From an uncultured Acidobacteriota bacterium (GTDB lineage: Bacteria; Acidobacteriota; Thermoanaerobaculia; Multivoradales; UBA5704): a stretch of 64,000 bases of DNA. The stretch covers positions 704,481-768,480 of the forward strand of contig CAVYRF010000001.1 of NCBI GenBank assembly GCA_963770895.1, written 5' to 3'. How positions within the stretch are numbered: the stretch's first letter is position 1; each line of letters starts with the position of its first letter. This document shows positions 1-64,000 of this stretch, piece after piece. Made by a program: the position numbers and the translations under genes. The notes below the pieces were generated by a model. That model saw only the letters and a list, made by a program, of their open reading frames with translations, was not told where the DNA came from and made no database searches.

Positions 1-1026
1 TTCCAGCCGGTCGGGCGAAACCGCGATCTCGTGGAAGCTGGGCAGCGCCTTGTCGCTGTCGGGGAAGCGGCCGGCGTGCGGACCGGTGATGATCGCCGTC
101 AGGTCGCTGTGCACGATCTCGTGGCCGTCGAGCATGGCCAGGATCGGCAGCCCGCTGTGTGCATGACCCTGGGGATACCGCTTGGTGTAGTCGATCTCGG
201 GGAGCTTCGCGGGATCGGGACGCGTGCAGACGCCGTTGTCCCACGTGCTGTCCTTGCTCGCCAGGCACAGGTCTTCGTGGTTCACCTGGCTGCGGTACCA
301 CTCGGCGCCGGCAGGCTCAACGATCAGCGCGCCGAACAGCCCCTGCTGCAGCTGACCGCCGTCGCCGTTGCCGCCGTCGGCCAGGCTGAACGTGTCGCCG
401 GTGCTGTACAGCAGGAATTCCCCTTCTTCCGGGGCATACAGCTGATACGTGATCGGCGGCAGGCCAGGCAGAACCAGGCTGCCGGTGCCCCCGGGCGGGG
501 TGCCCTGGCCGTTCAGGCCGACCCACGATCCGTCGTCGGCCGGCCGGTTGAACCAGTTGAGCCCCTGCACGTGCACGCCGGTGGCGCGGGTGGAGGGCTG
601 GCCGGCTTCGGGCGTCGGCGACACCAGGTTGCGGAACTCCACCTGCAGGCACTGCCCGCGGTTGACCCGCAGCACCATCGGCCGGGCGCGCTTGTACTTT
701 TTCAGCTGCACCTGGCCCGCCTGCCAGGTCGTCCAGTCCGCCGTGTTGGCGTTGGTCGACGTCTTGCTGGACGGTTCGACGTCGCCGGCCAGGGCATAGA
801 TCATTGCGTTGGGGAGGGATGCCCCCAGGCGGTTGGCGGTGATGGTCGCGTCGAGCGCCACCACCCGCGCCGTGACCGTCTCCGTGCACGGCGCGCCGCT
901 CTGCGCCATGGCGCCTGCCGGCACCATCCATGCGGCCAGCATCAAAAGGGCCGCGGGCGCCCACCGCGAAACACTGCAAGCAAAGGTGGGCCAAAGTGTA
1001 CGACGGAGCACTGCCGAGCTCTCCAT
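1..1026 (-). CDS. multicopper-oxidase-like (cupredoxin-fold) secreted protein; 3' partial, C-terminus lies beyond the window start
   Basis: Minus-strand frame is open from the ATG at 1026..1024 through position 1 (342 codons). It is absent from the ORF track because it has no stop in the window. A GGGAGGAG RBS sits 4 nt upstream. The N-terminus is signal-peptide-like (MESSAVLRRTLWPTFACSVSRWAPAALLMLAAWMVPAGAMA). It contains MCO domain-1-like blocks (MVLRVNRGQCLQVEFRN ... TGVHVQG ... QQGLFGALIVEP), but the canonical HWHG motif has only one His, so it may be a SufI/FtsP-like protein without copper. Confidence 0.5.
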   Translation of the reverse strand, partial: MESSAVLRRTLWPTFACSVSRWAPAALLMLAAWMVPAGAMAQSGAPCTETVTARVVALDATITANRLGASLPNAMIYALAGDVEPSSKTSTNANTADWTTWQAGQVQLKKYKRARPMVLRVNRGQCLQVEFRNLVSPTPEAGQPSTRATGVHVQGLNWFNRPADDGSWVGLNGQGTPPGGTGSLVLPGLPPITYQLYAPEEGEFLLYSTGDTFSLADGGNGDGGQLQQGLFGALIVEPAGAEWYRSQVNHEDLCLASKDSTWDNGVCTRPDPAKLPEIDYTKRYPQGHAHSGLPILAMLDGHEIVHSDLTAIITGPHAGRFPDSDKALPSFHEIAVSPDRLE

Positions 1027-1267
1027 ATCTCCTCCCGTTGGCAAGTACTACCAGCCGCTGACCCCTACGCGATCGGCCCATCTTGGAGGTCAGGTCCCCC
1101 CAAAGGCCATGGATCAGAATCGCGGCATAATCACTGTGTTGGCGAGTACTTTAGCACGTGACGAGGCGCACCCGCAACGCCTCGATCACCCCCTCGCGCC
1201 CCCGCCCCGCGCGCCCCCGCGAGCGACGCGCGGGCGCCACAGTGCGCCGCCGCGCCGGAGAAGGCGG

Positions 1268-3724
1268 CTAGGTCAGCAGGCCGAGGCGCTTGATGGCGGC
1301 TTGCAGGGTGTCGATGGTGACGGGCTTGGTGAGGTGGATGGCGAAGCCGGCGGCGCGGCTGCGGCGGAGGTCTTCGTCGCGGCCGTAGCCGGAAAGGGCG
1401 ATGCCGCGCAGGGCGTAGCGGCCGGAGAGGCGGCGCATGAGGTCGTGGCCGTCGCCGTCGGGGAGACCCGGGTCGCTGATCACCAGGTCGATGCCGCCGC
1501 GGTCGGCCGCGCGCACGGCGTCCGCGATGGTGCCCGCGACGCTGACTTGCAGGCCCAGCAGCCGGAGGAGCTGATCGATGGCCTCGGCGGTGTCGGCGTG
1601 ATCTTCGACCAGCAGGATGTGGCCCTGCGGCGCGGCCGGCACGCTGACGGCGGGCGCCGCGCCGGACGTCGCCGTCGCCGGCATCGCCGTCGCCGGCGGC
1701 GCCGTGGCGGCCGCGACCGATGCGACCGATGCGTACGATGCCGACTGTGCGTCCGCGGCAGGCGCGCCGGCGTCCGCGTGCCCGGCGCCCGCCGCGGCGA
1801 AACCGGACGCGGCGTCGAGCAGCGGCAGCAGCACGGTGAAAGTGGCGCCGCCGTCCTGGCCGGGGCTGGCCGCGGTCAGGCTGCCGCCGTGGGCGGCGAC
1901 GATGGCGCGGCTGATGGCGAGCCCCAGGCCCAGGCCGCCGAAGCGCCGGGCGGTGCCGGACCGGCCCTGGTCGAAGGCGTCGAAGATGTGCGGCAGCGCC
2001 TGGGCCTCGATGCCGATGCCGGTGTCGGCGATCTCGATCGCCAGGTTGCGCGGCGGTGGCTGCTGCTGGTGCCGGTGCTCCGGCCGCTCGCGATCGGATG
2101 GGGCGGCGGCGCGGGGGGCGATATCGGAGCCGGGGGCGCCGGGAGCGCCGGCACCGGCGACGGCGGCGTCGGGGGCGGGCGCCGTGGCGACGAAGGTGCG
2201 GATGCGGATGGTGCCGCCGGCGGGAGTGAATTTGACCGCATTGCTCAACAGGTTCCAGAAGACCTGCGCCAGGCGTGCCGGGTCGCCCCAGACCAGGTGC
2301 TCTGCGGCGCCCAGGTCGCTGGTCAGGTTGCGCGCCGCAAGCTCCCGTTCGCCGCAGGTTTCGCAGGCCTGGCGGAGGACCGACCGCAGGTCGGTCGGCT
2401 GGCTGTGCAGCTCCAGCTTGCCGCGCGTGCTGCGGGTCAGGTCCAGCAGGTCGTCGATCAGCCGCGCCTCCAGGTCGATGTTGCGGCGGATGACGGCAAG
2501 GTCGGCCTGCAGCGGCGGCGGCAGCGCGGCGTCGGCCTCCAGCTTGGAGGCGATGGCCAGGACCGGAGTCAGCGGCGTGCGCAGCTCGTGGCTGAGGGTT
2601 GCCAGGAAGTGGTCCTTGGCGTGGTTGGCGGCTTCCAGGTCGCGGTACAGGCGCGCGTTGTCCAGGGCCACGGCGGTGCGCCGGGCCAGCTCGATGGCGA
2701 CCGTCAGGTCCTCGTGCTGGTGGCTGCGGAGGGAGTCGCCATAGACCAGGTGCCAGACCCCCAGGGTGCGGTCGCGTGCCACCAGCGGCAGGCTGACCAG
2801 CGAGCAGGGGGAGAGGGCGGCGACGATCGCCGTGCCGGGACCGGCCGCCAGCGCGGCGGGGATCGCCGCCGCCGATCCGTTGGCGAGCAGCACCGGCTCG
2901 CCCGTGCGCATGACGGCTGCCGCGACCGACCCGTCGTGCCACGCGGGCGGCGTGGACTGCAGCTCGGTGAGCTGGCGCTGGCGCTCGCTGTCGGGCGACT
3001 TGCTGACGACGCGCTGGCCGTTGGAGCCGCGGTCCTTCAACAGGTCGATGACGCACCAATCGGCGAGCCTGGGCACCGCCAGCCGGGCGCCGGTTTCCAG
3101 CGCTTCGCCGGGCCCCAGCCAGGCGGACAGCAGCTCGCCGGCGTCGGCGAGCAGGCGCAGGCCGTCTTCGGCGCGCTTGCGCTCGGTGACGTCTTCGACG
3201 AAAGCGACAAACCCCAGGACTTCGCTGCCATGGACGTGCGGCACGAAGCTGGCGCGCAGGCAGCGCTCACCCAGGTCATTGCCCAGGGGGGCCCAGCGCT
3301 CGCACGAAATCTGGCGCCCGGCGAGCGTCGCGTCGATCGCCTCCTTGAGCACGCCGAAGGCGCCCTCGCCCAGCACCTCCGCCATGGTCCGTCCCGAGAT
3401 CTGGTGCACCGGCATGCCGAACCAGGCCTCGTAACGGCGGCTGTTGAAGCGGTAGCACAGGTCGCGGTCGACGTAGGCGACCAGCGCGGGCAGCGAATCG
3501 GTCACCAGGTGGAGCTGGCGGATGAGGTCGGCGGTATCGAGCGTGTACACCTGCTCGCCGCCGGGCGCAAGCATCACGAACGCATCCACCTCGCCGCGGC
3601 GGATGGCGCTCACCGTCTCTTCGGGCTCGGCCAGGCGCGCCCGCAGCTCGGCAATTTCTACCAGCAGCTCCTGGCGGGATTTGGCGGCGTCGATGGCGTC
3701 GGTGGCGGCGTTGGCGTCGGTCAT
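1268..3724 (-). CDS. hybrid sensor histidine kinase / response regulator (PAS-GAF-HisKA-HATPase-REC)
   Basis: 818 aa. H-box LSHELRTPLTPV, HATPase G-boxes (IADTGIGI, GGLGLGLAISRAIV) and a C-terminal receiver domain (ILLVEDHADTAE...DLVISDPGLPDGDG...HLTKP). ATG at 3724. It lies 43 nt downstream of kaiB on the same strand. Confidence 0.9.
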   Translation of the reverse strand: MTDANAATDAIDAAKSRQELLVEIAELRARLAEPEETVSAIRRGEVDAFVMLAPGGEQVYTLDTADLIRQLHLVTDSLPALVAYVDRDLCYRFNSRRYEAWFGMPVHQISGRTMAEVLGEGAFGVLKEAIDATLAGRQISCERWAPLGNDLGERCLRASFVPHVHGSEVLGFVAFVEDVTERKRAEDGLRLLADAGELLSAWLGPGEALETGARLAVPRLADWCVIDLLKDRGSNGQRVVSKSPDSERQRQLTELQSTPPAWHDGSVAAAVMRTGEPVLLANGSAAAIPAALAAGPGTAIVAALSPCSLVSLPLVARDRTLGVWHLVYGDSLRSHQHEDLTVAIELARRTAVALDNARLYRDLEAANHAKDHFLATLSHELRTPLTPVLAIASKLEADAALPPPLQADLAVIRRNIDLEARLIDDLLDLTRSTRGKLELHSQPTDLRSVLRQACETCGERELAARNLTSDLGAAEHLVWGDPARLAQVFWNLLSNAVKFTPAGGTIRIRTFVATAPAPDAAVAGAGAPGAPGSDIAPRAAAPSDRERPEHRHQQQPPPRNLAIEIADTGIGIEAQALPHIFDAFDQGRSGTARRFGGLGLGLAISRAIVAAHGGSLTAASPGQDGGATFTVLLPLLDAASGFAAAGAGHADAGAPAADAQSASYASVASVAAATAPPATAMPATATSGAAPAVSVPAAPQGHILLVEDHADTAEAIDQLLRLLGLQVSVAGTIADAVRAADRGGIDLVISDPGLPDGDGHDLMRRLSGRYALRGIALSGYGRDEDLRRSRAAGFAIHLTKPVTIDTLQAAIKRLGLLT

Positions 3725-3725
3725 A

Positions 3726-3761
3726 GGTCCAGCGTTGGTATCTCGGGCGGGTCGCTGGACC
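3726..3761 (-). promoter_or_regulatory. perfect 9-bp inverted repeat (GGTCCAGCG-N18-CGCTGGACC) filling the kaiB-histidine kinase intergenic gap
   Basis: The rc of 3726-3734 equals 3753-3761 exactly. The stem ends 2 nt before the kinase ATG and 5 nt after the kaiB stop. No U-tract follows, so this is a possible translational or attenuator hairpin. Confidence 0.35.
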
Positions 3762-3766
3762 GCGCA

Positions 3767-4108
3767 TCATCTCCGCGGCAGCACATCCAATCCCACCAGC
3801 ACCCGTTCCGTCTGTGACAGGTCGCCGATGATCTTGCGCATCGGCGCCGGCAGCTTCCTTACCAGGGTCGGGATCGCCAGGATCTGGTCCGCCCGCGCCA
3901 GGTGCGGGTTGGCCATGAGGTCGATCACCTCGACCCGATATCTCCCTGCAAGATGCTCGCCGCAGATCTTTTTGAGGTTGCTGAGCGCCGCCATTGAGCG
4001 CGGGGTCTGGCCGGCGACGTAGAGCCGCAGGTCCCAGGTTCCCTCCTCCTGCTCGGGCGGGAGCGATGGAGGCGATGGAGACGAGGTGGTCTGGTCGTGG
4101 TTGCTCAT
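3767..4108 (-). CDS. kaiB: circadian clock protein KaiB
   Basis: 113 aa. [81 protein letters not shown] is a near-canonical KaiB thioredoxin-like sequence. GGAAGGAA RBS. Its ATG overlaps the kaiC stop (ATGA at 4105-4108). It is embedded in a longer spurious 387-aa ORF. Confidence 0.9.
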
Positions 4109-5892
4109 AGCCGTTCCTTCCGAGCCGGCGAGCGGCCGCCGGCCCCCTCTGTCTGGCGCTTTTGCGCCATGTCCTGCCGCAGGCGGGCGTCGTCTTCGCG
4201 GCGGCGTTGCTCGCCGGCGAGCAGCGCCTCCAGGCGCTCCTCCTCGACTTTGAATTCGTGGCGCAGCAGGGCGATGCGGTTTTCCACGTCCTCGCGCTTG
4301 AGCTCCACTTCGCGCCGCCGCCGCTGCACCTCCAGCTGCCAGTCCGCCATCTCTTTGTCCTGTCGCGCCTGCTCCGCGGTGCGCGCCGAGCCGACCAGGA
4401 TGCCGGCAGGACCTACAAAAACCTCCGACAGCCGGATGCCGTGGTCGGTCAGCAGCAGCTCGCGCGTCTGCCGCGAGTGACCCATGCCGCGCGACTTGAA
4501 CAGCGACAGGGTGCGGTTGCGCTCGCCGCCCGCTTCGACGTCGCTCAACACCAGCCAGCTGTCGATCAGCGACGAGACGCCGACCACGGATTCCTGTTCG
4601 TTGCGGTGTGGCGTCGTCAGGCTGGTGTACAGGGCGGTGACGCGGCGCTCCTTCAGGAAGTCCAGCAGCCGCACCAGCAGCGACCGCACGTCGTTGGCGG
4701 AGCTGGTGGACAGGAAGGTGCCGATCGAATCGATCACGACCATCTGGGCGTCGGTGTCGCGCACCGCGCGGTGGATCACCGCCAGATGGCTTTCCAGGCC
4801 GTGCAGCGTCGGCCGCGCCGCGTGGAAGCGCAGCAGCCCCTCGCGCAGTGGGGTTTCCATGTCGAGGCCGATCGATGCCATGTTGCGCACCACCTGGTCG
4901 TGCGACTCCTCGAAGGAGAAATAGAGGCACTTTTCGCCGCGCTTGCAGGCTGCGGCGACGAAGGACGACGCCAGGCTGCTCTTACCGCTGCCGGCAACGC
5001 CGGAGATCAGGACGCTGCTGCCGCGGTAGAAGCCGCCGCCCAGCATGGCGTCCAGGTCCGGCACGCCGCTCGAGATCCGCTCGCGCGACACCTTGTAGTC
5101 GAGGCCGGCGGCGGTGATCGGCAGCACCTCCAGGCCTTCGCTGTCGATCAGGAAGGGGTATTCGTTGGTGCCGTGGGCCGAGCCGCGGTACTTGACGATG
5201 CGCAGGCGGCGCGTCGCGATCTGGTCCACCACCCGATTGTCCAGCAGGATGACGCAGTCCGACACGTACTCTTCGATGCCGAAGCGGGTGAGCGCGCCGT
5301 CGCCGCGTTCGGCGGTGATGATCGCCGTCACGCCGCGGTCCTTGAGCCAGCGGAAGAGTCGCCGCAGCTCGGCGCGCAGGATGGCCTGGTTGGTGAGACC
5401 GCCGAAGAGCGCTTCCAAGGTGTCCAGGACAACCCGTCTGGCGCCGATCGCGTCGATGGCGAAACCCAACCGGATGAACAGCCCCTCCAGGTCGTAGTCG
5501 CCGCTCTCCTGGATCTCGCCGGGTTCGATGTGCACGGTGTCGACGGTCAGCAGGTGCTGCTTCGCCAGGGCGTCCAGGTCGAAGCCCAGCGAGCGGACGT
5601 TGGCGCTCAGCTCGTCGGCGTTCTCCTCGAAGGCCAGGAAGACGCCGGGTTCGCCGCACCGCGTCGCGCCGTGCACCAGGAAGTGCATCGCCAGGAGCGT
5701 CTTGCCGCACCCGGCGCTGCCGCACACCAGGCTGGGCCGGCCGGCCGGCAGGCCGCCGCCGGTGATCTCGTCGAGACCGGCGATGCCGGTGGCGGCCTTG
5801 GGCAGCGCGCCGGCGGCGGTCTGCACGCGGCTGTGGCTGACGGTGGTCGGCGGCGGTGCGGGCCGCTGGTCGCTGTCCGTCGTCTTGCTCAT
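4105..5892 (-). CDS. kaiC: circadian clock protein KaiC (double RecA-like ATPase) with extended C-terminal coiled-coil tail
   Basis: 595 aa from ATG 5892 (reverse-translation NAMSKTT verified). CI Walker A is GSAGCGKT and CII Walker A is GVAGSGKS, with two RecA/DnaB-like halves. The last roughly 90 aa are charged and heptad-like ([75 protein letters not shown]). The 212-aa Arg-rich N-terminal extension of the ORF-track entry is rejected. Confidence 0.9.
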
Positions 5893-5909
5893 GGCGTTGG
5901 TCTGGCGCC

Positions 5910-7796
5910 TTACCCTGACGATAGCGACCCTCGCTGTATCCGGCCGCCGCCTGCCCGTGCCTGCCGCGGGTGGGAAGCGGTCGGAGTATACACCTCCGGC
6001 ATGGTGGCGCCGGGTGACGACAGCATCCCCCTGGCCGCCGCCAGGGCTGCCGCCAGGGGGATGCGGGCGGGGCGGTTGCGGGCGGCGTCGAAGAGGGCCT
6101 GGCTGAGCGGTCCCGCGGGCTGGGAGTGGACCAGCTTTTCGTGGTGGGCAAAGTAGAGGGTGGGCGTGGCGGCGGCTTCGGCCAGGTGGATCGGGGCGCT
6201 GTCGTTGGAGACCAGCAGGCGCGCGCCGGCGACCAGGGCCGCCAGGGCGCCGAAGGAATCCCGGCGGATGACGATGCGGCCGCGGTCGGCGGCGCCGGCC
6301 TGCCCGCGGCGCAGGTGTTGCTCCACCGCGGCGAGCACCGCGGCGTCGCCGGCGCCGCCTTCGATCAGCACGTGCAGGCCGTCGGCCGCCAGGCCCAGCG
6401 CCAGGGCGGCGAACTTGCGCGCCGGCCAGCGGGTCGACGAGCGCGCGCCGGGGGTGAGCACCGCGAAGGGGGCGTCGCCGATCCCGGCGGCGGCGAGCGC
6501 CGCGGCGGCTTCGTCGCGCCAGGCGGCGCACAGCGGCAGCTCGATGCGGCGGTCGACCGAGCCCGCCGGCGCGGCACCGGGCAGCGGATCGAGCGCGTGC
6601 AGCAGCAGGCGCGGGCTGGGCAGGGTGTTCCAGAAAAACCAGGCCTCGTGGGTGAACAGCGGCGACGCCTCGCGGCCGTCGTCCGCCGCGTCGAAGTATT
6701 CCAGGTTGACCCGCCAGGGAATGCCAAGCTGGGCCGCGGTTTCAGCCAGCCACCGTGCCGCCGGGCGCCGCACAAACGCGAACAGTGCGGCGTCGAAGCG
6801 GCGCGCCGCCAGCTGCTGCACCAAAAGCTGCCGGGGGGAGAGCCCGGCCGCGCCGTGCGGATTGACCAGAGGGTCCAGCGGGTCGAGCGGATCCAGCTGT
6901 GCCAGCGGGCTCGCCGCCTCCGGAGGATGCAACGGGTTCACCCGGTCCGGCGGGTTCGCTGGGGTCGGGCTCACGGGCTTCAGCGCGTTCGGAGTGTTCG
7001 GTGTCTTTGGCGATTCCCGTGGGTCCGGCGGCAGGATCAGCAGCTCACCCAGCCGCGGATTGGTTGCCAGCGCCGGCACCGCGCCCGGGGCGGCCAGCAC
7101 GGTGATCCGGACACCGGGCAGCCGGCTGTGCAGCGCGCGCAGCAGCGGCGTCAGCCACAGCGCGTCCCCCAGATGGGAGCGCGCCTGGAAGACCAGCACG
7201 CTGCGGACCGGGGCGGCGGGGCCGGGCGCCGCGGTCAGCCAGTGCGGCGAGTCCGCCGCCAGCGCGGCGGCGAACGCGTCGCCCGCCGCCCGCGCCGCCG
7301 CCCCGTCGGGCAGCCGCCATTGGAAGGCGCGCGGCACCGGCGCCAGCCACCAGCCGGGCCGCCCGGCAATGCGCTCTGCGATGGCGGCGTCGTCGCCCAG
7401 CAGCACGCCGGCGGCGCCCGGCCGGGCGAGGCCGCCGGGGCTCCAGGGCGGTGCCCCTCCGTCGGGCGCCGCGGCGCCGCCGGGGATCCGCGCGACCGCC
7501 GCCGCCGGGAGCAGCGCAAAGGGGGCGTCGGTGGCCAGGGCCGAGCGCAGCCAGACCCGCGTGCGCACCGCGGGCCGCGCCGCCCCCAGCCCCTCGAGCA
7601 GGCCGTACAGGCCGGCGAATTCCAGCCGGTGATGCACCGGCTGCCCGCACACCAGCTCCAGGTCGAAGCCCGCGGCGACCCCCTCCTGTGCCGCGACGGC
7701 GTCCAGGGCGCGCAGCAGGCCGGCGACGGTCGCGGGCAGCACCGGCAGGGGCAAGGTTCCCGCCGGGCGGCGAAGCTGTGGCTGGGGATCGGTCAT
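5910..7796 (-). CDS. GT9 family glycosyltransferase (ADP-heptose:LPS heptosyltransferase-like) with roughly 210-aa N-terminal domain of unknown function and a Pro-rich insertion
   Basis: C-terminal 400 aa match the GT9 fold (VLVFQARSHLGDALWLTPLLRALH...ITVLA...; GDAPFAVLTPGARSSTRWPARKFAALA...GRIVIRRDSFGALAALVAGARLLVSNDSAPIHLAEAAATPTLYFA). An inserted segment reads PPDPRESPKTPNTPNALKPVSPTPANPPDRVNPLHPPEAASPLAQLDPLDPLDP. Start chosen at ATG 7796 (MTDPQPQ), the first Met after the domain-free Arg-rich stretch. The start is uncertain and there could be two genes. The stop is 17 nt before the kaiC start. Confidence 0.6.
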   Translation of the reverse strand: MTDPQPQLRRPAGTLPLPVLPATVAGLLRALDAVAAQEGVAAGFDLELVCGQPVHHRLEFAGLYGLLEGLGAARPAVRTRVWLRSALATDAPFALLPAAAVARIPGGAAAPDGGAPPWSPGGLARPGAAGVLLGDDAAIAERIAGRPGWWLAPVPRAFQWRLPDGAAARAAGDAFAAALAADSPHWLTAAPGPAAPVRSVLVFQARSHLGDALWLTPLLRALHSRLPGVRITVLAAPGAVPALATNPRLGELLILPPDPRESPKTPNTPNALKPVSPTPANPPDRVNPLHPPEAASPLAQLDPLDPLDPLVNPHGAAGLSPRQLLVQQLAARRFDAALFAFVRRPAARWLAETAAQLGIPWRVNLEYFDAADDGREASPLFTHEAWFFWNTLPSPRLLLHALDPLPGAAPAGSVDRRIELPLCAAWRDEAAAALAAAGIGDAPFAVLTPGARSSTRWPARKFAALALGLAADGLHVLIEGGAGDAAVLAAVEQHLRRGQAGAADRGRIVIRRDSFGALAALVAGARLLVSNDSAPIHLAEAAATPTLYFAHHEKLVHSQPAGPLSQALFDAARNRPARIPLAAALAAARGMLSSPGATMPEVYTPTASHPRQARAGGGRIQRGSLSSG

Positions 7797-7897
7797 CAAC
7801 CGGGTTGGAGCAGTCGATCGCGCGCGCCGGCGCCGGCGCGGCTGCCGGCACCCCGGTGCAGTATTATAGTGCCACCTTACAGCCGCCAAACGAATCG
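7797..7897. promoter_or_regulatory. divergent promoter region between the GT9-like gene and the P-loop kinase gene
   Basis: 101-bp intergenic spacer, locally AT-richer (cagtattatagtgccaccttacagccgccaaacgaatcg), with a TATTAT/TATAGT -10-like element 30 to 35 nt upstream of the ATG at 7898. Confidence 0.3.
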
Positions 7898-8572
7898 ATG
7901 GGTCACGGGGCAAACGACGAAACCTGGCTGCGCGAGCGGCTGCGCCAGGTCTACTGGCTGGGGGGCTCGGCCTGCTCGGGCAAGACCGCCGTGGCGCGCC
8001 GCCTTGCCGCGGCGCACGGGCTGGCGGTGTACCACACCGACGACTCCTTCGAGCGCCATCGCCGGCAGGCCGATCCGCGCCGCTACCCGGCGTTCTGCCG
8101 CGTCGGCGACCTGGCCGTCGAAGCGCTGCTGGCGGCGCCGGCTGATGAGCAGGCCAGCGAAATGCTGGCCTTCCACCGCGAGCACCTGGAGCTGGTGATC
8201 GCCGACCTGGCGGCGGCGCCGCCGGACCAGCCTCTGCTGGTCGAAGGAACGTGCCTGCTGCCGGCGCGCGTCGCGCAGCTGGCGGCGGGGCCCGCGCGGA
8301 CCCTGTGGCTGCTGGCGACGCCGCGGTTCCGGCGCCGCAGCTACCGCCGGCGCGGCCCCTGGGTGGAACGCATGCTCGCCGCGTGCGATCAGCCGGCGGC
8401 GGCCTTCGAGCGCTGGATGGCGCGCGACGACGCGCTGGCCGACTGGCGCCGGCAGCAGCTTGCCGCCCTCGGTCTGGCATGGCGCGACGTCGACGGCAGG
8501 CGCCCGCCGGCAGAAGAGGCCGCCGCCGTGGCAGCCCATTTCCAGCTCGCCGTGCCGGCGGGCGTGGGCTGA
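7898..8572 (+). CDS. P-loop NTPase / small-molecule kinase (AAA_33-like)
   Basis: 224 aa. Walker A GGSACSGKT is followed by a nucleoside/sugar-kinase-like fold (LAVYHTDDSFERH). ATG at 7898 is the first in-frame Met after the divergent spacer. Confidence 0.7.
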   Translation: MGHGANDETWLRERLRQVYWLGGSACSGKTAVARRLAAAHGLAVYHTDDSFERHRRQADPRRYPAFCRVGDLAVEALLAAPADEQASEMLAFHREHLELVIADLAAAPPDQPLLVEGTCLLPARVAQLAAGPARTLWLLATPRFRRRSYRRRGPWVERMLAACDQPAAAFERWMARDDALADWRRQQLAALGLAWRDVDGRRPPAEEAAAVAAHFQLAVPAGVG

Positions 8573-8669
8573 TGAGCGCGCGGCGCGCAGTGGGCGATAC
8601 GCCAGGCCGGCGCGGGCAGTGGGCGATGACGGGCCGGATGCCGCGCCAACCGGGAAGGAGGCAGTGCCG

Positions 8670-9482
8670 ATGGAAGACACCGTAGCGGCGGCGGGCGCCA
8701 CCGACGCCGAGCGCTATTTCTTCGAGGCCAACGGCTACCTGGTGATCCACGACGCCCTGGGGCCGCGCGACCTGGCGCGGGTGTGCGCCGCGGGCGAAGC
8801 CGCCGCCGCGCGCTGGCGGGCCGATCCGGCGCTGCCGGGGCCGCGCCGCGCCGACCTGGAAAGCATCCTGGCGATCGTCGAATACGACCCGGTGTTCCTG
8901 GAGGTGCTGGAAAACCCGCGCGTCCTGCCGGTGGTGCGCGACCTGCTGGGCCCGGATCTCATGCTGGTCGACAACGACTACTTTCTCACCCCGCCCGGCG
9001 CCACGATCCGCCGCGGCTGGCACTACGACGAATCCTTCCCCGGCGTGTATCACCCGCGCTCGCGGCTGCTGGTCAAGGTGTTCTACGTGCTGCAGGACAT
9101 CCCGCCCGGCGGCGGCGCCACGCTGGTGCTGCCCGGCTCGCACTGCTTTGCCGCCGACCTGCGCCTGCCCAACTCCGAGGTGCCCGAAGACCTGCCGGGA
9201 AGCGTGCCGCTCCACCTGCCGGCGGGGGCCGCCTATCTGATGTCCGGGCGCACCTATCACTCGGCCGGCACCAACCGCTCGGCGCTCTACCGCAAGCTGC
9301 TGATCTATACCTATGGGCACAAATGGATGCGCGTCTGGGACAGCTACGAACCCTCGGCGGCGCTGGCGGCGCGCGCCGAGCGGCCGATCACCCGCCAGCT
9401 GCTGGGGCTGACCGATCCCTATGGCGCCAACGCGCCCCTGGCGGCAAGCGACGGCCAGGCGGCCGCCCAGGTGGAAGCGTGA
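8670..9482 (+). CDS. phytanoyl-CoA dioxygenase (PhyH) family Fe(II)/2-oxoglutarate oxygenase
   Basis: 270 aa. HxD...H facial triad (WHYDESF ... TYHSAGTN). GGAAGGAGG RBS 8 nt upstream of ATG 8670. Confidence 0.85.
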   Translation: MEDTVAAAGATDAERYFFEANGYLVIHDALGPRDLARVCAAGEAAAARWRADPALPGPRRADLESILAIVEYDPVFLEVLENPRVLPVVRDLLGPDLMLVDNDYFLTPPGATIRRGWHYDESFPGVYHPRSRLLVKVFYVLQDIPPGGGATLVLPGSHCFAADLRLPNSEVPEDLPGSVPLHLPAGAAYLMSGRTYHSAGTNRSALYRKLLIYTYGHKWMRVWDSYEPSAALAARAERPITRQLLGLTDPYGANAPLAASDGQAAAQVEA

Positions 9483-10261
9483 GCGCGGCCACCCTGTGCG
9501 ACGACGAGCGCCTCTTCTTCGAGGCCAACGGCTACCTCATGCTGGAAGGCGCCCTGACCGCCGCCGAAGTCGCCCGCCTGCGCCAGGTCACCGACGAAGC
9601 CGAGCAGCGTTTTCACCGCAACCCCGATCTGCCGGGCTCGCGCCTGCCGGAATTCCTTGAGCTCGAAGCCATCATGGAGTATCACCAGCAGCTCTTCGAT
9701 CTCGTCGAGCACCCCCACGTCTTCCCGCGCGTGCGCCAGGTGCTGGGCCCCGACATCGCCGTGATCGATCACGCCTACTACGTCACCCCGCCGGGCGGCG
9801 TCGTCACCGGCAGCGCCTGGCACACCGACCTGGGCAAGCGCATTCACGGCGTCTACAACCCGCGCTCGATCCTGATGGTGCGGGTGATGTACACCCTGGA
9901 CGACGTCGGTCCGAACGACGGCGCCACCCTGGTGCTGCCGGGCTCGCACCGCTTCACCCCCGACGTCGCGGTGCCGCGCGTCGAAGTGCCCGAGCAGATG
10001 CCCGGCAGCGTGCGCCTGACATGCCCGGCCGGCAGCGCCTACCTGTTCAACGGCAACATCCTGCACTGCCCCGGCAACAACCGCGGCACCCGCAACCGCC
10101 GCATGCTGCTCTACAACTACGGCCACCGCTGGATGCGCATGTGGAAAGGCCACGACCCGTCGCCATGGCTGGCCCAGCGCGCCACCACCCCCATGCGCCG
10201 CCAGCTCCTCGGCCTCGGCCGCCACTACTACGGCGCCGACGCCCCCTGCGAACCCGCCTGA
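9479..10261 (+). CDS. PhyH-family dioxygenase, paralog 2
   Basis: 260 aa. It parallels the upstream paralog (ERLFFEANGYLMLEGAL; WHTDLGKR; ILHCPGNN). GTG start at 9479 overlaps the upstream stop (GTGA coupling). Start uncertain. Confidence 0.8.
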   Translation: MSAATLCDDERLFFEANGYLMLEGALTAAEVARLRQVTDEAEQRFHRNPDLPGSRLPEFLELEAIMEYHQQLFDLVEHPHVFPRVRQVLGPDIAVIDHAYYVTPPGGVVTGSAWHTDLGKRIHGVYNPRSILMVRVMYTLDDVGPNDGATLVLPGSHRFTPDVAVPRVEVPEQMPGSVRLTCPAGSAYLFNGNILHCPGNNRGTRNRRMLLYNYGHRWMRMWKGHDPSPWLAQRATTPMRRQLLGLGRHYYGADAPCEPA

Positions 10262-11409
10262 GCGCCGGTCTCCTCGATCGTTGCCGGACGCTTGCCCGCC
10301 CGGTGGTGCAGCAAGCCGGGAAGATCTCCCAGGGGGGAGGGCGGCGTCAGGCGATGGTAGGAGAGGGCCTGGACGCTGTTGCCCAGCCAGCGCGGCCAGG
10401 CGCGGGCCAGGGCGAAGCCGACTTCGGCGGGCCAGGTGGCGAAGCGCCGGCGGTAGAGCACCTGGTCGCGGTCGACGTCCACCACGCGCAGCTCGTTGCG
10501 GTCGGCCAGCGCGAAGGCGTAGATGCCGCCGGCGATCTGCTGCACGTCGTGCAGCCAGCGGGAGCCGACGGCGAAGCGGTGGGCGATGCGGCCGCCGTCG
10601 TCCAGGACGATCAGGGCGCCGGCGGTGCTGTCGGCAAAGTAGAGGCGGCCGGCGTCGTCGAAGCGGGCACCGTGGCAGCCGACGAAGCCGCGGGTGACCT
10701 CCTCGTAGCGCTCGCGCTGCAGGTCGTAGACCCCGATCGCCCCCTGGATCAGGGTCGATACCGCGATCCAGCGCCCGCTCGCGTCGGGAAAGGCGGCGTT
10801 CACGTGCGCCGCCTGCAGCCGGTCCGGGACGTAGTGGCGGCGCAGGTCCAGCTCCGGGGTCAGCGGATAGGCGCGCGGGTAGACCGTCGCCGGCAGCGGC
10901 AGCCGGCGGACGACCGCGGCGGCGGCGTCGTCGACGACCAGCAGGGCGTCCGCCGCCGAGCACGACAGCACGGCGCCGCCGCCGGGCAGCGGCGCCACGG
11001 TGTGCAGGCCCGCCAGGTGCGGGTCTTCGCAGCGGCCGGCGAGCTCCGGGCGGGCCGCCGCCAGGCGCGTCACCAGGGCGGCGGACCGCCGCAGGCGCCA
11101 GCTCTCCAGGTGGTGCTCGCAGCCCACCAGCAGGTGGTGCGCGTCGACGAAAGCGGCGTGCTGGATGCGGACGCGGCTGCGCAGGGCGCCCAGCGGCAGC
11201 ACCCGGACGCGGCCGCCGTCCTCGACCACGCGATACAGGCTGAGGCCGCCGCTGTACAGGTGCGTCGCCGGCGGCAGGCTGGCCGCGGGCGGCGGGCGGC
11301 GCAGGCGGTCCGCATCGCCGAAGCGGCGCTCCAGGAACTGCGGCGAGCAGCGCTCCAGGTTGGTGCGCCGGCTCGAATGGGTCAGGCAGAGCAGCCCCAG
11401 GATGCGCAT
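10228..11409 (-). CDS. hypothetical protein (possible beta-propeller-like)
   Basis: 393-aa ORF with GC3 bias in the coding-like frame and low Arg content relative to spurious frames. No recognisable motifs and no SD. Its 3' end overlaps the PhyH paralog 2 end by 34 nt. Confidence 0.4.
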   Translation of the reverse strand: MRILGLLCLTHSSRRTNLERCSPQFLERRFGDADRLRRPPPAASLPPATHLYSGGLSLYRVVEDGGRVRVLPLGALRSRVRIQHAAFVDAHHLLVGCEHHLESWRLRRSAALVTRLAAARPELAGRCEDPHLAGLHTVAPLPGGGAVLSCSAADALLVVDDAAAAVVRRLPLPATVYPRAYPLTPELDLRRHYVPDRLQAAHVNAAFPDASGRWIAVSTLIQGAIGVYDLQRERYEEVTRGFVGCHGARFDDAGRLYFADSTAGALIVLDDGGRIAHRFAVGSRWLHDVQQIAGGIYAFALADRNELRVVDVDRDQVLYRRRFATWPAEVGFALARAWPRWLGNSVQALSYHRLTPPSPLGDLPGLLHHRAGKRPATIEETGAQAGSQGASAP

Positions 11410-11442
11410 GTGCCGCCGCCGCCGGTGTCTCGCCGCCGCCGT

Positions 11443-13359
11443 TCAGAGCCCGCGGCCGAGCAGGGCGTGGATGCGGTCCAGGTACAGGCCGGCGACCGCC
11501 TCCTGCGAGCACAGCCGCGCCACCTTGCGGCGCAGCGGCGCGCCGACGCCGGGGCCCAGGCGGGCCAGCGCCTGGCGCAGCGATGCGACGTCCGGTTCGC
11601 CGTCGCGGCTGTCGACGAACAGGATCTCGTCGGCGAACACCTGCGGCAGGGCGCCGACGCGGGTGGCGATCACCGGCACCCCCAGCATGCCGGCCTCCAC
11701 GACCACCATCGGAAACCCTTCGCTGGCCGACAGCACGACGACCGCGTCGACGCTGCGCAGCAGCGTGCCGATCGCCATGCCCGGCGGCAGCAGGTGCAAG
11801 CGCTGGGTGGTGCCGTGCGCGGCGGCCAGGGCCGCCAGGCCGGCGCGGGTCTGCTCGGCGGTGTCGATGCCCTGCACGACCAGGTTGCAGTCGAGCTCCG
11901 CCAGGCGCTCGACCAGCCAGGCGGCGCGCTTGAACAGCAGCAGCCTGCCCAGGAAGCCCAGGATCGGGGGATGCCGCGATCGTGCCGTCCGCGCCGCGCC
12001 GCCGGCGAACAGGCGCTGGCCGCTGCCGCGCAGGCGATCGCGTGAGCACGGGTTGGGGATGACCACGGCGTCGTCGATGCGGTCGCGCATCACCGGCGAC
12101 ACGCAGGCGCAGTCGTCGATCACGTGCCGCCAGCGCCGGTGGACGTCGACCTCCTGCTCCTTTTCCGTGTGCACCACGCGCAGCGAGCGCGGCCTGCGGG
12201 TCATCGACGCCAGCGCCCGCGGCACGGCGGGATTGAGCCCGTACCACAGCGCCACGTCCTGGTCCTCCAGGGCCGCCACCAGGTCCTGGCCGGTGGCGGC
12301 CACCGTCGCCGTGCCGAAGCGCGCCACCAGCTCCGGCGCCAGGTCGAAGAGCGGCTGCGGCCGCGCGTCGGCGTTGGGATCGTTGGGATCGCGGCGGGCC
12401 GGCAGCGGCGCGCCGCCCGGCACCTGGTCCAGGACGCAGACGGACACGGCGGCCCGGCGGCGCAAGGCCTCGGCCACCGCGATCATCGCGGTTTCGCCGC
12501 CGCCCAGCTCGCGGTGGGGGAAGACCACGCAGACGCGCGGCCGCGCGTGCCGCCCCCGCCGTCCCTGCCGCAGCGGTGCGAGCGGCGGCCGCTTGGCGCC
12601 GATCCCCGCCTTGCGATGGGCGATGAAGCTCCCCCAGGGGTGGGGACCGCCGGGGTCGAGGTGCACGACGTGGGTGGCGGCCAGGGCGTCGGCGATGCGC
12701 GGCGGATTGAACGGGAAGTGCCATTCGCCGCGAATCCAGCCGACGCGGTGCAGGCGGCCGGCCGCCGCCAGGCGCGCCAGGATCTCGCCCTCCGCGCCCT
12801 CGCAGTCCAGTTTCAACAGGTCGATCTCGGGGTTGCCGTGGCGGTCGAGCAGCTCGATCACGTCCAGCGCATCCACCACCACGGTGGCGGCGGCGCCTTC
12901 GCCGTGCGCCAGCGCCGCGCCCACCTCCTCGACGCGGCTGGCCGCGGCGTTGCCGTCCGCGTTGGCGCCGCCCTGGCGCAGCCGGGTGGTGCGCGCCCCC
13001 GGCCGGCCGAGCACCGCGCCGGCAAACACGCTCACCCCGTCCAGGCCGCCGACGTTGTGCGCCAGCAGGGCGGCGCTTTCGGGGTCCGGCTCGGCGGCGA
13101 TCACCCGCGCCTCGGGCCACAGGCGTTTGACCTTCAGGGTGAAGGCGCCGACGTGGGCGCCGACGTCGAGCACCGTGCGCGGGCGGTCGCCCGCCGCGCA
13201 AAGCGGCGCCAGCTGGTATTCGTCGCCTTCCAGGATGGAGCGCACCACTTCCTCGTCGCAGCGCCGCCCCGGCGGCTGGGCGCGCACCCAGAGCGTGAAG
13301 CCGGCCACTTCGATCGGCGCGGCATCCAGCAACAGGCGGGTGGCGACGACGAGCTGCAA
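11443..13359 (-). CDS. FkbM-family methyltransferase fused to GT4 (group 1) glycosyltransferase
   Basis: 638 aa. N-terminal FkbM/MTase-like region (LDVGAHVGAFTL...AAEPDP) and C-terminal GT-B retaining-type motif (VVLSASEGFPMVVVEAGMLGVPVIATRVGALPQVF). Confidence 0.8.
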   Translation of the reverse strand: MQLVVATRLLLDAAPIEVAGFTLWVRAQPPGRRCDEEVVRSILEGDEYQLAPLCAAGDRPRTVLDVGAHVGAFTLKVKRLWPEARVIAAEPDPESAALLAHNVGGLDGVSVFAGAVLGRPGARTTRLRQGGANADGNAAASRVEEVGAALAHGEGAAATVVVDALDVIELLDRHGNPEIDLLKLDCEGAEGEILARLAAAGRLHRVGWIRGEWHFPFNPPRIADALAATHVVHLDPGGPHPWGSFIAHRKAGIGAKRPPLAPLRQGRRGRHARPRVCVVFPHRELGGGETAMIAVAEALRRRAAVSVCVLDQVPGGAPLPARRDPNDPNADARPQPLFDLAPELVARFGTATVAATGQDLVAALEDQDVALWYGLNPAVPRALASMTRRPRSLRVVHTEKEQEVDVHRRWRHVIDDCACVSPVMRDRIDDAVVIPNPCSRDRLRGSGQRLFAGGAARTARSRHPPILGFLGRLLLFKRAAWLVERLAELDCNLVVQGIDTAEQTRAGLAALAAAHGTTQRLHLLPPGMAIGTLLRSVDAVVVLSASEGFPMVVVEAGMLGVPVIATRVGALPQVFADEILFVDSRDGEPDVASLRQALARLGPGVGAPLRRKVARLCSQEAVAGLYLDRIHALLGRGL

Positions 13360-13431
13360 GCGGCTCCTCCTTGGTCAGGCCCCGGATCGCGTGGGAGGCT
13401 CGGCCGGCATGGTATATTCTCCGCGCTCTTT

Positions 13432-14088
13432 ATGGAAAGCCTCATCAGGGTGCTCCCATCGGCTCCCCTCGCCATCCACCGCCGGAACGCTCGTGCCGGA
13501 GCTCTGGCGATGCTCCTGCTGGCCGCCTCCTGGGCCGGGGCTCCCGCTGGCGCCGCTGGGGCCGCGGCGGTTCCGGTCGTCGCCTCGGGCGACCTGCGCA
13601 TCCCGGACGTGACGCTGCTCGACCAGGACGGCCGGCCGGTGCGGTTCTGGAGCGACCTGGCGCGGGACAAGGTGGTCGCGGTCAGCTTCGTGTTCACCAC
13701 CTGCACCACCATCTGCCTGCCCATCGGCGCCAACTTCGGGCGCCTGCGCAGCCAGTTGGGCCGCCGCGCCGGCGCCGACGTCCAGCTCATCTCGATCAGC
13801 ATCGATCCCGAAGAGGACACGCCCGCCCGCCTCAAGTCCTGGGCCGCCAGGTTCGGCGGCGGACCGGGCTGGACGCTGCTCACCGGCCCGTCGCGGGACG
13901 TCGATCGTCTGCTGCGCGCGCTGCAAGCGTATACTCCCGATTTCCGCAACCACTCGTCGCTGATCTTGGTTGGAAACGCGGCGACGGGAACCTGGCGGCG
14001 GATCTCTGGCCTGGCGCCGGCGGACCAGATCGCCGCGCAGCTCACCAGCCTGGCGGCGCCGCAACGGCCGGTGCCGCCGGCCCCCTGA
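13432..14088 (+). CDS. SCO1/SenC family copper chaperone (thioredoxin fold)
   Basis: 218 aa. CxxxC motif FTTCTTICP, a conserved His-containing C-terminal region, and a Tat/Sec-like N-terminus (HRRNARAGALAMLLLAASWAGA). TATATT -10-like element 15 nt upstream. Confidence 0.8.
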   Translation: MESLIRVLPSAPLAIHRRNARAGALAMLLLAASWAGAPAGAAGAAAVPVVASGDLRIPDVTLLDQDGRPVRFWSDLARDKVVAVSFVFTTCTTICLPIGANFGRLRSQLGRRAGADVQLISISIDPEEDTPARLKSWAARFGGGPGWTLLTGPSRDVDRLLRALQAYTPDFRNHSSLILVGNAATGTWRRISGLAPADQIAAQLTSLAAPQRPVPPAP

Positions 14089-14162
14089 CGTTTTCGGTCT
14101 GGCGCCGGTCTTAGGCTGCCAGCCATCGATTTGAGTGTTCGGAGGTTGAGAAGGAGCTGCAG

Positions 14163-14855
14163 ATGAAGTGTCTCATCCGACCCACGCTGGCGGCGCTCTC
14201 CCGGCGCGCCGGCATCGCCTCGGTGCTGGCCGCGATCGCCGCGACCGCGATGGCCGTGATCGTGCTGACCGTCACCGCCGCACCGCTCGGCGCCGCGGTG
14301 GCCTGGACCGACCACCTGACGACGGCCCCTCCCGAACCGCCGCTCGCCCCGCCCGCCGGCCCCGTCTCGCCGGCCCGCAAGTACTTCTCGGACGTGGAGC
14401 TGGTGGACCAGAACGGCCACACCCAGCACCTGTACAGCGACCTGCTGCAAGGTAAAACGGTCGTCGTCGAAGCCTTCTTCACCACCTGCACCGGCGCCTG
14501 TCCGGTGATGGGGCAGAAGCTGGCCGCCCTGCAGGAATGGCTGGGAGACCGCCTCGGCAAGGACGTCTACCTGCTCTCCTTCTCCGTCGATCCGCAGACC
14601 GACACCCCGGCGCGCCTCAAGCAATACGCCCAGCAGCTGGGCGCCCGGCCAGGCTGGTACTTCCTCACCGGCAAGAAGGAAAACGTCGACTGGGCGCTCT
14701 ACAAGCTCGGCGACTACGTCGAGCAGAAGCAGGATCACTCCAACCTGCTGATCTTCGGCAACGAGCCGACCGGTCTGTGGAAAAAAGTCTTCGGTCTGGC
14801 CCAGTCCGAAGACCTGATCCACTCCCTGGATGCGGTGCTGCACGACCGCGGTTAG
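14163..14855 (+). CDS. SCO1/SenC family copper chaperone, paralog 2 (membrane-anchored)
   Basis: 230 aa. FTTCTGACP CxxxC motif, an N-terminal TM helix and a GGAGGTTGAGAAGGAG RBS. Confidence 0.85.
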   Translation: MKCLIRPTLAALSRRAGIASVLAAIAATAMAVIVLTVTAAPLGAAVAWTDHLTTAPPEPPLAPPAGPVSPARKYFSDVELVDQNGHTQHLYSDLLQGKTVVVEAFFTTCTGACPVMGQKLAALQEWLGDRLGKDVYLLSFSVDPQTDTPARLKQYAQQLGARPGWYFLTGKKENVDWALYKLGDYVEQKQDHSNLLIFGNEPTGLWKKVFGLAQSEDLIHSLDAVLHDRG

Positions 14856-16980
14856 CCGCCGCCACCGCCGCTGCTCACTGCCAGGCGGACTGCAAGCAGT
14901 TGCCTGGCTGTGGCTCCTGGCCGCGGCGCCCTGTCTGGCCCAGGGCGCCGGCGCCCCGCCTGCCGCCCAGGCGGCGATGGTCGCCGCCGGCAAGCAGATC
15001 TACCGCACCGGCCATGACGCCGCCGGCCCCGAGATCATGGCCGTGCTCGGCGGCCAGCAGGGCGCCGAGGTGACCGCCGCGGCGCTCCCCTGCGCCGGCT
15101 GTCACGGCCGCGACGGCAAGGGGCGCCCGGAAGGCGGCGTCACCCCGTCCGATCTGACCTGGGACGCGCTCAGCCGCCCCTACCAGCTCGCCGAGCCCGG
15201 CAGCCGCCGCCACCCGCCTTACGACGAGCGCACCCTCAAGCGGGCCATCACCCTGGGCATCGACGCCGGCGGCCAGGCGCTCCAGGCCGCCATGCCGCGC
15301 TACCGCCTCACCCAGGAGCAGGCCGACCACCTGATCGCCTACATCAAGACCCTGGGGCGCGAGGCCGACCCCGGCGTTACCCCCGACCGCCTGCGCCTCG
15401 GCATCCTGCTGCCGCCCGAGCCCGAAGCCGCCGCCGTGCGCCGCGCCCTGGACGCCGCCGCCGCCCGTCTCAACGCCACCGGCGGCCTCTATGCCCGCCG
15501 TCTCGACCTGCGGTACCTGCCGCCATTGCCGCAGTCTGCCGCCATGCCGGGGCCGGAATCGACCGCTTTGGCGGCGTCGGGGATGGTTGCTTTGTCCAGG
15601 CCGGAGCTGGTTGTAGTGCGGGTGTCGGCGCCGGACGCCTTGTATCGGCCGGAGGGGGCTGCAATGCGGACACCAGCGCCGGCGGCGTTGGATGCGGCTG
15701 ACGCGGAGTCACCGCAGCGGGCTTCCTCGCCAGGGCCGGAGGCTGCAATGCGGGCACTGGGGCCGGCTACTTTGGCGGCGCCGGAGCCGGCTGACGCGGA
15801 GCCTCCGGAGAGGGTTTCCTCGCAAGGTTCCGGGGCGGCCGACCCTCTCGCCTCCGGCTCGGTTGTGCCGCCGGCTTCGCCGGCGCAGTCGGCCGCCTGG
15901 CGCGCCGCGGTCGAGCGGTTCCTGGACGCCGAGCAGCCCTTTGCCCTGGTGGCGTCGGCCGCCGCCGGCGAGGAGGCGGCGCTGGCATCCCTGGCCGCCG
16001 ACCGCGAGCTGCCCGTGGTGGGCGCCCTGACCGGGGCGCCGCCGCCGGCTTCGTCGCTCGATCGCTATGTTTTCTATCTCCAGCCGGGACTTGCCGAGCA
16101 GGCGCGAGCCCTGGTCGAGGCGGTATCCGCCGGCCTGGGCGGCGTGCCGCGCCACGCCGGCCTGCTGATCGCCGCGGCGCAGCCCGAAGCCGTGGCCGCC
16201 GCCGCCCGCGACCAGTTCGACCGCACGCGCGTTCAACCCTGGGCGGCGACCTGTGCGCCGGGAGACCGCCAACTGGCCGCGCGCATCGTCGAAGCGAATC
16301 AGGCCGGCGTCGACGCCCTGGTCTTTATCGGCGGCGCCCAGGACGCGCACGACCTGCTCGCCGGCGCCGACGCCCTGGGCTGGCATCCGCGCGTCTTCCT
16401 GCTGGCGGCCCTCGCCGCCGGCGCCGTCCTGGACGCGCCCGCTGCCTTCGCCGGCCGCCTCTACCTGGCCGCCCCCGGCCTGCCGTCGGATCTCACCGCA
16501 AAAGGCGCCGCGGCGCTGCTCGCCGCCGGCCTCGCACCCCCTTCGGGAGCGCCCGCGGCAGCCGCACCGCCCGACAACCAGGCCCCCGGCACCGCAGCCA
16601 ACAGCGGCCCGGCGGCCCAGAGCCCTACGGCTACCGCTCCGGCGCCCACCGCCCCGGCAACCCGCGGCCCGGCGTCCGGAGCCTCGGCCGGCGCCCCGGC
16701 GACACAGGCCAAGGAGCTGCCGCGCGCTACGCTCTACGAGCGTCAGGCGCTGGCGGCCTTTGCGACCTTCACCGAGGCGCTGACCCACTGCGGCCGCGAC
16801 CTCAGCCGCGACCGCCTGATCGACGCGCTGGAGGGGATGCACGACTTTGACACCGGCCTGACGCCGCTGCTCACCTTCGGCCCCGAGCGGCACCTGGGGG
16901 CGTTGGGCGCCTACGTCGTCGTCTTCGATCCCGCCCGCGGCGGCCTGGCTCCGGCCGGCGGTTGGGTGGCGCCACGTTGA
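14830..16980 (+). CDS. c-type cytochrome fused to a type-I periplasmic binding protein (Leu/Ile/Val-BP-like) domain
   Basis: 716 aa. Signal peptide (AVAWLWLLAAAPCLA). Heme site CAGCHG in the N-terminal roughly 200 aa. A Pro/Ala-rich repeat linker. A C-terminal roughly 330 aa PBP1-like domain. The ATG at 14830 overlaps the Sco paralog 2 end by 26 nt and is the only in-frame start that retains the signal peptide. Confidence 0.75.
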   Translation: MRCCTTAVSRRHRRCSLPGGLQAVAWLWLLAAAPCLAQGAGAPPAAQAAMVAAGKQIYRTGHDAAGPEIMAVLGGQQGAEVTAAALPCAGCHGRDGKGRPEGGVTPSDLTWDALSRPYQLAEPGSRRHPPYDERTLKRAITLGIDAGGQALQAAMPRYRLTQEQADHLIAYIKTLGREADPGVTPDRLRLGILLPPEPEAAAVRRALDAAAARLNATGGLYARRLDLRYLPPLPQSAAMPGPESTALAASGMVALSRPELVVVRVSAPDALYRPEGAAMRTPAPAALDAADAESPQRASSPGPEAAMRALGPATLAAPEPADAEPPERVSSQGSGAADPLASGSVVPPASPAQSAAWRAAVERFLDAEQPFALVASAAAGEEAALASLAADRELPVVGALTGAPPPASSLDRYVFYLQPGLAEQARALVEAVSAGLGGVPRHAGLLIAAAQPEAVAAAARDQFDRTRVQPWAATCAPGDRQLAARIVEANQAGVDALVFIGGAQDAHDLLAGADALGWHPRVFLLAALAAGAVLDAPAAFAGRLYLAAPGLPSDLTAKGAAALLAAGLAPPSGAPAAAAPPDNQAPGTAANSGPAAQSPTATAPAPTAPATRGPASGASAGAPATQAKELPRATLYERQALAAFATFTEALTHCGRDLSRDRLIDALEGMHDFDTGLTPLLTFGPERHLGALGAYVVVFDPARGGLAPAGGWVAPR
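15650..15840 (+). repeat. imperfect ~85-bp tandem duplication encoding the Pro/Ala-rich inter-domain linker of the cytochrome-PBP fusion
   Basis: gctgacgcggag(t/c)c(a/t)ccg...cctcgcca(g/a)gg(c/t)ccgg and ggctgcaatgcgg(a/g)cac each recur twice. Confidence 0.4.
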
Positions 16981-17810
16981 TGGGCGCCGCCCCCGCCAGC
17001 GCCGGCGGGCAGGTCGGCGCTGCCTACGACTCGATCGCCGCGGCATACGATGGCTTGGTCAGCGAAGACGCCTGGATGCGCGAGCGGCTCTGGGCGCACC
17101 ACCTGCGGGTGTTTCCCGCCGGCGCGCGAGTGCTGGACGTGGCCTGTGGCACCGGCCTCGACACCCTGCACCTTGCCGCGCGGGGTCGCCGCCTGACCGG
17201 TGTGGACGCCTCGCCGGGGATGCTGGAAGCGCTGCGCGACAAGGCCGCGGCGCTCGGGCTTGCCGGTCAGGTCGCGGTGCGGGCGGGCGACGCCGGTCAG
17301 CTGGACGATTGGGAACCCGCCAGCTTCGACGGCATCCTGTCGTCTTTCGCGGGCCTCAACACCACCGACCTGTCCGCCTTCGCCGCCGCCGCCGGCCGCC
17401 TGGTACGTCCGCGCGGCCGGGTGGTGATCCACCTGCTCGCGCCGGCCGGCATCTGGGAGCGCCTGCGCCTCGCCGCCGCCGGGAGCCCCGGCGCCGCGCT
17501 GCGCCTCGGCCGCCGCCGCCAGCTCACGGTCACCATCGCCGGAAGCGCCGTGACGCACCACCTGCTGCCCGCCGGAGACCTCTATCGCCGCCACTTCCAC
17601 GCCGCCTTCCACCTGCGCCGCTGGTACGGCCTGGGCTGGCTCTGGCCGCGCCAGTTCGGCGCCCGGCTAGGCCCCCGCACCGCCCGGGTGCTGGGCGGGC
17701 TGGACGCCGCCCTGGGCCGCTATGAACCCTGGCGCCGCTGCGCCCGCTTCCTCGTTCTCGACCTGGAGCGCCGCGACGACCAGGCCGGCCCCATCGAACG
17801 GCACGGTTGA
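16980..17810 (+). CDS. class I SAM-dependent methyltransferase
   Basis: Motif I VLDVACGTGLDTLHLA. Its ATG overlaps the upstream stop (TGATG). In frame with ORF-track entry 16962..17810. Confidence 0.75.
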   Translation: MGAAPASAGGQVGAAYDSIAAAYDGLVSEDAWMRERLWAHHLRVFPAGARVLDVACGTGLDTLHLAARGRRLTGVDASPGMLEALRDKAAALGLAGQVAVRAGDAGQLDDWEPASFDGILSSFAGLNTTDLSAFAAAAGRLVRPRGRVVIHLLAPAGIWERLRLAAAGSPGAALRLGRRRQLTVTIAGSAVTHHLLPAGDLYRRHFHAAFHLRRWYGLGWLWPRQFGARLGPRTARVLGGLDAALGRYEPWRRCARFLVLDLERRDDQAGPIERHG

Positions 17811-17895
17811 GCCGGCCGGGCAGCCGCACCCCAATTCCCGCGGCGCCCCCGAAACCTCCCTGGTGGCGGCCCCGTAGGGTTCGGCACGGGCGGAG

Positions 17896-18837
17896 ATGTA
17901 CTCGCGGAGAGGGCGCATGCGCAAGCTGTTGGCGGTGCTGTTGGAGCTGGCGATCGGACTGATCGTCGTGGCGGTGTTGTTCGTCGACGTGCGGGTCCTG
18001 CTGCAAAGCCCAACGTTGATCTATCTGTTCCTGCCGGTCGTCTGCGTGATCACTCTTGGCGTGGGCGCCTGGCGCGGCCGCACCAGCCCGCTCGCTGGTT
18101 GGCAGGTGGTGGCGCTGATCAACCTGCCGACGCTGGTGATCGTTGCTGCGACCGCGGGACGCGCCTGGCTGCAACTGCTCGCGTTGCCGGTTCTAGGGGC
18201 GGCGTGTACCGGTCTGGGATTGGCCGTGGCGCGCGGCCCGGCGGCCCGGCGACCGTGGCGGGCCGTGGTGCCGCTTTTGGCCATCGTGCTGGTTGCCTTG
18301 GGAGCCCTGGGCCCGCGGTTCGCCCGATCGCTGGTGTTCAGCGACGAGCAGCGCCAGCCCGCCGTCGCGTTCCGCTTCACCGACCTGGGCACCGGCGCGG
18401 TCGTCGGTGCGGAGCAGCTGCGCGGCCGCGTCGTGGTGATCGACTTCTGGGCCACCTGGTGCGTGCCCTGCCAGCACGAGCTGCCCGAGCTGGACCGTAT
18501 TGCGCAGCGCTTTGCGGGCGACCGCCGGGTGGCGTTCTACGCCGTGGACGTCCCGATGACCGACACGCCGAACGACCAGGGCGACACTCCCGAGCGGGCG
18601 CGGGCACTGTTCGGCCGCCGCGGGTTTCGCCTGCCGCTCGGTTTCGACGCCGGCGGCAGCGCGGCCGTCGCGCTGCACGCCCACGGCCTGCCGACGCTCA
18701 TCATCCTGGATCGTACAGGCCAGATGCGGCTGCGCCGCGTGGGCTACACCGGTGCCGAGGACCTCGGCGCAATCCTGGACGCCACCCTCGGGAAGCTCCT
18801 GGCCGAAGGCGCCGCGACCCCGCCGAGCCCCTCCTGA
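17896..18837 (+). CDS. membrane-anchored TlpA/ResA-like thiol:disulfide oxidoreductase
   Basis: 313 aa. Four predicted N-terminal TM helices, then a thioredoxin domain with WCVPC (FWATWCVPCQHELPEL). Confidence 0.8.
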   Translation: MYSRRGRMRKLLAVLLELAIGLIVVAVLFVDVRVLLQSPTLIYLFLPVVCVITLGVGAWRGRTSPLAGWQVVALINLPTLVIVAATAGRAWLQLLALPVLGAACTGLGLAVARGPAARRPWRAVVPLLAIVLVALGALGPRFARSLVFSDEQRQPAVAFRFTDLGTGAVVGAEQLRGRVVVIDFWATWCVPCQHELPELDRIAQRFAGDRRVAFYAVDVPMTDTPNDQGDTPERARALFGRRGFRLPLGFDAGGSAAVALHAHGLPTLIILDRTGQMRLRRVGYTGAEDLGAILDATLGKLLAEGAATPPSPS

Positions 18838-18886
18838 AGAGCGGCCCCACCGCCTTGCCGCGCCGGAGCCAGGGAGGCGCGCCAAG

Positions 18887-18920
18887 TTGAACGATGTTGG
18901 CTTTTTGATATGTTGTAATT
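18887..18920 (+). promoter_or_regulatory. putative sigma70-type promoter of the microgene
   Basis: TTGAAC (18887-18892), 16 nt spacer, TATGTT (18909-18914). TGTAAT immediately follows. AT-rich island in a 70% GC background. Confidence 0.4.
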
Positions 18921-18955
18921 GCGGTCAATGTACCAACGGCCCAAGGAGGGCTCCG

Positions 18956-19084
18956 ATGAAGAAAACGCTGATCAAGATTCGTCGTGAGACGCTGATCCCA
19001 CTCGAGGATCAATCCACTTGGCGCATCGCGGTGGTGGGCGCGACGGGCAAGTGCCCTTCCATCAACATCGGGTGCAATCAGTAA
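18956..19084 (+). CDS. 42-aa Cys-containing small protein/peptide (MKKTLIKIRRETLIPLEDQSTWRIAVVGATGKCPSINIGCNQ)
   Basis: Consensus RBS AAGGAGGG 5 nt before the ATG. Its own promoter-like island lies upstream and a hairpin 18 nt downstream. It is only the in-frame tail of the 110-aa ORF-track entry 18752..19084. Confidence 0.5.
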   Translation: MKKTLIKIRRETLIPLEDQSTWRIAVVGATGKCPSINIGCNQ

Positions 19085-19101
19085 AGCCCGAATCGGTATC
19101 G

Positions 19102-19131
19102 TCTGCGGGCGGGTTACAACCTGCCCGCAGA
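19102..19131. terminator. 12-bp stem / 6-nt loop hairpin between convergent genes (putative bidirectional terminator)
   Basis: TCTGCGGGCGGG-TTACAA-CCTGCCCGCAGA with one mismatch. It sits between the microgene stop (19084) and the ICL-family gene stop (19222). Confidence 0.4.
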
Positions 19132-19221
19132 TCCGGCCATTTCACCAATTCGCCCAGGAGCGCCGCCTTCGCGGCTGGTGCCGTTGTTCATCGCTGGGCT
19201 CGCCGAGCACTTGCAAATGAC

Positions 19222-20052
19222 TCATGACGCGAAGATCGCGCTGATCTCGCGCGGGCTGGCGGCCTCCTCGGCATAGGTGAAGGTGCCGTGCTCGCGCATC
19301 TCGCGCGCGGCGCGCAGGAAGGCGCCCAGCGCGGCGCGCGCCAGCGAGCTGCCGATGCTGATCCGCCGCACCCCCATCTCCGCCAGGGCGGCCTGGCTCA
19401 GCTGCACGCCGCGCAGCCCCATCACCACGTTGACCGGCCGGTCCACCGAGCTGATCACCGCCGCGATGTCTTCCCTGGTCGCCAGGCCCGGCGCATACAG
19501 CACGTCGGCGCCCGCCTCCTGGTAGGCCTGCAAGCGGGCAATCGTGTCCTTGATGTCCGGACGGCCGTGCAGGTAATTTTCGGCACGGCCGGTCAGCATG
19601 AAGGGGACGGGGAGCGCCCGCGCCGCCTCCGCCGCGGCGCGCACCCGATCCGCCGCCAGCTCGCGCTCATAGATCGGACTGTCGGCGCGCCCCGTCGCGT
19701 CCTCGATCGAACCGCCGACCACGCCCGCGGCCGCCGCCAGCCGGATCGTCTCGGCAGCCGCCTGGGGGCTGTCGCCGAAGCCGTTTTCCAGGTCGGCGCT
19801 CACCGGCAGATCGGTCGCGTACGCGATCTGCGCCAGGTGTTCCATGATCATTTCGCGGTCGACCGCGTTATCCAGCTTGCCGACCGAAAACGCGAAGCCC
19901 ATGCTGGTCGTAGCCAGCGCTTCGAAGCCAAGGTGGGCCAGCAGCCGCGCGCTGCCGATGTCCCAAGGATTGGGAATGATGAACGCCCCGGCGCGCTCAT
20001 GCAGCGCCCGAAACGCCTGTCCTTTTTCAACTTGCGAAGTCATCGTCGTCAC
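19222..20052 (-). CDS. isocitrate lyase / PEP mutase family protein (2-methylisocitrate lyase-like)
   Basis: 276 aa. IIPNPWDIGSARLL, TSMGFAF and GGSIEDATG blocks are typical of the ICL/PEPM superfamily. Confidence 0.85.
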   Translation of the reverse strand: MTTMTSQVEKGQAFRALHERAGAFIIPNPWDIGSARLLAHLGFEALATTSMGFAFSVGKLDNAVDREMIMEHLAQIAYATDLPVSADLENGFGDSPQAAAETIRLAAAAGVVGGSIEDATGRADSPIYERELAADRVRAAAEAARALPVPFMLTGRAENYLHGRPDIKDTIARLQAYQEAGADVLYAPGLATREDIAAVISSVDRPVNVVMGLRGVQLSQAALAEMGVRRISIGSSLARAALGAFLRAAREMREHGTFTYAEEAASPREISAIFAS

Positions 20053-20199
20053 CCGATCTCAAGCGCCTTGCCAGTGAACCGCCAGCAGCGGAGCTCCCGC
20101 CAGCGCCAGCGCCAGCCCAGGCCGCCGCCGTGAGCCCTCAGTATATTGCGCCGGCACCCTCGGCAGTGTGCCGCCGGGTCGGCCGGAAGGTAGCGCGCA

Positions 20200-20630
20200 A
20201 TGGCGGTGGGCCGGTGCCTGGGCGGCGATGCGCCGGCGAGGTGGACCGGCGGGTCGGTCGGTTGGTCGATCGGGCGGCCGAGTGGACCGGTGGACTGTGT
20301 GGTGATCGGTCGGCGGGGCGGACCGGTGGGGCCGGTGGGTCAGTTGGCGATCGGTCGGCGGCTTGGATCGGGGGTCGATGGGTCAGGCGTGCAATCAGGG
20401 CGAAAAAGGTAGCGGGTCGAGGGGGAGGTCGGGTGGTGGACCGGTGCACCGGCGACGATGGTTCGGCGGAGGGGACCGGGCGGGTAAGTCGGTTGGCGAA
20501 GCGATGGAATGATGGGGCTGCGGCGGACCGTTGGGTCGGCCGGCGAAGGGTCGGCGGGGCAATGGAGCGTTGGGCAGGTGGGGTGGTGGGCAGGGGGTGT
20601 GGGATGTGAGTCTGGCCGATGGGATAAAAT
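20200..20630. repeat. strand-biased GT-rich degenerate repeat tract (GGTCGG / GGACCGGTGG / GATCGGTCGGCGG units)
   Basis: About 430 bp of non-coding sequence between divergent genes, made of imperfect reiterations of G/T-rich 9-13-mers. Both ORFs predicted here are compositionally aberrant. Confidence 0.4.
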
Positions 20631-20637
20631 TGCCGCC

Positions 20638-21915
20638 ATGCAGCTTGCATTTCTCACGCTCTTTTTGGGCCTGGTCACAGGCTCGCTGCCGCTGTCGCTC
20701 ACCGCCGGCCCCGACGTCGCCAAGGTCGAGATCGTGCTGGACGGCGCTCCGGTTCAACGCCTGGCCGCGCCGCCCTGGAGCGGCAGGATCGACTTTGGCG
20801 CCGCGTTGCTGCCGCACCACCTGGAGGCGCGCGGCCTGGATGCCCAGGGGCGCGAGGTGGCGCACGCCGAGCAGTGGATCAACGTCCCGCGCGACCCCGC
20901 GGAAGCGCAGATCGTGGTCGAAAAAGCCCAGCCGGGCCAGCCTCGCACCATCCGTCTGGCCTGGCAGAGCATCACCAGCGACGCGCCCACCAAGGTGGCG
21001 CTCACCTTTGACGGCGCGCCGCTCGCCTTCGACAGCCAGTACCGCGCCGTCCTCCCCGCCCTCCACGGCACCGACACGCACGTCGTCGCGGCCGAGCTGC
21101 AATTTGCCGGCGGCGCCACGGCGCGCCACGCCGTCGCTCTCGGCGGCGAATATGACGACGCCGTCGCCAGCGACCTGACCGCGGTCCCCGTCTGGATCGC
21201 GCCGCGCGCCGAGCTGCCGCCGCTCGCCAGCCTGCAGGGGTGGTTTGCCGAAGAGGGCCGCCCGCTCCAGGTGCAGGCTGCCGACGCTGCCGCGCCCTGG
21301 CTCCTCACCGTGCGCGACGCCGCGGCCATGAAACTGCTCCGCCTCAGTTGGATGGCCCGCGACCGCTTCCGCTTCAAGCTGCCGCCGGGCAGCCGCATGC
21401 GCTTCATCTGGCCCCAGGCCAAGCGCCATGAAGCCTCGGGCCTGCCTTCCGAGATCTTCGACAGCAGCACCTACGCCATGGACGTGGCGCGCGACAGCAT
21501 CCCCTGGCTGCTCACCCGCGTCCAGCAGCCCGGCGCGGACCATCCCCGCCTGGCCGACGCCGCCGCCGCCTCAGGCCTGGCGCTGGCCGCCGCCGCCGGC
21601 CCCCGCGCCCTGATCGTCGTCCTGGATCCCGACACCAAGGACTACAGCCACCTCGACAGCGCCACCGTCCGCCGCTACCTGGAAGCCATCCACATCCCCC
21701 TGTTCGTGTGGGCAGTCGGCCCCCCCTCCGCCGACCTGACCGCCACCTGGGGCCACGTCACCAACATCTCCGTCGAATCCGGCATGGAATCCGCCTTCGC
21801 CGCCCTGCGCCAGGTCCTGGACCGCCAGCGCATCGTCTGGCTCGCCGGCCACCACCTTCCCCAACGCATCGCCCTGACCCCAGCCGCCGCCGGCCTCCAG
21901 CTCACCCCGCCCTGA
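20638..21915 (+). CDS. secreted hypothetical protein
   Basis: 425 aa from ATG 20638. Sec signal (MQLAFLTLFLGLVTGSLPLSLTA). GATAAAAT -10-like element upstream. No recognisable catalytic motifs. Confidence 0.6.
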   Translation: MQLAFLTLFLGLVTGSLPLSLTAGPDVAKVEIVLDGAPVQRLAAPPWSGRIDFGAALLPHHLEARGLDAQGREVAHAEQWINVPRDPAEAQIVVEKAQPGQPRTIRLAWQSITSDAPTKVALTFDGAPLAFDSQYRAVLPALHGTDTHVVAAELQFAGGATARHAVALGGEYDDAVASDLTAVPVWIAPRAELPPLASLQGWFAEEGRPLQVQAADAAAPWLLTVRDAAAMKLLRLSWMARDRFRFKLPPGSRMRFIWPQAKRHEASGLPSEIFDSSTYAMDVARDSIPWLLTRVQQPGADHPRLADAAAASGLALAAAAGPRALIVVLDPDTKDYSHLDSATVRRYLEAIHIPLFVWAVGPPSADLTATWGHVTNISVESGMESAFAALRQVLDRQRIVWLAGHHLPQRIALTPAAAGLQLTPP

Positions 21916-22103
21916 CGGCCCCCCGCCGGCGGCGTTCACCGGATCAGCAAGGTTTTTGCGCCCGGCGACCGCCCGCAGCGGGCGCATCGCGCGGCATGCG
22001 CCGGCGATTTAGCTTCTTCGCCGCGATTCATCGATCTGCATACTGCGATTCGATAGCGCCCCGCGGCCGCCCCGGTGGTCCGCCGGTCGGCACCTACTAG
22101 GGT

Positions 22104-25100
22104 GTGTCTGACAGCGAGCACCCTTTCGCCGCGCGCGGAGCTGGCGCGGCTCCGCAGGACCTCGCGCCGGCCGGCGATCTGGACGGCGGGGACGGCCGTG
22201 ACGCGATGCTGCGGGCGGCCGGGCCGGAAGAGCGGGCCGCCCTGGCGCTGGCCTGGCTGCGGCGCCAGGCGGCGGCCACCCTCGACCGGGACGCCGCGCA
22301 GCTCCCCGCGGACCGTTCGCTGGTGGCCCTGGGATTGGACTCGCTGGCGGCGGCCGAGCTCTCGGGCGCCGTCGAAAACATCCTGAAAGTGCCGCTCGGT
22401 GTAGCCGACCTCCTGGCCGGCGCCAGCCTCGCGGAGCTGGCCGGCGACATCGCCCGCAATCTCGATGAGGCTGCGGCGGCGTCGCACGCCGGCCAAGCCG
22501 GCGGTACGGTCCACGCCGGGGACGACGGCCGCCAGGTGGTCGTGCCGGAGCCCCACCGCGCCGGCGCGCCGCCCCCCGCCGCGCCGTCGCCCCGCACCGC
22601 CCTGTCGTGGGGCCAGCGCGCCCTGTGGCTGGTGGACCGCATGGCGCCGGGCAACCCGGCCTACATCCTGGCCGGCGCCGCGCACGTCGGGGTTGGCGCC
22701 GCGCGCGGCGGCGACCTCGACGTGGCGCGGTTGTGTCAGGCCATTACCGCCCTGGTCGCTCGCCATGCGGCCTTGCGCATGCGGTGCGAGCAGGGGAGCG
22801 ATGGAGAGGTGGTGCAGGTGGTGGGCGACCAGCCGCTGTTCGGCTGGCTTGAGGTGGATGCCGGCGTCCTGAGCGAGCAAGGGTTGCACGAGCTGGTGGC
22901 AGAGGAGGCTTGGCGGCCGTTCGACCTCGCCCGCGGGCCGCTGCTGCGAGTGGCTCTGTTCCGCGGTGGCGGCCGGGCGCCGCTGCTGGTGCTCGCGGTG
23001 CATCACATCGTCGCCGACTTCTGGTCGCTCGGCGTGATGATCGACCAGCTGGGTGCGCTCTACCAGGGGCGCCTCCTGGCGCCGCTCGCGGCGACGCATG
23101 GCGAGCACGCGCGGCGCCAGGCGGAGCGGTTGGCGGGACCCGAGGGGGAGGCCCTGGCGGCCTGGTGGCGCGCCGCGCTGCCGCCGGGGGCGCCGGCGCT
23201 CGAGCTGCCGACCGACCGGCCGCGGCCGCCGGTGCAGGGATTCCGCGGTGGCGCGCGGACGCGCTGGTGGGAGCGGGAGCTGGTAGGGGAGCTCGACCGG
23301 CTGGGCCGGCGGGCCGGGGCCACGCCGTTCATGACCCTGCTGGCCGCCTACATGACGCTGCTGCACCGCTACACCGGCCAGCCGGAGCTGCGGGTGGGGA
23401 CGCCAGCGTCCGGCCGTGGCGCGCCGGACCTCTCGGGCCTGGTGGGCTACTTCGTCAATCCGCTGGTGGTGCGCGGCGAGCTGGCCGGCAACCCCGGCTT
23501 CGAGCAGCTGCTGAGCCGGGTGCGGCAGGCCGTGCTCGCGGTGTTTGCCCACCAGGACTTCCCGTTTGCGCTGCTCGCCGAGCTGCTGGGCGGCGCCCGC
23601 GATCCCAGCCGGCCGCCGGTGTTCCAGGCGATGTTCGTGTTCTACAGCGAGCGGCGCGCCGGCGAGCGCGGGATGAGCGGTTTCGCGCTGGGCGAGGCGG
23701 GCGCGCGGCTCGATCTTGGCGGCCTCACGCTCGAATCGGTGCGGCTGCCGCGGCGCGGCGCGCAGGTCGATCTGACGTTGCTGGCGGCCGATCGCGACGA
23801 TCGCGACCAGCGCGCCGAGCGCGAGGGTGCGCGGGCGGTCTCGTTGCAGTTCGACAGCGTGCTCTTCGACGGCGCCACGGCGGAGCGGATGCTGGGTCAC
23901 CTGTGCGCGCTGGCCGCCGCCGCGGTCGCCGATCCGGGGTGCGGCATCCGCGACCTGCCGCTGCTCACCGCCGGCGAGCGCCAGCAGGTGGCGGAGTGGA
24001 ACGCCACCGCCGTCGCCTGGCCTGGCGACCTGCGCCTGCACCAGCTTTTCGAAGAGCAGGCGCGCCGCACCCCGGACGCGGTGGCCGTGGTGGTCGACGC
24101 CGCTACCGACGCCGACGCCGACGCCGACGCTGATACCGGCGCCGACACCGCCGGCGCCGGGTCCCGTCGCGGCCCCGCACCGCCGGCGGCCGGCCGCGCG
24201 GTGGCTTCCGCCGCGTGCTGGACCTACCGCGGCCTCGACCGGCGCGCCGACCGGCTGGCGCGAAGGCTGCGGCAGGCCGGCGTCGGGCCGGAATCCGTGG
24301 TGGCGATCCTGGCCGAGCGCTCGGCCGCCATGGTCGCCGGCCTGCTCGCCATCCTCAAGGCGGGCGGCGCCTACCTGCCGCTCGATCCCGACCACCCCGC
24401 CGAGCGCCTGCGCCAGATGCTGCACGACTCAGGCGCCGGCGTGCTCCTGGCACAGCGCCGGCTGCTGCCGCGGCTGGGCGAGCCGGACGCGCCGCCTGTC
24501 GTCGCGGCCGCGGTGCTGGTGCTCGACGATCCCGACCGGGACGATTCCGCCCAGGACGAGCAGGACGATCCCGCCACCGGCGGTGCCGCGTTCGGCGCTG
24601 CCGCTCTTGCGCTGGCGCCCGACGGCCGGCCGGAGCGTGCGCCGCCGCCGCTGGAGCGCGCCGTCCACCCGGATAGCCTGGCGTACGTGATCTATACCTC
24701 GGGCTCGACCGGCCGGCCCAAAGGCACCATGAACACGCACCGGGGCATCGTCAACCGGCTGCTCTGGATGCAGCAGCAGTACCGATTGGCGGCCGACGAC
24801 CGGGTGTTGCAGAAGACGCCGCTGTCCTTCGACGTGTCGGTCTGGGAGCTGTTCTGGCCGCTCGCGACGGGGGCGTGCCTGGTGATGGCCCGTCCGGGCG
24901 GGCACCGCGACAGCGGCTACCTGCTGGCGGCGCTGGCGGCGCACCAGATCACCACCGTGCATTTCGTGCCGGCGATGCTGAGCGATCTTCTCGCGGCCCT
25001 GCCGCCGCGGGGCGATGCAAGCTCGGGCGCCGGCCCGTGGGACGCCGCGCCGGCAGGGCTGCGCCGGGTCGTGGCAAGCGGCGAGGCGCTGCCCTACGGT

Positions 25101-28100
25101 CTCCAGCAGCGCTATTACGCGGCGCTCGCGGCGCCGCTGCACAACCTCTACGGCCCTACCGAAGCCGCGGTCGACGTCACCCATTGGGCGACCGACCCGG
25201 ACGCCGATCGGCGGCTGGTGCCGATCGGGCGGCCGGTGGCCAACACCTGGATCCGGCTGGTCGACCGCCAGGGCGGGCTGGTGCCGATCGGTGTACCGGG
25301 CGAGCTGTGCATCGGCGGCGTGCAGCTGGCGCGCGGCTACCTGGGCCGCCCGGCGCTGACCGCCGAAAGGTTCGTGCCCGATCCGCTGGGCGACGCGGCA
25401 GGAGCGCGCCTCTACCGCACCGGCGACCTGGCGCGCTACCTGCCGGACGGTGCCATCGACTACCTGGGCCGCCTGGACCACCAGGTGAAGATCCGCGGCG
25501 TGCGCATCGAGCTCGGCGAGATCGAAGCTGCCCTGCTGCGCCATCCGGCCGTGCGCGAAGCGGTCGTCACCGTGGCCGCCGTGGCGGACCACGCCTCGCC
25601 GGCCGGCGCCGACCCGCGGCTGGCGGCCTACCTGGTGACGCGCGGGGCGGCCGCGCCGCCGCGGGCGGGAGAGCCGGCGGCTGGGGAGCCGGCCGCGCCG
25701 CCTGCTGCGCCGGCCGCCGCGCCGCCGTCCGACCTGGCCGACGACCTCCGCCGCCTGCTGCGTCAGAGCCTGCCGGAGGCGATGATCCCGGCGGCCTTCG
25801 TGGTGCTGCCCGCGCTGCCGCTGTCGGCCAACGGCAAGGTGGACCGCCGGGCGCTGCCGGCGCCGCGGTGGGGCGCCGCCGCGGTCGCGGGCACGCCGCC
25901 GCGCACTGCCGACCAGGAGATCCTGGCCGGCCTGTTCGCGGAGCTGCTGGGGCTCACGGTCGCTGGCGACCGCAGCGGCGACAGCAGCGGCAACGGCGGC
26001 AGCAGAGCTAGCGGCGACAGCAGCGACGACGGCGAAAGCAGCGGCAACGGCGGAAGCAGCGGCAACGGCGGAAGCAGAGGCAGCGTCGACAGCGGAGGCA
26101 GCGGCGCCGCGGCCGGCGGGTGGGTGGCTGGAACACAGGGGGGCGAAGCCGCGGACGCGCGCGGCGTCGCGGCGGCGAGCGGTGGGGAGCAAGGCGGCGG
26201 CCTTGGCATCGACCAGAGTTTTTTCGATCTCGGCGGCCATTCGCTGCTGGCGACCCGCCTGCTGGCGCGGGTGCGCCAGGTGTTCGCGGTGGAGCTGCCG
26301 CTGCGGCAGGTGTTCGAGGCGCCGACGGTGGCCAGGCTCGCCGCGGCGATCGCGGCGGCGCGGCGGGGCGACCTGGCGGCGGCGCCGCCGCTCGTGCCGC
26401 TGCCGCCCGCGGCTCGCCAGGGGCCGCTGGCGCTCAGCTTCGCGCAGGAGCGCATGTGGTTTCTCGACCAGCTGGAGGGCGGCGGTGCCACCTACAACAT
26501 GCCCGGCGTGCTGCGCCTCGCGGGCCCGCTGCAGGTGGCGGCGCTGCGCGCCGGGCTGGCGGAGGTGTGCCGCCGCCACGAGGTGCTGCGCACGACGTTC
26601 ACCGTGCGCGATGGCGCCGCGGGGCCGGTCGCCCGCGTCGCCCGGCCGGCCGCCGCTCCGGGGCCGCCGCTGCCGCTGGTGGATCTGTCCGGGCTGGCGG
26701 CCGGCTGCCGACAGGCGGTCGCCTCGCGGCTCGCCGCCCTGGAGGCGCGGCGCCCGTTCGACCTCGTCGCGGGCCCCGTGCTGCGCGCCGTGCTGCTGCG
26801 CCTGAGCGGCGGGCCGCCCGCGGCGGCGCAGGCGCTCCACCTGCTGCTGCTCACGCTGCACCACATCGCCGCCGATGCCGAGTCGGTCGAGGTGCTGGCG
26901 CGCGAGCTGGCCGCCCTCTATACCGCGGGTGCGACCGGCAGGCCGCCAGACGCGGCGGCGCTGCCGCCGCTCCCCGTCCAGTATGCCGACTTCGCCGCCT
27001 GGCAGCGGGCGGCGCTCAGCGGCGACCGGCGCGCGGCCGAGGTGGCTTTCTGGCGCGAGCAGCTTGCCGGCGCGCGCGGCGCACCGCCGGTGCTCGAGCT
27101 GCCCTGCGATCGGCCGCGCGGCACGGTGAGCGGCCGGCGCGGGGCGCGGCGCCCCGTGGTGCTGCCCGCCGCGCTGGCCGGCAGGCTCGCGGCGGTGGCG
27201 CGGGACCACCGCGCCACCCTGTTCATCGCCTTGCTGGCGGCCTTCGACACCCTGCTGGGCCGTTACGGCGGCCAGGACGACGTCGCGGTGGGCGTGCCGG
27301 TCGCCAATCGCGACCGCGCCCAGATCCAGCCGCTGATCGGGCTGTTCGTCAACACGCTGGTGCTGCGCCTCGACCTGTCGGGCGACCCCACCTTTGGCGA
27401 GCTCCTGGGGCGCGCGCGGCAGACGGCGCTGGCCGCCTACGGCCACCAGGAGATGCCGTTCGAGCAGCTGGTCGCCCACCTGCAGCCGCGGCGCGCAGCG
27501 GGCGAAAGCCCGTTCTTCCAGGTGGTCCTGGCGCTCCAGCCCGGCCTGGCGGCGCCGGCGATGGCGGGCCTGGCGGTCGAGCTCGCCCCCGGCGACACCG
27601 GCACCGCCAAGTTCGACCTGTCTTTGGCGCTCGACGTCGCGCCCGACGGCAGCCTTGCCGGCACCTGGACCTGGCGCGCCGGCCTGTTCGACCCGGCGAC
27701 GATCGAGCGGCTTTCGGTGCAGCTGCGGCAGCTGCTCGCGGCGGTCGCCGCGGGCGAACCGGGACCGGCGGGCCGCCTCTCCGAGCTGCCGCTGCTCGGC
27801 CCGGCCGAGCGCCACCAGCTGCAGCGGGAATGGAACGACGTCTGGCAGCCGGGCGGCGGCGACCTGCTGCATGCGGCGTTCGAGCGGCGGGCGGCGCAGG
27901 TGCCCGACGCGGTGGCGGCGGTGGAGGCCGGCCACGACGGCCTGATGGGGCGCAGCCTCACCTACGGCGAGCTGGCGGCGCGCGCCGGCCGGCTGGCGTG
28001 CCGGCTGGCGGCGCTGGGAGTCGCGCCGGAGCGGATCGTCGGCGTCTCGCTCCCGCCGTCGCTCGACCTGCTGGTGGCGCTGCTCGGCATCCTCAAGGCG

Positions 28101-31100
28101 GGCGGCGCCTACCTGGCGCTCGATCCGGCGCAGCCGCGGGAGCGCCGGGCGCAGATCCTGGCCGAGTCGTCGGCACTCCTGGTCGTCGCCGCGAGTCCTG
28201 CGGCGCCCACCGCTCCGGTTACCGCCGCCACCGCCGCCGCCTCCTCCTCCGTCATCGCGGCCACCACCGCCGCCGCCGCCGCGCGCCCGTCCGCGGTCGA
28301 GGGCCTGATGCTGCTCGGCCCGGACGGGCGCGCGGCGGCGCTGGGCGCCGCGGCCGGCGCCACCCCCCGGCGCACCCCGTTCCCCCCGGCCCCGGATCCG
28401 GACCCCGACAACGCCGCCTACGTCCTCTACACCTCCGGCTCCGGCGGCGCGCCCAAGGGCGTCGTGGTCAGCCATCGCGCCGTCGTCAACCGTCTGCGCT
28501 ACCAGGTTGCCGCCGACCTCGCGCCCGACTCGCGGGTGCTGCAACGGGCGCGCCTCGCCTTCGACGTCTCGGTGCTGGAGCTGTTCGCGCCGCTCTGGGC
28601 GGGCGCCGCGGTGGTGCTGATCGATGCCGCCCGCCAGCAGGACGCCGGCTACCTGGCCCGCGTCGTGGCCGCGCAGCAGGTCACCAACTTCAACGCGCCG
28701 CCGGCGTTGCTCCCGGCCCTGCTGGCCGAAGACGAGCTCCGCCGCTGCCGCGCGCTGCGCCGCGTGGTGCTGGGCGGCGAGCGGGTGCCGGTCGACCTCG
28801 CTCACCGATTCGCGACGATGATGGCGGCTGGGCCTGGGGCGGCGCCGTTGCTGCTGTCGCGCTACGGTCCGACCGAGGCCACCATCTCGGTGACCGAATG
28901 GCACTGCCGCCCCGCGCCGGCCGCGCCTGCCGGTTCGGCCGGACCGCTCGGCTGGCCGATCGCCGGCGCTCGCCTCCACCTGCTGGACCGCCATGGCCGC
29001 GAGGTGCCGCCCTCGGCTCCGGGCGAGCTCTGCATCGGCGGCATCTGCCTGGCGCGCGCCTATCTCGCCCGGCCCGACCTGACCGCCGCGGCGTTCATCC
29101 CGGACCCCTTCGCGGCGCCGGGCGAAGAGGCGGGCAGCCGCCTCTACCGCACCGGCGACCTGGCGCGCCGGCGCGCCGGCGGCGAGCTGGAATTCCTCGG
29201 CCGCATCGACCGCCAGGTCAAGATCCGCGGCTTCCGCGTCGAGCTGGGCGACGTCGAGGCGGCGCTCGCCCGCCACCCCGGTGTGCGCGAAACGGCGGTG
29301 GTGGACCGCGACGAGCCGGCGACCGGCGGCAGGCGCCTGGTGGCCTACGTGGTGCCCCGCCAGGCGGATGCCGGCGGGCTCGAGCCGCAGGCGCTACGGT
29401 CTTTCGTCGCGGAGCACCTGCCGCCCTACATGCTGCCCGCCGCCTGGGTCCTGCTGGACTGCCTGCCGCTCACCGCCAACGGCAAGCTGGACCGGCGGGC
29501 GCTGCCCGAGCCGGCCGACCTGTCGCCGGCGGCGGACGCGGCGGAGCCGGCTGCGCTGGACGGGGCGAGCGGCCGCCGCGGCGCCGCCCCCCGCACCCCG
29601 GCCGAAGAGCTGCTGGCGGGGATCTGGTGCCAGCTCCTGGGCGTCCGGCAGGTATCCATCGGGGACGACTTTTTTCACCTGGGCGGCCATTCGCTGCTCG
29701 CCACCCAGCTGGTGTCCCGGCTGAGCGCGACGCTGGCGGTCGACCTTCCCCTGGCCAAGGTTTTCGAGCACCCCACCCTGGCGGCGATGGCGTCGGCGAT
29801 CGAGCAGGCGCGCGGCCTGGGCGGCGCGGAGCCCACCGTCGCCGGGCTCGCCGGCCGTCTGACGCCGGCGCACGAAGCCGGCGGCGGCGCCGGCCGGGGC
29901 GACGGCGCGCGGCCGGTGCCGCTACCGCTCCTGCCGCGGCAGGCGGGCGGCGCCGCGGCGCAGCTGCCGCTGTCGTTTGCCCAGCAGCGGCTCTGGTTCC
30001 TGGACCGCCTGGCGCCCGGCTCGCCGGCCTACAACATGCCGCTGGCGGTGCGGCTCTCCGGCGACCTGGACATCCCCGCCCTGGCTGCCGGCGTCGCCGC
30101 CCTGGTGGCGCGGCACGAGACCCTGCGCACCACCTTCCACGAGACCGCGGGCGAGCCCTGGCAGCGGATCGCGCCGCCGCTCGCCGCCGGTGCCAGCTCC
30201 GGCGCCGGCGCCGGCGCGGCCGCCACAAGCGCGCTGCCGGTCGTCGACCTGCGGGCGCTGGTGGACGCCGGTGAACCGGACGGCGAGCCGGGCGGTGGGC
30301 CGGGGCTGGATGCCGGCTGGCCAGGTCAGCCGGATGGTTTCGCGCCGCTGCCGCTGCCGCGGCGCGCGCTCGCCGCGGCGCTCGACCTGGCCGCGGCCGC
30401 GGCGCGGCGGCCCTTCGACCTGGCGCGCGGCCCGCTCTTCCGGCCCCTCCTGCTGCGGTTGACCGGGCGCGAGCACCTCTGGCTGGGGACCATGCACCAC
30501 ATCGTCTCCGACGGCTGGTCGCTGGGCGTCCTGGTGCGCGAGCTGACCGCCGTCTACGCCGCGCTGGCGGCCGGCCGGGAGCCCCGTCTGCCGGCCCTGC
30601 CGGTGCAGTACGCCGACTACGCCGCCTGGCAGCGCCAGCGCCTGTCCGGCGACCTCTTGGCGGCGCAGATCGCCCACTGGCGCGAGCGCCTGGCGGGCCT
30701 GCCGGCGCGGCTCGACCTGCCGGTGGACCGGCCGCGCCCGGCCGTCGAAACCGTCGCCGGCGCCCAGCGGCGCTGGCGCCTGGCCGGCGACGTGGCCGGC
30801 CGGCTGCGCCAGCTGGCGGCAGCGTCGGGGGCGACCCCGTTCATGGTCCTGGTCGCCGCCTTCCAGGCGCTCCTGGGGCGCTGGTCCGGTCAACAGGACC
30901 TGGCGGTTGGCACGCCGATCGCCGGCCGCAACCGCATCGAGATCGAAGGCCTGATCGGCTTCTTCGTCAACACCCTGGTGCTGCGCGCCGATCTCTCCAG
31001 CGGGCCGCGGCGCCTGGCGTTCGACCAGCTGCTGGCCCGCACCCGCGAGGCGACCCTGGCCGCGTACGCCCATCAGGAGCTGCCGTTCGAACGGCTGGTC

Positions 31101-34100
31101 GAAGAGCTGGCCCTGCCCCGCGACCTCGCCTCGACGCCGCTGTTTCAAGTCATGTTCGCGCTGCAGAACGCGCCCGCGGGGGGCCTCGAGCTGCCGGGCC
31201 TCCGCCTGGCGCCCGTCGCGGTCGGCTCGCGCACCGCCAAGTTCGACCTCACCCTGTCGCTGTCCGAATCCGCCGCGTTCGCTGCTGCGCTCGCACCGGC
31301 GCCGGACCAGGCGGCAACCTTTGCCGGCTGGCTCGAATACAAGACCGACCTGTTCGACGGCGCCACCGCCGAGCGCCTGCTGGACCACTTCGCCGCCCTG
31401 CTCGAGCGCGTCACCGCCGACCCCTCGGCGCCGCTCGCGGACCTCGACCTGCTGGGCGCCGCCCAGCGCCACCAGCTGCTCGTGGAATGGGGGCACGGCC
31501 CGGCGCTCGATACCGCCGGCGCGGCCGTCACCCTCGACCAGTATTTCGAAGCCTCCGTCGACCGCGCCCCCGACGCGGTGGCGCTGGTCTGCGAGCACGC
31601 CAGCCTCACCTACGGTCAGCTCGACCGGCGGGCCAACCGCCTCGCCCATCACCTGCGCCGCCTGGGAGTCGGGCCGGAGACCCCCGTCGCCCTCTGCCTC
31701 GAACGCTCGCTCGACATGGTGGTCGCCATCCTCGCCATCGTCAAGGCAGGAGGCGCCTACGTGCCGCTAGACCCCAGCTATCCGCAAGAGCGCCTGCGTT
31801 TCATCGCCGCCGACGCCCTGGCCGCCGCCAGGCGTCCGGTCCTGGTCACCCGCAGCGGCCTCGCCGGCCGCTTCGTCCGTCTACTGGGTGGGGGCGGTGG
31901 GGAAGGGGAGGGGGTCGGGACCGCCAGCACGCCCTTCCAGCTGGTCCTGGTCGACGCCCACCAGCGGCGCATCGCCCGCGCCCGCGCCAGCGCCCGCCGC
32001 CCGCGCGCCGGCGTGCCGTCCGCCGGTCTGGCCTATGTCATCTATACCTCCGGCTCGACCGGCCGCCCCAAGGGGACGATGAACACCCACCGCGGCATCC
32101 TCAACCGCGTGCTATGGATGCAGGGCGCCCACCCCCTGACCCCCGGCGACCGGGTGATGCAGAAGACCCCCATGTCCTTCGACGTCTCGGTGGGCGAGCT
32201 CTTCTGGCCCCTGCTGGCCGGAGGCTGCCTGGTCCTGGCCCGCCCCGAGGGGCACAAGGACGCCGCCTACCTGGTGCGCCTGGTCTGCGAGCAGGCCATC
32301 TCCATCCTGCACTTCGTGCCGGCCCTGCTCGACCTCTTCCTCGACCAGCCGCAGGTGGCGCAATGCCGCAGCATGCGCCAGCTGGTGGTGGGCGGCGAAG
32401 TGCTCTCGGCCGAGCTGCGAGACCGCTTTCGGGCTCGCCTCCCGCACTGCGAGCTGCACAACCACTACGGCCCCACGGAAGCCGCCATCGACGTTTCGGC
32501 GTGGACCTGCCGGCACGCCGGCGAGCAGGCGCCGGTGCCCATCGGCCGGCCGGTCGCCAACACCTGGCTCTACGTCCTCGACCGCGACCTGCGCCCGCTG
32601 CCGGCGGGGGTGCCCGGCGAGCTGCTCATCGGCGGCGTCCAGCTCGCCCGCGGCTACCTCGGGCGCCCCGACCTGACCGCCGAGCGCTTTGTCCCCGACG
32701 CCTGGAGCGCCGGCGGGCGCCTCTACCGCACCGGCGACCTTGCCCGCCACCGGTCGGACGGCGCCCTGGAATACCTCGGCCGCCTGGACCACCAGGTGAA
32801 GCTGCGCGGCTTCCGCATCGAGCTCGGCGAGATCGAGACGGTGCTCGCCGGACACCCGGCCGTGCGCCAGGCAGCGGTGCTCCTGGTGGATGCGCCGCCG
32901 GCAGGCGCTCAGCTGGTGGCCTGCGTGGTGGCACAACCGGGCGCCGGCACCGGCGCCGAGGCTGCCGCGATCTGGCCGGAGCTGCGCGCCTTCCTCGCCG
33001 CGCGGCTGCCCGACCACATGGTGCCGGCGGCGGTGGTCTGGAGCGCGGCGCTGCCCACCACGCCCAACGGCAAGATCGACCGCCGCGTCCTCACACAGCA
33101 GGCCGCCGACGCCGCGGCGGCGGTACGCGGCACCGCCCTGCCTGCCGCCGCCCCGCCCCGCGATGCCGTCGAAGCCGCCCTGACCGCGATCTGGTCCGAG
33201 ATCCTGGGCCGCGGCACGCTCGACCGCGACGACAACTTCTTCGACCTGGGCGGCCACTCGCTGCTCGCCGTCCGCCTGATGGCCAGGATTCGCCAGCGCT
33301 TCGGCCGCGAGCTGCCCCTGCAGACCCTGTTCCGCGCTGCCACCGTGGGGCAACAGGCGGCGTTGCTGCGAGCCGGCGCGGCGACCGCCGGCCGCTCCAT
33401 CCTGGTCGAGCTGACCCCCATGGCCAGCACCGCCGCCAACGCCGGCACCTCCACCAGCGCCGGCACGCCCACCAACGCCGGCACCTCCGCCGACGCCGGC
33501 ACCTCCGTCAAGGCTGGCAGCCCCGCCGCATCGGAGCCCGCAGCCCGCCCGTTCTTCTGCGTCCACCCCGCCGGCGGCAACGTCCTCTGCTACGCCGAGC
33601 TGGCGCGGTCGCTGGGAGCGGACCAACCCTTCTACGGCCTGCAACTGCCCGACCTGCGAGACCTGCCGCCCGACGCCACGGTCGAGGCGCTCGCCTCCCG
33701 CTACGTGACCGCCCTTCAAGCCGTGGCCCCCAACGGTCCCTATGCCCTGGGCGGCTGGTCGCTCGGCGGAGCCATCGCCTACGAGATGGCCCATCAGCTG
33801 CGCCTGGCCGGCGAACAGGTCGACCTGCTGGCCCTGATCGACCCCTCGCCGCTTTCCGTCACCCACCCGCAGTCGCCGGAACCGGAAGATCCTGAAACCT
33901 CGGCCGCAAGTCCGGCGACGACTGCCAGTGCCGGGATGCCGGCTGCGGAACCGGAAGATGGGAACCACGGCGCCGACGCGCAGCTCGCCGCCGCCTTTGC
34001 CTACGACCTGGCCGCCCTGAGCGGCCACGACGCTGCGCAGCTGGCCGCGGCGCACGCGTCGCTGCACCTCGATCCAACCCGCCCGCTGCCCGACCTGCTG

Positions 34101-34448
34101 GCGGCCGGCCGCGCCGCCGGCCTGCTGCCAGCCGACCTGGCAACCGACGACGTGGAGCGGCTCTTTGACCTCTTCCGTACGACCTGGCAAGCCTTCCGCC
34201 GCTATCGCCCCGAGCCCTACCCAGGCCGCCTAACCCTCCTGCGTGCCGCCCACCGCCGATCGTCCGCCAACGGCCATCCGCCGACAGAGCCCGCCGCCGC
34301 CTGGGCCGCGCTAGCCCGCCAAGGCGCCGACATCGAAACCCTGGCCGGCGACCACTACTCGATCGTCCGCCCACCCGCCGTCGATCGCCTGGCCCAAGCC
34401 CTCCGCCGCCGTCTGACCGCAACCAGCCGCGGCTCCGGCCCCAAGTGA
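22104..34448 (+). CDS. non-ribosomal peptide synthetase, 3 modules: T0-C-A-T-C-A-T-C-A-T-TE
   Basis: 4114 aa. Four carrier motifs (LGLDSL; FFDLGGHSLLATRL; FFHLGGHSLLATQL; FFDLGGHSLLAVRL). Three C domains (HHIVADFWS; HHIAADAES; HHIVSDGWS). Three A domains (A3 AYVIYTSGSTGRPKG / AYVLYTSGSGGAPKG; A5 NxYGPTE; A7 YRTGD; A8 GRxDxQVKIRGxRIELGEIE). Terminal thioesterase GWSLGG. Start is GTG 22104, the first start after an in-frame TAG. Later Met starts are possible. Confidence 0.95.
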   Translation: MSDSEHPFAARGAGAAPQDLAPAGDLDGGDGRDAMLRAAGPEERAALALAWLRRQAAATLDRDAAQLPADRSLVALGLDSLAAAELSGAVENILKVPLGVADLLAGASLAELAGDIARNLDEAAAASHAGQAGGTVHAGDDGRQVVVPEPHRAGAPPPAAPSPRTALSWGQRALWLVDRMAPGNPAYILAGAAHVGVGAARGGDLDVARLCQAITALVARHAALRMRCEQGSDGEVVQVVGDQPLFGWLEVDAGVLSEQGLHELVAEEAWRPFDLARGPLLRVALFRGGGRAPLLVLAVHHIVADFWSLGVMIDQLGALYQGRLLAPLAATHGEHARRQAERLAGPEGEALAAWWRAALPPGAPALELPTDRPRPPVQGFRGGARTRWWERELVGELDRLGRRAGATPFMTLLAAYMTLLHRYTGQPELRVGTPASGRGAPDLSGLVGYFVNPLVVRGELAGNPGFEQLLSRVRQAVLAVFAHQDFPFALLAELLGGARDPSRPPVFQAMFVFYSERRAGERGMSGFALGEAGARLDLGGLTLESVRLPRRGAQVDLTLLAADRDDRDQRAEREGARAVSLQFDSVLFDGATAERMLGHLCALAAAAVADPGCGIRDLPLLTAGERQQVAEWNATAVAWPGDLRLHQLFEEQARRTPDAVAVVVDAATDADADADADTGADTAGAGSRRGPAPPAAGRAVASAACWTYRGLDRRADRLARRLRQAGVGPESVVAILAERSAAMVAGLLAILKAGGAYLPLDPDHPAERLRQMLHDSGAGVLLAQRRLLPRLGEPDAPPVVAAAVLVLDDPDRDDSAQDEQDDPATGGAAFGAAALALAPDGRPERAPPPLERAVHPDSLAYVIYTSGSTGRPKGTMNTHRGIVNRLLWMQQQYRLAADDRVLQKTPLSFDVSVWELFWPLATGACLVMARPGGHRDSGYLLAALAAHQITTVHFVPAMLSDLLAALPPRGDASSGAGPWDAAPAGLRRVVASGEALPYGLQQRYYAALAAPLHNLYGPTEAAVDVTHWATDPDADRRLVPIGRPVANTWIRLVDRQGGLVPIGVPGELCIGGVQLARGYLGRPALTAERFVPDPLGDAAGARLYRTGDLARYLPDGAIDYLGRLDHQVKIRGVRIELGEIEAALLRHPAVREAVVTVAAVADHASPAGADPRLAAYLVTRGAAAPPRAGEPAAGEPAAPPAAPAAAPPSDLADDLRRLLRQSLPEAMIPAAFVVLPALPLSANGKVDRRALPAPRWGAAAVAGTPPRTADQEILAGLFAELLGLTVAGDRSGDSSGNGGSRASGDSSDDGESSGNGGSSGNGGSRGSVDSGGSGAAAGGWVAGTQGGEAADARGVAAASGGEQGGGLGIDQSFFDLGGHSLLATRLLARVRQVFAVELPLRQVFEAPTVARLAAAIAAARRGDLAAAPPLVPLPPAARQGPLALSFAQERMWFLDQLEGGGATYNMPGVLRLAGPLQVAALRAGLAEVCRRHEVLRTTFTVRDGAAGPVARVARPAAAPGPPLPLVDLSGLAAGCRQAVASRLAALEARRPFDLVAGPVLRAVLLRLSGGPPAAAQALHLLLLTLHHIAADAESVEVLARELAALYTAGATGRPPDAAALPPLPVQYADFAAWQRAALSGDRRAAEVAFWREQLAGARGAPPVLELPCDRPRGTVSGRRGARRPVVLPAALAGRLAAVARDHRATLFIALLAAFDTLLGRYGGQDDVAVGVPVANRDRAQIQPLIGLFVNTLVLRLDLSGDPTFGELLGRARQTALAAYGHQEMPFEQLVAHLQPRRAAGESPFFQVVLALQPGLAAPAMAGLAVELAPGDTGTAKFDLSLALDVAPDGSLAGTWTWRAGLFDPATIERLSVQLRQLLAAVAAGEPGPAGRLSELPLLGPAERHQLQREWNDVWQPGGGDLLHAAFERRAAQVPDAVAAVEAGHDGLMGRSLTYGELAARAGRLACRLAALGVAPERIVGVSLPPSLDLLVALLGILKAGGAYLALDPAQPRERRAQILAESSALLVVAASPAAPTAPVTAATAAASSSVIAATTAAAAARPSAVEGLMLLGPDGRAAALGAAAGATPRRTPFPPAPDPDPDNAAYVLYTSGSGGAPKGVVVSHRAVVNRLRYQVAADLAPDSRVLQRARLAFDVSVLELFAPLWAGAAVVLIDAARQQDAGYLARVVAAQQVTNFNAPPALLPALLAEDELRRCRALRRVVLGGERVPVDLAHRFATMMAAGPGAAPLLLSRYGPTEATISVTEWHCRPAPAAPAGSAGPLGWPIAGARLHLLDRHGREVPPSAPGELCIGGICLARAYLARPDLTAAAFIPDPFAAPGEEAGSRLYRTGDLARRRAGGELEFLGRIDRQVKIRGFRVELGDVEAALARHPGVRETAVVDRDEPATGGRRLVAYVVPRQADAGGLEPQALRSFVAEHLPPYMLPAAWVLLDCLPLTANGKLDRRALPEPADLSPAADAAEPAALDGASGRRGAAPRTPAEELLAGIWCQLLGVRQVSIGDDFFHLGGHSLLATQLVSRLSATLAVDLPLAKVFEHPTLAAMASAIEQARGLGGAEPTVAGLAGRLTPAHEAGGGAGRGDGARPVPLPLLPRQAGGAAAQLPLSFAQQRLWFLDRLAPGSPAYNMPLAVRLSGDLDIPALAAGVAALVARHETLRTTFHETAGEPWQRIAPPLAAGASSGAGAGAAATSALPVVDLRALVDAGEPDGEPGGGPGLDAGWPGQPDGFAPLPLPRRALAAALDLAAAAARRPFDLARGPLFRPLLLRLTGREHLWLGTMHHIVSDGWSLGVLVRELTAVYAALAAGREPRLPALPVQYADYAAWQRQRLSGDLLAAQIAHWRERLAGLPARLDLPVDRPRPAVETVAGAQRRWRLAGDVAGRLRQLAAASGATPFMVLVAAFQALLGRWSGQQDLAVGTPIAGRNRIEIEGLIGFFVNTLVLRADLSSGPRRLAFDQLLARTREATLAAYAHQELPFERLVEELALPRDLASTPLFQVMFALQNAPAGGLELPGLRLAPVAVGSRTAKFDLTLSLSESAAFAAALAPAPDQAATFAGWLEYKTDLFDGATAERLLDHFAALLERVTADPSAPLADLDLLGAAQRHQLLVEWGHGPALDTAGAAVTLDQYFEASVDRAPDAVALVCEHASLTYGQLDRRANRLAHHLRRLGVGPETPVALCLERSLDMVVAILAIVKAGGAYVPLDPSYPQERLRFIAADALAAARRPVLVTRSGLAGRFVRLLGGGGGEGEGVGTASTPFQLVLVDAHQRRIARARASARRPRAGVPSAGLAYVIYTSGSTGRPKGTMNTHRGILNRVLWMQGAHPLTPGDRVMQKTPMSFDVSVGELFWPLLAGGCLVLARPEGHKDAAYLVRLVCEQAISILHFVPALLDLFLDQPQVAQCRSMRQLVVGGEVLSAELRDRFRARLPHCELHNHYGPTEAAIDVSAWTCRHAGEQAPVPIGRPVANTWLYVLDRDLRPLPAGVPGELLIGGVQLARGYLGRPDLTAERFVPDAWSAGGRLYRTGDLARHRSDGALEYLGRLDHQVKLRGFRIELGEIETVLAGHPAVRQAAVLLVDAPPAGAQLVACVVAQPGAGTGAEAAAIWPELRAFLAARLPDHMVPAAVVWSAALPTTPNGKIDRRVLTQQAADAAAAVRGTALPAAAPPRDAVEAALTAIWSEILGRGTLDRDDNFFDLGGHSLLAVRLMARIRQRFGRELPLQTLFRAATVGQQAALLRAGAATAGRSILVELTPMASTAANAGTSTSAGTPTNAGTSADAGTSVKAGSPAASEPAARPFFCVHPAGGNVLCYAELARSLGADQPFYGLQLPDLRDLPPDATVEALASRYVTALQAVAPNGPYALGGWSLGGAIAYEMAHQLRLAGEQVDLLALIDPSPLSVTHPQSPEPEDPETSAASPATTASAGMPAAEPEDGNHGADAQLAAAFAYDLAALSGHDAAQLAAAHASLHLDPTRPLPDLLAAGRAAGLLPADLATDDVERLFDLFRTTWQAFRRYRPEPYPGRLTLLRAAHRRSSANGHPPTEPAAAWAALARQGADIETLAGDHYSIVRPPAVDRLAQALRRRLTATSRGSGPK
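25968..26110 (+). repeat. reiterated AGCGGCAACGGCGG(A/C)AGCAG units encoding an roughly 80-aa Gly/Ser/Asp-rich insertion between A1 and T1 of the NRPS
   Basis: Encodes DRSGDSSGNGGSRASGDSSDDGESSGNGGSSGNGGSRGSVDSGGSG. No equivalent linker occurs in modules 2 and 3. Confidence 0.5.
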
Positions 34449-34474
34449 GCGCCAAGCCCAGCGGGCGCGCATAT

Positions 34475-34717
34475 TCAATCGCTCAGCGACCTCTTCTCAC
34501 CCAGCAGATCCTCGATCTCCGCGAGCAGGTCATCAGCCTTTCCAGCGTATGCCCGCGCGAGACCCGCGTCAGTCTCCCGGCGACGCTTTGCTGAAAAATA
34601 GGTTTTGACAGCTGAGCTGATAAAGGCCGAACGACCCTTTTGTTGGGTTTCTGGATCGTCGTCGATCCGTCGCAGCAGCTCTTGATCCAGCCAGATCCTT
34701 ATGGGGCGAGTTGTCAT
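34475..34717 (-). CDS. ribbon-helix-helix (CopG/antitoxin-like) DNA-binding protein
   Basis: 80 aa. MTTRPIRIWLDQELLRRIDDDPETQQKG is a typical RHH N-terminus. An alternative start 13 codons upstream (34756) is possible. It is convergent with the NRPS, and no toxin partner is adjacent. Confidence 0.6.
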   Translation of the reverse strand: MTTRPIRIWLDQELLRRIDDDPETQQKGRSAFISSAVKTYFSAKRRRETDAGLARAYAGKADDLLAEIEDLLGEKRSLSD

Positions 34718-34779
34718 GTTGTGATTATGCAATACAAGTTTGTGTTGTCGGGTCATCAAGTCGCGCGCGGCGCGCGGCG

Positions 34780-35196
34780 TCAGCCGGCGCGGAGCAGCAG
34801 GACGGGGACGTTGACGCTGTGCTGGACGCGGTTGGCGGTGACGCCCAGGAAGAGGTCGGCCAGGAAGCGGTGGCCGTGGGTGCTCATGGCGACCAGGTCG
34901 CAGCCGCGTTCGCGGACCCAGCGGACGATTTCGGTGGCGGGGTCGCCGTAGGCCAGCTCGGCCTGGGCGGGGATGCCCAGGGCCTCGAATTCGACGCGGA
35001 CGGCTTCCAGGTAGGCGGTGTCGTCGCGGATCTCGGGGCTCACGGCGTCGGGGCCGAAGGTGCGGGCGGCCCAGCCGGTGGCGACGTGCAACAGGACGAT
35101 GCGGGCCTGGGTGAGCTGGGCCAGGGGCTTGACGTGCTCGATGATGGCGCGATCGCTCCTGGTGGTGTCGAGGGTGACGAGAATGCACTGATACAT
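34780..35196 (-). CDS. universal stress protein (UspA family)
   Basis: 138 aa. Contains ILVTLDTT...IVLLHV...GDPATEIVRWVRERGCDLVAMSTHGHRFLADLFLGVTANRVQHSVNVPVLLLR. GGAGGGG RBS. Embedded in a longer 188-aa ORF. Confidence 0.85.
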   Translation of the reverse strand: MYQCILVTLDTTRSDRAIIEHVKPLAQLTQARIVLLHVATGWAARTFGPDAVSPEIRDDTAYLEAVRVEFEALGIPAQAELAYGDPATEIVRWVRERGCDLVAMSTHGHRFLADLFLGVTANRVQHSVNVPVLLLRAG

Positions 35197-35216
35197 CGCC
35201 CCTCCTGCGCAGCCGT

Positions 35217-35382
35217 TAGTGGCCTGTCCTGGAGAATTCGAAAGCGGATGGCGCCGGCAATCGGCGGCGGGGGCCAGGCGCGCCGACGCAGGCATAGTCG
35301 GAACTATGTCGAGGAGGCGCAACGCCGCACCCGCCGTCGAGGGCAAGCCAGGCGCTTTCGAATTCTCCAGGACAGGCCACTA
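35217..35382. repeat. perfect 30-bp inverted repeat (TAGTGGCCTGTCCTGGAGAATTCGAAAGCG) separated by 106 bp
   Basis: The arm at 35217-35246 equals the rc of 35353-35382. It lies between the mntH stop and the usp start, and each arm contains GAATTC. Confidence 0.7.
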
Positions 35383-35402
35383 GTGTGCCGCCGCCATGGG
35401 AA

Positions 35403-36794
35403 TCAACCGGTGGGGCCGCCGGCGACGACCTGCCAGGCGGTCCTGAGGGCGTCGGGCAGGCCGTACAGGTCCATGGCGGTGATCAGCAGGGCGCTGGCCC
35501 AGCCGGCGCCGGTCAGCAGCCAACCGGTGCGCCAGGCGCCCATGCGCTGGCGCGAGGCGGTGAACCAGAGCAGCGGGAACATGGCGAAGGGCAGCTGCAG
35601 GGCCAGCACGACCTGGCTCAGGGTGAGCAGGTCGGTGACGCTGCGGTCGCCGTGCCAGGCGATGACTGCGACGGCGGGGACGATCGCGGCGCAGCGGGTG
35701 ATCAGGCGCCGCAGCCAGGGCGACAGGCGCCAGTGCATGAAGCCTTCCATCACCACCTGGCCCGCCAGGGTGCCGGTGATGGTGCTGCTCTGGCCGCTGG
35801 CAAGCAGGGCGATGGCAAAGAGCGCGCTGGCGGCGAAGGTGCCCAAGAGCGGCGCCAGGGTGAGGAAGGCGATGCGGATCCAATCGCTGTCGGGGCGGAA
35901 GGCGACGACCTGGCCGCCGGCCAGGGTGACGCTGGCCTTGCCGAAAAAGACGGTGGCCGCCAGGACCAGGATGGCGGCGTTGACCAGGAACGCGACGCCC
36001 AGCGCCGCGGTCGAATCCAGGGTGTTGAAGCGAATCGCCTGCCGCATGGAGGCCTTGTCGCGCTGCAGCCGCCGGCTCTGCACCAGCGCCGAATGCAGGT
36101 AGAGATTGTGCGGCATGACGGTGGCGCCGATGATGCCGATGGCGACGTAGAGCATACCGCGCTGGCGCAGGCCGGGCGCCGCCAGGGCGCGTCCCATCTC
36201 CAGGAACTGGGGCCGCGTCGCGGGGAGCACGAAGATCTCGGTGAAATAGCAGATGCCGATGGTCGCCACCAGGACCAGGACCACCGCTTCGATGGTGCGC
36301 ATGCCGAAGCGTTGCAGGCCGAGCAGCAGCAGGACGTCCAGGCCGGTGATCACCACGGCCCACAGCAGCGGCAGGTGAAACAGCAGGTTGATCGCCACGG
36401 CGCTGCCCAGCACCTCGGCCAGGTCGCAGGCGGCGATCGCCACTTCGCAGAACAGCCAGTTGGGCCAGCGGGTCCAGGGGGGGAGCCAGTCGCGGCTGCA
36501 CTGCGCCAGGTCCTTGCCGGTGACGACGCCCAGGCGGGCGGCGATGACCTGCAGGAAGATCGCCATGACGCTGGCCAGGGCGACGACCCACAGCAGGCCG
36601 TACTTGAACTGCGCGCCGCCCTGCAGGTCGGTGCCCCAATTGCCGGGATCCATGTAGCCGACGCTGACCAGCAGCGCCGGTCCCGCGAACGCCCGCCAGT
36701 GCCGCCAGAAGCCCTGGTCGGCGCGCGGCACCGCGACGCTCGAATGGACCTCCTGCAACGATTGCGTGGCGGAGGGCGCCGAGGCGGGGCTCAT
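35403..36794 (-). CDS. mntH: NRAMP-family divalent metal (Mn2+/Fe2+) transporter MntH
   Basis: GYMDPGNWGT and ATVMPHNLYLHS signature motifs with about 11 TM segments. The first ATG is at 36794 (MSPASAPS). The ORF track starts at a GTG at 36812, which lies inside the palindrome. Confidence 0.9.
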   Translation of the reverse strand: MSPASAPSATQSLQEVHSSVAVPRADQGFWRHWRAFAGPALLVSVGYMDPGNWGTDLQGGAQFKYGLLWVVALASVMAIFLQVIAARLGVVTGKDLAQCSRDWLPPWTRWPNWLFCEVAIAACDLAEVLGSAVAINLLFHLPLLWAVVITGLDVLLLLGLQRFGMRTIEAVVLVLVATIGICYFTEIFVLPATRPQFLEMGRALAAPGLRQRGMLYVAIGIIGATVMPHNLYLHSALVQSRRLQRDKASMRQAIRFNTLDSTAALGVAFLVNAAILVLAATVFFGKASVTLAGGQVVAFRPDSDWIRIAFLTLAPLLGTFAASALFAIALLASGQSSTITGTLAGQVVMEGFMHWRLSPWLRRLITRCAAIVPAVAVIAWHGDRSVTDLLTLSQVVLALQLPFAMFPLLWFTASRQRMGAWRTGWLLTGAGWASALLITAMDLYGLPDALRTAWQVVAGGPTG

Positions 36795-36803
36795 GTCGGA
36801 TGT

Positions 36804-36817
36804 TTTGAGCACTCAAA
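36804..36817. promoter_or_regulatory. palindrome TTTGAG-CA-CTCAAA 10 nt upstream of the mntH ATG (candidate metalloregulator operator)
   Basis: 6-2-6 perfect dyad. A minus-strand TTGACA hexamer lies about 30 nt further upstream. A DtxR/MntR-family regulator gene is 0.8 kb away. Confidence 0.35.
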
Positions 36818-37036
36818 GTATTGAATCACAGGTACCCGAATTGTGTCAAAGCCCAGGTAGCAGGATGGTGACAGCTGCGCTTTCGGCGCTCGCCGCGCTC
36901 GCGCCGCGCCCGCCATCGTCTAGGATACGGGGCCTGGGCTTGTCGGGCAGCAAGGCCCGCCATCATGCGCTCCGCCCGGCGCGGCTTGCGCGCCGTCGCG
37001 GCAGCCTCAGATCGACCCGATCAAGGAGAGAAAATC

Positions 37037-37417
37037 ATGGGAAACCCGTTCTGCCACGTTGAGCTGACCACGACCGACATGGACAAGGCCAAGAGCTTCT
37101 ACACCGGCCTGTTCGATTGGAATCTCCAGGACGTGCCGATGGGTCCTGGCGGCAGCTACACCTTGATCGGCGTGGGCAAGGACAAGGCCGGCTGCGGTGG
37201 CGGCATGATGTCGATGCCGGGCGCCCCGACGGCGTGGATGGCCTACGTGCTGGTGGACGACGTCAAGGCGTCCACCGAAAAGGCCCGCTCGCTCGGTGCC
37301 ACCATCGTCAAGGATGTGATGGAGGTGCCGGGCGCCGGCTGGATGAGCATCATCACCGATCCGGGTGGTGCCACGCTCGGTCTCTGGGAAGCGAACCCGA
37401 ACGCCCAGCAGTCCTGA
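37037..37417 (+). CDS. VOC (glyoxalase/bleomycin-resistance) family protein
   Basis: 126 aa. AAGGAGAG RBS. Contains MGNPFCHVELTTTDMDKAKSFYTGLFDW and GATLGLWE, typical of the VOC fold. Confidence 0.8.
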   Translation: MGNPFCHVELTTTDMDKAKSFYTGLFDWNLQDVPMGPGGSYTLIGVGKDKAGCGGGMMSMPGAPTAWMAYVLVDDVKASTEKARSLGATIVKDVMEVPGAGWMSIITDPGGATLGLWEANPNAQQS

Positions 37418-37605
37418 TCGCCCAACCTGCCGCCGGCGTGGCTAGTGAGCCGCCTGTACCCGGCGGCCGCGGACAAGCCAGAGCTGGTCGAGGGCAGGCC
37501 CGGCGCCAGCGGTTTTGCTGGTACAGGTCCCTGGTGCCCCGGTCGTCGGGGCACCGGGCGCCCGGTGGGCGGGGTCGGCCGCGGGGCGGGGCCGGCGGCG
37601 CGGTT

Positions 37606-38271
37606 TCAACCGGCGCTGCTGGCGTGGATGCGGCGGGCGGCGGCGGTGCCGACGACGACGGCCGGGTGGCCGGCGGCGCGCAGGGTCACGGCGTCGGCCA
37701 CCGGGTCCAGGCGCTCGACCACCACCTTGCGGCCCGGCACCAGGCCGTGCTCTTCGGCAAAGCGCAGAAACTGGCCGTCTTCGGATTCGACGCGCGCCAC
37801 CTGCACTTCGCACCCCGGCTCGTAGTCGGCCAGGGTGCGGACGCGCAGCTGGACGACTTCCCCCGCGGCGTCGGGGATCGGGTCGCCGTGCGGGTCGGCG
37901 GTGGGGAAGTCCAGCACTTCGTCGATCCGCCGCAGGACCTTTTCGGAAACCGCGTGCTCGAGCACTTCGGCTTCTTCGTGCACTTCGCTCCAGTCGAGGC
38001 CCAGCACCCGCACCAGGAACAGCTCCAGCAGGCGGTGGCGGCGCAGCACGTGCAGGGCGAGCTTTTCGCCGCTGCGCGTCAGCCGCACGCCGGTGCGCGG
38101 TTCGTAATAGACCAGGCGCGCTTCGTCGAGCGCCTTGACCATGCTGGTCACGGTGCCCGGCACGACTCCCATGAGGGTCGCCAGGCGGCCCAGCGGCACC
38201 AGGCGCTCGGGACAGCGCTGCTGTTCCATGTACAGGCGCTTGACGTAGTCCTCGACCGTGCTGGTGGGCAT
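37606..38271 (-). CDS. DtxR/MntR-family metal-dependent transcriptional regulator with C-terminal FeoA/SH3-like domain
   Basis: 221 aa. The N-terminal winged HTH (EDYVKRLYMEQQR...LMGVVPGTVTSMVKALDEARLVYYEPRTGVRLTRSGE) is DtxR-like, followed by a C-terminal FeoA-like domain. Confidence 0.85.
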   Translation of the reverse strand: MPTSTVEDYVKRLYMEQQRCPERLVPLGRLATLMGVVPGTVTSMVKALDEARLVYYEPRTGVRLTRSGEKLALHVLRRHRLLELFLVRVLGLDWSEVHEEAEVLEHAVSEKVLRRIDEVLDFPTADPHGDPIPDAAGEVVQLRVRTLADYEPGCEVQVARVESEDGQFLRFAEEHGLVPGRKVVVERLDPVADAVTLRAAGHPAVVVGTAAARRIHASSAG

Positions 38272-38468
38272 TGCGGGGGGAGTCTACCAGGTAGGGTGGG
38301 AGTCGATTGCGTGCTTTCGAACGGTGCGGCAGGCGGGGACATGGTATCATTTGCGCACATTCGACGGCCAGGTATTTGTCGCCGCCGAGCCGCTGTAGTA
38401 CCTTAGTACCCAATGGCGAAAATGCTGGTGCCTCGGTGGGTCGTGCGACGGGTCAAGGTCACCGCGCA

Positions 38469-39227
38469 ATGAAGACCGTGTCCCGCCTGCTGTCCGTCGC
38501 CGCCTACGGCCTGGTGCGACCGTGGATGCGGCGCCGGGTGGGCCGGACGGTGCTCGAATCGATCGATGGCGTGCCGCTGGTGGTGTTGCCCCAGGTGCTC
38601 AACCCGCGCGTCTTCCGCACCGGCGCCTGGCTGGCGCAGGCGGTGCCGCCGGCTGCCGCGCCGGCGGCCACCCGCCGCGCTCTCGACATGGGCACCGGCT
38701 CGGGCATCGGCGCCATCTTCGCCGCCCGCCGCGGCTATCGCGTGACGGCGCTCGACATCAATCCCCACGCCGTCCGGTGCGCTCGCGTGAACGCCCTGCT
38801 CAACGGCCTGGACCAGCAGATCGACGTGCGGCAGAGCGACCTGTTCGACGCCGTCGCCGGCGAACGCTTCGACCTGGTGCTGTTCAATCCGCCATTTTTC
38901 CCCGGCACGCCGCGCGATCCGCTGGACGCGGCCTGGCGCAGCCACGACGTCATCGAGCGCTTCACCGCCGGCCTGCCCGCGGCGCTGGCGCCGGGAGGGT
39001 CGGCCCTGCTGCTGCTGTCCAGCGCCGGCGGCTCCGACAGCAAGCTCCTGGCCCACGTCCCCGCCCAGCTGCGCGTCGCGCCGGTCTTCCGCCGCGGCTT
39101 TGCCGGCGAAACGATCACGCTCTTTGCCGCCACCTGGGTCCCCGCCGCCAGCGCCAGCGCGGCCCAGGCCGGCGCCGCCCGGCCGCTGGCGGCGCCCGCG
39201 CTGTCCTCCGTGGAGGTGATGCGATGA
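38469..39227 (+). CDS. class I SAM-dependent methyltransferase (HemK/N5-glutamine-MTase-like, NPPF motif)
   Basis: ALDMGTGSGIGAIFAARRGYRVTALDINPHAV...LVLFNPPF. Start at ATG 38469. Confidence 0.75.
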   Translation: MKTVSRLLSVAAYGLVRPWMRRRVGRTVLESIDGVPLVVLPQVLNPRVFRTGAWLAQAVPPAAAPAATRRALDMGTGSGIGAIFAARRGYRVTALDINPHAVRCARVNALLNGLDQQIDVRQSDLFDAVAGERFDLVLFNPPFFPGTPRDPLDAAWRSHDVIERFTAGLPAALAPGGSALLLLSSAGGSDSKLLAHVPAQLRVAPVFRRGFAGETITLFAATWVPAASASAAQAGAARPLAAPALSSVEVMR

Positions 39228-40816
39228 GCGCCAGCGTTGCCTCGGCAGGCGTGTCGGGCGCGGCGGCGGGCCGCCAGCGGGTGCTGCTGGTCAATCCGCG
39301 CATGTGCTCGCGCCGCTCGATGCGCCTGCCGCTGTCGCTGCTGTCGCTGGGTTCGGTCCTGGAAGGGCGCTACGACTACCAGCTGATCGACGGCAATGTC
39401 GATCCCGACGCCATCGGCACCGCGCTCGCCGCGCTGGCGCAAGGCGACCATGCAATGGTGGGGGTGAGCGTCATGCCGGGGCCGCAGGTGGGGCCGGCGA
39501 TCGCGCTGTCCACCGCGGTGCGCGCGCACTTCCCGCAGGTGCCGATCGCCTGGGGCGGGTACTTCCCGACCCTCTACCCGGATTCGGCGATCAACGCTTC
39601 GTACGTCGACTACGTGGTGCGCGGCCAGGGCGAAGAAACCCTGCTGGAGCTGCTGGCGCGGCTGCCCGACGCCGGGCCGCCGGCGCCGCCATCCGACTCG
39701 GCTGCCGACGCCGGCGCCCTGGCCGGCCTGGCGGGCCTGACCTTCAAGCACGACGCCGAAGTGCGGCACAACGCCGACCGCCACTTCAAGCCGCCGGACG
39801 ACCTGCCGCCGCTGCCCTACCAGCGCCTGGCCGACGTCACGCCCTACCTGCGCCCGACGTTCATGGGGGCGCGCACCGGCGTGCACCAGGCGGCCCTGGG
39901 CTGCCGCTATCGCTGCAGCTTCTGCGGCGTCGTCACGATGTTCAACGGCGTCACCCGCCTGCAGGGAGCGTCGCGCCTGGCGCAGGCGGTGACGACGCTG
40001 CGCGACAAGTACGGCGCCGACTCGATGCAGTACTACGACAACAATTTCTTCGACCGCGAAGAGAGCAGCGTGCCGCTGCTCGAAGAGCTCGCCCGCCTGC
40101 AATCGCCCTGGTGGTGCTATGCGCGCGCCGACACCATGGCGGGCTTTTCGACCCGCACCTGGGAGCTCATCCGCCAGAGCCGCATGCGCATGGCCTACAT
40201 CGGCGCCGAAGCGGGGAGCGACGCGGCGCTGCGCCAGATGAAAAAGGGGTCGCGCGTCGAAGACACGTTGGAGGTCGCGCGCCTGTGCCGCGCCTACGGC
40301 GTGGTGCCCGAGCTGTCGTTCGTGCTCGGCGGCCCCGACGATCCCGAAGGCGAGGTCGAGCACACCCTGAGCTTCATCAAGCGCATCAAGCAGATCCACC
40401 CCACCTGCGAAGTCGTGCTGTACTTCTACAGCCCGACGCCGCGGCGGGAAGCCGCGTCAGAGGCGACGCGGGCCAGCGGCCTGCGCCTGCCGGTGATGGA
40501 CAACTACGGCCCGGACGGCCCGCCGCTGCCGACGACGCCGCTCGAATGGACCGAGCGCAAGTGGATCGACTACGTGTGCCACCAGGACGCGCCCTGGCTG
40601 TCGCCGCGCCTGCGCCGCCGCGTGCGCGACTTCGCGACCGTGCTCGGCTGCCGTTTCCCGACCGTGCAGGACGCCAAGACCCCGGACTGGGGCAAGGCGA
40701 TCCTGCGCAACCTGTCCCGCTGGCGCTACAGCAGCGGCCTCTACGGCAGCCCCTGGGAGCTGGAGCTGGCCCGGCGCCTGGTGCCCTTGCGCCAGCCGCA
40801 GCGCGAAAGCCTGTGA
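39224..40816 (+). CDS. B12-binding-domain radical SAM protein (class B rSAM)
   Basis: 530 aa. N-terminal cobalamin-binding-like domain and CRYRCSFCG radical SAM cluster. ATGA overlap with the upstream methyltransferase. Confidence 0.85.
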   Translation: MSASVASAGVSGAAAGRQRVLLVNPRMCSRRSMRLPLSLLSLGSVLEGRYDYQLIDGNVDPDAIGTALAALAQGDHAMVGVSVMPGPQVGPAIALSTAVRAHFPQVPIAWGGYFPTLYPDSAINASYVDYVVRGQGEETLLELLARLPDAGPPAPPSDSAADAGALAGLAGLTFKHDAEVRHNADRHFKPPDDLPPLPYQRLADVTPYLRPTFMGARTGVHQAALGCRYRCSFCGVVTMFNGVTRLQGASRLAQAVTTLRDKYGADSMQYYDNNFFDREESSVPLLEELARLQSPWWCYARADTMAGFSTRTWELIRQSRMRMAYIGAEAGSDAALRQMKKGSRVEDTLEVARLCRAYGVVPELSFVLGGPDDPEGEVEHTLSFIKRIKQIHPTCEVVLYFYSPTPRREAASEATRASGLRLPVMDNYGPDGPPLPTTPLEWTERKWIDYVCHQDAPWLSPRLRRRVRDFATVLGCRFPTVQDAKTPDWGKAILRNLSRWRYSSGLYGSPWELELARRLVPLRQPQRESL

Positions 40817-42537
40817 CGGACACCCAGCCCGACAGGCTGCCGGCAGCGAAGCTGCCGCTGCGGCACGGCGCCTATGCGTGGCAGACGCGCTGGCGCCCCG
40901 GCGAGCTCGCCACCGCCCGCTTCATGCCCATGGGCCTCCACCTGGAGCTGGTCACCAACAGCCCGCCCCTCCTGGCTGCCGCCCGCCAGTGCTTCGGCGG
41001 CTACGGCGAGCCGGCGCCAGACCGCCCCGTCGATCTCACCCTGAGGCTCTACCAGCACTCCGTCGACGCGCCGGCGCCAGGCGCTGGCGTCGCTACGACC
41101 GCCGCTACGTCCGGCCACCTCGCCACGGCAACGGCCGCCGCCGCCAACCCGGCCGGCACCGCCGGCCTCCCCGACCTGGCCAACACCGCCAACCCCGCCG
41201 ACCAGGGGTTCAACGGGGGCAGCGTCGCGGCGATCCACCCAGTGAGGGCGGCTGCCCTCCCGGAGGCCGGGCCGCCCGGCGCCGCCACGTCCGGCAGCTG
41301 TGTCGCCGCAACCGCCGCCGGCGCCACCCCCGGCTCCGTCGCTGCAACCGCCATCCACGCCTCGACGACCGGCAACGCCGCTGCTGCAACCGCCATCGGC
41401 GCCGCCATGTCTGGCAGCTCTAGCGCAGCAACCGCTGCCGACGCTACGACCGGCAACTCCGCTGCTGCAGCCGCCATCGGCGCCGCCATGTCTGGCAGCT
41501 CTAGCGCAGCAACCGCTGCCGACGCTACGACCGGCAACTCCGCTGCTGCAGCCGCCATCGGCGCCGCCATGTCTGGCAGCTCCGTCGCCGCAACCGCTGC
41601 CGACGCTACGACCGGCAGCTCCAGTGCCGCAACCGCTGCCGACGCTACGACCGGCAGCTCTAGTGCAGCAACCGCTGGCGACGCCACGACCGGCAGCTCC
41701 GTCGCCGCCACCTCACCTGTCGCCGCGATGGCTGGTGCCGCCGCCGGCGGCCGGGACGTGCATTTCTTTGACGGCGGCGCCGCCGGCGCGCCGCTGTCCG
41801 CGCCGATCCTGCGCTGCGAGGGTCCGTATCTCTACCAGGCCAGCGGGTCTGACACGGTGATGGTGGCCGACCGCGGCGCCGGGGTCACCTTCGGCTACCT
41901 GGCCGCAGCGACCGTGGCCGATGCAGCGCACCTCACCTGGCACTACCTGTGGCCGGCGGTTTCCTATCACCTGGAATGCCGCGGTTTTGCCGGAGTGCAC
42001 GCCGCCGCCATCGCGCGGCGAGGCCGCGGGCTGCTGCTGCGCGGCCGCAGCGGCCAGGGCAAGACGACGCTCACCTATGCGGCCACCCGTCGCGGCTGGC
42101 AGGCCGTCAGCGAAGACATCGTATGGGTGGACGCCCGCGGCGCCACCTGGTGGGGCTCGCCCTGGACCTTCCACCTGCTGCCGGACGCCCGCCAGCTCTT
42201 TTCCGAGTTGAGCGGGCGCGGCGTCGCCCTGCAGCCCAACGGCGAAGTCAAAGTGGTGGTCGACATGGAATCCCTCTGGCCCGGCAGCACCCTGCCCAAG
42301 GCCGCGGCCGGCCCGGTGGTCATCCTGGAGCGCCGCCATGGCGGCACCAGCAGCCTGGTCACCCTCGACCCGGCCACAGCGCACCACGAATGGCTGGACG
42401 GCTGCGCCCGCCACGAGCGCCAGGCCCCCGGCTACGACCAGACGGTGGCGGACCTGCTCAGCAGAGGTTGCCACCGCCTCCACCTGGGAGACGACCTGGA
42501 CGGCGCCCTGGACCTGTTGGAGCCGCTCCTGCCATGA
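40813..42537 (+). CDS. HPr kinase/phosphorylase-related Ser kinase-like protein with N-terminal Ala/Thr/Ser-rich repeat region
   Basis: The C-terminal domain carries an HprK-like P-loop and downstream block (LLLRGRSGQGKTTLTYAATRRGWQAVSEDIVWVD; compare HprK [27 protein letters not shown]). GTG 40813 overlaps the upstream stop (GTGA). An alternative ATG is at 40924. Confidence 0.7.
   Translation: MTDTQPDRLPAAKLPLRHGAYAWQTRWRPGELATARFMPMGLHLELVTNSPPLLAAARQCFGGYGEPAPDRPVDLTLRLYQHSVDAPAPGAGVATTAATSGHLATATAAAANPAGTAGLPDLANTANPADQGFNGGSVAAIHPVRAAALPEAGPPGAATSGSCVAATAAGATPGSVAATAIHASTTGNAAAATAIGAAMSGSSSAATAADATTGNSAAAAAIGAAMSGSSSAATAADATTGNSAAAAAIGAAMSGSSVAATAADATTGSSSAATAADATTGSSSAATAGDATTGSSVAATSPVAAMAGAAAGGRDVHFFDGGAAGAPLSAPILRCEGPYLYQASGSDTVMVADRGAGVTFGYLAAATVADAAHLTWHYLWPAVSYHLECRGFAGVHAAAIARRGRGLLLRGRSGQGKTTLTYAATRRGWQAVSEDIVWVDARGATWWGSPWTFHLLPDARQLFSELSGRGVALQPNGEVKVVVDMESLWPGSTLPKAAAGPVVILERRHGGTSSLVTLDPATAHHEWLDGCARHERQAPGYDQTVADLLSRGCHRLHLGDDLDGALDLLEPLLP
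41390..41700 (+). repeat. in-frame tandem repeat: 81-bp unit x2 perfect (AIGAAMSGSSSAATAADATTGNSAAAA), then degenerate 33-bp units
   Basis: 41390-41470 is identical to 41471-41551. Shorter SSxAATAADATTG units follow. Confidence 0.8.
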
Positions 42538-43721
42538 CGCTCGAAGCAATCGCGGACCAGGAGGCTACACCGCCTGCCGCCGCCGCCGCTGCCGGCGGGT
42601 CGCCTTCCGCCGCCGTCGCCGGTGGCGAGCCGCCACCCGGCGCTGCAGGAGACGCCGGGCGTCTGGCGTGGATGTGCGAGCGGCTGGCCGTTTGGGTGGT
42701 CGCCCCGCCGCCGCAGCCGCCGCCGGCGTGGCCGGCCGCGGCGTGGGAGGACTTTCGTGCCGCCACGCAGGTCCACGGCGTCGGCCCGCTGCTGGGGCGG
42801 CGCCTGGGCGACCGCCAGCCATGGTCGCAGGCGGCAGCCTGGCTTGGCGCCGAGCATGCCGCCAACCGCTTGCGCGTCGAGCGTCTGCACCAGGACTTGC
42901 GCGCGATCCTGGCGCGCTTTGCCGCCGCGGACGTGCCGCTCATGCCGCTCAAGGGCGCGGTGCTGGGGCCGCTCTATTATTCCGACCCCGCGGAGCGGCC
43001 AATGGCCGACCTGGACCTGCTGGTGCGCGCCGAAACGCTGGCGCAGAGCGCCCAGCTGCTGGTCGACATCGGCTATGAGGTGGTCTTTGAAGGCCGCAAA
43101 CACGTCAAGCTGGCGCCGCGCGGCGGCCGTCGCCGCCCGGTCAGCGACGCCGGCGGCGCCAGCGACGGCGACGTTGGCGCCGACGCCGGTGGTAGCCCCG
43201 GCCCCGGCCCCGGCGACCACGAGGCGGCCGGCGAGCACCCCGACAACCCGCGCTGGGTCGAGCTGCATCCGGCCTGCGGCGAATGGCTGGGGGACGAGCG
43301 CATCGATCTGACCGGCCCGATCTGGGCCGGCGCCCGCCGGCAGCCGCTGCTGGGCGAGCCGGCCTGGCTGCCCGACCCGGCGACCCATTGGCTCTACCTG
43401 TTGGTGCATGCCACCCACCACATCCTGATCAATCGCTTCCGTCTCATCCAGCTGCTCGACCTGCTGCTGCTTTGCCCGACGGACCTGTTGGGCGCCGCCC
43501 TCCAGGTCGAGCCGCCCGCCGCCGCGGCCGCCATGGCGCGCGCCCTGTACCCGCCTCTCGCGCTCCTCCAACGGTACTTCCCGGCGGGCGCCACCGCCGC
43601 CGCGACGGCCCTGCGCCAGGACTTGCGCGCGCGGCTGGCGCCCGGCTACGCGGCCTGGGCCGACGGCCTGGACCTGTTCCAGGCTTGCTATCTCGACGCC
43701 GCGCCGTGGAGGGCGCCATGA
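42534..43721 (+). CDS. nucleotidyltransferase-family protein (PF14907/NTP_transf_5-like)
   Basis: 395 aa. Contains LMPLKGAVLGPLYY...MADLDLLV (G-x-DxD nucleotidyltransferase core) and a C-terminal HATHH helix. ATGA overlap with the upstream gene. Confidence 0.7.
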   Translation: MTLEAIADQEATPPAAAAAAGGSPSAAVAGGEPPPGAAGDAGRLAWMCERLAVWVVAPPPQPPPAWPAAAWEDFRAATQVHGVGPLLGRRLGDRQPWSQAAAWLGAEHAANRLRVERLHQDLRAILARFAAADVPLMPLKGAVLGPLYYSDPAERPMADLDLLVRAETLAQSAQLLVDIGYEVVFEGRKHVKLAPRGGRRRPVSDAGGASDGDVGADAGGSPGPGPGDHEAAGEHPDNPRWVELHPACGEWLGDERIDLTGPIWAGARRQPLLGEPAWLPDPATHWLYLLVHATHHILINRFRLIQLLDLLLLCPTDLLGAALQVEPPAAAAAMARALYPPLALLQRYFPAGATAAATALRQDLRARLAPGYAAWADGLDLFQACYLDAAPWRAP

Positions 43722-45148
43722 GCGAGCCTGGCGCCGTCAGCGAGCCGGGCACCGTCGGCGAGCAGGGTGCCGTCAGCGAGCCGGGCGCCGCCAGCGAGCC
43801 GGGCACCGTCAGCGAGCAGGGCGCCGTCAGCGGGCCGGGCGCGGTCAGAGCGCGGGGCGCCGTCAGTGGGCCGCGCGGCATGAGCGGTCAAGGCGCCATG
43901 AGCGAGCGCCCGGTGGTGGTGGTGGTGGGCGACGCCGTGGCGCCCACCGGCTTCGCGCGCGTGCTGCACAGCATTCTGGGGCGGCTCGCCGACCGTTACG
44001 AGTTCCATCACCTGGGGGTCAACTACGGCGGCCAGCCGCACGAGCACGCCTGGCAGATCTATCCCGCGGACGGCGGCGGCGACCTGCACGGCGTGCGGCG
44101 CGTGCGCGACCTGGTGGAAAAGGTGCGGCCCCGCCTCGTCTTCCTGCTCAACGACCCCTGGCTGATGGGCGGCTACCTCGACGCCTTGGGCGATTGCCGC
44201 GCCGGCATCAAGGTGATCGCCTACGCGCCGGTCGACGCCGGCCCGCTGGAGGCGGAGCTGGTGGCGCCGCTCACCGGCCTGGATCACCTGGTGCTCTATA
44301 CCCGCTACGGCCTGCAGGAAATGGAGGCGTCGGCGGCGCAGCTGCGCCGCCTGCGCCCCGACGCGGCCGCCTTCCCGGCGCTGTCGGTCGTGCCGCACGG
44401 CGTCGATTCGGACCTCTTCCGCCCGCTCGCCGGCCCGCCCACGGCGGCGGCGCCCGGCGACTTTGCCGCCTCCCGCGCCGCGGCGCGCCGCCAGCTGTTC
44501 GTCGACCCGGCGCTGCACGACGCCTGGATCGTCTTGAACGCCAACCGCAACCAGCCGCGCAAGCGCATCGACGCGACGATCAAGGGCTTCGCGCTCTTTG
44601 CGCGCGACAAGCCGCCCAACGTCCGCCTCTACCTGCACATGGGGATGGTCGATTGCGGCTGGAACGTGGTCGCCCTGGCGCGCCGTCACGGCATCGAAGA
44701 CCGGCTCATCCTGACCGCCGAGGAGCACTTCCTGCCGGCGGTCGCCGACGATCTGCTCAACCAGATCTACAACGCCTGCGACGTGGGCATCAACACCTCC
44801 CTGGGCGAGGGCTGGGGCCTGGTCAACCTGGAGCACGCCGCCACCGGCGCCGCCCAGGTGGTGCCCCGCCACAGCGCCTGCGCCGAGATCTGGGACGGCG
44901 CCGCCGAGCTCGTCGAGCCCGTCGCCAGCCTCACCATGGAAGGCCTGCTGACCGAAGGCCGCCTGGTCGGCCCCGAAGGGGTCGCCCGCGCCCTCGATCG
45001 CCTGTACACCGATCCCTCCCACCTGCGCCGGCTGTCCGCCGCCGCCTACCAGGTCGCCACCCGCCCCGAATACCGCTGGGACGACGTCGCCCGCCGCTGG
45101 GACGATCTCTTCCAGCAGATGCTGGCGGCCACCCCCACTGCCGTCTGA
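43718..45148 (+). CDS. GT4 (group 1) glycosyltransferase with N-terminal hexapeptide-repeat tail
   Basis: NTSLGEGWGLVNLEHAATGAAQVV (EX7E) in the C-terminal Rossmann half. ATGA overlap at 43718. If the repeat tail is untranslated, an alternative start would be near 43895 (MSERPVVVVVGD). Confidence 0.8.
   Translation: MSEPGAVSEPGTVGEQGAVSEPGAASEPGTVSEQGAVSGPGAVRARGAVSGPRGMSGQGAMSERPVVVVVGDAVAPTGFARVLHSILGRLADRYEFHHLGVNYGGQPHEHAWQIYPADGGGDLHGVRRVRDLVEKVRPRLVFLLNDPWLMGGYLDALGDCRAGIKVIAYAPVDAGPLEAELVAPLTGLDHLVLYTRYGLQEMEASAAQLRRLRPDAAAFPALSVVPHGVDSDLFRPLAGPPTAAAPGDFAASRAAARRQLFVDPALHDAWIVLNANRNQPRKRIDATIKGFALFARDKPPNVRLYLHMGMVDCGWNVVALARRHGIEDRLILTAEEHFLPAVADDLLNQIYNACDVGINTSLGEGWGLVNLEHAATGAAQVVPRHSACAEIWDGAAELVEPVASLTMEGLLTEGRLVGPEGVARALDRLYTDPSHLRRLSAAAYQVATRPEYRWDDVARRWDDLFQQMLAATPTAV
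43721..43900 (+). repeat. 18-bp tandem repeat x~10 (AGCGAGCCGGGCGCCGTC; peptide SEPGAV)
   Basis: Ten consecutive 18-mers with 1 to 4 substitutions each, at the 5' end of the GT4 gene. Confidence 0.7.
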
Positions 45149-45283
45149 GAAAATCGCCGTTGATCTGACCCGCTACCACCGCCCCAGACCACTAGACGTG
45201 CGATCGGGGGGCGTGGTATCTTCTAAAACAAGCAGACCAATGTCGTCCTTCGATCCTGTTTGGATGGGGGAGAGGAGGTAAGC

Positions 45284-45589
45284 GTGGCGATTACGGTTGT
45301 CAATCAGTCGGTCGGTGCTCTGTCCTATACCGTGTTCGGCGGCTCGACTTCGGGTTCGGGCACGGGCGGGTCGGGCAGCAAGGGTTCGGGAACCACGGGC
45401 TCCGGTACCCACGGCTCGGGCGGCGGCTCGGGTGTCGTGGCTTCGGGCGTCGTCGGTCCGGGTGGCACCGCGTCCGGGATCCAGGTGGGTGCAGGCTCCT
45501 ATACCGTGGTCTTCGGGTGGAAAACCTTCCCCAGCTACACGGTTTCGGCCTCGGGTGTGGTCAAGGTGACGACGACCGTCCAGCCGTAG
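45284..45589 (+). CDS. small Gly/Ser/Thr-rich repeat protein (101 aa), candidate modification substrate
   Basis: GGGGAGAGGAGG RBS 5 nt before GTG 45284, downstream of an AT-richer spacer. Central region GSTSGSGTGGSGSKGSGTTGSGTHGSGGGSG is flanked by related beta-strand-like ends (SYTVFGG / SYTVVFGW). The ORF track lists 45260..45589. Confidence 0.55.
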   Translation: MAITVVNQSVGALSYTVFGGSTSGSGTGGSGSKGSGTTGSGTHGSGGGSGVVASGVVGPGGTASGIQVGAGSYTVVFGWKTFPSYTVSASGVVKVTTTVQP

Positions 45590-45621
45590 CGCGTTCCGAA
45601 CGGTTGCCAGCGCGGCGCGGC

Positions 45622-46656
45622 GTGTCCAGACCTTCGCTGTTCGTCGTCTCGCTGCCGCGCTCTCTTTCGACGCTGCTCTACCACGCGATCCGCCAATCGC
45701 TGGCGTTGCGTGAGCCGCAGTGGACGACGGACGGGGAGATCCTCAACGTCCGTCGCTTTGCCTTTCTGGCGGAGGAGGGCGCGGTCGAGGGGGTGCGCTA
45801 CGTCCAGCGCGATCACGACGGGCCGCGCTTCGCGAAGCTCCTGGCCTTCCTCGACCAGGTGACCCAGGCTCAAGGCTTTGCCTACAAAGACGTCATCCAG
45901 CCCTTCGTCGTCGGCGAATGGCTGGCGCGCCAGAGCGCTCCGCCGGTGGGCGTGAACCGGCCCGCTGCAGCGGCCTCCTCCTCAGCCGCTGCCGAAGGCG
46001 CCACCGCCGCTGCGGCCGCCGCCGAGCGGCGCCGCTCGGCGTCATCGCCGAACAGCCCCGCACGCCCCACACCAGCGGCGCCAGCCCCCGCGGCCGTCTC
46101 TGCCTCCAGCGCTGCGGCACCCGCCCCGCGCGTCCTGGTCATCGACCGGCCGGTGCCTGACGTGGCCGCCTCGTTGCTCGATCGCGGCTGGCTGTATCCA
46201 GCGCTGGCCGCCGACGGCGCGGCGGCGCTTCCAGAGGCCGCGCGCGCGGTGGTCGCCGGTGCCCACACCGCCGACCTGTCGGCATTCCTCCCGCCCGACC
46301 AGGTGGAACGGGCGCTGGTGTCCGGCTTGCTGCGCGCCCGCCGGACCCTGGCCCGCCTGGCGGACCCGCCCCCGGCATGCGCCAGCCGGTGGGTGGTCTA
46401 CGACCAGCTGATCCACGACGAAGCGCCCTTGCATCAGGCCTTGCAGGCGCTCTACGGCGAAGACGTCCCGCCGCCCGCCTATCTGGACGACGAGTTCTGT
46501 CGCCAGCGCGATCAGGTGCTGCGCCGCCGCGCCAGCCCGCTCTACCAGCGCCTGCAGGCGCTCAGCGACGAGCTGGCGACCACGATGCTGGCCGCGCCGC
46601 CGGCCGCCGCCATCGGCGCCGGCGTCGCCGCGGCGCCACGGCGCCGCACGCAGTAG
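45622..46656 (+). CDS. sulfotransferase-family protein
   Basis: 5'-PSB-like loop LPRSLSTLLYH near the N-terminus. Start chosen at GTG 45622 just before it. The ORF-track start at 45517 would overlap the small protein. Start uncertain. Confidence 0.55.
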   Translation: MSRPSLFVVSLPRSLSTLLYHAIRQSLALREPQWTTDGEILNVRRFAFLAEEGAVEGVRYVQRDHDGPRFAKLLAFLDQVTQAQGFAYKDVIQPFVVGEWLARQSAPPVGVNRPAAAASSSAAAEGATAAAAAAERRRSASSPNSPARPTPAAPAPAAVSASSAAAPAPRVLVIDRPVPDVAASLLDRGWLYPALAADGAAALPEAARAVVAGAHTADLSAFLPPDQVERALVSGLLRARRTLARLADPPPACASRWVVYDQLIHDEAPLHQALQALYGEDVPPPAYLDDEFCRQRDQVLRRRASPLYQRLQALSDELATTMLAAPPAAAIGAGVAAAPRRRTQ

Positions 46657-46679
46657 CCACCTGCAACACGCTCCGCTCA

Positions 46680-46867
46680 CCGCTCGCCTTCACGGCTCGC
46701 GGTTCGCCACCTGCCTCTTGCGGTTCGCCGCTCGCCCTTCACGGCCCGCGGTTCGCCACCCGCCTCTTGCGGTTCGCCGCTCGCCTTCACGGCTCGCGGT
46801 TCGCCACCCGCCGGTTGCGGTTCGCCGTTGCCGCGGCTCGCGGTTCGCCACCCGCCGGCGGCCTTCG
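46680..46867. repeat. intergenic ~48-bp tandem repeat x3.9 (CCGCTCGCCTTCACGGCTCGCGGTTCGCCACC(T/C)GCC(TC/GG)TTGCGGTTCG)
   Basis: Copies at 46680-46727, 46728-46776, 46777-46824, and a partial copy to 46867. It lies between the convergent sulfotransferase and B12-rSAM gene ends. Confidence 0.7.
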
Positions 46868-46895
46868 ACTGGCGGCCTGAGAGGGCGCCGGCGGA

Positions 46896-48320
46896 TCAGG
46901 ACAGGCGTTGTGCCGGGCGCAGGAAGTTGGCGACCTGCTTTTCGATCGGGGCGGCGTAAAAGTCGCGGTCGCAGCGCCAGCGGGCCAGCGCGCGCAGCGG
47001 CCGGCTCCAGGGTCGGCCGGAATCCCAGGCCAGCTGCTGGAAGAATTTGAAGCGCTCGATCAGCCGGTACTTTTCGGGCGACACCCACGGACCGATCGAG
47101 CCCACGAAGTCAAATTCGCTCCATTCGTCCAGCGTGCAGGGGAGGGTGAAGCCGGCGGCCACCGCGTTCTGGGTGATCGAGGTGCCGGGATAGGGTTTGA
47201 AATAGAAAATCGGCGTCTGGAAGTCGGGGCTCATGGCGCGCAGCCGCTTGACCACCTGCAGGGTGGCGCGCACGTTGTCCTCGGTCTCTTCCGGGAAGCC
47301 GACGATGAAGGGGAAGTTGACCGCCACGCCGAACTTGCGACAGCGCTCGGCGACAAAAAAGACCTGCTCCAGCTTGATGTCTTTTTTGATGCGATCCATC
47401 ATTTCCTGCGAGCCCGATTCGACGCCGACCAGCAGGCGGCGCAGCCCCGAGCGCTTGCACTTGGCGAAGACCTCTTCGCTCATGCGCTGGCCCTGGTCGG
47501 CGCGCATGGTGGCGGCCCAGGTGATGGGGAGCTTGCGGCGGATGAGCTCTTCGGCGACCGCTTCGACGCGCTGGGCGTAGGTGAAAAAGGTTTCGTCCTG
47601 GAAGTTCACGTCGTCGTAGCGCGAGCGGTGCCACAGCGCTTCGAGCTCTTCGCCCATGCGCTCGGGCGACAGGCCGGTCCACTTGCGCTGGTAGACGAAC
47701 GGATCGGCGCAAAAGGCGCAGCGGAAAGCGCACCCCTGCGACGAGATGTAATCCAGCTGGCGCTTGCCCTTGAGGCGATAGTACGGTTCGATGTCGATCA
47801 GGCCGTAGTTGTGGACCGCCAGGGTGTTGACGTCGGCCAGCGGGCGGGCCGTGTTCACCTGCGCGGCGCCGTCCTCGCGGTAGGTGCAACCCTGGCAGCC
47901 GGTCAGTGGCCGCCCTTCAGCCAGGCGCTCGACGATCTCGGCAAAGGTGATTTCCCCCTGGCCTTGCACGGTCACGTCGACGCTCGGTTCCGCCAGGCAT
48001 TCGCGGCCGAACATCGACGGGTGCCAGCCGCCCCAGACGACCGGCAGGTCGGCGCGGCTGGCCTTGGCGGCGCGGCTGGCCGCAACCGCGTCGGCGATCG
48101 GCGCCCCGGTGAGCACCGTGACGCCCAGGCAGAGCGCGCCTTCCAGCTCCGCCACCAGGGCGCGGTGTGCCGCTTCGGGGTTTTTGGCCAACCGGGCGTC
48201 CACGACCACCACCTGGTAGCGCTCGGGATCGAGGTGCGATCCGATGGTGAGCAGCGCCAGCGGCATGGTGTAAAAGACCGCGGTCGGGTTGTACAGCACG
48301 ATTTTGTGGCGGCGACTCAT
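46896..48320 (-). CDS. B12-binding-domain radical SAM protein
   Basis: 474 aa. Contains MSRRHKIVLYNP...VVVVDARL (B12-binding-like) and CAFRCAFCADP (CxxxCxxC). ATGA overlap with the upstream gene. Confidence 0.85.
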   Translation of the reverse strand: MSRRHKIVLYNPTAVFYTMPLALLTIGSHLDPERYQVVVVDARLAKNPEAAHRALVAELEGALCLGVTVLTGAPIADAVAASRAAKASRADLPVVWGGWHPSMFGRECLAEPSVDVTVQGQGEITFAEIVERLAEGRPLTGCQGCTYREDGAAQVNTARPLADVNTLAVHNYGLIDIEPYYRLKGKRQLDYISSQGCAFRCAFCADPFVYQRKWTGLSPERMGEELEALWHRSRYDDVNFQDETFFTYAQRVEAVAEELIRRKLPITWAATMRADQGQRMSEEVFAKCKRSGLRRLLVGVESGSQEMMDRIKKDIKLEQVFFVAERCRKFGVAVNFPFIVGFPEETEDNVRATLQVVKRLRAMSPDFQTPIFYFKPYPGTSITQNAVAAGFTLPCTLDEWSEFDFVGSIGPWVSPEKYRLIERFKFFQQLAWDSGRPWSRPLRALARWRCDRDFYAAPIEKQVANFLRPAQRLS

Positions 48321-49399
48321 AAGGGCTCCGGGGTCAATGCCAGCGTGCAGACGCATTTGCGACAGATCGCATCGCGGTCGGTGTCCAGGCCGCGGCGCCA
48401 GGCGAGCGCCTGCGGCGAATTGACGATCGCGTCCAGGCTTGCCGCCTGCCGCAGGTTGCCGAGCGGCGGCTGGAAGAAGCACGGCCGCACCGTGCCGTCG
48501 GCTTCGATCACCGTCGACACCCACGGCGCGTTGCAGCGATGCGGCGGAAAATCGCCGTGGCCGCACAGTGCGGCGTAGTAGTCGTAGAGCCGCGCCCGCA
48601 GCTTCGCCGCGCCCTCGACGATGAAGCCGGATGCGAAGTCGGCCGCGTGCTCGCGTTCCAGGGCGTCCAGCTCGCCGGCCAGCCGCGGCAGCTCCTCTTC
48701 GAGCAGCGCCACCTGGCCGGCGCGCGCCGCTTCCCAGGGCTGCGGCCGGTTGAAGGCGTCGCTGCTGACGTCGGCGGCCAGCAGGCTCAACCAGTTCAGG
48801 CCGATCGCGCGGGCCGCCGTGACGGTGCCGCGCAGGTGGGCGAAGTTGGCCCGCTGGACGGTGCAGCGCCCGCCGATCGTCAGCTGAGGCGCGGCTTGGC
48901 GCACCGCCGCCACCCCGTCGGCCAGCTTGGCGAAAGCGCGCGGCAGGTTGCGGATGTGATCGTGCACGGGCTGCGGCCCGTCCAGGCTGACGATCACTTC
49001 GGAGCAGTAGGCGGCGACCTGGGTCGCGTCGCGCCGCAGCAGCAGACCGGTGGACAGCAGGGTGATCGCGATGCCGGCGCGCCGCAGGTGCTCGCACATC
49101 TCCCACAGGTTGCGGTGCAGCAGCGCTTCGCCGCCCGACAGCGCGACCTGGCGCACCCCCATGCGCTGCCATTCGGCAACCCACTGTGCCACCTCGGCCG
49201 CGCCCAGCTCCTGCTTGCCCGGATCGCGCCAGATGTCGCACATCAGGCAGCGGCAGTTGCAGCGGCTGTGCGGGAACAGGATGACGATCGGCAGCCGCTC
49301 GACCGGTTGGGGCCGCGGCAACCCGTCGGCCGCCCCGCCGCTCCACGCGTTGGCCGGCAGCTCGGCGGCCGGCAGCACCGGAAGCACGGTCGAGCTCAC
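48317..49399 (-). CDS. radical SAM protein with SPASM/twitch-like C-terminal Cys cluster
   Basis: 360 aa. HSRCNCRCLMCDIW (CxxxCxxC). The C-terminus has C-x13-G-x4-C (CNAPWVSTVIEADGTVRPC) and CRKCVC. GTG start overlaps the upstream stop (GTGA). Confidence 0.8.
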   Translation of the reverse strand: MSSTVLPVLPAAELPANAWSGGAADGLPRPQPVERLPIVILFPHSRCNCRCLMCDIWRDPGKQELGAAEVAQWVAEWQRMGVRQVALSGGEALLHRNLWEMCEHLRRAGIAITLLSTGLLLRRDATQVAAYCSEVIVSLDGPQPVHDHIRNLPRAFAKLADGVAAVRQAAPQLTIGGRCTVQRANFAHLRGTVTAARAIGLNWLSLLAADVSSDAFNRPQPWEAARAGQVALLEEELPRLAGELDALEREHAADFASGFIVEGAAKLRARLYDYYAALCGHGDFPPHRCNAPWVSTVIEADGTVRPCFFQPPLGNLRQAASLDAIVNSPQALAWRRGLDTDRDAICRKCVCTLALTPEPL

Positions 49400-50385
49400 C
49401 GCCGCTCCAACTCCAGCAGGTAATGGTCGGCCAGCCAGGGCAGCGGCGGCCAGGTTTCGGCACGCCGCTCCCAGCGCCCGAGCAGACGCAGCAGGCGCGG
49501 GTGGCGCGCCGCCCAGCCTTCGGCGTAGGTGGGCGGCAGCAGCGCGCCGACCGCCGCGCGCCGGCGCAGGCGGAAGGCGGGACCGAACAGGCGCCGCAGC
49601 GCGCCGACCGACGGATAGCGGATGGTCAGGCCGCGCCAGCGCGTGCCGCCCGGCCGCAGCCGGCGAAAGGCGCGCCCCGGCTGCGCGTGGCCCAGGTACC
49701 AGGCCCACTCCCACGGCACCAGCGGGCCCATCACGCAAACGACCGCCATGGCGCCCGGCCGCAGGTTTGCCGCCAGCCAGCCCGCCAGCTGCCGCAGGTC
49801 GGCTGGCGCCACGCAGTTGAGGCCGCCGAAGTTGGACAGCACCCCGTCGAACGGCCGCGGCGCCGCCGGTGTGGCGCCGGCAGCAGGTGCGGCAGCGGGT
49901 ACAGGCGCGGTGGCGAGTACAGACGCGACCGCGGGCATAGGCGCAGCGGCGGGTACAGACGCGGGCGCGGGTGCCGGGTCCGCCGGCGGTGATTGCTGGG
50001 GGTGCCAGGGTTGCCGGGGCTGCCGGGTCAGCTGTTCGATGGTCTGGTGGCGCAGATCGACCCGATCGCCCAGGCCGGCGCTCGCGATCTTGTCGCCGGC
50101 GCGTTCCAGCATGCCGGCGGCGGCGTCGATGGCGGTGACGCGCACGCCGCGGCGAGCCAGGTACAGGGCGTCTTCGCCGGTGCCGCAGTTGAGCTCCAGC
50201 ACGTGGCTGCCGGGGGCGAAGCAGGCGTCCAGCCGCCGCCAGACCGCCTGGCGCATCTGCGTGCCGATGGCGCTGCCGGTGAAGCTGGCGTCGTAGGACG
50301 CGGCCATGCGGTCGAACGCGGTGGCACCCGTGGCGTCGCCATCGCGGCGCGCCGGCAGCACGGGGAGGACGGCCGGTTCGGTCAT
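49396..50385 (-). CDS. class I SAM-dependent methyltransferase with Pro/Ala-rich insertion
   Basis: 329 aa. Motif I VLELNCGTGEDALYLA. ATG 50385 lies 2 nt after the upstream stop. Confidence 0.8.
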   Translation of the reverse strand: MTEPAVLPVLPARRDGDATGATAFDRMAASYDASFTGSAIGTQMRQAVWRRLDACFAPGSHVLELNCGTGEDALYLARRGVRVTAIDAAAGMLERAGDKIASAGLGDRVDLRHQTIEQLTRQPRQPWHPQQSPPADPAPAPASVPAAAPMPAVASVLATAPVPAAAPAAGATPAAPRPFDGVLSNFGGLNCVAPADLRQLAGWLAANLRPGAMAVVCVMGPLVPWEWAWYLGHAQPGRAFRRLRPGGTRWRGLTIRYPSVGALRRLFGPAFRLRRRAAVGALLPPTYAEGWAARHPRLLRLLGRWERRAETWPPLPWLADHYLLELERR

Positions 50386-50387
50386 CG

Positions 50388-51785
50388 TCACGGCGCCGCC
50401 GGCGACTCCTCGGGCCAGGAGAGCAGCGCCTGGTGCGCCGCTTCCGCCATCTGCAGCTTTTCGGCGGCGTCCGCCGGGTTGTCGGACTGCAGGCGGGCGG
50501 CGGCGACGCTGTTGCGCAGCCACCGGTCGGCCTGTTCGTAGTAGGCGCGCGAGCGCTGGCCGCGCAGCCGGTAGTCGCGGTCGGTGGCGGTATCCCAGCT
50601 CTTGTCGAGCTGCACGCGGTCGGCCACCTGGCGGAAGTAGGCGGTGTTCTTGATCGGGTAGGCGACGGTGGTGAAGAAGATGTTGGGGTTGGCCTTTTTG
50701 ACGTGCTCGACGGTGGCTTCGATGTCGGCCAGCGTTTCGCCCTGGTAGCCCCACATCAGGAACATGCCGACTTCGATGCCGTGGCGCTGGGCGGCGTGGG
50801 TCGCCCACTGCACCTGCTCGGCGGTGACGCCCCGATCCATGGCGTCCAGGATGCGCTGGCTGCCGCTTTCAGAGCCGATCCAGATGCGGTAGCAGCCCAT
50901 TTCGGCGAGCGTCGCGATCACTTCGTCCTTGAGCAGCCGATCGGCGCGCGAAATGGTTTCGAAAGGGCGCACCAAGCCGCGCTTCTTGAGCAGGCCGGCG
51001 AACTCGAAGAGCCAGCGGTGGTGGATGGTGAACACGTCGTCGGCGTACCACAGCTGTTCGGGCTGGTAGGCTTCGACGATGTGCGCCACTTCGTCGGCGC
51101 AGTCGAGCGCGCTGCGCCGGCGATGGGTGTAGCCGAACACGGCGTGCGAGCACCATTTGCAGCGATACGGGCAGCCGCGCGCGGTGATCAGGTTGACGCT
51201 GCCCATGCCGTGGTGGGTGTGCCAAACGTCGACGTAGCGGGCGATGTCGATCTGCTCGCGATCGGGCCAGGGGAGGCTGTCCAGGTCGGCGATCTGTTCG
51301 CGGTCCGGATTGGTGACGACCTCCCCTTCTTCGTCGCGGAAGACCGTGCCGTGCAGGCCGTGCAGACGGTGCGGACCGCGCAGGGCGAGCGCCGGCAGCA
51401 GTTCCGCGAGCGTCGCTTCGCCTTCGCCCACCACCACGACGTCGGCGCCGTGGGCCAGGTATTCGGCCGGGTAGTTGGCCGATTCGGGGCCGCCGAGCAC
51501 CACCGTCCAGCCGTGCTGCCGCGCGGCGGCGATGATGGCGAGGATCGACGCGCGGGTCATCAGGTTGGTGTAGATCCCCACCACGCCGCCGGGAGTGGCG
51601 GCAAGGCGCTGGCGCAGCGCGGCGCGCTCGGCGAACGTGGAATCGAAGATCTCGACGCTGAAACCGGCGCGACGCAGATACGAAGAGATGTAGAGCAGCC
51701 CCAGCGTCGGGTAGGGCTTCATGATCTGCAGCTCTTTGGGATCTTCGTGCAGGAAGTAGCCGTGGGTCAGCAGGATGTCGGCCAT
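50388..51785 (-). CDS. B12-binding-domain radical SAM protein
   Basis: 465 aa. Contains ADILLTHGYFLHEDPKE...VVLGGP and CPYRCKWC. Confidence 0.85.
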   Translation of the reverse strand: MADILLTHGYFLHEDPKELQIMKPYPTLGLLYISSYLRRAGFSVEIFDSTFAERAALRQRLAATPGGVVGIYTNLMTRASILAIIAAARQHGWTVVLGGPESANYPAEYLAHGADVVVVGEGEATLAELLPALALRGPHRLHGLHGTVFRDEEGEVVTNPDREQIADLDSLPWPDREQIDIARYVDVWHTHHGMGSVNLITARGCPYRCKWCSHAVFGYTHRRRSALDCADEVAHIVEAYQPEQLWYADDVFTIHHRWLFEFAGLLKKRGLVRPFETISRADRLLKDEVIATLAEMGCYRIWIGSESGSQRILDAMDRGVTAEQVQWATHAAQRHGIEVGMFLMWGYQGETLADIEATVEHVKKANPNIFFTTVAYPIKNTAYFRQVADRVQLDKSWDTATDRDYRLRGQRSRAYYEQADRWLRNSVAAARLQSDNPADAAEKLQMAEAAHQALLSWPEESPAAP

Positions 51786-51786
51786 A

Positions 51787-53367
51787 TCAGTTCCAGCTCT
51801 TGCTCAGGTCGGGCATCGCCGGCGTCGTGTAATCTTTTCGAATCGCCGTCGGCCGTTCGCTGCGGCTGCACGCTTCAAGCCGCCCCAGCTCCAGCCAGGC
51901 GCTGCACAGCTGATCCAGCTCCTGCCGGATCTCCGCATCGGACGCGCCGTCTACAGCCGCAGGCGCGCCGGCGGCGGCGTTTGCAGGCAGGGCGGGCGGG
52001 GCAGGGGCAGCGCCCCGGGACCTGTCGCGCAGGCGCTGGCGGACCAGCAGATCGCGGTGCAGCAGGCGATGCAGGTGGCGATAGAAAGGCGTCTGATAGG
52101 TGCCCTGAAACATCATCGCCAGGTCGTTGCTGTCCTGCCAATGATCCTGCCCGTTGAGCTGGGCCTTGACCATCTCATGGAAGCGCGTGCCGGGCAGCGG
52201 GTAGCTGACGCTGATGCCGATCTCGTCGGGCAGCGTGTCGCGCACCAGCTGCACCGTCTGCTCGATGTCTTCAAAGGTTTCACCGGCGTAGCCGAACTGC
52301 AGGAAATAGCAGGCGCGGATGCCGGCGTCGCGCAGACGCTCGCGCACCACCGGGATCTGGCGCGCGTCGGTGCCCTTGTCCATGGCGTCCAGGATCTTCT
52401 GGCTGCCGCTTTCGACCCCCAGCCAGACCTCGTGGCAGCCGGCCTTGGCCAGGCCGGCCACGGCTTTTTCCGTCATGAGGTCGATGCGCGACTGGATCTT
52501 GAACGGGATCGAGCCGTCGAGCGCCGTCACCCGGTCGGCAAATTCGGCGACCCAGCGCGGCTGCAGGCCGAAGATGTCGTCGGCAAACCAGATCAGGTCG
52601 GGCTTCAGGCTGCGCTTCAGCAGCGCCATCTCTTCGGCCACGCTGGCCGGCGAGCGCATGGCGTAGCGCTGCCCCCAGATCGGTTTTGCGCACCAGTTGC
52701 AGTGGAAGGGGCAGCCGCGGGTGCTCACCATGTTGAGGCTGAAGTAGCCGTGGGCGCCGCGCCAGGCATTGCGGTAGCGTTCCACGTCGAGCAGGTCCCA
52801 GGCCGGCAGCGGAAAGACGTCGGGGTGGCGCTCGACGGCGCGCGAGCAGGTGCGCTGCACCCCGTCCGGCGCCGCCGGATCGGGGATCGCGAGGCCGGCC
52901 ACTTCGTTCACGCACCGGCCGTTGGCGCGGCCGGCAAGGATGTCGACCAGCTCGCCCAGGGTGTGATCGGCTTCGCCGGCCAGCACGTATTGCACGCCCT
53001 CGCGGAAGTACACCTCGGGATGATCGGACGCGTCGGAGCCGGCGGCGATCACCGTGGCGCCGGCGGCGCGCGCGTGCCGGCTCATGTTGCAGCCGGCGCG
53101 GCGGCTGTGCGCCAGACACATCTTATTGAGAAAGTTGAATTGATCTTCGTAAAGGGCGACGATAGCCGGTTGCGTTTCGGCCAGGAGCCGTTCGAACTCC
53201 TCTTCGCCATCGGCCAGCATGGCGTCGAACAGCGCCACCGAATAGCCGCGCCGCCGCAGTTCGCTGGCCGCGTACAGCGTGCCGAGCGGCGCGTAGGGCG
53301 ACATCTTTTCGATCTGCTTCGGATCATTCTTCAGAAAGAACGAATGGGCGAGGAGGATGTCGGTCAT
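51787..53367 (-). CDS. B12-binding-domain radical SAM protein (paralog of the preceding gene)
   Basis: 526 aa. Contains TDILLAHSFFLKNDPKQ and CPFHCNWC. First gene of the minus-strand operon. Confidence 0.85.
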   Translation of the reverse strand: MTDILLAHSFFLKNDPKQIEKMSPYAPLGTLYAASELRRRGYSVALFDAMLADGEEEFERLLAETQPAIVALYEDQFNFLNKMCLAHSRRAGCNMSRHARAAGATVIAAGSDASDHPEVYFREGVQYVLAGEADHTLGELVDILAGRANGRCVNEVAGLAIPDPAAPDGVQRTCSRAVERHPDVFPLPAWDLLDVERYRNAWRGAHGYFSLNMVSTRGCPFHCNWCAKPIWGQRYAMRSPASVAEEMALLKRSLKPDLIWFADDIFGLQPRWVAEFADRVTALDGSIPFKIQSRIDLMTEKAVAGLAKAGCHEVWLGVESGSQKILDAMDKGTDARQIPVVRERLRDAGIRACYFLQFGYAGETFEDIEQTVQLVRDTLPDEIGISVSYPLPGTRFHEMVKAQLNGQDHWQDSNDLAMMFQGTYQTPFYRHLHRLLHRDLLVRQRLRDRSRGAAPAPPALPANAAAGAPAAVDGASDAEIRQELDQLCSAWLELGRLEACSRSERPTAIRKDYTTPAMPDLSKSWN

Positions 53368-53474
53368 TCGATCCCCTACTCAAGGCCGCTGGCGATGGCG
53401 AGCGGCGGCAATGCTCAACTTTCGATCGTTGGCGGCGCGCCCGAGCCGACGAACTGATCTCCTAAGACCTCGTG

Positions 53475-53503
53475 AGAATACTTCTATCCTGCACGGTCGT
53501 CAA
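53475..53503 (-). promoter_or_regulatory. sigma70-like promoter of the five-gene rSAM operon (minus-strand TTGACG-N17-TATTCT)
   Basis: -35 at 53503..53498 and -10 at 53480..53475, about 110 nt upstream of ATG 53367. Confidence 0.5.
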
Positions 53504-53535
53504 CGCCAAAGTCAATGTCGGCACCGCGCGCGCCA

Positions 53536-53601
53536 GATCGGGGCCGCGCGCCGCCAGACGGCCAGCCCGATCCGGGCCGCGCGCCGCCAGGCGGCCAGCC
53601 C
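53536..53601. repeat. two tandem 33-bp direct repeats (GATC(G/C)GGGCCGCGCGCCGCCAG(A/G)CGGCCAGCCC) upstream of the rSAM-operon -35
   Basis: 53536-53568 and 53569-53601 differ at 2 positions. Candidate activator binding sites. Confidence 0.5.
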
Positions 53602-53653
53602 GCATGCCGCCTGGCGAGAGGTGCCGGAGAGACAGCGGGGAACCGGCCTTCCT

Positions 53654-54916
53654 TCAGGGTGAAGGCGGCGTGCCGGCGGCGGCGCTCAGCGGCAGAAAGC
53701 GCGGCTCCGACACGACGCCCTTGTCGACGTTGCGCAGCACCAGCCCGGAGCCGCCGGCGGTGGCGGCACAGCCGGACAGCAAGACCCAGCTGTCCGCGGC
53801 CGGCACCAGCACCTGCGTCACCGGCAGGCGCTCGCCGTTTTTCGACACCACGTCGGCAGGCGCCTGGGCGACCTGCGCCCACGCGCCGTGCGGGTTCAGG
53901 CGTGTCAACACCACCTGTTCGGCGGCCGGCGAGCGGCGGTCGTACCACACCATCTGCAGGGCCCCGCGGCGATCGGCAAGCGGCAGGTCGATGCCGTACT
54001 CGGTGCCCTGCCGCCACATGCCGGTGGTGTCGCCGCCGCCCCACGGCGTCCAGGCGGAGCGCCGCCAGCTCTTGCCCAGGTCGGACGACAGGTAAGCCAC
54101 GCCGTCGGCCGAGATGTACGCGGCGTCGTTGCCGCCCAGGGCCAGGATCTGGCCGCGCCGGTCTGCTGTCACGCCCGGCAGCCCCTTGACCCAGGTTTCG
54201 GGCGGCGCGCCGGCGCTGAACAGGCCGGTGCCCGAGACCACGCCGTCCGCCTGCTGCGGCGCCGGCGTCACCTGCGGCTGGCCGACCGCCGTCACCTCCA
54301 GGCCGCCGTGCGATTTCCACTCGCGCCCTTCCAGGCGGTAGGCCCACGCCTGGTAGAGGCCCGGCTTGGTGCCCGCGGCATGCGCCATCAGCCACGGGGC
54401 GCCGCCCTCGTCATAGGTGCCGGCCAGGGTGGCCCCCGCCGGCAGGGTCACCGCTTCGCCGAGCGGCTGCCAGCCGCCGTGGTCCCAGCGCACCGGCTGC
54501 ACGCATTGCGCGCCGCAGGGCTCGACCGCGACCACCGGCCCCGGCCCGATCGAGCCGCCGTAGCGGCCGGAGGGGCGCTCGGGAAACGCTCGCGCTTCGT
54601 GCCCGCTGCCGTCCAGCTGCACCGTCCAGCCGCCGCTGCCGCCGCTGTCGCCGTTGTCGTCGGTCAGCGAGAACAGCATCAGGCCCGAGCGGGTGTCCAT
54701 GCCGATCAGCGTCAACGCCGACGCGGCGTCGCACGCCGGTCCGCCGCCCGCGGCATTGCCGGCGCGCCCTTGCACACGCTCGGGGGGCGGCGCCGCTGCC
54801 AGGCGGGGCGCGCCGGCCAGCAGCGCGGTCATCGCGACGATCAGCAGCGCCGCCGGGGCAGTGGTGAAGAGCGCCGCGGTAGCGGCGGGGCGTGAGATCG
54901 CGGCGCTTCGTTTCAT
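53654..54916 (-). CDS. secreted BNR/Asp-box repeat protein (sialidase/glycosidase-like beta-propeller)
   Basis: 420 aa from ATG 54916 (MKRSAAIS). Signal peptide. Asp-box SSDLGKSW. GGGAGA RBS. The upstream part of the 562-aa ORF-track entry is Arg-rich and rejected. Confidence 0.65.
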   Translation of the reverse strand: MKRSAAISRPAATAALFTTAPAALLIVAMTALLAGAPRLAAAPPPERVQGRAGNAAGGGPACDAASALTLIGMDTRSGLMLFSLTDDNGDSGGSGGWTVQLDGSGHEARAFPERPSGRYGGSIGPGPVVAVEPCGAQCVQPVRWDHGGWQPLGEAVTLPAGATLAGTYDEGGAPWLMAHAAGTKPGLYQAWAYRLEGREWKSHGGLEVTAVGQPQVTPAPQQADGVVSGTGLFSAGAPPETWVKGLPGVTADRRGQILALGGNDAAYISADGVAYLSSDLGKSWRRSAWTPWGGGDTTGMWRQGTEYGIDLPLADRRGALQMVWYDRRSPAAEQVVLTRLNPHGAWAQVAQAPADVVSKNGERLPVTQVLVPAADSWVLLSGCAATAGGSGLVLRNVDKGVVSEPRFLPLSAAAGTPPSP

Positions 54917-55953
54917 CTTGAGGTCTCCCGGCCGCCTGGGCCGCCTGAATGATTGGGCTGCTGAGCCATCCCCACCCGCACCGGCCGCGCCGGCACGCCC
55001 GCCACCGTGACGCCGGCGGCCACGTCGTCCACCACCACGGCGCCGGCGGCGACCGTCGCATCGTCGCCGACGTGGACGCCGCCCAACACCAGCGCGCCGG
55101 CGCCGATGGTGACCCGGTCGCCGACCCGCGGGTAGTCCAGCTCGTCGAAACGGGCTTCCCCCAGCGTGACGCCGTGCAGCAGCGTGCAATCCTGTCCGAT
55201 CACCGTGTAGCCGCCGATCACCAGGCCGACGCCATGGGCGATGATGCAGCCGCCGCCGATCTGGGCGCGCGGCAGGATGTCGACGCCGCAGGCGCCGATC
55301 GCCCAGCGGCGGCAGGCCGCGGGCAGCGCCGGCACCCGCCACCGCAGCAGTGTATGCGCCATCCGGTAGGCCAGCAGCGCCTGAAACCCGGAATCGAACA
55401 CCAGGGCATCCAGCAAGGCCACCAGGAAGCTACGCCCCTTGACTTGGCGCAGCCGATGAAAATCTCGTGCCAGCGGCTGCCAGAACCGGGCCGCCGCCAG
55501 CCGGGGCGGTGGTGTCGTCGTGCCTCGCCGCACTCCCGTTGGGCGGTTGTCGGCCGCGGCTGGATCGCTCCCCGTCGGTGCGGGCTCGACCGCCGCGGGT
55601 GCGGGTTCGACCGCCGTGGGTGTGGGCTCGACCGCCGTGGGTGCGGGTTCGACCGCCGCGGGTGCGGGCTCGACCGCCGCGGGTGTGGGCTCGACCGCCG
55701 GGGGTGCGGGTTCGACCGCCGTGGGTGCGGGTTCGACCGCCGCGGGTGTGGGCTCGACCGCCGGGGGTGGGGAAGGCCGCGGTGCGGCGCCGGACGGCGT
55801 CGTGTCGAGCGCCTCCGGCCGGCGCGCCGGTTCGGCGCCGGCAGGCGCCGCCCCTGGACCGGATCGCCCGGCTTCCGTGGGTGCCTCAGGTGGGTTGTCC
55901 CGCGCTGACGGCTGACCGGCCGGCCCGGTGGCGTTTGGGTCGGCGGCGCTCAT
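54913..55953 (-). CDS. serine O-acetyltransferase-like (left-handed beta-helix) acyltransferase with N-terminal AVEPxP repeat tail
   Basis: C-terminal hexapeptide-repeat domain (IGGGCIIAHGVGLVIGGYTVIGQDCTLLHGVTLG) preceded by a SATase-like helical region. ATGA overlap with the downstream gene. GGAGAT RBS at ATG 55953. Confidence 0.75.
   Translation of the reverse strand: MSAADPNATGPAGQPSARDNPPEAPTEAGRSGPGAAPAGAEPARRPEALDTTPSGAAPRPSPPPAVEPTPAAVEPAPTAVEPAPPAVEPTPAAVEPAPAAVEPAPTAVEPTPTAVEPAPAAVEPAPTGSDPAAADNRPTGVRRGTTTPPPRLAAARFWQPLARDFHRLRQVKGRSFLVALLDALVFDSGFQALLAYRMAHTLLRWRVPALPAACRRWAIGACGVDILPRAQIGGGCIIAHGVGLVIGGYTVIGQDCTLLHGVTLGEARFDELDYPRVGDRVTIGAGALVLGGVHVGDDATVAAGAVVVDDVAAGVTVAGVPARPVRVGMAQQPNHSGGPGGRETSR
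55577..55770 (-). repeat. 21-bp tandem repeat x~9 encoding (P/A)AVEP(A/T)P
   Basis: ggtgcgggytcgaccgccgyg reiterated on the plus strand. In frame within the acetyltransferase N-terminus. Confidence 0.7.
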
Positions 55954-56831
55954 CGGGGATCTCCGGCGGCTGGCCGATGGCGGCCGGGGGCGGGCCGCGC
56001 GCGGCGGCGCAGGGCGCGCAGCAGGCCCAGGCGGGGCAGGCGGCTCCACCAGGGGTAGGCGCCGCTCGCCTTGAGCAGCAGCTCGAAGCGGCTGTCGCCG
56101 GGGTTGACGGCGAAGCGGGGTACTGCAAATGGATCGCCGGCGCGGCTGGATGCGCCGGCGTGGGCAGTGGCGGCGGTGGCGGCGGTGGCGACAATACCGT
56201 GGATGGCGGCGGCGGCCAGGTAGCCGGCGGCGGCCACGGCGGCGCGGGTGCGGGAGTTGTAGGCGCCGTAGGGGTAGCAGAAGGTGGCGACCGGTTGGCC
56301 GACCGCCGCCGCCAGGTCCTCGCGCGAACCGGCGATCTCGGCGGCCAGGCCGGCTTCGTCGCAGGTGGTCAGGTCGCGATGGTGCCGGCTGTGCGAGCCG
56401 ATCTCGATGCCGGCCGCGGCCAGCCGGCGCAGCGCCGCCGCGTCCAGCAGCTCTTCGCGGCGCTCGGCCGGTCCCCGCGGCGGCCGGTCCCAGGCGTTGG
56501 TGCCGCCCAGCTCGCCGCTGACCGCGAACAACGTTGCAGTCATGCCGCGTGCGGCCAGCGCCGGCGCCGCGTGGTCGCGGAAGCAGCGGCAGCCGTCGTC
56601 GAAGGTGAGCACCACCGGCCGCCGCGGCAGCGGCCGCCCGTCGCGCTGCCGCGCCATGGCGTCCGCCAGCGTCAGCGTCGTGCAGCCGCGCGCGGCCAGG
56701 GCGTCCAGCGCCGCGTCGAACTGCCCCTGCGCCAGGTAGCTGTCGGGGTGCATCGGCGGCGGTTCCAGCTCGCCCGCCGGCACCGCCTCGACATGGTGAA
56801 ACATCAGCACCGGCAGCACCCGACGGATCAT
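55950..56831 (-). CDS. polysaccharide deacetylase (NodB homology domain)
   Basis: 293 aa from ATG 56831 (MIRRVLPVLMFHHVE). Contains VLTFDDGCRCFRDHAAPAL...TATLFA and IGSHSRHH. ATGA overlaps on both ends. Confidence 0.8.
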   Translation of the reverse strand: MIRRVLPVLMFHHVEAVPAGELEPPPMHPDSYLAQGQFDAALDALAARGCTTLTLADAMARQRDGRPLPRRPVVLTFDDGCRCFRDHAAPALAARGMTATLFAVSGELGGTNAWDRPPRGPAERREELLDAAALRRLAAAGIEIGSHSRHHRDLTTCDEAGLAAEIAGSREDLAAAVGQPVATFCYPYGAYNSRTRAAVAAAGYLAAAAIHGIVATAATAATAHAGASSRAGDPFAVPRFAVNPGDSRFELLLKASGAYPWWSRLPRLGLLRALRRRARPAPGRHRPAAGDPR

Positions 56832-58363
56832 GACGTGGGCCGCCGCGCCGGAGACGCCGCCGGCTGCGCCGGCTCCGGCATCGCTGGCGCGACAGCGGCC
56901 GTGGCGGCCTTGGTGGTCGTGGCGCGATCCAGGAGGGTCCCGCCCGGCTCGTCGCCGGCGCGGTCCGGCGGTGTTCCGGCGGCGCCTGCGCCGGCGGCCG
57001 GCGACGGCGGCGTCACGGCAGGCAGCGGCGACGGCGGCGTCACGGTCGGCGGCGGCTGCGGCGTCACGGTCGGCGGCGGCTGCGGCGTCACGGTCGGCGG
57101 CGGCGGCGGCGTGGCAAGCCCCGGCGCCTGGGGCCGCGAAGCCAGGGAGGTCAGCAACTGGGCGTAGGCTTGCACCATGGCTTCGATCGGAAAGGATGCG
57201 GCCCGCTGCCTGGGTAGCTCGCCCCAGTCGCGCGCCAGCGCGCTGCCCAGGGCCTGCGCATAGGCGTCGGGATCGGCGACGTCGCAGAACACCCCGGCGG
57301 CGCCGATCACTTCGTGCCGCACCGCGTCGTCCGGCGCGACCACCGGCAGGCCGCAGGCCAGCGCTTCCAGGTAGACCAGGCCGAACGACTCCGTGCGCGA
57401 CGGTAGCGTAAAGCAATCGGCAGCCCCATACCAGGCGGGCATCTCGCCGCGCGGCACCACCCGCCGCAGGTAGCGGCCGGCGCCCAGGCGCTCACCCGCC
57501 AGCCGATCGAGCGCCGCGGCCTCGGGTCCGTCGCCCAGCACCACCAAGCTGCCACCGCCGGCACTACCGCCGCCGGCCTTACCGCCCCCGCCGCTCCCGC
57601 CGCCGCTACTACCGCCGCCGGCCAATCGCGCCACCGCCTCGACCGCCAGGTGCATCCGCTTGTGTGCATCGACCGCCCCCACCGCCAGCACGCGCGGATG
57701 CGGCAGCGCATCCAGCTCCGCTGGGGGAGCCCCGGCCGGCGCCGGCGGCGCCGCCGCGGCGTCGTGCGCCGGGCCATCCATCGGCGGCCGGTGGGCCGGA
57801 GGGCGGAAGAGCGCCAGGTCCACGCCGTGCGGGATCACCACGACGTGGGCGCCGGGGGCGCGCTGGCGCAGCATCGCGGCGGCGGCGGCGGTGAAGGTGA
57901 CGACGCGATCGGGGCGCTGGCGCGCAAAGGCGCCTTCCCACTTGGGGTCCAGGCCGTGCGCGATGTCCACGAACGGCACGCCGCGCACGCGCCGCAGCAG
58001 GCGGCACAGCCAGGCGCCCACCAGGCCGCCCTCCATCACCACGACGTCGAAGCCGCCGCGCCACAGGTGGGGCAGGGCCGCCAGGGCGGCGCTGTACCAT
58101 TCCAGGCTCAGCGGATCCAGAAACAGGGTGTCCAGCGCCTTCTTCCCCAGGCGCGTGGCGCGGTAGGCGGCCACCACCCAGCGCTGGTCGCGCGGCAGGG
58201 CGCGGATGCGGCTGTGCGGCACCGTCGCCGGCGCCGGGCCGCGGCTGAACAGCCGCACCTCCCAGCCGGGCAGCGCCGCCAGCCGCTCGCACAGCTCGAC
58301 CACGAACGCCTCGGCGCCGCGCCGCTCGATCCCGACGCCGGGCATGACAAAGCCAACCCGCAT
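56828..58363 (-). CDS. GT4 (group 1) glycosyltransferase with C-terminal PPTVTPQ repeat tail
   Basis: 511 aa. TLPSRTESFGLVYLEALACGLPVVA (EX7E). GGAGAC RBS. Confidence 0.85.
   Translation of the reverse strand: MRVGFVMPGVGIERRGAEAFVVELCERLAALPGWEVRLFSRGPAPATVPHSRIRALPRDQRWVVAAYRATRLGKKALDTLFLDPLSLEWYSAALAALPHLWRGGFDVVVMEGGLVGAWLCRLLRRVRGVPFVDIAHGLDPKWEGAFARQRPDRVVTFTAAAAAMLRQRAPGAHVVVIPHGVDLALFRPPAHRPPMDGPAHDAAAAPPAPAGAPPAELDALPHPRVLAVGAVDAHKRMHLAVEAVARLAGGGSSGGGSGGGGKAGGGSAGGGSLVVLGDGPEAAALDRLAGERLGAGRYLRRVVPRGEMPAWYGAADCFTLPSRTESFGLVYLEALACGLPVVAPDDAVRHEVIGAAGVFCDVADPDAYAQALGSALARDWGELPRQRAASFPIEAMVQAYAQLLTSLASRPQAPGLATPPPPPTVTPQPPPTVTPQPPPTVTPPSPLPAVTPPSPAAGAGAAGTPPDRAGDEPGGTLLDRATTTKAATAAVAPAMPEPAQPAASPARRPTS
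57002..57110 (-). repeat. 21-24-bp tandem repeat x4 encoding PPTVTPQ at the GT4 C-terminus
   Basis: ggcggcgtcacggtcggcggcggctgc units on the plus strand. Confidence 0.6.
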
Positions 58364-58536
58364 CAGGTCTCCGGCCCCTCTCCCGCCCCCGCTCCAGCTC
58401 CCGGCCCCGCCCCCGGCGGCGCCCAGCGGCCCTGGGACCGGCGGTTCGCAAAGCTGCGGCGGCGGTGCGGCCAGCGCCGCCGCGCCAGGGAGCGCACCAA
58501 GCCGGGGGAAGGACGGGATGTCTCCATCACGTCACC

Positions 58537-60066
58537 TCAACGGTCCGTCAGCGGCAGCGCCGCGTCGCCGGGCAGCGCCGCCTGCTCGCCCGCCAGGGCG
58601 GCCGCCCACGCCGCCGGCGGCGGCTCGGGAGCGGCGGCGAAGAAGCCGCGGAAGGGCCTGCCGAAACGCAGCAGGTAGAGGCCGCAGGCCGCGACTGCGG
58701 CGGGCACCGAGGCCGCCAGGCGCCCCCAGCTGGCGGCGGGCTGCCACCAGGCGACCAGGGCGAACAGCGGCAGCGGCGCCAGGTAGACGTAGGCCAGGTC
58801 GAGCGCCAGGCGGCCGAACTCGGCGCCGCCGCAGATGCGGTAGATGCGCCAGCCCATCAGCAGGCCGCCCAGCAGCAGGTAGTTCGCCCAGGCCATGCCG
58901 ATGGTGCCGAGGTGGGTGGTGAGCAGGACCCCGAAGGCGGCCAGCGACACCATGTTCAGCGCCACGACGGCGAACCAGTCGCGATCGTGGCCCTCGGTTT
59001 TGAGCAGCTCGCCGCCGAGCGGCGAAAAGGGATCGGCGAGCGGCGCAAAGCAGAGCACCTGCACCAGCGGCACCGCCTTGACCCACTGCGGGCCGATCAG
59101 GATGCGCACCAGGACGATCTGGGCGTTGAACGACAGGAAGTAGGCGCCCAGGGTCTGCAGGCCCAGGAGAGTCACCGTCCCCATCCGGTAGGCGCCCAGG
59201 TAGCGCGCGCGGTCGCCGCGCCGGCGGTAGTCGATGAGCGCCGGATAGAGCACCCGCGCCACCGCCGGCAGCACCAGTTCCTGCAGGCGGAAGCCCCATT
59301 CGCGCGCCTTGCTGTATTGCGCCGCCCAAAAGGCGCCGGCTGCCACTCCCAGGCCGGAGCCGACGATGAGGTTGCTGACCTGCGGCACCGGCAGCGCCGC
59401 CAGGGCGATCAGAAACAGAAACGAGCTGCCGGCGATCATGCGCGGCAGCAGGCGCAGGTCGGCCGCCGTCAGGGCGAGCGGTACCCGCCCCCAGGCGCGG
59501 CGCCACAGCAACACGGCGAACAGCGCGGCGCCGGCGAGCTGACCGGCGACCAGGCTCCAGACGCCTGCCCCGGCCGCGGCCATGGCGATCGAAACCGCCG
59601 CCACCGCCGCGCCGCGCGCGATCTCGGGCGCCACCAGCCGGCCGACTGCCAGCTCGCATTCGAAGTAGACGCGCGGCACGACCGCCAGCCCGTCGAGCAG
59701 CACCCACCAGGCATAGACGCCGAGCACCGCCGGCAGCTCCCGGCTGAGCCCGGCGCTCCACGGCGCCGCCAGCGCCAGACCGGCGGAGAGCACGACGCCC
59801 GCCCCCACCTCCCAGGCCAGGACCGCGCCGTACGGCCGGCGCGGGTGCCGCACCAGCTCGTAGGGGAGCCCCAGGTCGCGCACGATGCCGACGATCACCG
59901 TGAACGCCAGCGCCAGCGCGTAGACGCCGAAGGCGTCGGGCAGGATGATGCGGGCCAGGGCCAGGTCGCTGGCGGCACGGATCAGCACCCGCGCCAGCTG
60001 GCTGCCGTAGGCCGCCAGGGTGGACTGCAGGAATCGCCGCTCGCTGTCCCGCATGTGGCGGCTCAT
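58537..60066 (-). CDS. polysaccharide biosynthesis protein / Wzx-like flippase (MOP superfamily)
   Basis: About 510 aa with 12 or more predicted TM helices and the polysaccharide-biosynthesis family fold. Start at ATG 60066 (MSRHMRD), or alternatively at 60054. Confidence 0.8.
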   Translation of the reverse strand: MSRHMRDSERRFLQSTLAAYGSQLARVLIRAASDLALARIILPDAFGVYALALAFTVIVGIVRDLGLPYELVRHPRRPYGAVLAWEVGAGVVLSAGLALAAPWSAGLSRELPAVLGVYAWWVLLDGLAVVPRVYFECELAVGRLVAPEIARGAAVAAVSIAMAAAGAGVWSLVAGQLAGAALFAVLLWRRAWGRVPLALTAADLRLLPRMIAGSSFLFLIALAALPVPQVSNLIVGSGLGVAAGAFWAAQYSKAREWGFRLQELVLPAVARVLYPALIDYRRRGDRARYLGAYRMGTVTLLGLQTLGAYFLSFNAQIVLVRILIGPQWVKAVPLVQVLCFAPLADPFSPLGGELLKTEGHDRDWFAVVALNMVSLAAFGVLLTTHLGTIGMAWANYLLLGGLLMGWRIYRICGGAEFGRLALDLAYVYLAPLPLFALVAWWQPAASWGRLAASVPAAVAACGLYLLRFGRPFRGFFAAAPEPPPAAWAAALAGEQAALPGDAALPLTDR

Positions 60067-60172
60067 TGTGTCACCACCGGCCGCGCGCTTGGCACCCAGC
60101 GCCGCCGCCCGGCGCCGCCAGCGGTGGCGATCCGCCGTCGCCACCCTCGCCGCCGGCGCGCGGCGCGCTGGT

Positions 60173-61063
60173 TCACGGCTCCGGCCAGCTGGCCAGGATG
60201 GCGCGGTACCAGGCCAGCCGGAAGGCGGCGACCGCCGGCAGCGACCGCCAGCAGGGGAGCAGCATCGGGTGGCGAAGAAAGATCGACGCGGCGCCGATCC
60301 ACGCCTTGAGCGGCGCCGCCAGGCGCAGGCGGCGGCGGGTCGCCCAGGTGGCGCCGGTGGCGAAGGCGCCGGGGTGGCGGGCCAGGAACTCCCGGAAGTG
60401 CCGGCCGTACCAGGCGGCGTGCCCTTCGAGATCGCGGCGGCTGGCGCGCACGGCGGCGTGCTCGACGACGGCGCCGGGCACGAAGGCGGTGGCCAGGCCG
60501 GCGGCGCGGGCGCGCAGCACCCAATCGTGGTCTTCGCTGGTCGGCAGCGCTTCGTCGAACGGCCCGACGCGCTCCCAGGCGTCGCGGCGGACCGCCAGGT
60601 TGAGGCTGCCCAGCGGGCGCCGCGTGTCGGCCTCCGCCGGGCGGTCGGGCAGCAGCGGGTGAAACGAGGCGATGTTGTCGGCCAGCGCCCAGCGCGCGGC
60701 GCCGCGGCGGGCGTCGCGTCCGCGGGCGAAGGTGACGGCGCCGCCGGCGATCGGCGCGCCGGCCAGCGCCGCCGCCAGCTCGCTCACCCAGCCGGCGGCG
60801 GGGCGGCAGTCCGCGTCGGTGAACAGCAGCAGGTCGCCGCGCGCCGCCACGACGCCGCGGTTGCGCGCCGCCGCCGGGTTGAGCCGCTCCGGCGTTTCGA
60901 CGAAGCGCACCGCCCCGTCGCGCGGCACCGCCCCCGGCGCGTCGCGCCCCACCACCACCACCTCCACCCCCTGGCCCGGCGCCCCCTGCGCGGCGAGCGC
61001 CGCGAGGGTCGCGCCGACCAGCGGCGAATCCAGGTTGGGCACCACGACGCTGATCAGGGGCAT
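60173..61063 (-). CDS. GT2 family glycosyltransferase
   Basis: ISVVVPNLDS...LFTDADC...SEDHDW (DxD and ED motifs). Confidence 0.85.
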   Translation of the reverse strand: MPLISVVVPNLDSPLVGATLAALAAQGAPGQGVEVVVVGRDAPGAVPRDGAVRFVETPERLNPAAARNRGVVAARGDLLLFTDADCRPAAGWVSELAAALAGAPIAGGAVTFARGRDARRGAARWALADNIASFHPLLPDRPAEADTRRPLGSLNLAVRRDAWERVGPFDEALPTSEDHDWVLRARAAGLATAFVPGAVVEHAAVRASRRDLEGHAAWYGRHFREFLARHPGAFATGATWATRRRLRLAAPLKAWIGAASIFLRHPMLLPCWRSLPAVAAFRLAWYRAILASWPEP

Positions 61064-61190
61064 GTCCGGTTCGAGTCGATAGCGCCTGGCGGGTGGGGCG
61101 CGATCCGCGAGCGATGGGTCCAGGGCCGGCCGCCTGCGCTGACCGGTGCCGGACCAGGCGGCCGCCGCGGTGGACCGCGGCGGCGGCGCG

Positions 61191-62294
<1,104 letters not shown>

Positions 62295-62545
62295 CGGCTC
62301 CCTTTCTGAAGCACGCTCGCCGGCGCGCCCCGGCTGCTGCTGGCCGCGCCGCGGCTGAATGGTAAAGGACCTGGACCTGGACGCGGAGCCCGCACCGACG
62401 AGAACCCGGCAGCCCGCCGGGCTGGGTCGGGAGGGATCGATGCCGGGCACTGCAGACCGCCACCTGATGCCCCTCCCTGGAAGGGCGAACTGCGGCGAAG
62501 TGTAGCCCAGCCGGTCAGGCGCGGCAACGCCGGGGGACTATGCGC

Positions 62546-63646
62546 TCAGGACGTGGGAGCGGCCACGGCCGGGGGAGCGGCGCCGGCGCCGCCGCCCAGC
62601 TCGGCCAGCAGCATCGCGGCCAGGATGAGGGCGCCGCCGAAGGTCAGCGCGGGCGTCCACGACTCGCGGCCGACGGCGACCGAAAAGACGGCGGCGACGA
62701 CCGGCTCGGCGGCCAGCAGCAGCACCGTGTCGGTCGCGGGCAGGTGGCGCTGGGCGTACAGCTGGCACAGGTAGGCCAGCACCGTGCCGGCGAGCGCCGT
62801 CAAGCCGATGGCGAACAGGGCGAAGGGCGTCGCCTCGCCGGCGCGCGGCGGCGCCAGCAGCAGCGACGGCGCGGCGAGCAGCGCGACCACCGCGAACTGC
62901 GCCACCGCCAGGGCGGTCAGCGACATGGCGCCGCGGCGCAGCACGCGCTCGATGCCGACGATGTGCAGCGAAAACGCCAGGGTGCCGGCCAGGGTCAGGG
63001 CGTCGCCGCGCCCGAAGGTCCAGTCGCCGTGCAGCCCCGCCGGCCGGTACAGCAGGTAGAGGCCGGCGGCGGCGCACAGCACCCCGGCGGCCGGTCCGGC
63101 CCGCCGGCGCGGCGCGGCGCCGACAGCGGCCGCCAGGCCGGCGCCGCGTCCCATCCGCAGGGAGAGCCAGGCGAGCGGCGGCACCAGGACGACGGCAAGG
63201 CCGGTCAAAAAAGCCGAACGCGACGGAGTGGTCCACAGCAGGCCGCTCGTCTGCAGCGCGAAGCCGGCGAACAGCAGCAAACCCAGGATGGCGCCCTGGG
63301 TCAGCAGCTCCTTGGCCGGACCAGCGCCGCCCGCCCTGGGGCCGGGTTCCAGGGCGCCGCCGGCACGGCGGGCGAGCGCCACCGGCAGCAGCAGCAGGGT
63401 CGCCAGGCTGAAGCGGTACGCCAGGAAGTGAAAGATCTGCACGTCGGCCAGGGCGCGCTGCACGACGGTGAACGAGGTGCCCCAGATCACCGTCGCGCCG
63501 AACAGGGCCAACCGCGCCAGCAGCCGCGCGTGCGCCGCCGGCGCCGCCGTGCGCGCCCCGCCCGTGGCGCCGGCCGCGGGCGCCGCGCCGCCCAGGTCCC
63601 CCGCCCCCGCTCCTGCCTCCGCCCCCTCCCCCTCCCCCTCTGACAT
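62546..63646 (-). CDS. DMT-superfamily (EamA-like) transporter
   Basis: Ten predicted TM helices and a duplicated EamA-like architecture. The Gly/Ala-rich N-terminal tail makes the true start uncertain. Confidence 0.75.
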   Translation of the reverse strand: MSEGEGEGAEAGAGAGDLGGAAPAAGATGGARTAAPAAHARLLARLALFGATVIWGTSFTVVQRALADVQIFHFLAYRFSLATLLLLPVALARRAGGALEPGPRAGGAGPAKELLTQGAILGLLLFAGFALQTSGLLWTTPSRSAFLTGLAVVLVPPLAWLSLRMGRGAGLAAAVGAAPRRRAGPAAGVLCAAAGLYLLYRPAGLHGDWTFGRGDALTLAGTLAFSLHIVGIERVLRRGAMSLTALAVAQFAVVALLAAPSLLLAPPRAGEATPFALFAIGLTALAGTVLAYLCQLYAQRHLPATDTVLLLAAEPVVAAVFSVAVGRESWTPALTFGGALILAAMLLAELGGGAGAAPPAVAAPTS

Positions 63647-63655
63647 CGCGACGGC

Positions 63656-64000
63656 TCAGAGCTTGCCCAGGGCGGCCAGGACCTCGGCGTCGTGGCCGTC
63701 CACGTTGACGCGCTTCCAGACCTTGCTCACCCGGCCCTGGCGATCGATGAGGAAGGTCGAGCGCTGGATGCCCATCGACTTCTTGCCGTACATGTTCTTT
63801 TCGCGCCAGGCGCCGTAGGCGTCCGCGACGTGATGGTCGGGGTCCGCCAGCAGCGGGAAGTTGAGGCTGAACTTGTCGCGGAACTTGCCGTGGCTCGCGG
63901 TGTCGTCCGGCGAGACGCCCAACACGACGGCGCCGTGCGCCGCCAGGTCCGATTTGCGGTCGCGGAAGGCGCACGCCTCGCGGGTGCACCCCGGCGTGTC
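63656..64000 (-). CDS. bcp: thioredoxin-dependent peroxiredoxin Bcp; 5' partial, N-terminus beyond the window end
   Basis: The reading frame continues through 64000 with DTPGCTREACAFRDRKSDLAAHGAVVLGVSPDD (peroxidatic Cys in PGCT). The C-terminus matches Bcp. Confidence 0.85.
   Translation of the reverse strand, partial: DTPGCTREACAFRDRKSDLAAHGAVVLGVSPDDTASHGKFRDKFSLNFPLLADPDHHVADAYGAWREKNMYGKKSMGIQRSTFLIDRQGRVSKVWKRVNVDGHDAEVLAALGKL

Follow-up and report, generated by a model that had tools for sequence, protein, structure and literature searches.

What do the enzymes of a locus dense in radical-SAM (rSAM) genes act on, if the only small protein between them is a Gly/Ser-rich one? The locus lies within the window (the whole stretch of 64,000 nucleotides of DNA that was analyzed, apparently from an Acidobacteriota genome), and the original prediction held it to be a single modification system around that protein. 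Because a comparison over approximately 100 related loci splits the region, we read it as two modules. In this reading, for which we see about an even chance, the region is a composite peptide- or protein-modification island, with one module for the small protein (g6) and the other for a Cys-containing peptide encoded elsewhere in the window.

Gene content of the two convergent operons

Gene placement by GC3 frame plot and start-codon analysis recovered twelve genes (g1 to g12) where they had been predicted. The g1/g2, g2/g3, g3/g4 and g4/g5 junctions on the plus strand are 4-nt ATGA/GTGA overlaps, and the minus-strand genes overlap by 4 nt at three junctions and are separated by 1 nt at the fourth. 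Coupling was confirmed in both operons, but not for g6/g7, which are spaced by 14 to 32 nt rather than by 3 nt or less. The region contains five rSAM genes, not six, all with a CxxxCxxC motif; four of them (g2, g8, g11 and g12), not five, are of the B12 type, each matching PF02310 and PF04055 in the Pfam search, and one is of the SPASM type.

On the plus strand, g1 (38469-39227; 252 aa) is a HemK/PrmC-like class-I SAM methyltransferase, as proposed: it matches PF05175 (59 bits), has an NPPF motif and reaches 86 bits against TIGR00537 (cut-off 87). The B12-rSAM gene g2 (39224-40816; 530 aa; motif CRYRCSFC) is a core gene of the cassette described below, with 65 to 82% identity in every cassette locus reaching it. 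The g3 product (40813-42537; 574 aa) is composed of an N-domain (residues 1 to 90), a 230-aa linker of Ala/Thr/Ser tandem repeats (81-bp units at 41283-41712), which the original prediction did not mention, and a kinase-like domain with the Walker A sequence GRSGQGKTT followed by a Glu-Asp (ED) pair. Its designation as an HprK-like kinase stands insofar as it is a P-loop protein of the ScmC/HprK-like type, and most g3 homologues have a precomputed PF27840 (ScmC) match. However, g3 stays below every curated cut-off: it matches PF07475 weakly (18.5 to 20 bits; cut-off 33.3) and TIGR04352/04355 with approximately 30 bits (cut-off 200), in each case over the P-loop region only. Membership in the HprK-related kinase A family (TIGR04352) or the GRRM families (TIGR04260/04261), both named in that prediction, was not borne out.

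The next gene, g4 (42534-43721; 395 aa), encodes the expected nucleotidyltransferase-fold protein of family PF14907 (NTP_transf_5; E = 8e-31; 108 bits, cut-off 31) and is located 3' of g3 in all related loci. The GT4-type glycosyltransferase (GT) g5 (43718-45148; 476 aa) was likewise confirmed by GT family 1/4 domains above cut-off (PF13692 and PF00534). Its N-terminus is a (GAVSEP)n stretch arising from 18-bp repeats at 43711-43877, its conserved body starts at approximately 43898, and it has 62 to 73% identity in alignment A5 and at least 418 metagenome relatives. The last gene, g7 (45622-46656; 344 aa; alternative TTG start at 45604), was called a sulfotransferase. A sulfotransferase/P-loop-kinase fold is indeed predicted, with a degenerate PRSLS loop (PRSLST) and a low-complexity insertion of approximately 70 aa, but sequence searches against Pfam, NCBIfam and PDB gave no match.

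The minus-strand operon begins with the B12-rSAM genes g12 (53367-51787; 526 aa) and g11 (51785-50388; 465 aa), followed by g10 (50391-49396; 331 aa), a class-I SAM methyltransferase (Methyltransf_25) with internal 18-bp repeats, the rSAM/SPASM gene g9 (49399-48317; 360 aa) and the B12-rSAM gene g8 (48320-46896; 474 aa). The g9 product matches PF04055 and PF13186 (41.6 bits; cut-off 21.5), and no NCBIfam model reaches its cut-off. Upstream of g12, we located the predicted promoter-like sequence TTGACG-N17-TATTCT (53475-53503, minus strand), one of two sites found in a consensus scan (0.5 expected), with both hexamers and the spacing kept in locus L011. The two 33-bp direct repeats were also found (53532-53602), each including GCCGCCTGGCGGC, a palindrome, or a close variant of it; both are window-specific and missing in L011. 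Between the operons, 48-bp tandem repeats (46680-46856; 3.8 copies) are confined to the convergent intergenic spacer (4 copies versus 0.02 expected).

Distribution of the two operons in related loci

The comparison set was seeded from the small protein, g7 and the GT. The order B12-rSAM, HprK-like kinase, PF14907 protein, GT4, small protein and g7, counted over whatever part each contig retains, was found in 16 loci including the window (the others being L002-L004, L006-L008, L011, L013, L015, L017, L019-L022 and L029) and in one decayed locus (L028). The B12-rSAM gene precedes this cassette wherever the contig extends far enough, and the named carriers are Acidobacteriota or Thermoanaerobaculia MAGs. 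In every related locus with downstream sequence, the small protein is directly 3' of the retained enzyme genes, irrespective of whether the search was seeded from the small protein or the GT. The small ORF thus travels together with the B12-rSAM, kinase, PF14907 and GT genes in 15 loci besides the window, in line with the original prediction. Against the two-module reading, many loci have glycan genes on the sides of the cassette (GT4, FkbM methyltransferase, DedA), as does the window with an EPS-like block.

The minus-strand operon is distributed differently. It was detected in the window, L002, L011 and L015, and partially in L029, and was missing from all eight type-B loci (L003, L004, L006, L007, L013, L017, L021 and L008, the last a short contig). 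It is thus outside the conserved core, which does not support the proposal of a single system. The g8 gene was found only in type-A loci (78 to 79% identity in L002, L011 and L015; 65% in L029), and g1 is restricted to them as well (53 to 74% identity in L002, L011, L015, L020, L029, L044 and L099).

GT homologues with 48 to 57% identity were found in housekeeping neighborhoods that lack rSAM, kinase and nucleotidyltransferase genes. In at least 18 of approximately 42 such stand-alone loci, a small ORF of the g6 superfamily still lies next to the GT gene (hhalign probability 95%, E = 2e-8, in one group and 53% in a second), which favors the two-module reading, while approximately 24 have no detectable small ORF, which counts against it, as does the finding of g7-like genes far from any cassette. 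Also in favor of this reading, L099 combines a different Gly-rich 100-aa ORF with an HprK-like gene and with genes resembling the methyltransferase g1 and the B12-rSAM g2.

Candidate substrates of the two modules

The small protein g6 (45284-45589, plus strand; 101 aa) consists of 74% Gly, Val, Ser and Thr and contains no Cys. It is predicted to form a seven-strand beta-sandwich, without a signal peptide, with a disordered Gly/Ser loop at residues 22 to 48 or so and the motif N7-Q8-S9 near its N-terminus. The mean pLDDT of the structure model is only 61.5, and the prediction is of a folded domain, not of a leader-core peptide, which speaks against the two-module reading. In its favor are the expression signals of g6. 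In the 135-nt gap between g5 and g6, the predicted strong ribosome-binding site (GGAGAGGAGG) precedes the GTG start codon, and a promoter-like block, TAGACG-N18-(TG)TATCTT (45193-45222, plus strand), is kept in type-A relatives, in L001, L002, L011 and L015, within an otherwise divergent spacer; this block scores under the threshold of the consensus scan and was identified by reading the sequence. Furthermore, all 37 close homologues (45 to 98% identity) are full length, with conserved ends and in-frame variation of loop length. Together with its fixed place in related loci, this confirms that the ORF is not incidental.

An N-x-[S/T] motif with a variable middle residue is present near the N-terminus of 74 of 74 distinct small-protein members, in 73 at the homologous position, although among stand-alone members the candidate filter partly imposed the Asn; in the decayed L028 copy, the motif is at another position. 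The motif favors the two-module reading, but may have a structural role alone, as an Asx-turn. Only cassette-type members have the long disordered Gly/Ser loop, the stand-alone relatives being loop-less (Gly+Ser fraction 0.42 versus 0.20; p = 3e-6), and the loop is expanded by repeats in L020, L022, L028 and L029. The loop thus tracks the extra enzymes.

The original prediction regarded g6 as the only small Ser/Gly-rich ORF of the locus and missed a 42-aa leader-core peptide, MKKTLIKIRRETLIPLEDQSTWRIAVVGATG/KCPSINIGCNQ, outside its coordinates (18956-19084, plus strand). This peptide is called as a gene on the source contig, is preceded by AAGGAGG at 7 nt and is followed by a 14-bp hairpin (approximately 19101-19131; -34 kcal/mol, z = -5). 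It aligned with peptides of L002, L011, L015 and L016, with which it shares the leader K-x-[LI]-x-[LI]-x-RE[ST]L, followed by variable Cys cores. In L002 and L011, the Cys peptide gene adjoins g1 and overlaps its start, and in L015 it is located between the GT and small-protein genes. We found no such peptide in any type-B locus. It is a more conventional rSAM/SPASM substrate, in the clade with the minus-strand operon. Against its assignment, the window copy is 19 kb from g1 and has only two Cys residues, and no Cys peptide was found in L029, though g8- and g9-like genes are present there.

Other genes of the window also appear displaced. A UbiE-like methyltransferase gene (16977-17810, plus strand) is the orthologue, displaced by approximately 20 kb, of a type-B cassette gene, which is located directly 5' of the B12-rSAM gene in type-B loci and 5' of the HemK-like methyltransferase gene in L020 and L029. 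It shows 50 to 57% identity to its counterparts in nine loci (L003, L004, L006, L007, L017, L018, L020, L021 and L029), compared with 29 to 44% for g10. An unknown 393-aa protein and an FkbM-methyltransferase/GT4 fusion (10228-13359, minus strand) are orthologous to type-B cassette flank genes (59 to 61% and approximately 51% identity, respectively, in L003, L007 and L017), and are therefore probable displaced accessories.

These data establish which genes are present, how they are organized in operons, where they co-occur, to which families they are related and what folds are predicted; from them we infer each chemical step and each enzyme-substrate assignment. Module 1 (39224-46656, plus strand, plus a methyltransferase) probably decorates g6 as its dedicated beta-sandwich substrate. 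In an ancestral partnership, g5 would glycosylate g6, likely at the invariant N-x-S/T turn or the invariant [A/W]-S-G serine. The kinase-like g3 would phosphorylate Ser/Thr in the Gly/Ser loop, and g4 may add a sugar or nucleotide to this phosphate, as PsmN does on pseudomycoidin. Methylation of g6 or its glycan would be due to g2 and a class-I methyltransferase, and g7 may sulfate the product or merely bind it. The clade-specific module 2 (46896-53367, minus strand, plus g1) probably matures the Cys peptide: g9 would make a Cys-derived cross-link, and the three minus-strand B12-rSAM enzymes and the methyltransferases would methylate the peptide. Most likely, then, g6 is glycosylated, phosphorylated or phosphoglycosylated, and methylated, and the Cys peptide is cross-linked and methylated. 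A protease, an exporter and a RiPP recognition element are all missing from the core cassette, which speaks against the two-module reading.

Alternative readings and known systems

In a glycan or glycolipid pathway of the cell envelope, the GTs, the FkbM and class-I methyltransferases, the B12-rSAM enzymes, the kinase, the nucleotidyltransferase and the sulfotransferase-fold protein would instead assemble a sugar polymer or lipid and modify it by methylation, phosphorylation or sulfation, with g6 as an accessory only (e.g., a primer, chaperone, lectin-like binder or regulator). We consider this alternative, already given in the original prediction, unlikely, but it has to be taken seriously, since the only partner that never varies in the small-protein superfamily is a glycosyltransferase, and the cassette is accompanied in other loci by additional GT and FkbM-methyltransferase genes. 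In type-B operons, genes for a further GT4, for an unknown protein and for an FkbM methyltransferase come first, and translationally coupled TonB-dependent receptor and DedA/VTT genes come last. In the window and L011, the minus-strand operon abuts the EPS-like block (BNR protein, hexapeptide acetyltransferase, polysaccharide deacetylase, GT4, flippase and GT2), and in L002 a polysaccharide pyruvyl transferase gene lies between both operons. The best NCBIfam matches of the B12-rSAM enzymes include lipid and hopanoid enzymes, all far under the cut-offs. However, sugars are normally activated by RmlA-type nucleotidyltransferases, which counts against a glycan pathway. An accessory role would also explain neither the hypervariable Gly/Ser loop, which appears together with the kinase module, nor why g6 has its own promoter-like block and a strong ribosome-binding site. 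Moreover, the documented targets of HprK/ScmC-like P-loop proteins and of PF14907 enzymes are peptides and not sugars (PMC8498205), and the nearest outgroup of g3 belongs to a lasso-type cluster.

That all enzymes of both operons act on g6, as originally proposed, seems improbable to us. In its favor, the two operons lie next to each other and converge in the window, L002, L011 and L015, genes resembling g8 and g9 are also found after the cassette in the different genomic context of L029, and the window's own locus contains no Cys peptide. In addition, the composition of g6, with much Val, Thr, Gly, Ser, Asn and Gln, resembles that of proteusin cores, which are methylated by several B12-rSAM enzymes. 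Yet all eight type-B loci keep g6 without the minus-strand operon, variable genes are inserted between both operons in L002 and L015, and g6 lacks the Cys for a typical SPASM thioether reaction; it is the Cys peptides that co-occur with this operon. Finally, a chance neighborhood of unrelated genes, with g6 a non-functional reading frame, is effectively refuted by the conservation data: although DNA with 72% GC yields many spurious ORFs and g6 has no Pfam or NCBIfam match, its homologues are full length, the cassette order is fixed over many contigs from different samples, the enzyme genes are coupled by four-nucleotide overlaps, and independent pipelines call g6 as a gene.

For the favored reading, with one module for g6 and one for the Cys peptide, a parallel is lasso-peptide tailoring; a description of the system itself was not found in the literature searched. 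The substrates of lasso kinases end in Ser, whereas g6 and the Cys peptides do not, which speaks against this reading. The pairing of kinase and PF14907 protein, on the other hand, matches a known tailoring pair: lasso precursors are phosphorylated by homologues of HPr kinase, and the phosphate receives a hexose from a PF14907-type enzyme (PMC8498205). Indeed, the nearest outgroup of g3, kinase P0160 (33 to 36% identity), is encoded in such a context, beside PqqD, a transglutaminase-core protein and a PF14907 protein.

Gene content and enzyme families of the island

Since the G+C content of the window is 72%, genes were placed by combining a GC3 frame plot with an analysis of their start codons. 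Of the seven plus-strand genes, g1 (38469-39227) encodes a PF05175 methyltransferase with an NPPF motif, g2 (39224-40816) a protein with a B12-binding and a radical-SAM (rSAM) domain, g3 (40813-42537) a ScmC/HprK-like P-loop protein, g4 (42534-43721) a PF14907 protein (108 bits), g5 (43718-45148) a glycosyltransferase with GT1/GT4 domains (GT), g6 (45284-45589) the 101-aa small protein, and g7 (45622-46656) a protein without a sequence-family match. The convergent minus-strand genes encode a B12-rSAM (g8, 46896-48320), an rSAM protein with a SPASM domain (g9, 48317-49399), a class-I methyltransferase (g10, 49396-50391), and two further B12-rSAMs (g11, 50388-51785, and g12, 51787-53367). Junctions are 4-nt overlaps from g1 to g5 and from g8 to g11, and g11 and g12 are separated by 1 nt. 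The original prediction spoke of six rSAM genes; we counted five, four of them B12-type, and CxxxCxxC is present in all five proteins. No NCBIfam model was reached by any of the 12 proteins, and an Rfam scan of the window returned nothing, including no cobalamin riboswitch.

The TTGACG-N17-TATTCT promoter-like site predicted for the minus-strand operon was found in place and is also kept in the related locus L011. The two 33-bp direct repeats predicted upstream of it were likewise found (53532-53602), and each holds the palindrome GCCGCCTGGCGGC or a near copy. They are missing from L011 despite the promoter hexamers kept there and may be an operator specific to this genome. Directly upstream of the promoter lies a gene (53654-54916) for a probable BNR/beta-propeller protein with a signal-peptide-like N-terminus and an Asp-box (SSDLGKSW); the gene overlaps the stop codon of a hexapeptide acetyltransferase gene, and its L011 counterpart is 64% identical. 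At the other end of the window, genes for KaiC and KaiB lie beside one for a hybrid PAS/GAF histidine kinase that carries a receiver domain (1268-5892); this module, of clock-like or stress-signalling type, has no connection with the rSAM island. It is followed (5910-10261) by a GT9 (heptosyltransferase-like) gene, an uncharacterised gene and two tandem PhyH-family dioxygenase genes.

Repeats are found within the island as well. The spacer between the convergent g7 and g8 (46680-46856) consists of 3.8 copies of a 48-bp unit found nowhere else in the window; the corresponding spacer instead carries 2OG oxygenase and pyruvyl transferase genes in the relative L002 and a trypsin-like protease gene in L015. 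In-frame tandem-repeat or low-complexity inserts with 81-bp and 18-bp units, encoding Ala/Ser/Thr/Gly/Pro-rich linkers, lie in g3 (41283-41712), g5 (43711-43877), g10 (49884-50028) and g7 (~45930-46130), and those of g3, g5 and g7, the three checked, are absent or shorter in relatives. The 230-aa Ala/Thr/Ser linker of g3 is built from the 81-bp repeats, and relatives are without it. One g3 homologue, P0114, is 95% identical and yet has 376 aa versus 574, showing that repeat number differs between close strains.

The original prediction called the g3 product an HprK-like kinase. The P-loop similarity stands: GRSGQGKTT and an invariant Glu-Asp pair align with GDSGVGKSE...ADD of a solved HprK, with E only ~0.3. 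The score falls below every cut-off, and nothing outside the P-loop matches. PF07475 gave 18.5 to 20 bits against a gathering threshold of 33.3 (31.3 bits for the homologue P0125). The suggested link to HprK-related kinase A (TIGR04352) did not hold, nor would one to kinase B (TIGR04355), with 29.2 and 30.8 bits against a cut-off of 200 and only residues 389-441, the P-loop, aligned. The g4 assignment is firm, PF14907 (NTP_transf_5) reaching 107.9 bits (gathering threshold, 31.2) over profile positions 2-248 of 249. A g3-type kinase, P0160 (33-36% identical to g3), is encoded in the order PqqD, transglutaminase-core protein, kinase, PF14907, a lasso-type context. At this locus, L100:535-5663, where the kinase is ScmC-like, an opposite-strand 61-aa ORF ends in ...GPISS, making it a possible precursor with a C-terminal Ser, and a 36-aa ORF lies just upstream of PqqD.

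The products of g2, g8, g11 and g12 matched PF02310 and PF04055 above the cut-offs and carry the Cys motifs, making them class B (B12-binding) rSAM enzymes; none reached a specific NCBIfam equivalog. The SPASM domain of g9 scored 41.6 bits (cut-off, 21.5), and a PqqD-like recognition element was not found. For g7, there was no Pfam, NCBIfam or PDB match with either the single sequence or a 28-sequence profile. Its likeness to a sulfotransferase is confined to the predicted fold, while a PF00685/PF13469 match and an intact PAPS-binding 5'-PSB loop are both missing: instead of P-[KR]-S-G-[ST]-[ST], the loop reads PRSLS[ST], with Leu for Gly. We therefore describe g7 as a sulfotransferase-fold protein of uncertain sulfotransferase activity. 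In the metagenomic protein P0081 (561 aa), a genuine sulfotransferase domain (PF13469/PF00685) is naturally fused to a C-terminal g7-like domain, hinting that proteins of the g7 type either cooperate with sulfotransferases or descended from them.

Conservation of the cassette and its small protein

Neighbourhoods were seeded from three genes, namely the small protein gene, g7 and the GT gene, the GT alignment being scanned against metagenomes (at least 418 relatives; 80 loci kept). Every window protein was then mapped onto every fetched locus. The block of kinase-like, PF14907, GT, small protein and g7-like genes, or the part of it kept by the contig, was found in 15 loci besides the window, and a B12-rSAM gene precedes it in all loci whose contigs extend that far. 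A sixteenth locus, L028, has a decayed small ORF with PSGSGMM repeats. Every cassette having downstream sequence contains the small ORF. Named relatives are Acidobacteriota or Thermoanaerobaculia metagenome-assembled genomes. A scan of species-representative genomes yielded only 3 loci, one of which (L009; Clostridia, 42% GC) is probably spurious.

The cassettes fall into two types. Type A (the window, L002, L011, L015 and partly L029) opens with the HemK-like methyltransferase g1 and is followed by the convergent rSAM operon in every locus that retains the downstream region; L020 and L044, with contigs ending short of that region, are probably also of type A. Type B (L003, L004, L006, L007, L008, L013, L017 and L021) usually opens with a UbiE-like methyltransferase gene and lacks the extra rSAM genes. 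In six loci with gene tables (L003, L004, L006, L013, L014 and L017), g7 is followed by genes for a TonB-dependent receptor and a DedA/VTT protein, which are translationally coupled in L006, L013/L014 and L017. Since type-B cassettes do without it, the minus-strand operon is accessory and lies outside the core, and its merging with the plus-strand genes into one system in the original prediction is improbable.

Two loci bear on how the operon and the cassette are connected. In L029, g8- and g9-like genes follow the cassette in a different genomic context. On the 2.88-Mb contig of L099 (10001-16952 and 18359-20954), an HprK-like gene sharing 44% identity with g3 precedes a Gly-rich 100-aa ORF that differs from g6 and has GGxF/W pentad repeats; next come genes for three uncharacterised proteins, a g1-like methyltransferase and a g2-like B12-rSAM, with more methyltransferases and another B12-rSAM in the vicinity; GT, PF14907, g6 and g7 are all absent from L099. 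From these gene sets, the link between the plus-strand cassette (module 1) and the rSAM operon with its peptide (module 2) may be functional.

The small ORF proved to be a real gene, as predicted, with 37 full-length homologues of 82 to 101 aa (45-98% identity). Conserved are the N-terminus, MAITIVNQSVG.I.YTIFGGS, and the C-terminal half, whereas the central Gly/Ser stretch varies in length. Asp, Glu, Arg and Cys are all absent from g6, and no signal peptide was recognised by eye. A profile search of 1.84 billion cluster representatives retrieved only 19 proteins, 11 of them small and the rest large adhesins with Ig-like repeats; because, in addition, no Pfam or NCBIfam entry exists for it, we consider the family rare and uncatalogued. 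A promoter-like block before g6 is conserved in four relatives and the ribosome-binding site is strong, both of which fit a highly expressed substrate gene. The loop grows by short in-frame repeats that differ by lineage (SGAWPSGSGASYGG, GSGTG and PSGSGVI units), and loop-expanded small proteins reach 162 aa (L029:11342-11830, L022:3468-3866 and L020:10346-10762).

The pairing with the GT extends beyond the cassette. GT homologues with 44-57% identity sit among housekeeping genes (PNPase, CysRS, TsaD, LipA/LipB), with no rSAM, kinase or nucleotidyltransferase gene beside them. In at least 18 of the approximately 42 stand-alone GT loci with adequate flanks, one or two small ORFs of 75 to 97 aa are adjacent, starting with MAITVVNxT, MKIINKTN or GKITxxNxS. 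Profile-profile comparison related them to the g6 family with 95% probability (E = 2e-8) for one group and 53% (E = 1.4e-4) for the other. A g7-like gene is found in nine of these loci and a gene for a TonB-dependent receptor in L026. The pairing without rSAM or kinase neighbours points to an ancestral unit of GT and small beta-sandwich protein, with or without g7.

Each of the 74 distinct superfamily members has an N-x-[S/T] motif close to the N-terminus (Asn7 of the window protein), 73 of them at the homologous position; the filter for stand-alone candidates demanded the Asn but not the Ser/Thr. The middle residue of the motif is variable (Q, G, K, N, S, F or H). The motif [A/W]-S-G is likewise universal. 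The Gly/Ser loop, in contrast, is absent from stand-alone members, and the Gly+Ser fraction is 0.42 in cassette members versus 0.20 in stand-alone ones (p = 3e-6). Judged from these comparisons, the Acidobacteriota cassette appears to have gained the B12-rSAM, the kinase and the nucleotidyltransferase at the same time as the loop arose.

Cys leader-core peptides and the parted cluster

Type-A relatives encode short peptides with a common leader and variable Cys-rich cores. In L002 and L011, the peptide has 54 aa (MKKSVKKLVLHRESLRLL...AAAGG/NYTAPLSCETICGLICPQPPRTQDC), and its stop codon overlaps the g1 start. In L015 and L016, a 63-aa peptide (MKRNKPRKIVLNRETLRPLE...AGASG/PSCIYSGCGHTCFLGCTLRGC...) is encoded between the GT and the small protein. 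No leader-core peptide was found in any type-B locus. Beside g1 in the window there is no such gene, nor any remnant of the 54-aa peptide gene upstream, and when every intergenic region of the window was searched for small Cys-rich ORFs, no convincing candidate emerged. A leader-profile scan of the window, however, uncovered, through the leader motif alone, a 42-aa peptide absent from the original prediction, MKKTLIKIRRETLIPLEDQSTWRIAVVGATG/KCPSINIGCNQ, at 18956-19084 on the plus strand. Its gene is preceded by AAGGAGG 7 nt upstream, is followed closely by a 14-bp hairpin (-34 kcal/mol, z = -5), and is among the genes called on the 2.24-Mb source contig.

In L002, L011 and L015 the Cys peptides share the locus with the SPASM enzyme, while in the window the two are 19 kb apart. 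The peptide gene has as neighbours, at 14163-17810, genes for SCO1, a fused PBP6-cytochrome c and a UbiE-like methyltransferase; the orthologues of these genes stand immediately before the cassette in L020 and L029. Among them, the methyltransferase gene (16977-17810) is the orthologue of the first gene in type-B cassettes; g10 was considered for this role and rejected, the match of 16977-17810 being far better. The region 10228-13359 matches the GT4, FkbM and uncharacterised genes found on the flanks of type-B cassettes. Two halves of a cluster that are contiguous in other loci are parted here by some 20 kb (17896-38283). This block contains genes for a thioredoxin-like membrane protein, a PEP-mutase-family protein, a 425-aa uncharacterised protein, a 4080-aa NRPS (3 A, 4 C, 4 PCP and TE domains), Usp, Nramp, a glyoxalase and an MntR-like repressor. 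SCO1 copper chaperone genes lie upstream in L020, L029 and the window (14163-14855), and in L020 a gene for a tyrosinase, a copper enzyme, with DUF7868 (L020:2359-3840) is located between the PBP6-cytochrome c gene and the methyltransferase gene that opens the cassette.

In this genome, the substrate of the extra rSAM genes is likely the peptide encoded 19 kb away. The case illustrates how gene neighbourhood can mislead, since the four extra rSAM genes are the densest and yet the least conserved part of the locus.

Interpretation and comparison with known systems

The best-supported reading is a two-module island, the chemistry of which we infer throughout. Module 1 would decorate the small protein: the GT would act on the conserved core, the kinase and the PF14907 enzyme on the Gly/Ser loop, and the B12-rSAM and a methyltransferase would add methyl groups. 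Module 2 would comprise g1, g8 to g12 and the Cys peptide, resembling a RiPP pathway of the usual rSAM/SPASM kind in which several C-methylations take place. The two-module reading competes mainly with a glycan or glycolipid pathway that has the small protein as an accessory, an idea in keeping with the many GT, FkbM, DedA and EPS genes nearby. A glycan product would leave unaccounted for the peptide-directed precedent of the kinase/PF14907 pair and the co-appearance of the Gly/Ser loop with these enzymes, both of which argue for decoration of the small protein.

A bolder proposal, which we hold to be improbable, goes beyond the two modules to a hitherto unrecognised family of dedicated small glycoproteins. 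The soluble GT4 would glycosylate the invariant N-x-S/T (or [A/W]-S-G) of its 75-100-aa, signal-less beta-sandwich partner, and a module of two or three genes (GT, small protein, sulfotransferase-fold protein) would occur widely among uncultured soil bacteria, elaborated in Acidobacteriota into phosphoglycosylation and radical methylation of a hypervariable Gly/Ser display loop. The product of such a pathway might be exported via the coupled TonB-dependent transporter and the DedA protein of type-B loci.

Neither the enzyme families nor the principle of a substrate with its tailoring enzymes is new. The literature searched contained no description of the cassette, the small-protein family, the SynChlorMet or GRRM models, or Thermoanaerobaculia in connection with radical SAM, and for PF14907 it yielded a single paper, on phosphonate clusters. 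From it, we know of no precedent for the gene combination, for a predicted folded mini-protein as substrate, or for the widespread pairing of GT with small protein. If the two-module reading is true, the HprK-like kinase/PF14907 peptide-tailoring pair acts beyond lasso peptides, on a folded mini-protein and together with a B12-rSAM and a GT4, and a GT/small-protein pairing without a Pfam or NCBIfam model becomes established. It would also provide a cheap and concrete test system, with the 101-aa substrate and, for the extra rSAMs, the 42-aa peptide, and would help to assign chemistry to class B rSAM enzymes, most of which are still orphans.

Among known systems, GRRM (TIGR04260 Gly-rich repeat protein plus TIGR04261 rSAM/SPASM), invoked in the original prediction, shares a small Gly-rich protein near an rSAM/SPASM enzyme. 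The identification failed on both sides: g6 matched neither TIGR04260 nor any other NCBIfam model at E ≤ 0.1, and all listed g9 matches were far below the cut-offs, the best being PTO1314, NirJ and ScmE (57-69 bits versus 300-500), with TIGR04261 not among the best 25 of 46. SynChlorMet (HprK-like ScmC with the rSAM-SPASM proteins ScmE/ScmF) is, to our knowledge, known only as computational TIGRFAM/Pfam families. It similarly ties an HprK-like, ScmC-type protein to rSAM/SPASM genes, and a precomputed match to PF27840 (ScmC) exists for approximately 36 of 50 g3 homologues. However, g3 reached 20.7 bits against 125 for ScmC (TIGR04249) and g9 57 against 400 for ScmE, both far below the cut-offs, and a PqqD-like ScmD is absent here.

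In proteusins, polytheonamide among them, a single precursor is acted on by several B12-rSAM C-methyltransferases together with an rSAM epimerase and an N-methyltransferase. Here, too, several B12-rSAMs and class-I methyltransferases, one with an NPPF motif that we take to be of the amide-N-methyltransferase type, lie together with a ribosomal product in which Val, Thr, Gly, Asn and Gln are frequent. We rejected a proteusin assignment, as no NHLP or Nif11 leader was detected in g6, which has no NCBIfam match; moreover, the extra B12-rSAMs are clade-specific, and there is a kinase along with a nucleotidyltransferase and a GT. In protein glycosylation, GtfA/GtfB (GT4) modify serine-rich-repeat adhesins and the cytoplasmic NGT/HMW1C, a GT41 and not a GT4 enzyme, acts on N-x-S/T. 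The likeness lies in a cytoplasmic GT-B enzyme with a dedicated protein that has a Ser-rich disordered stretch and an invariant N-x-S/T; the putative acceptor here is a tiny, signal-less dedicated protein and not a large adhesin.

The lasso peptide tailoring sets (paeninodin PadeK; pseudomycoidin PsmK/PsmN) likewise have an HPr-kinase-like protein immediately before a PF14907-type enzyme and, in some clusters, a putative sulfotransferase gene, all beside a small ribosomal product. In lasso clusters, HPr-kinase-like kinases phosphorylate precursor peptides, a PF14907-type enzyme adds hexose to that phosphate, and some clusters encode a putative sulfotransferase (PMC8498205). We rejected a lasso cluster, since the Asn-synthetase-like cyclase and the B1 (PqqD) and B2 (transglutaminase-core) domains are absent among the window genes scanned. 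Lasso precursors have a length of roughly 40 to 60 aa, whereas the candidate substrate here is a predicted beta-sandwich of 82 to 162 aa and not a short peptide ending in Ser. Unlike the lasso sets, the cassette has a B12-rSAM and a GT4 among its integral parts.
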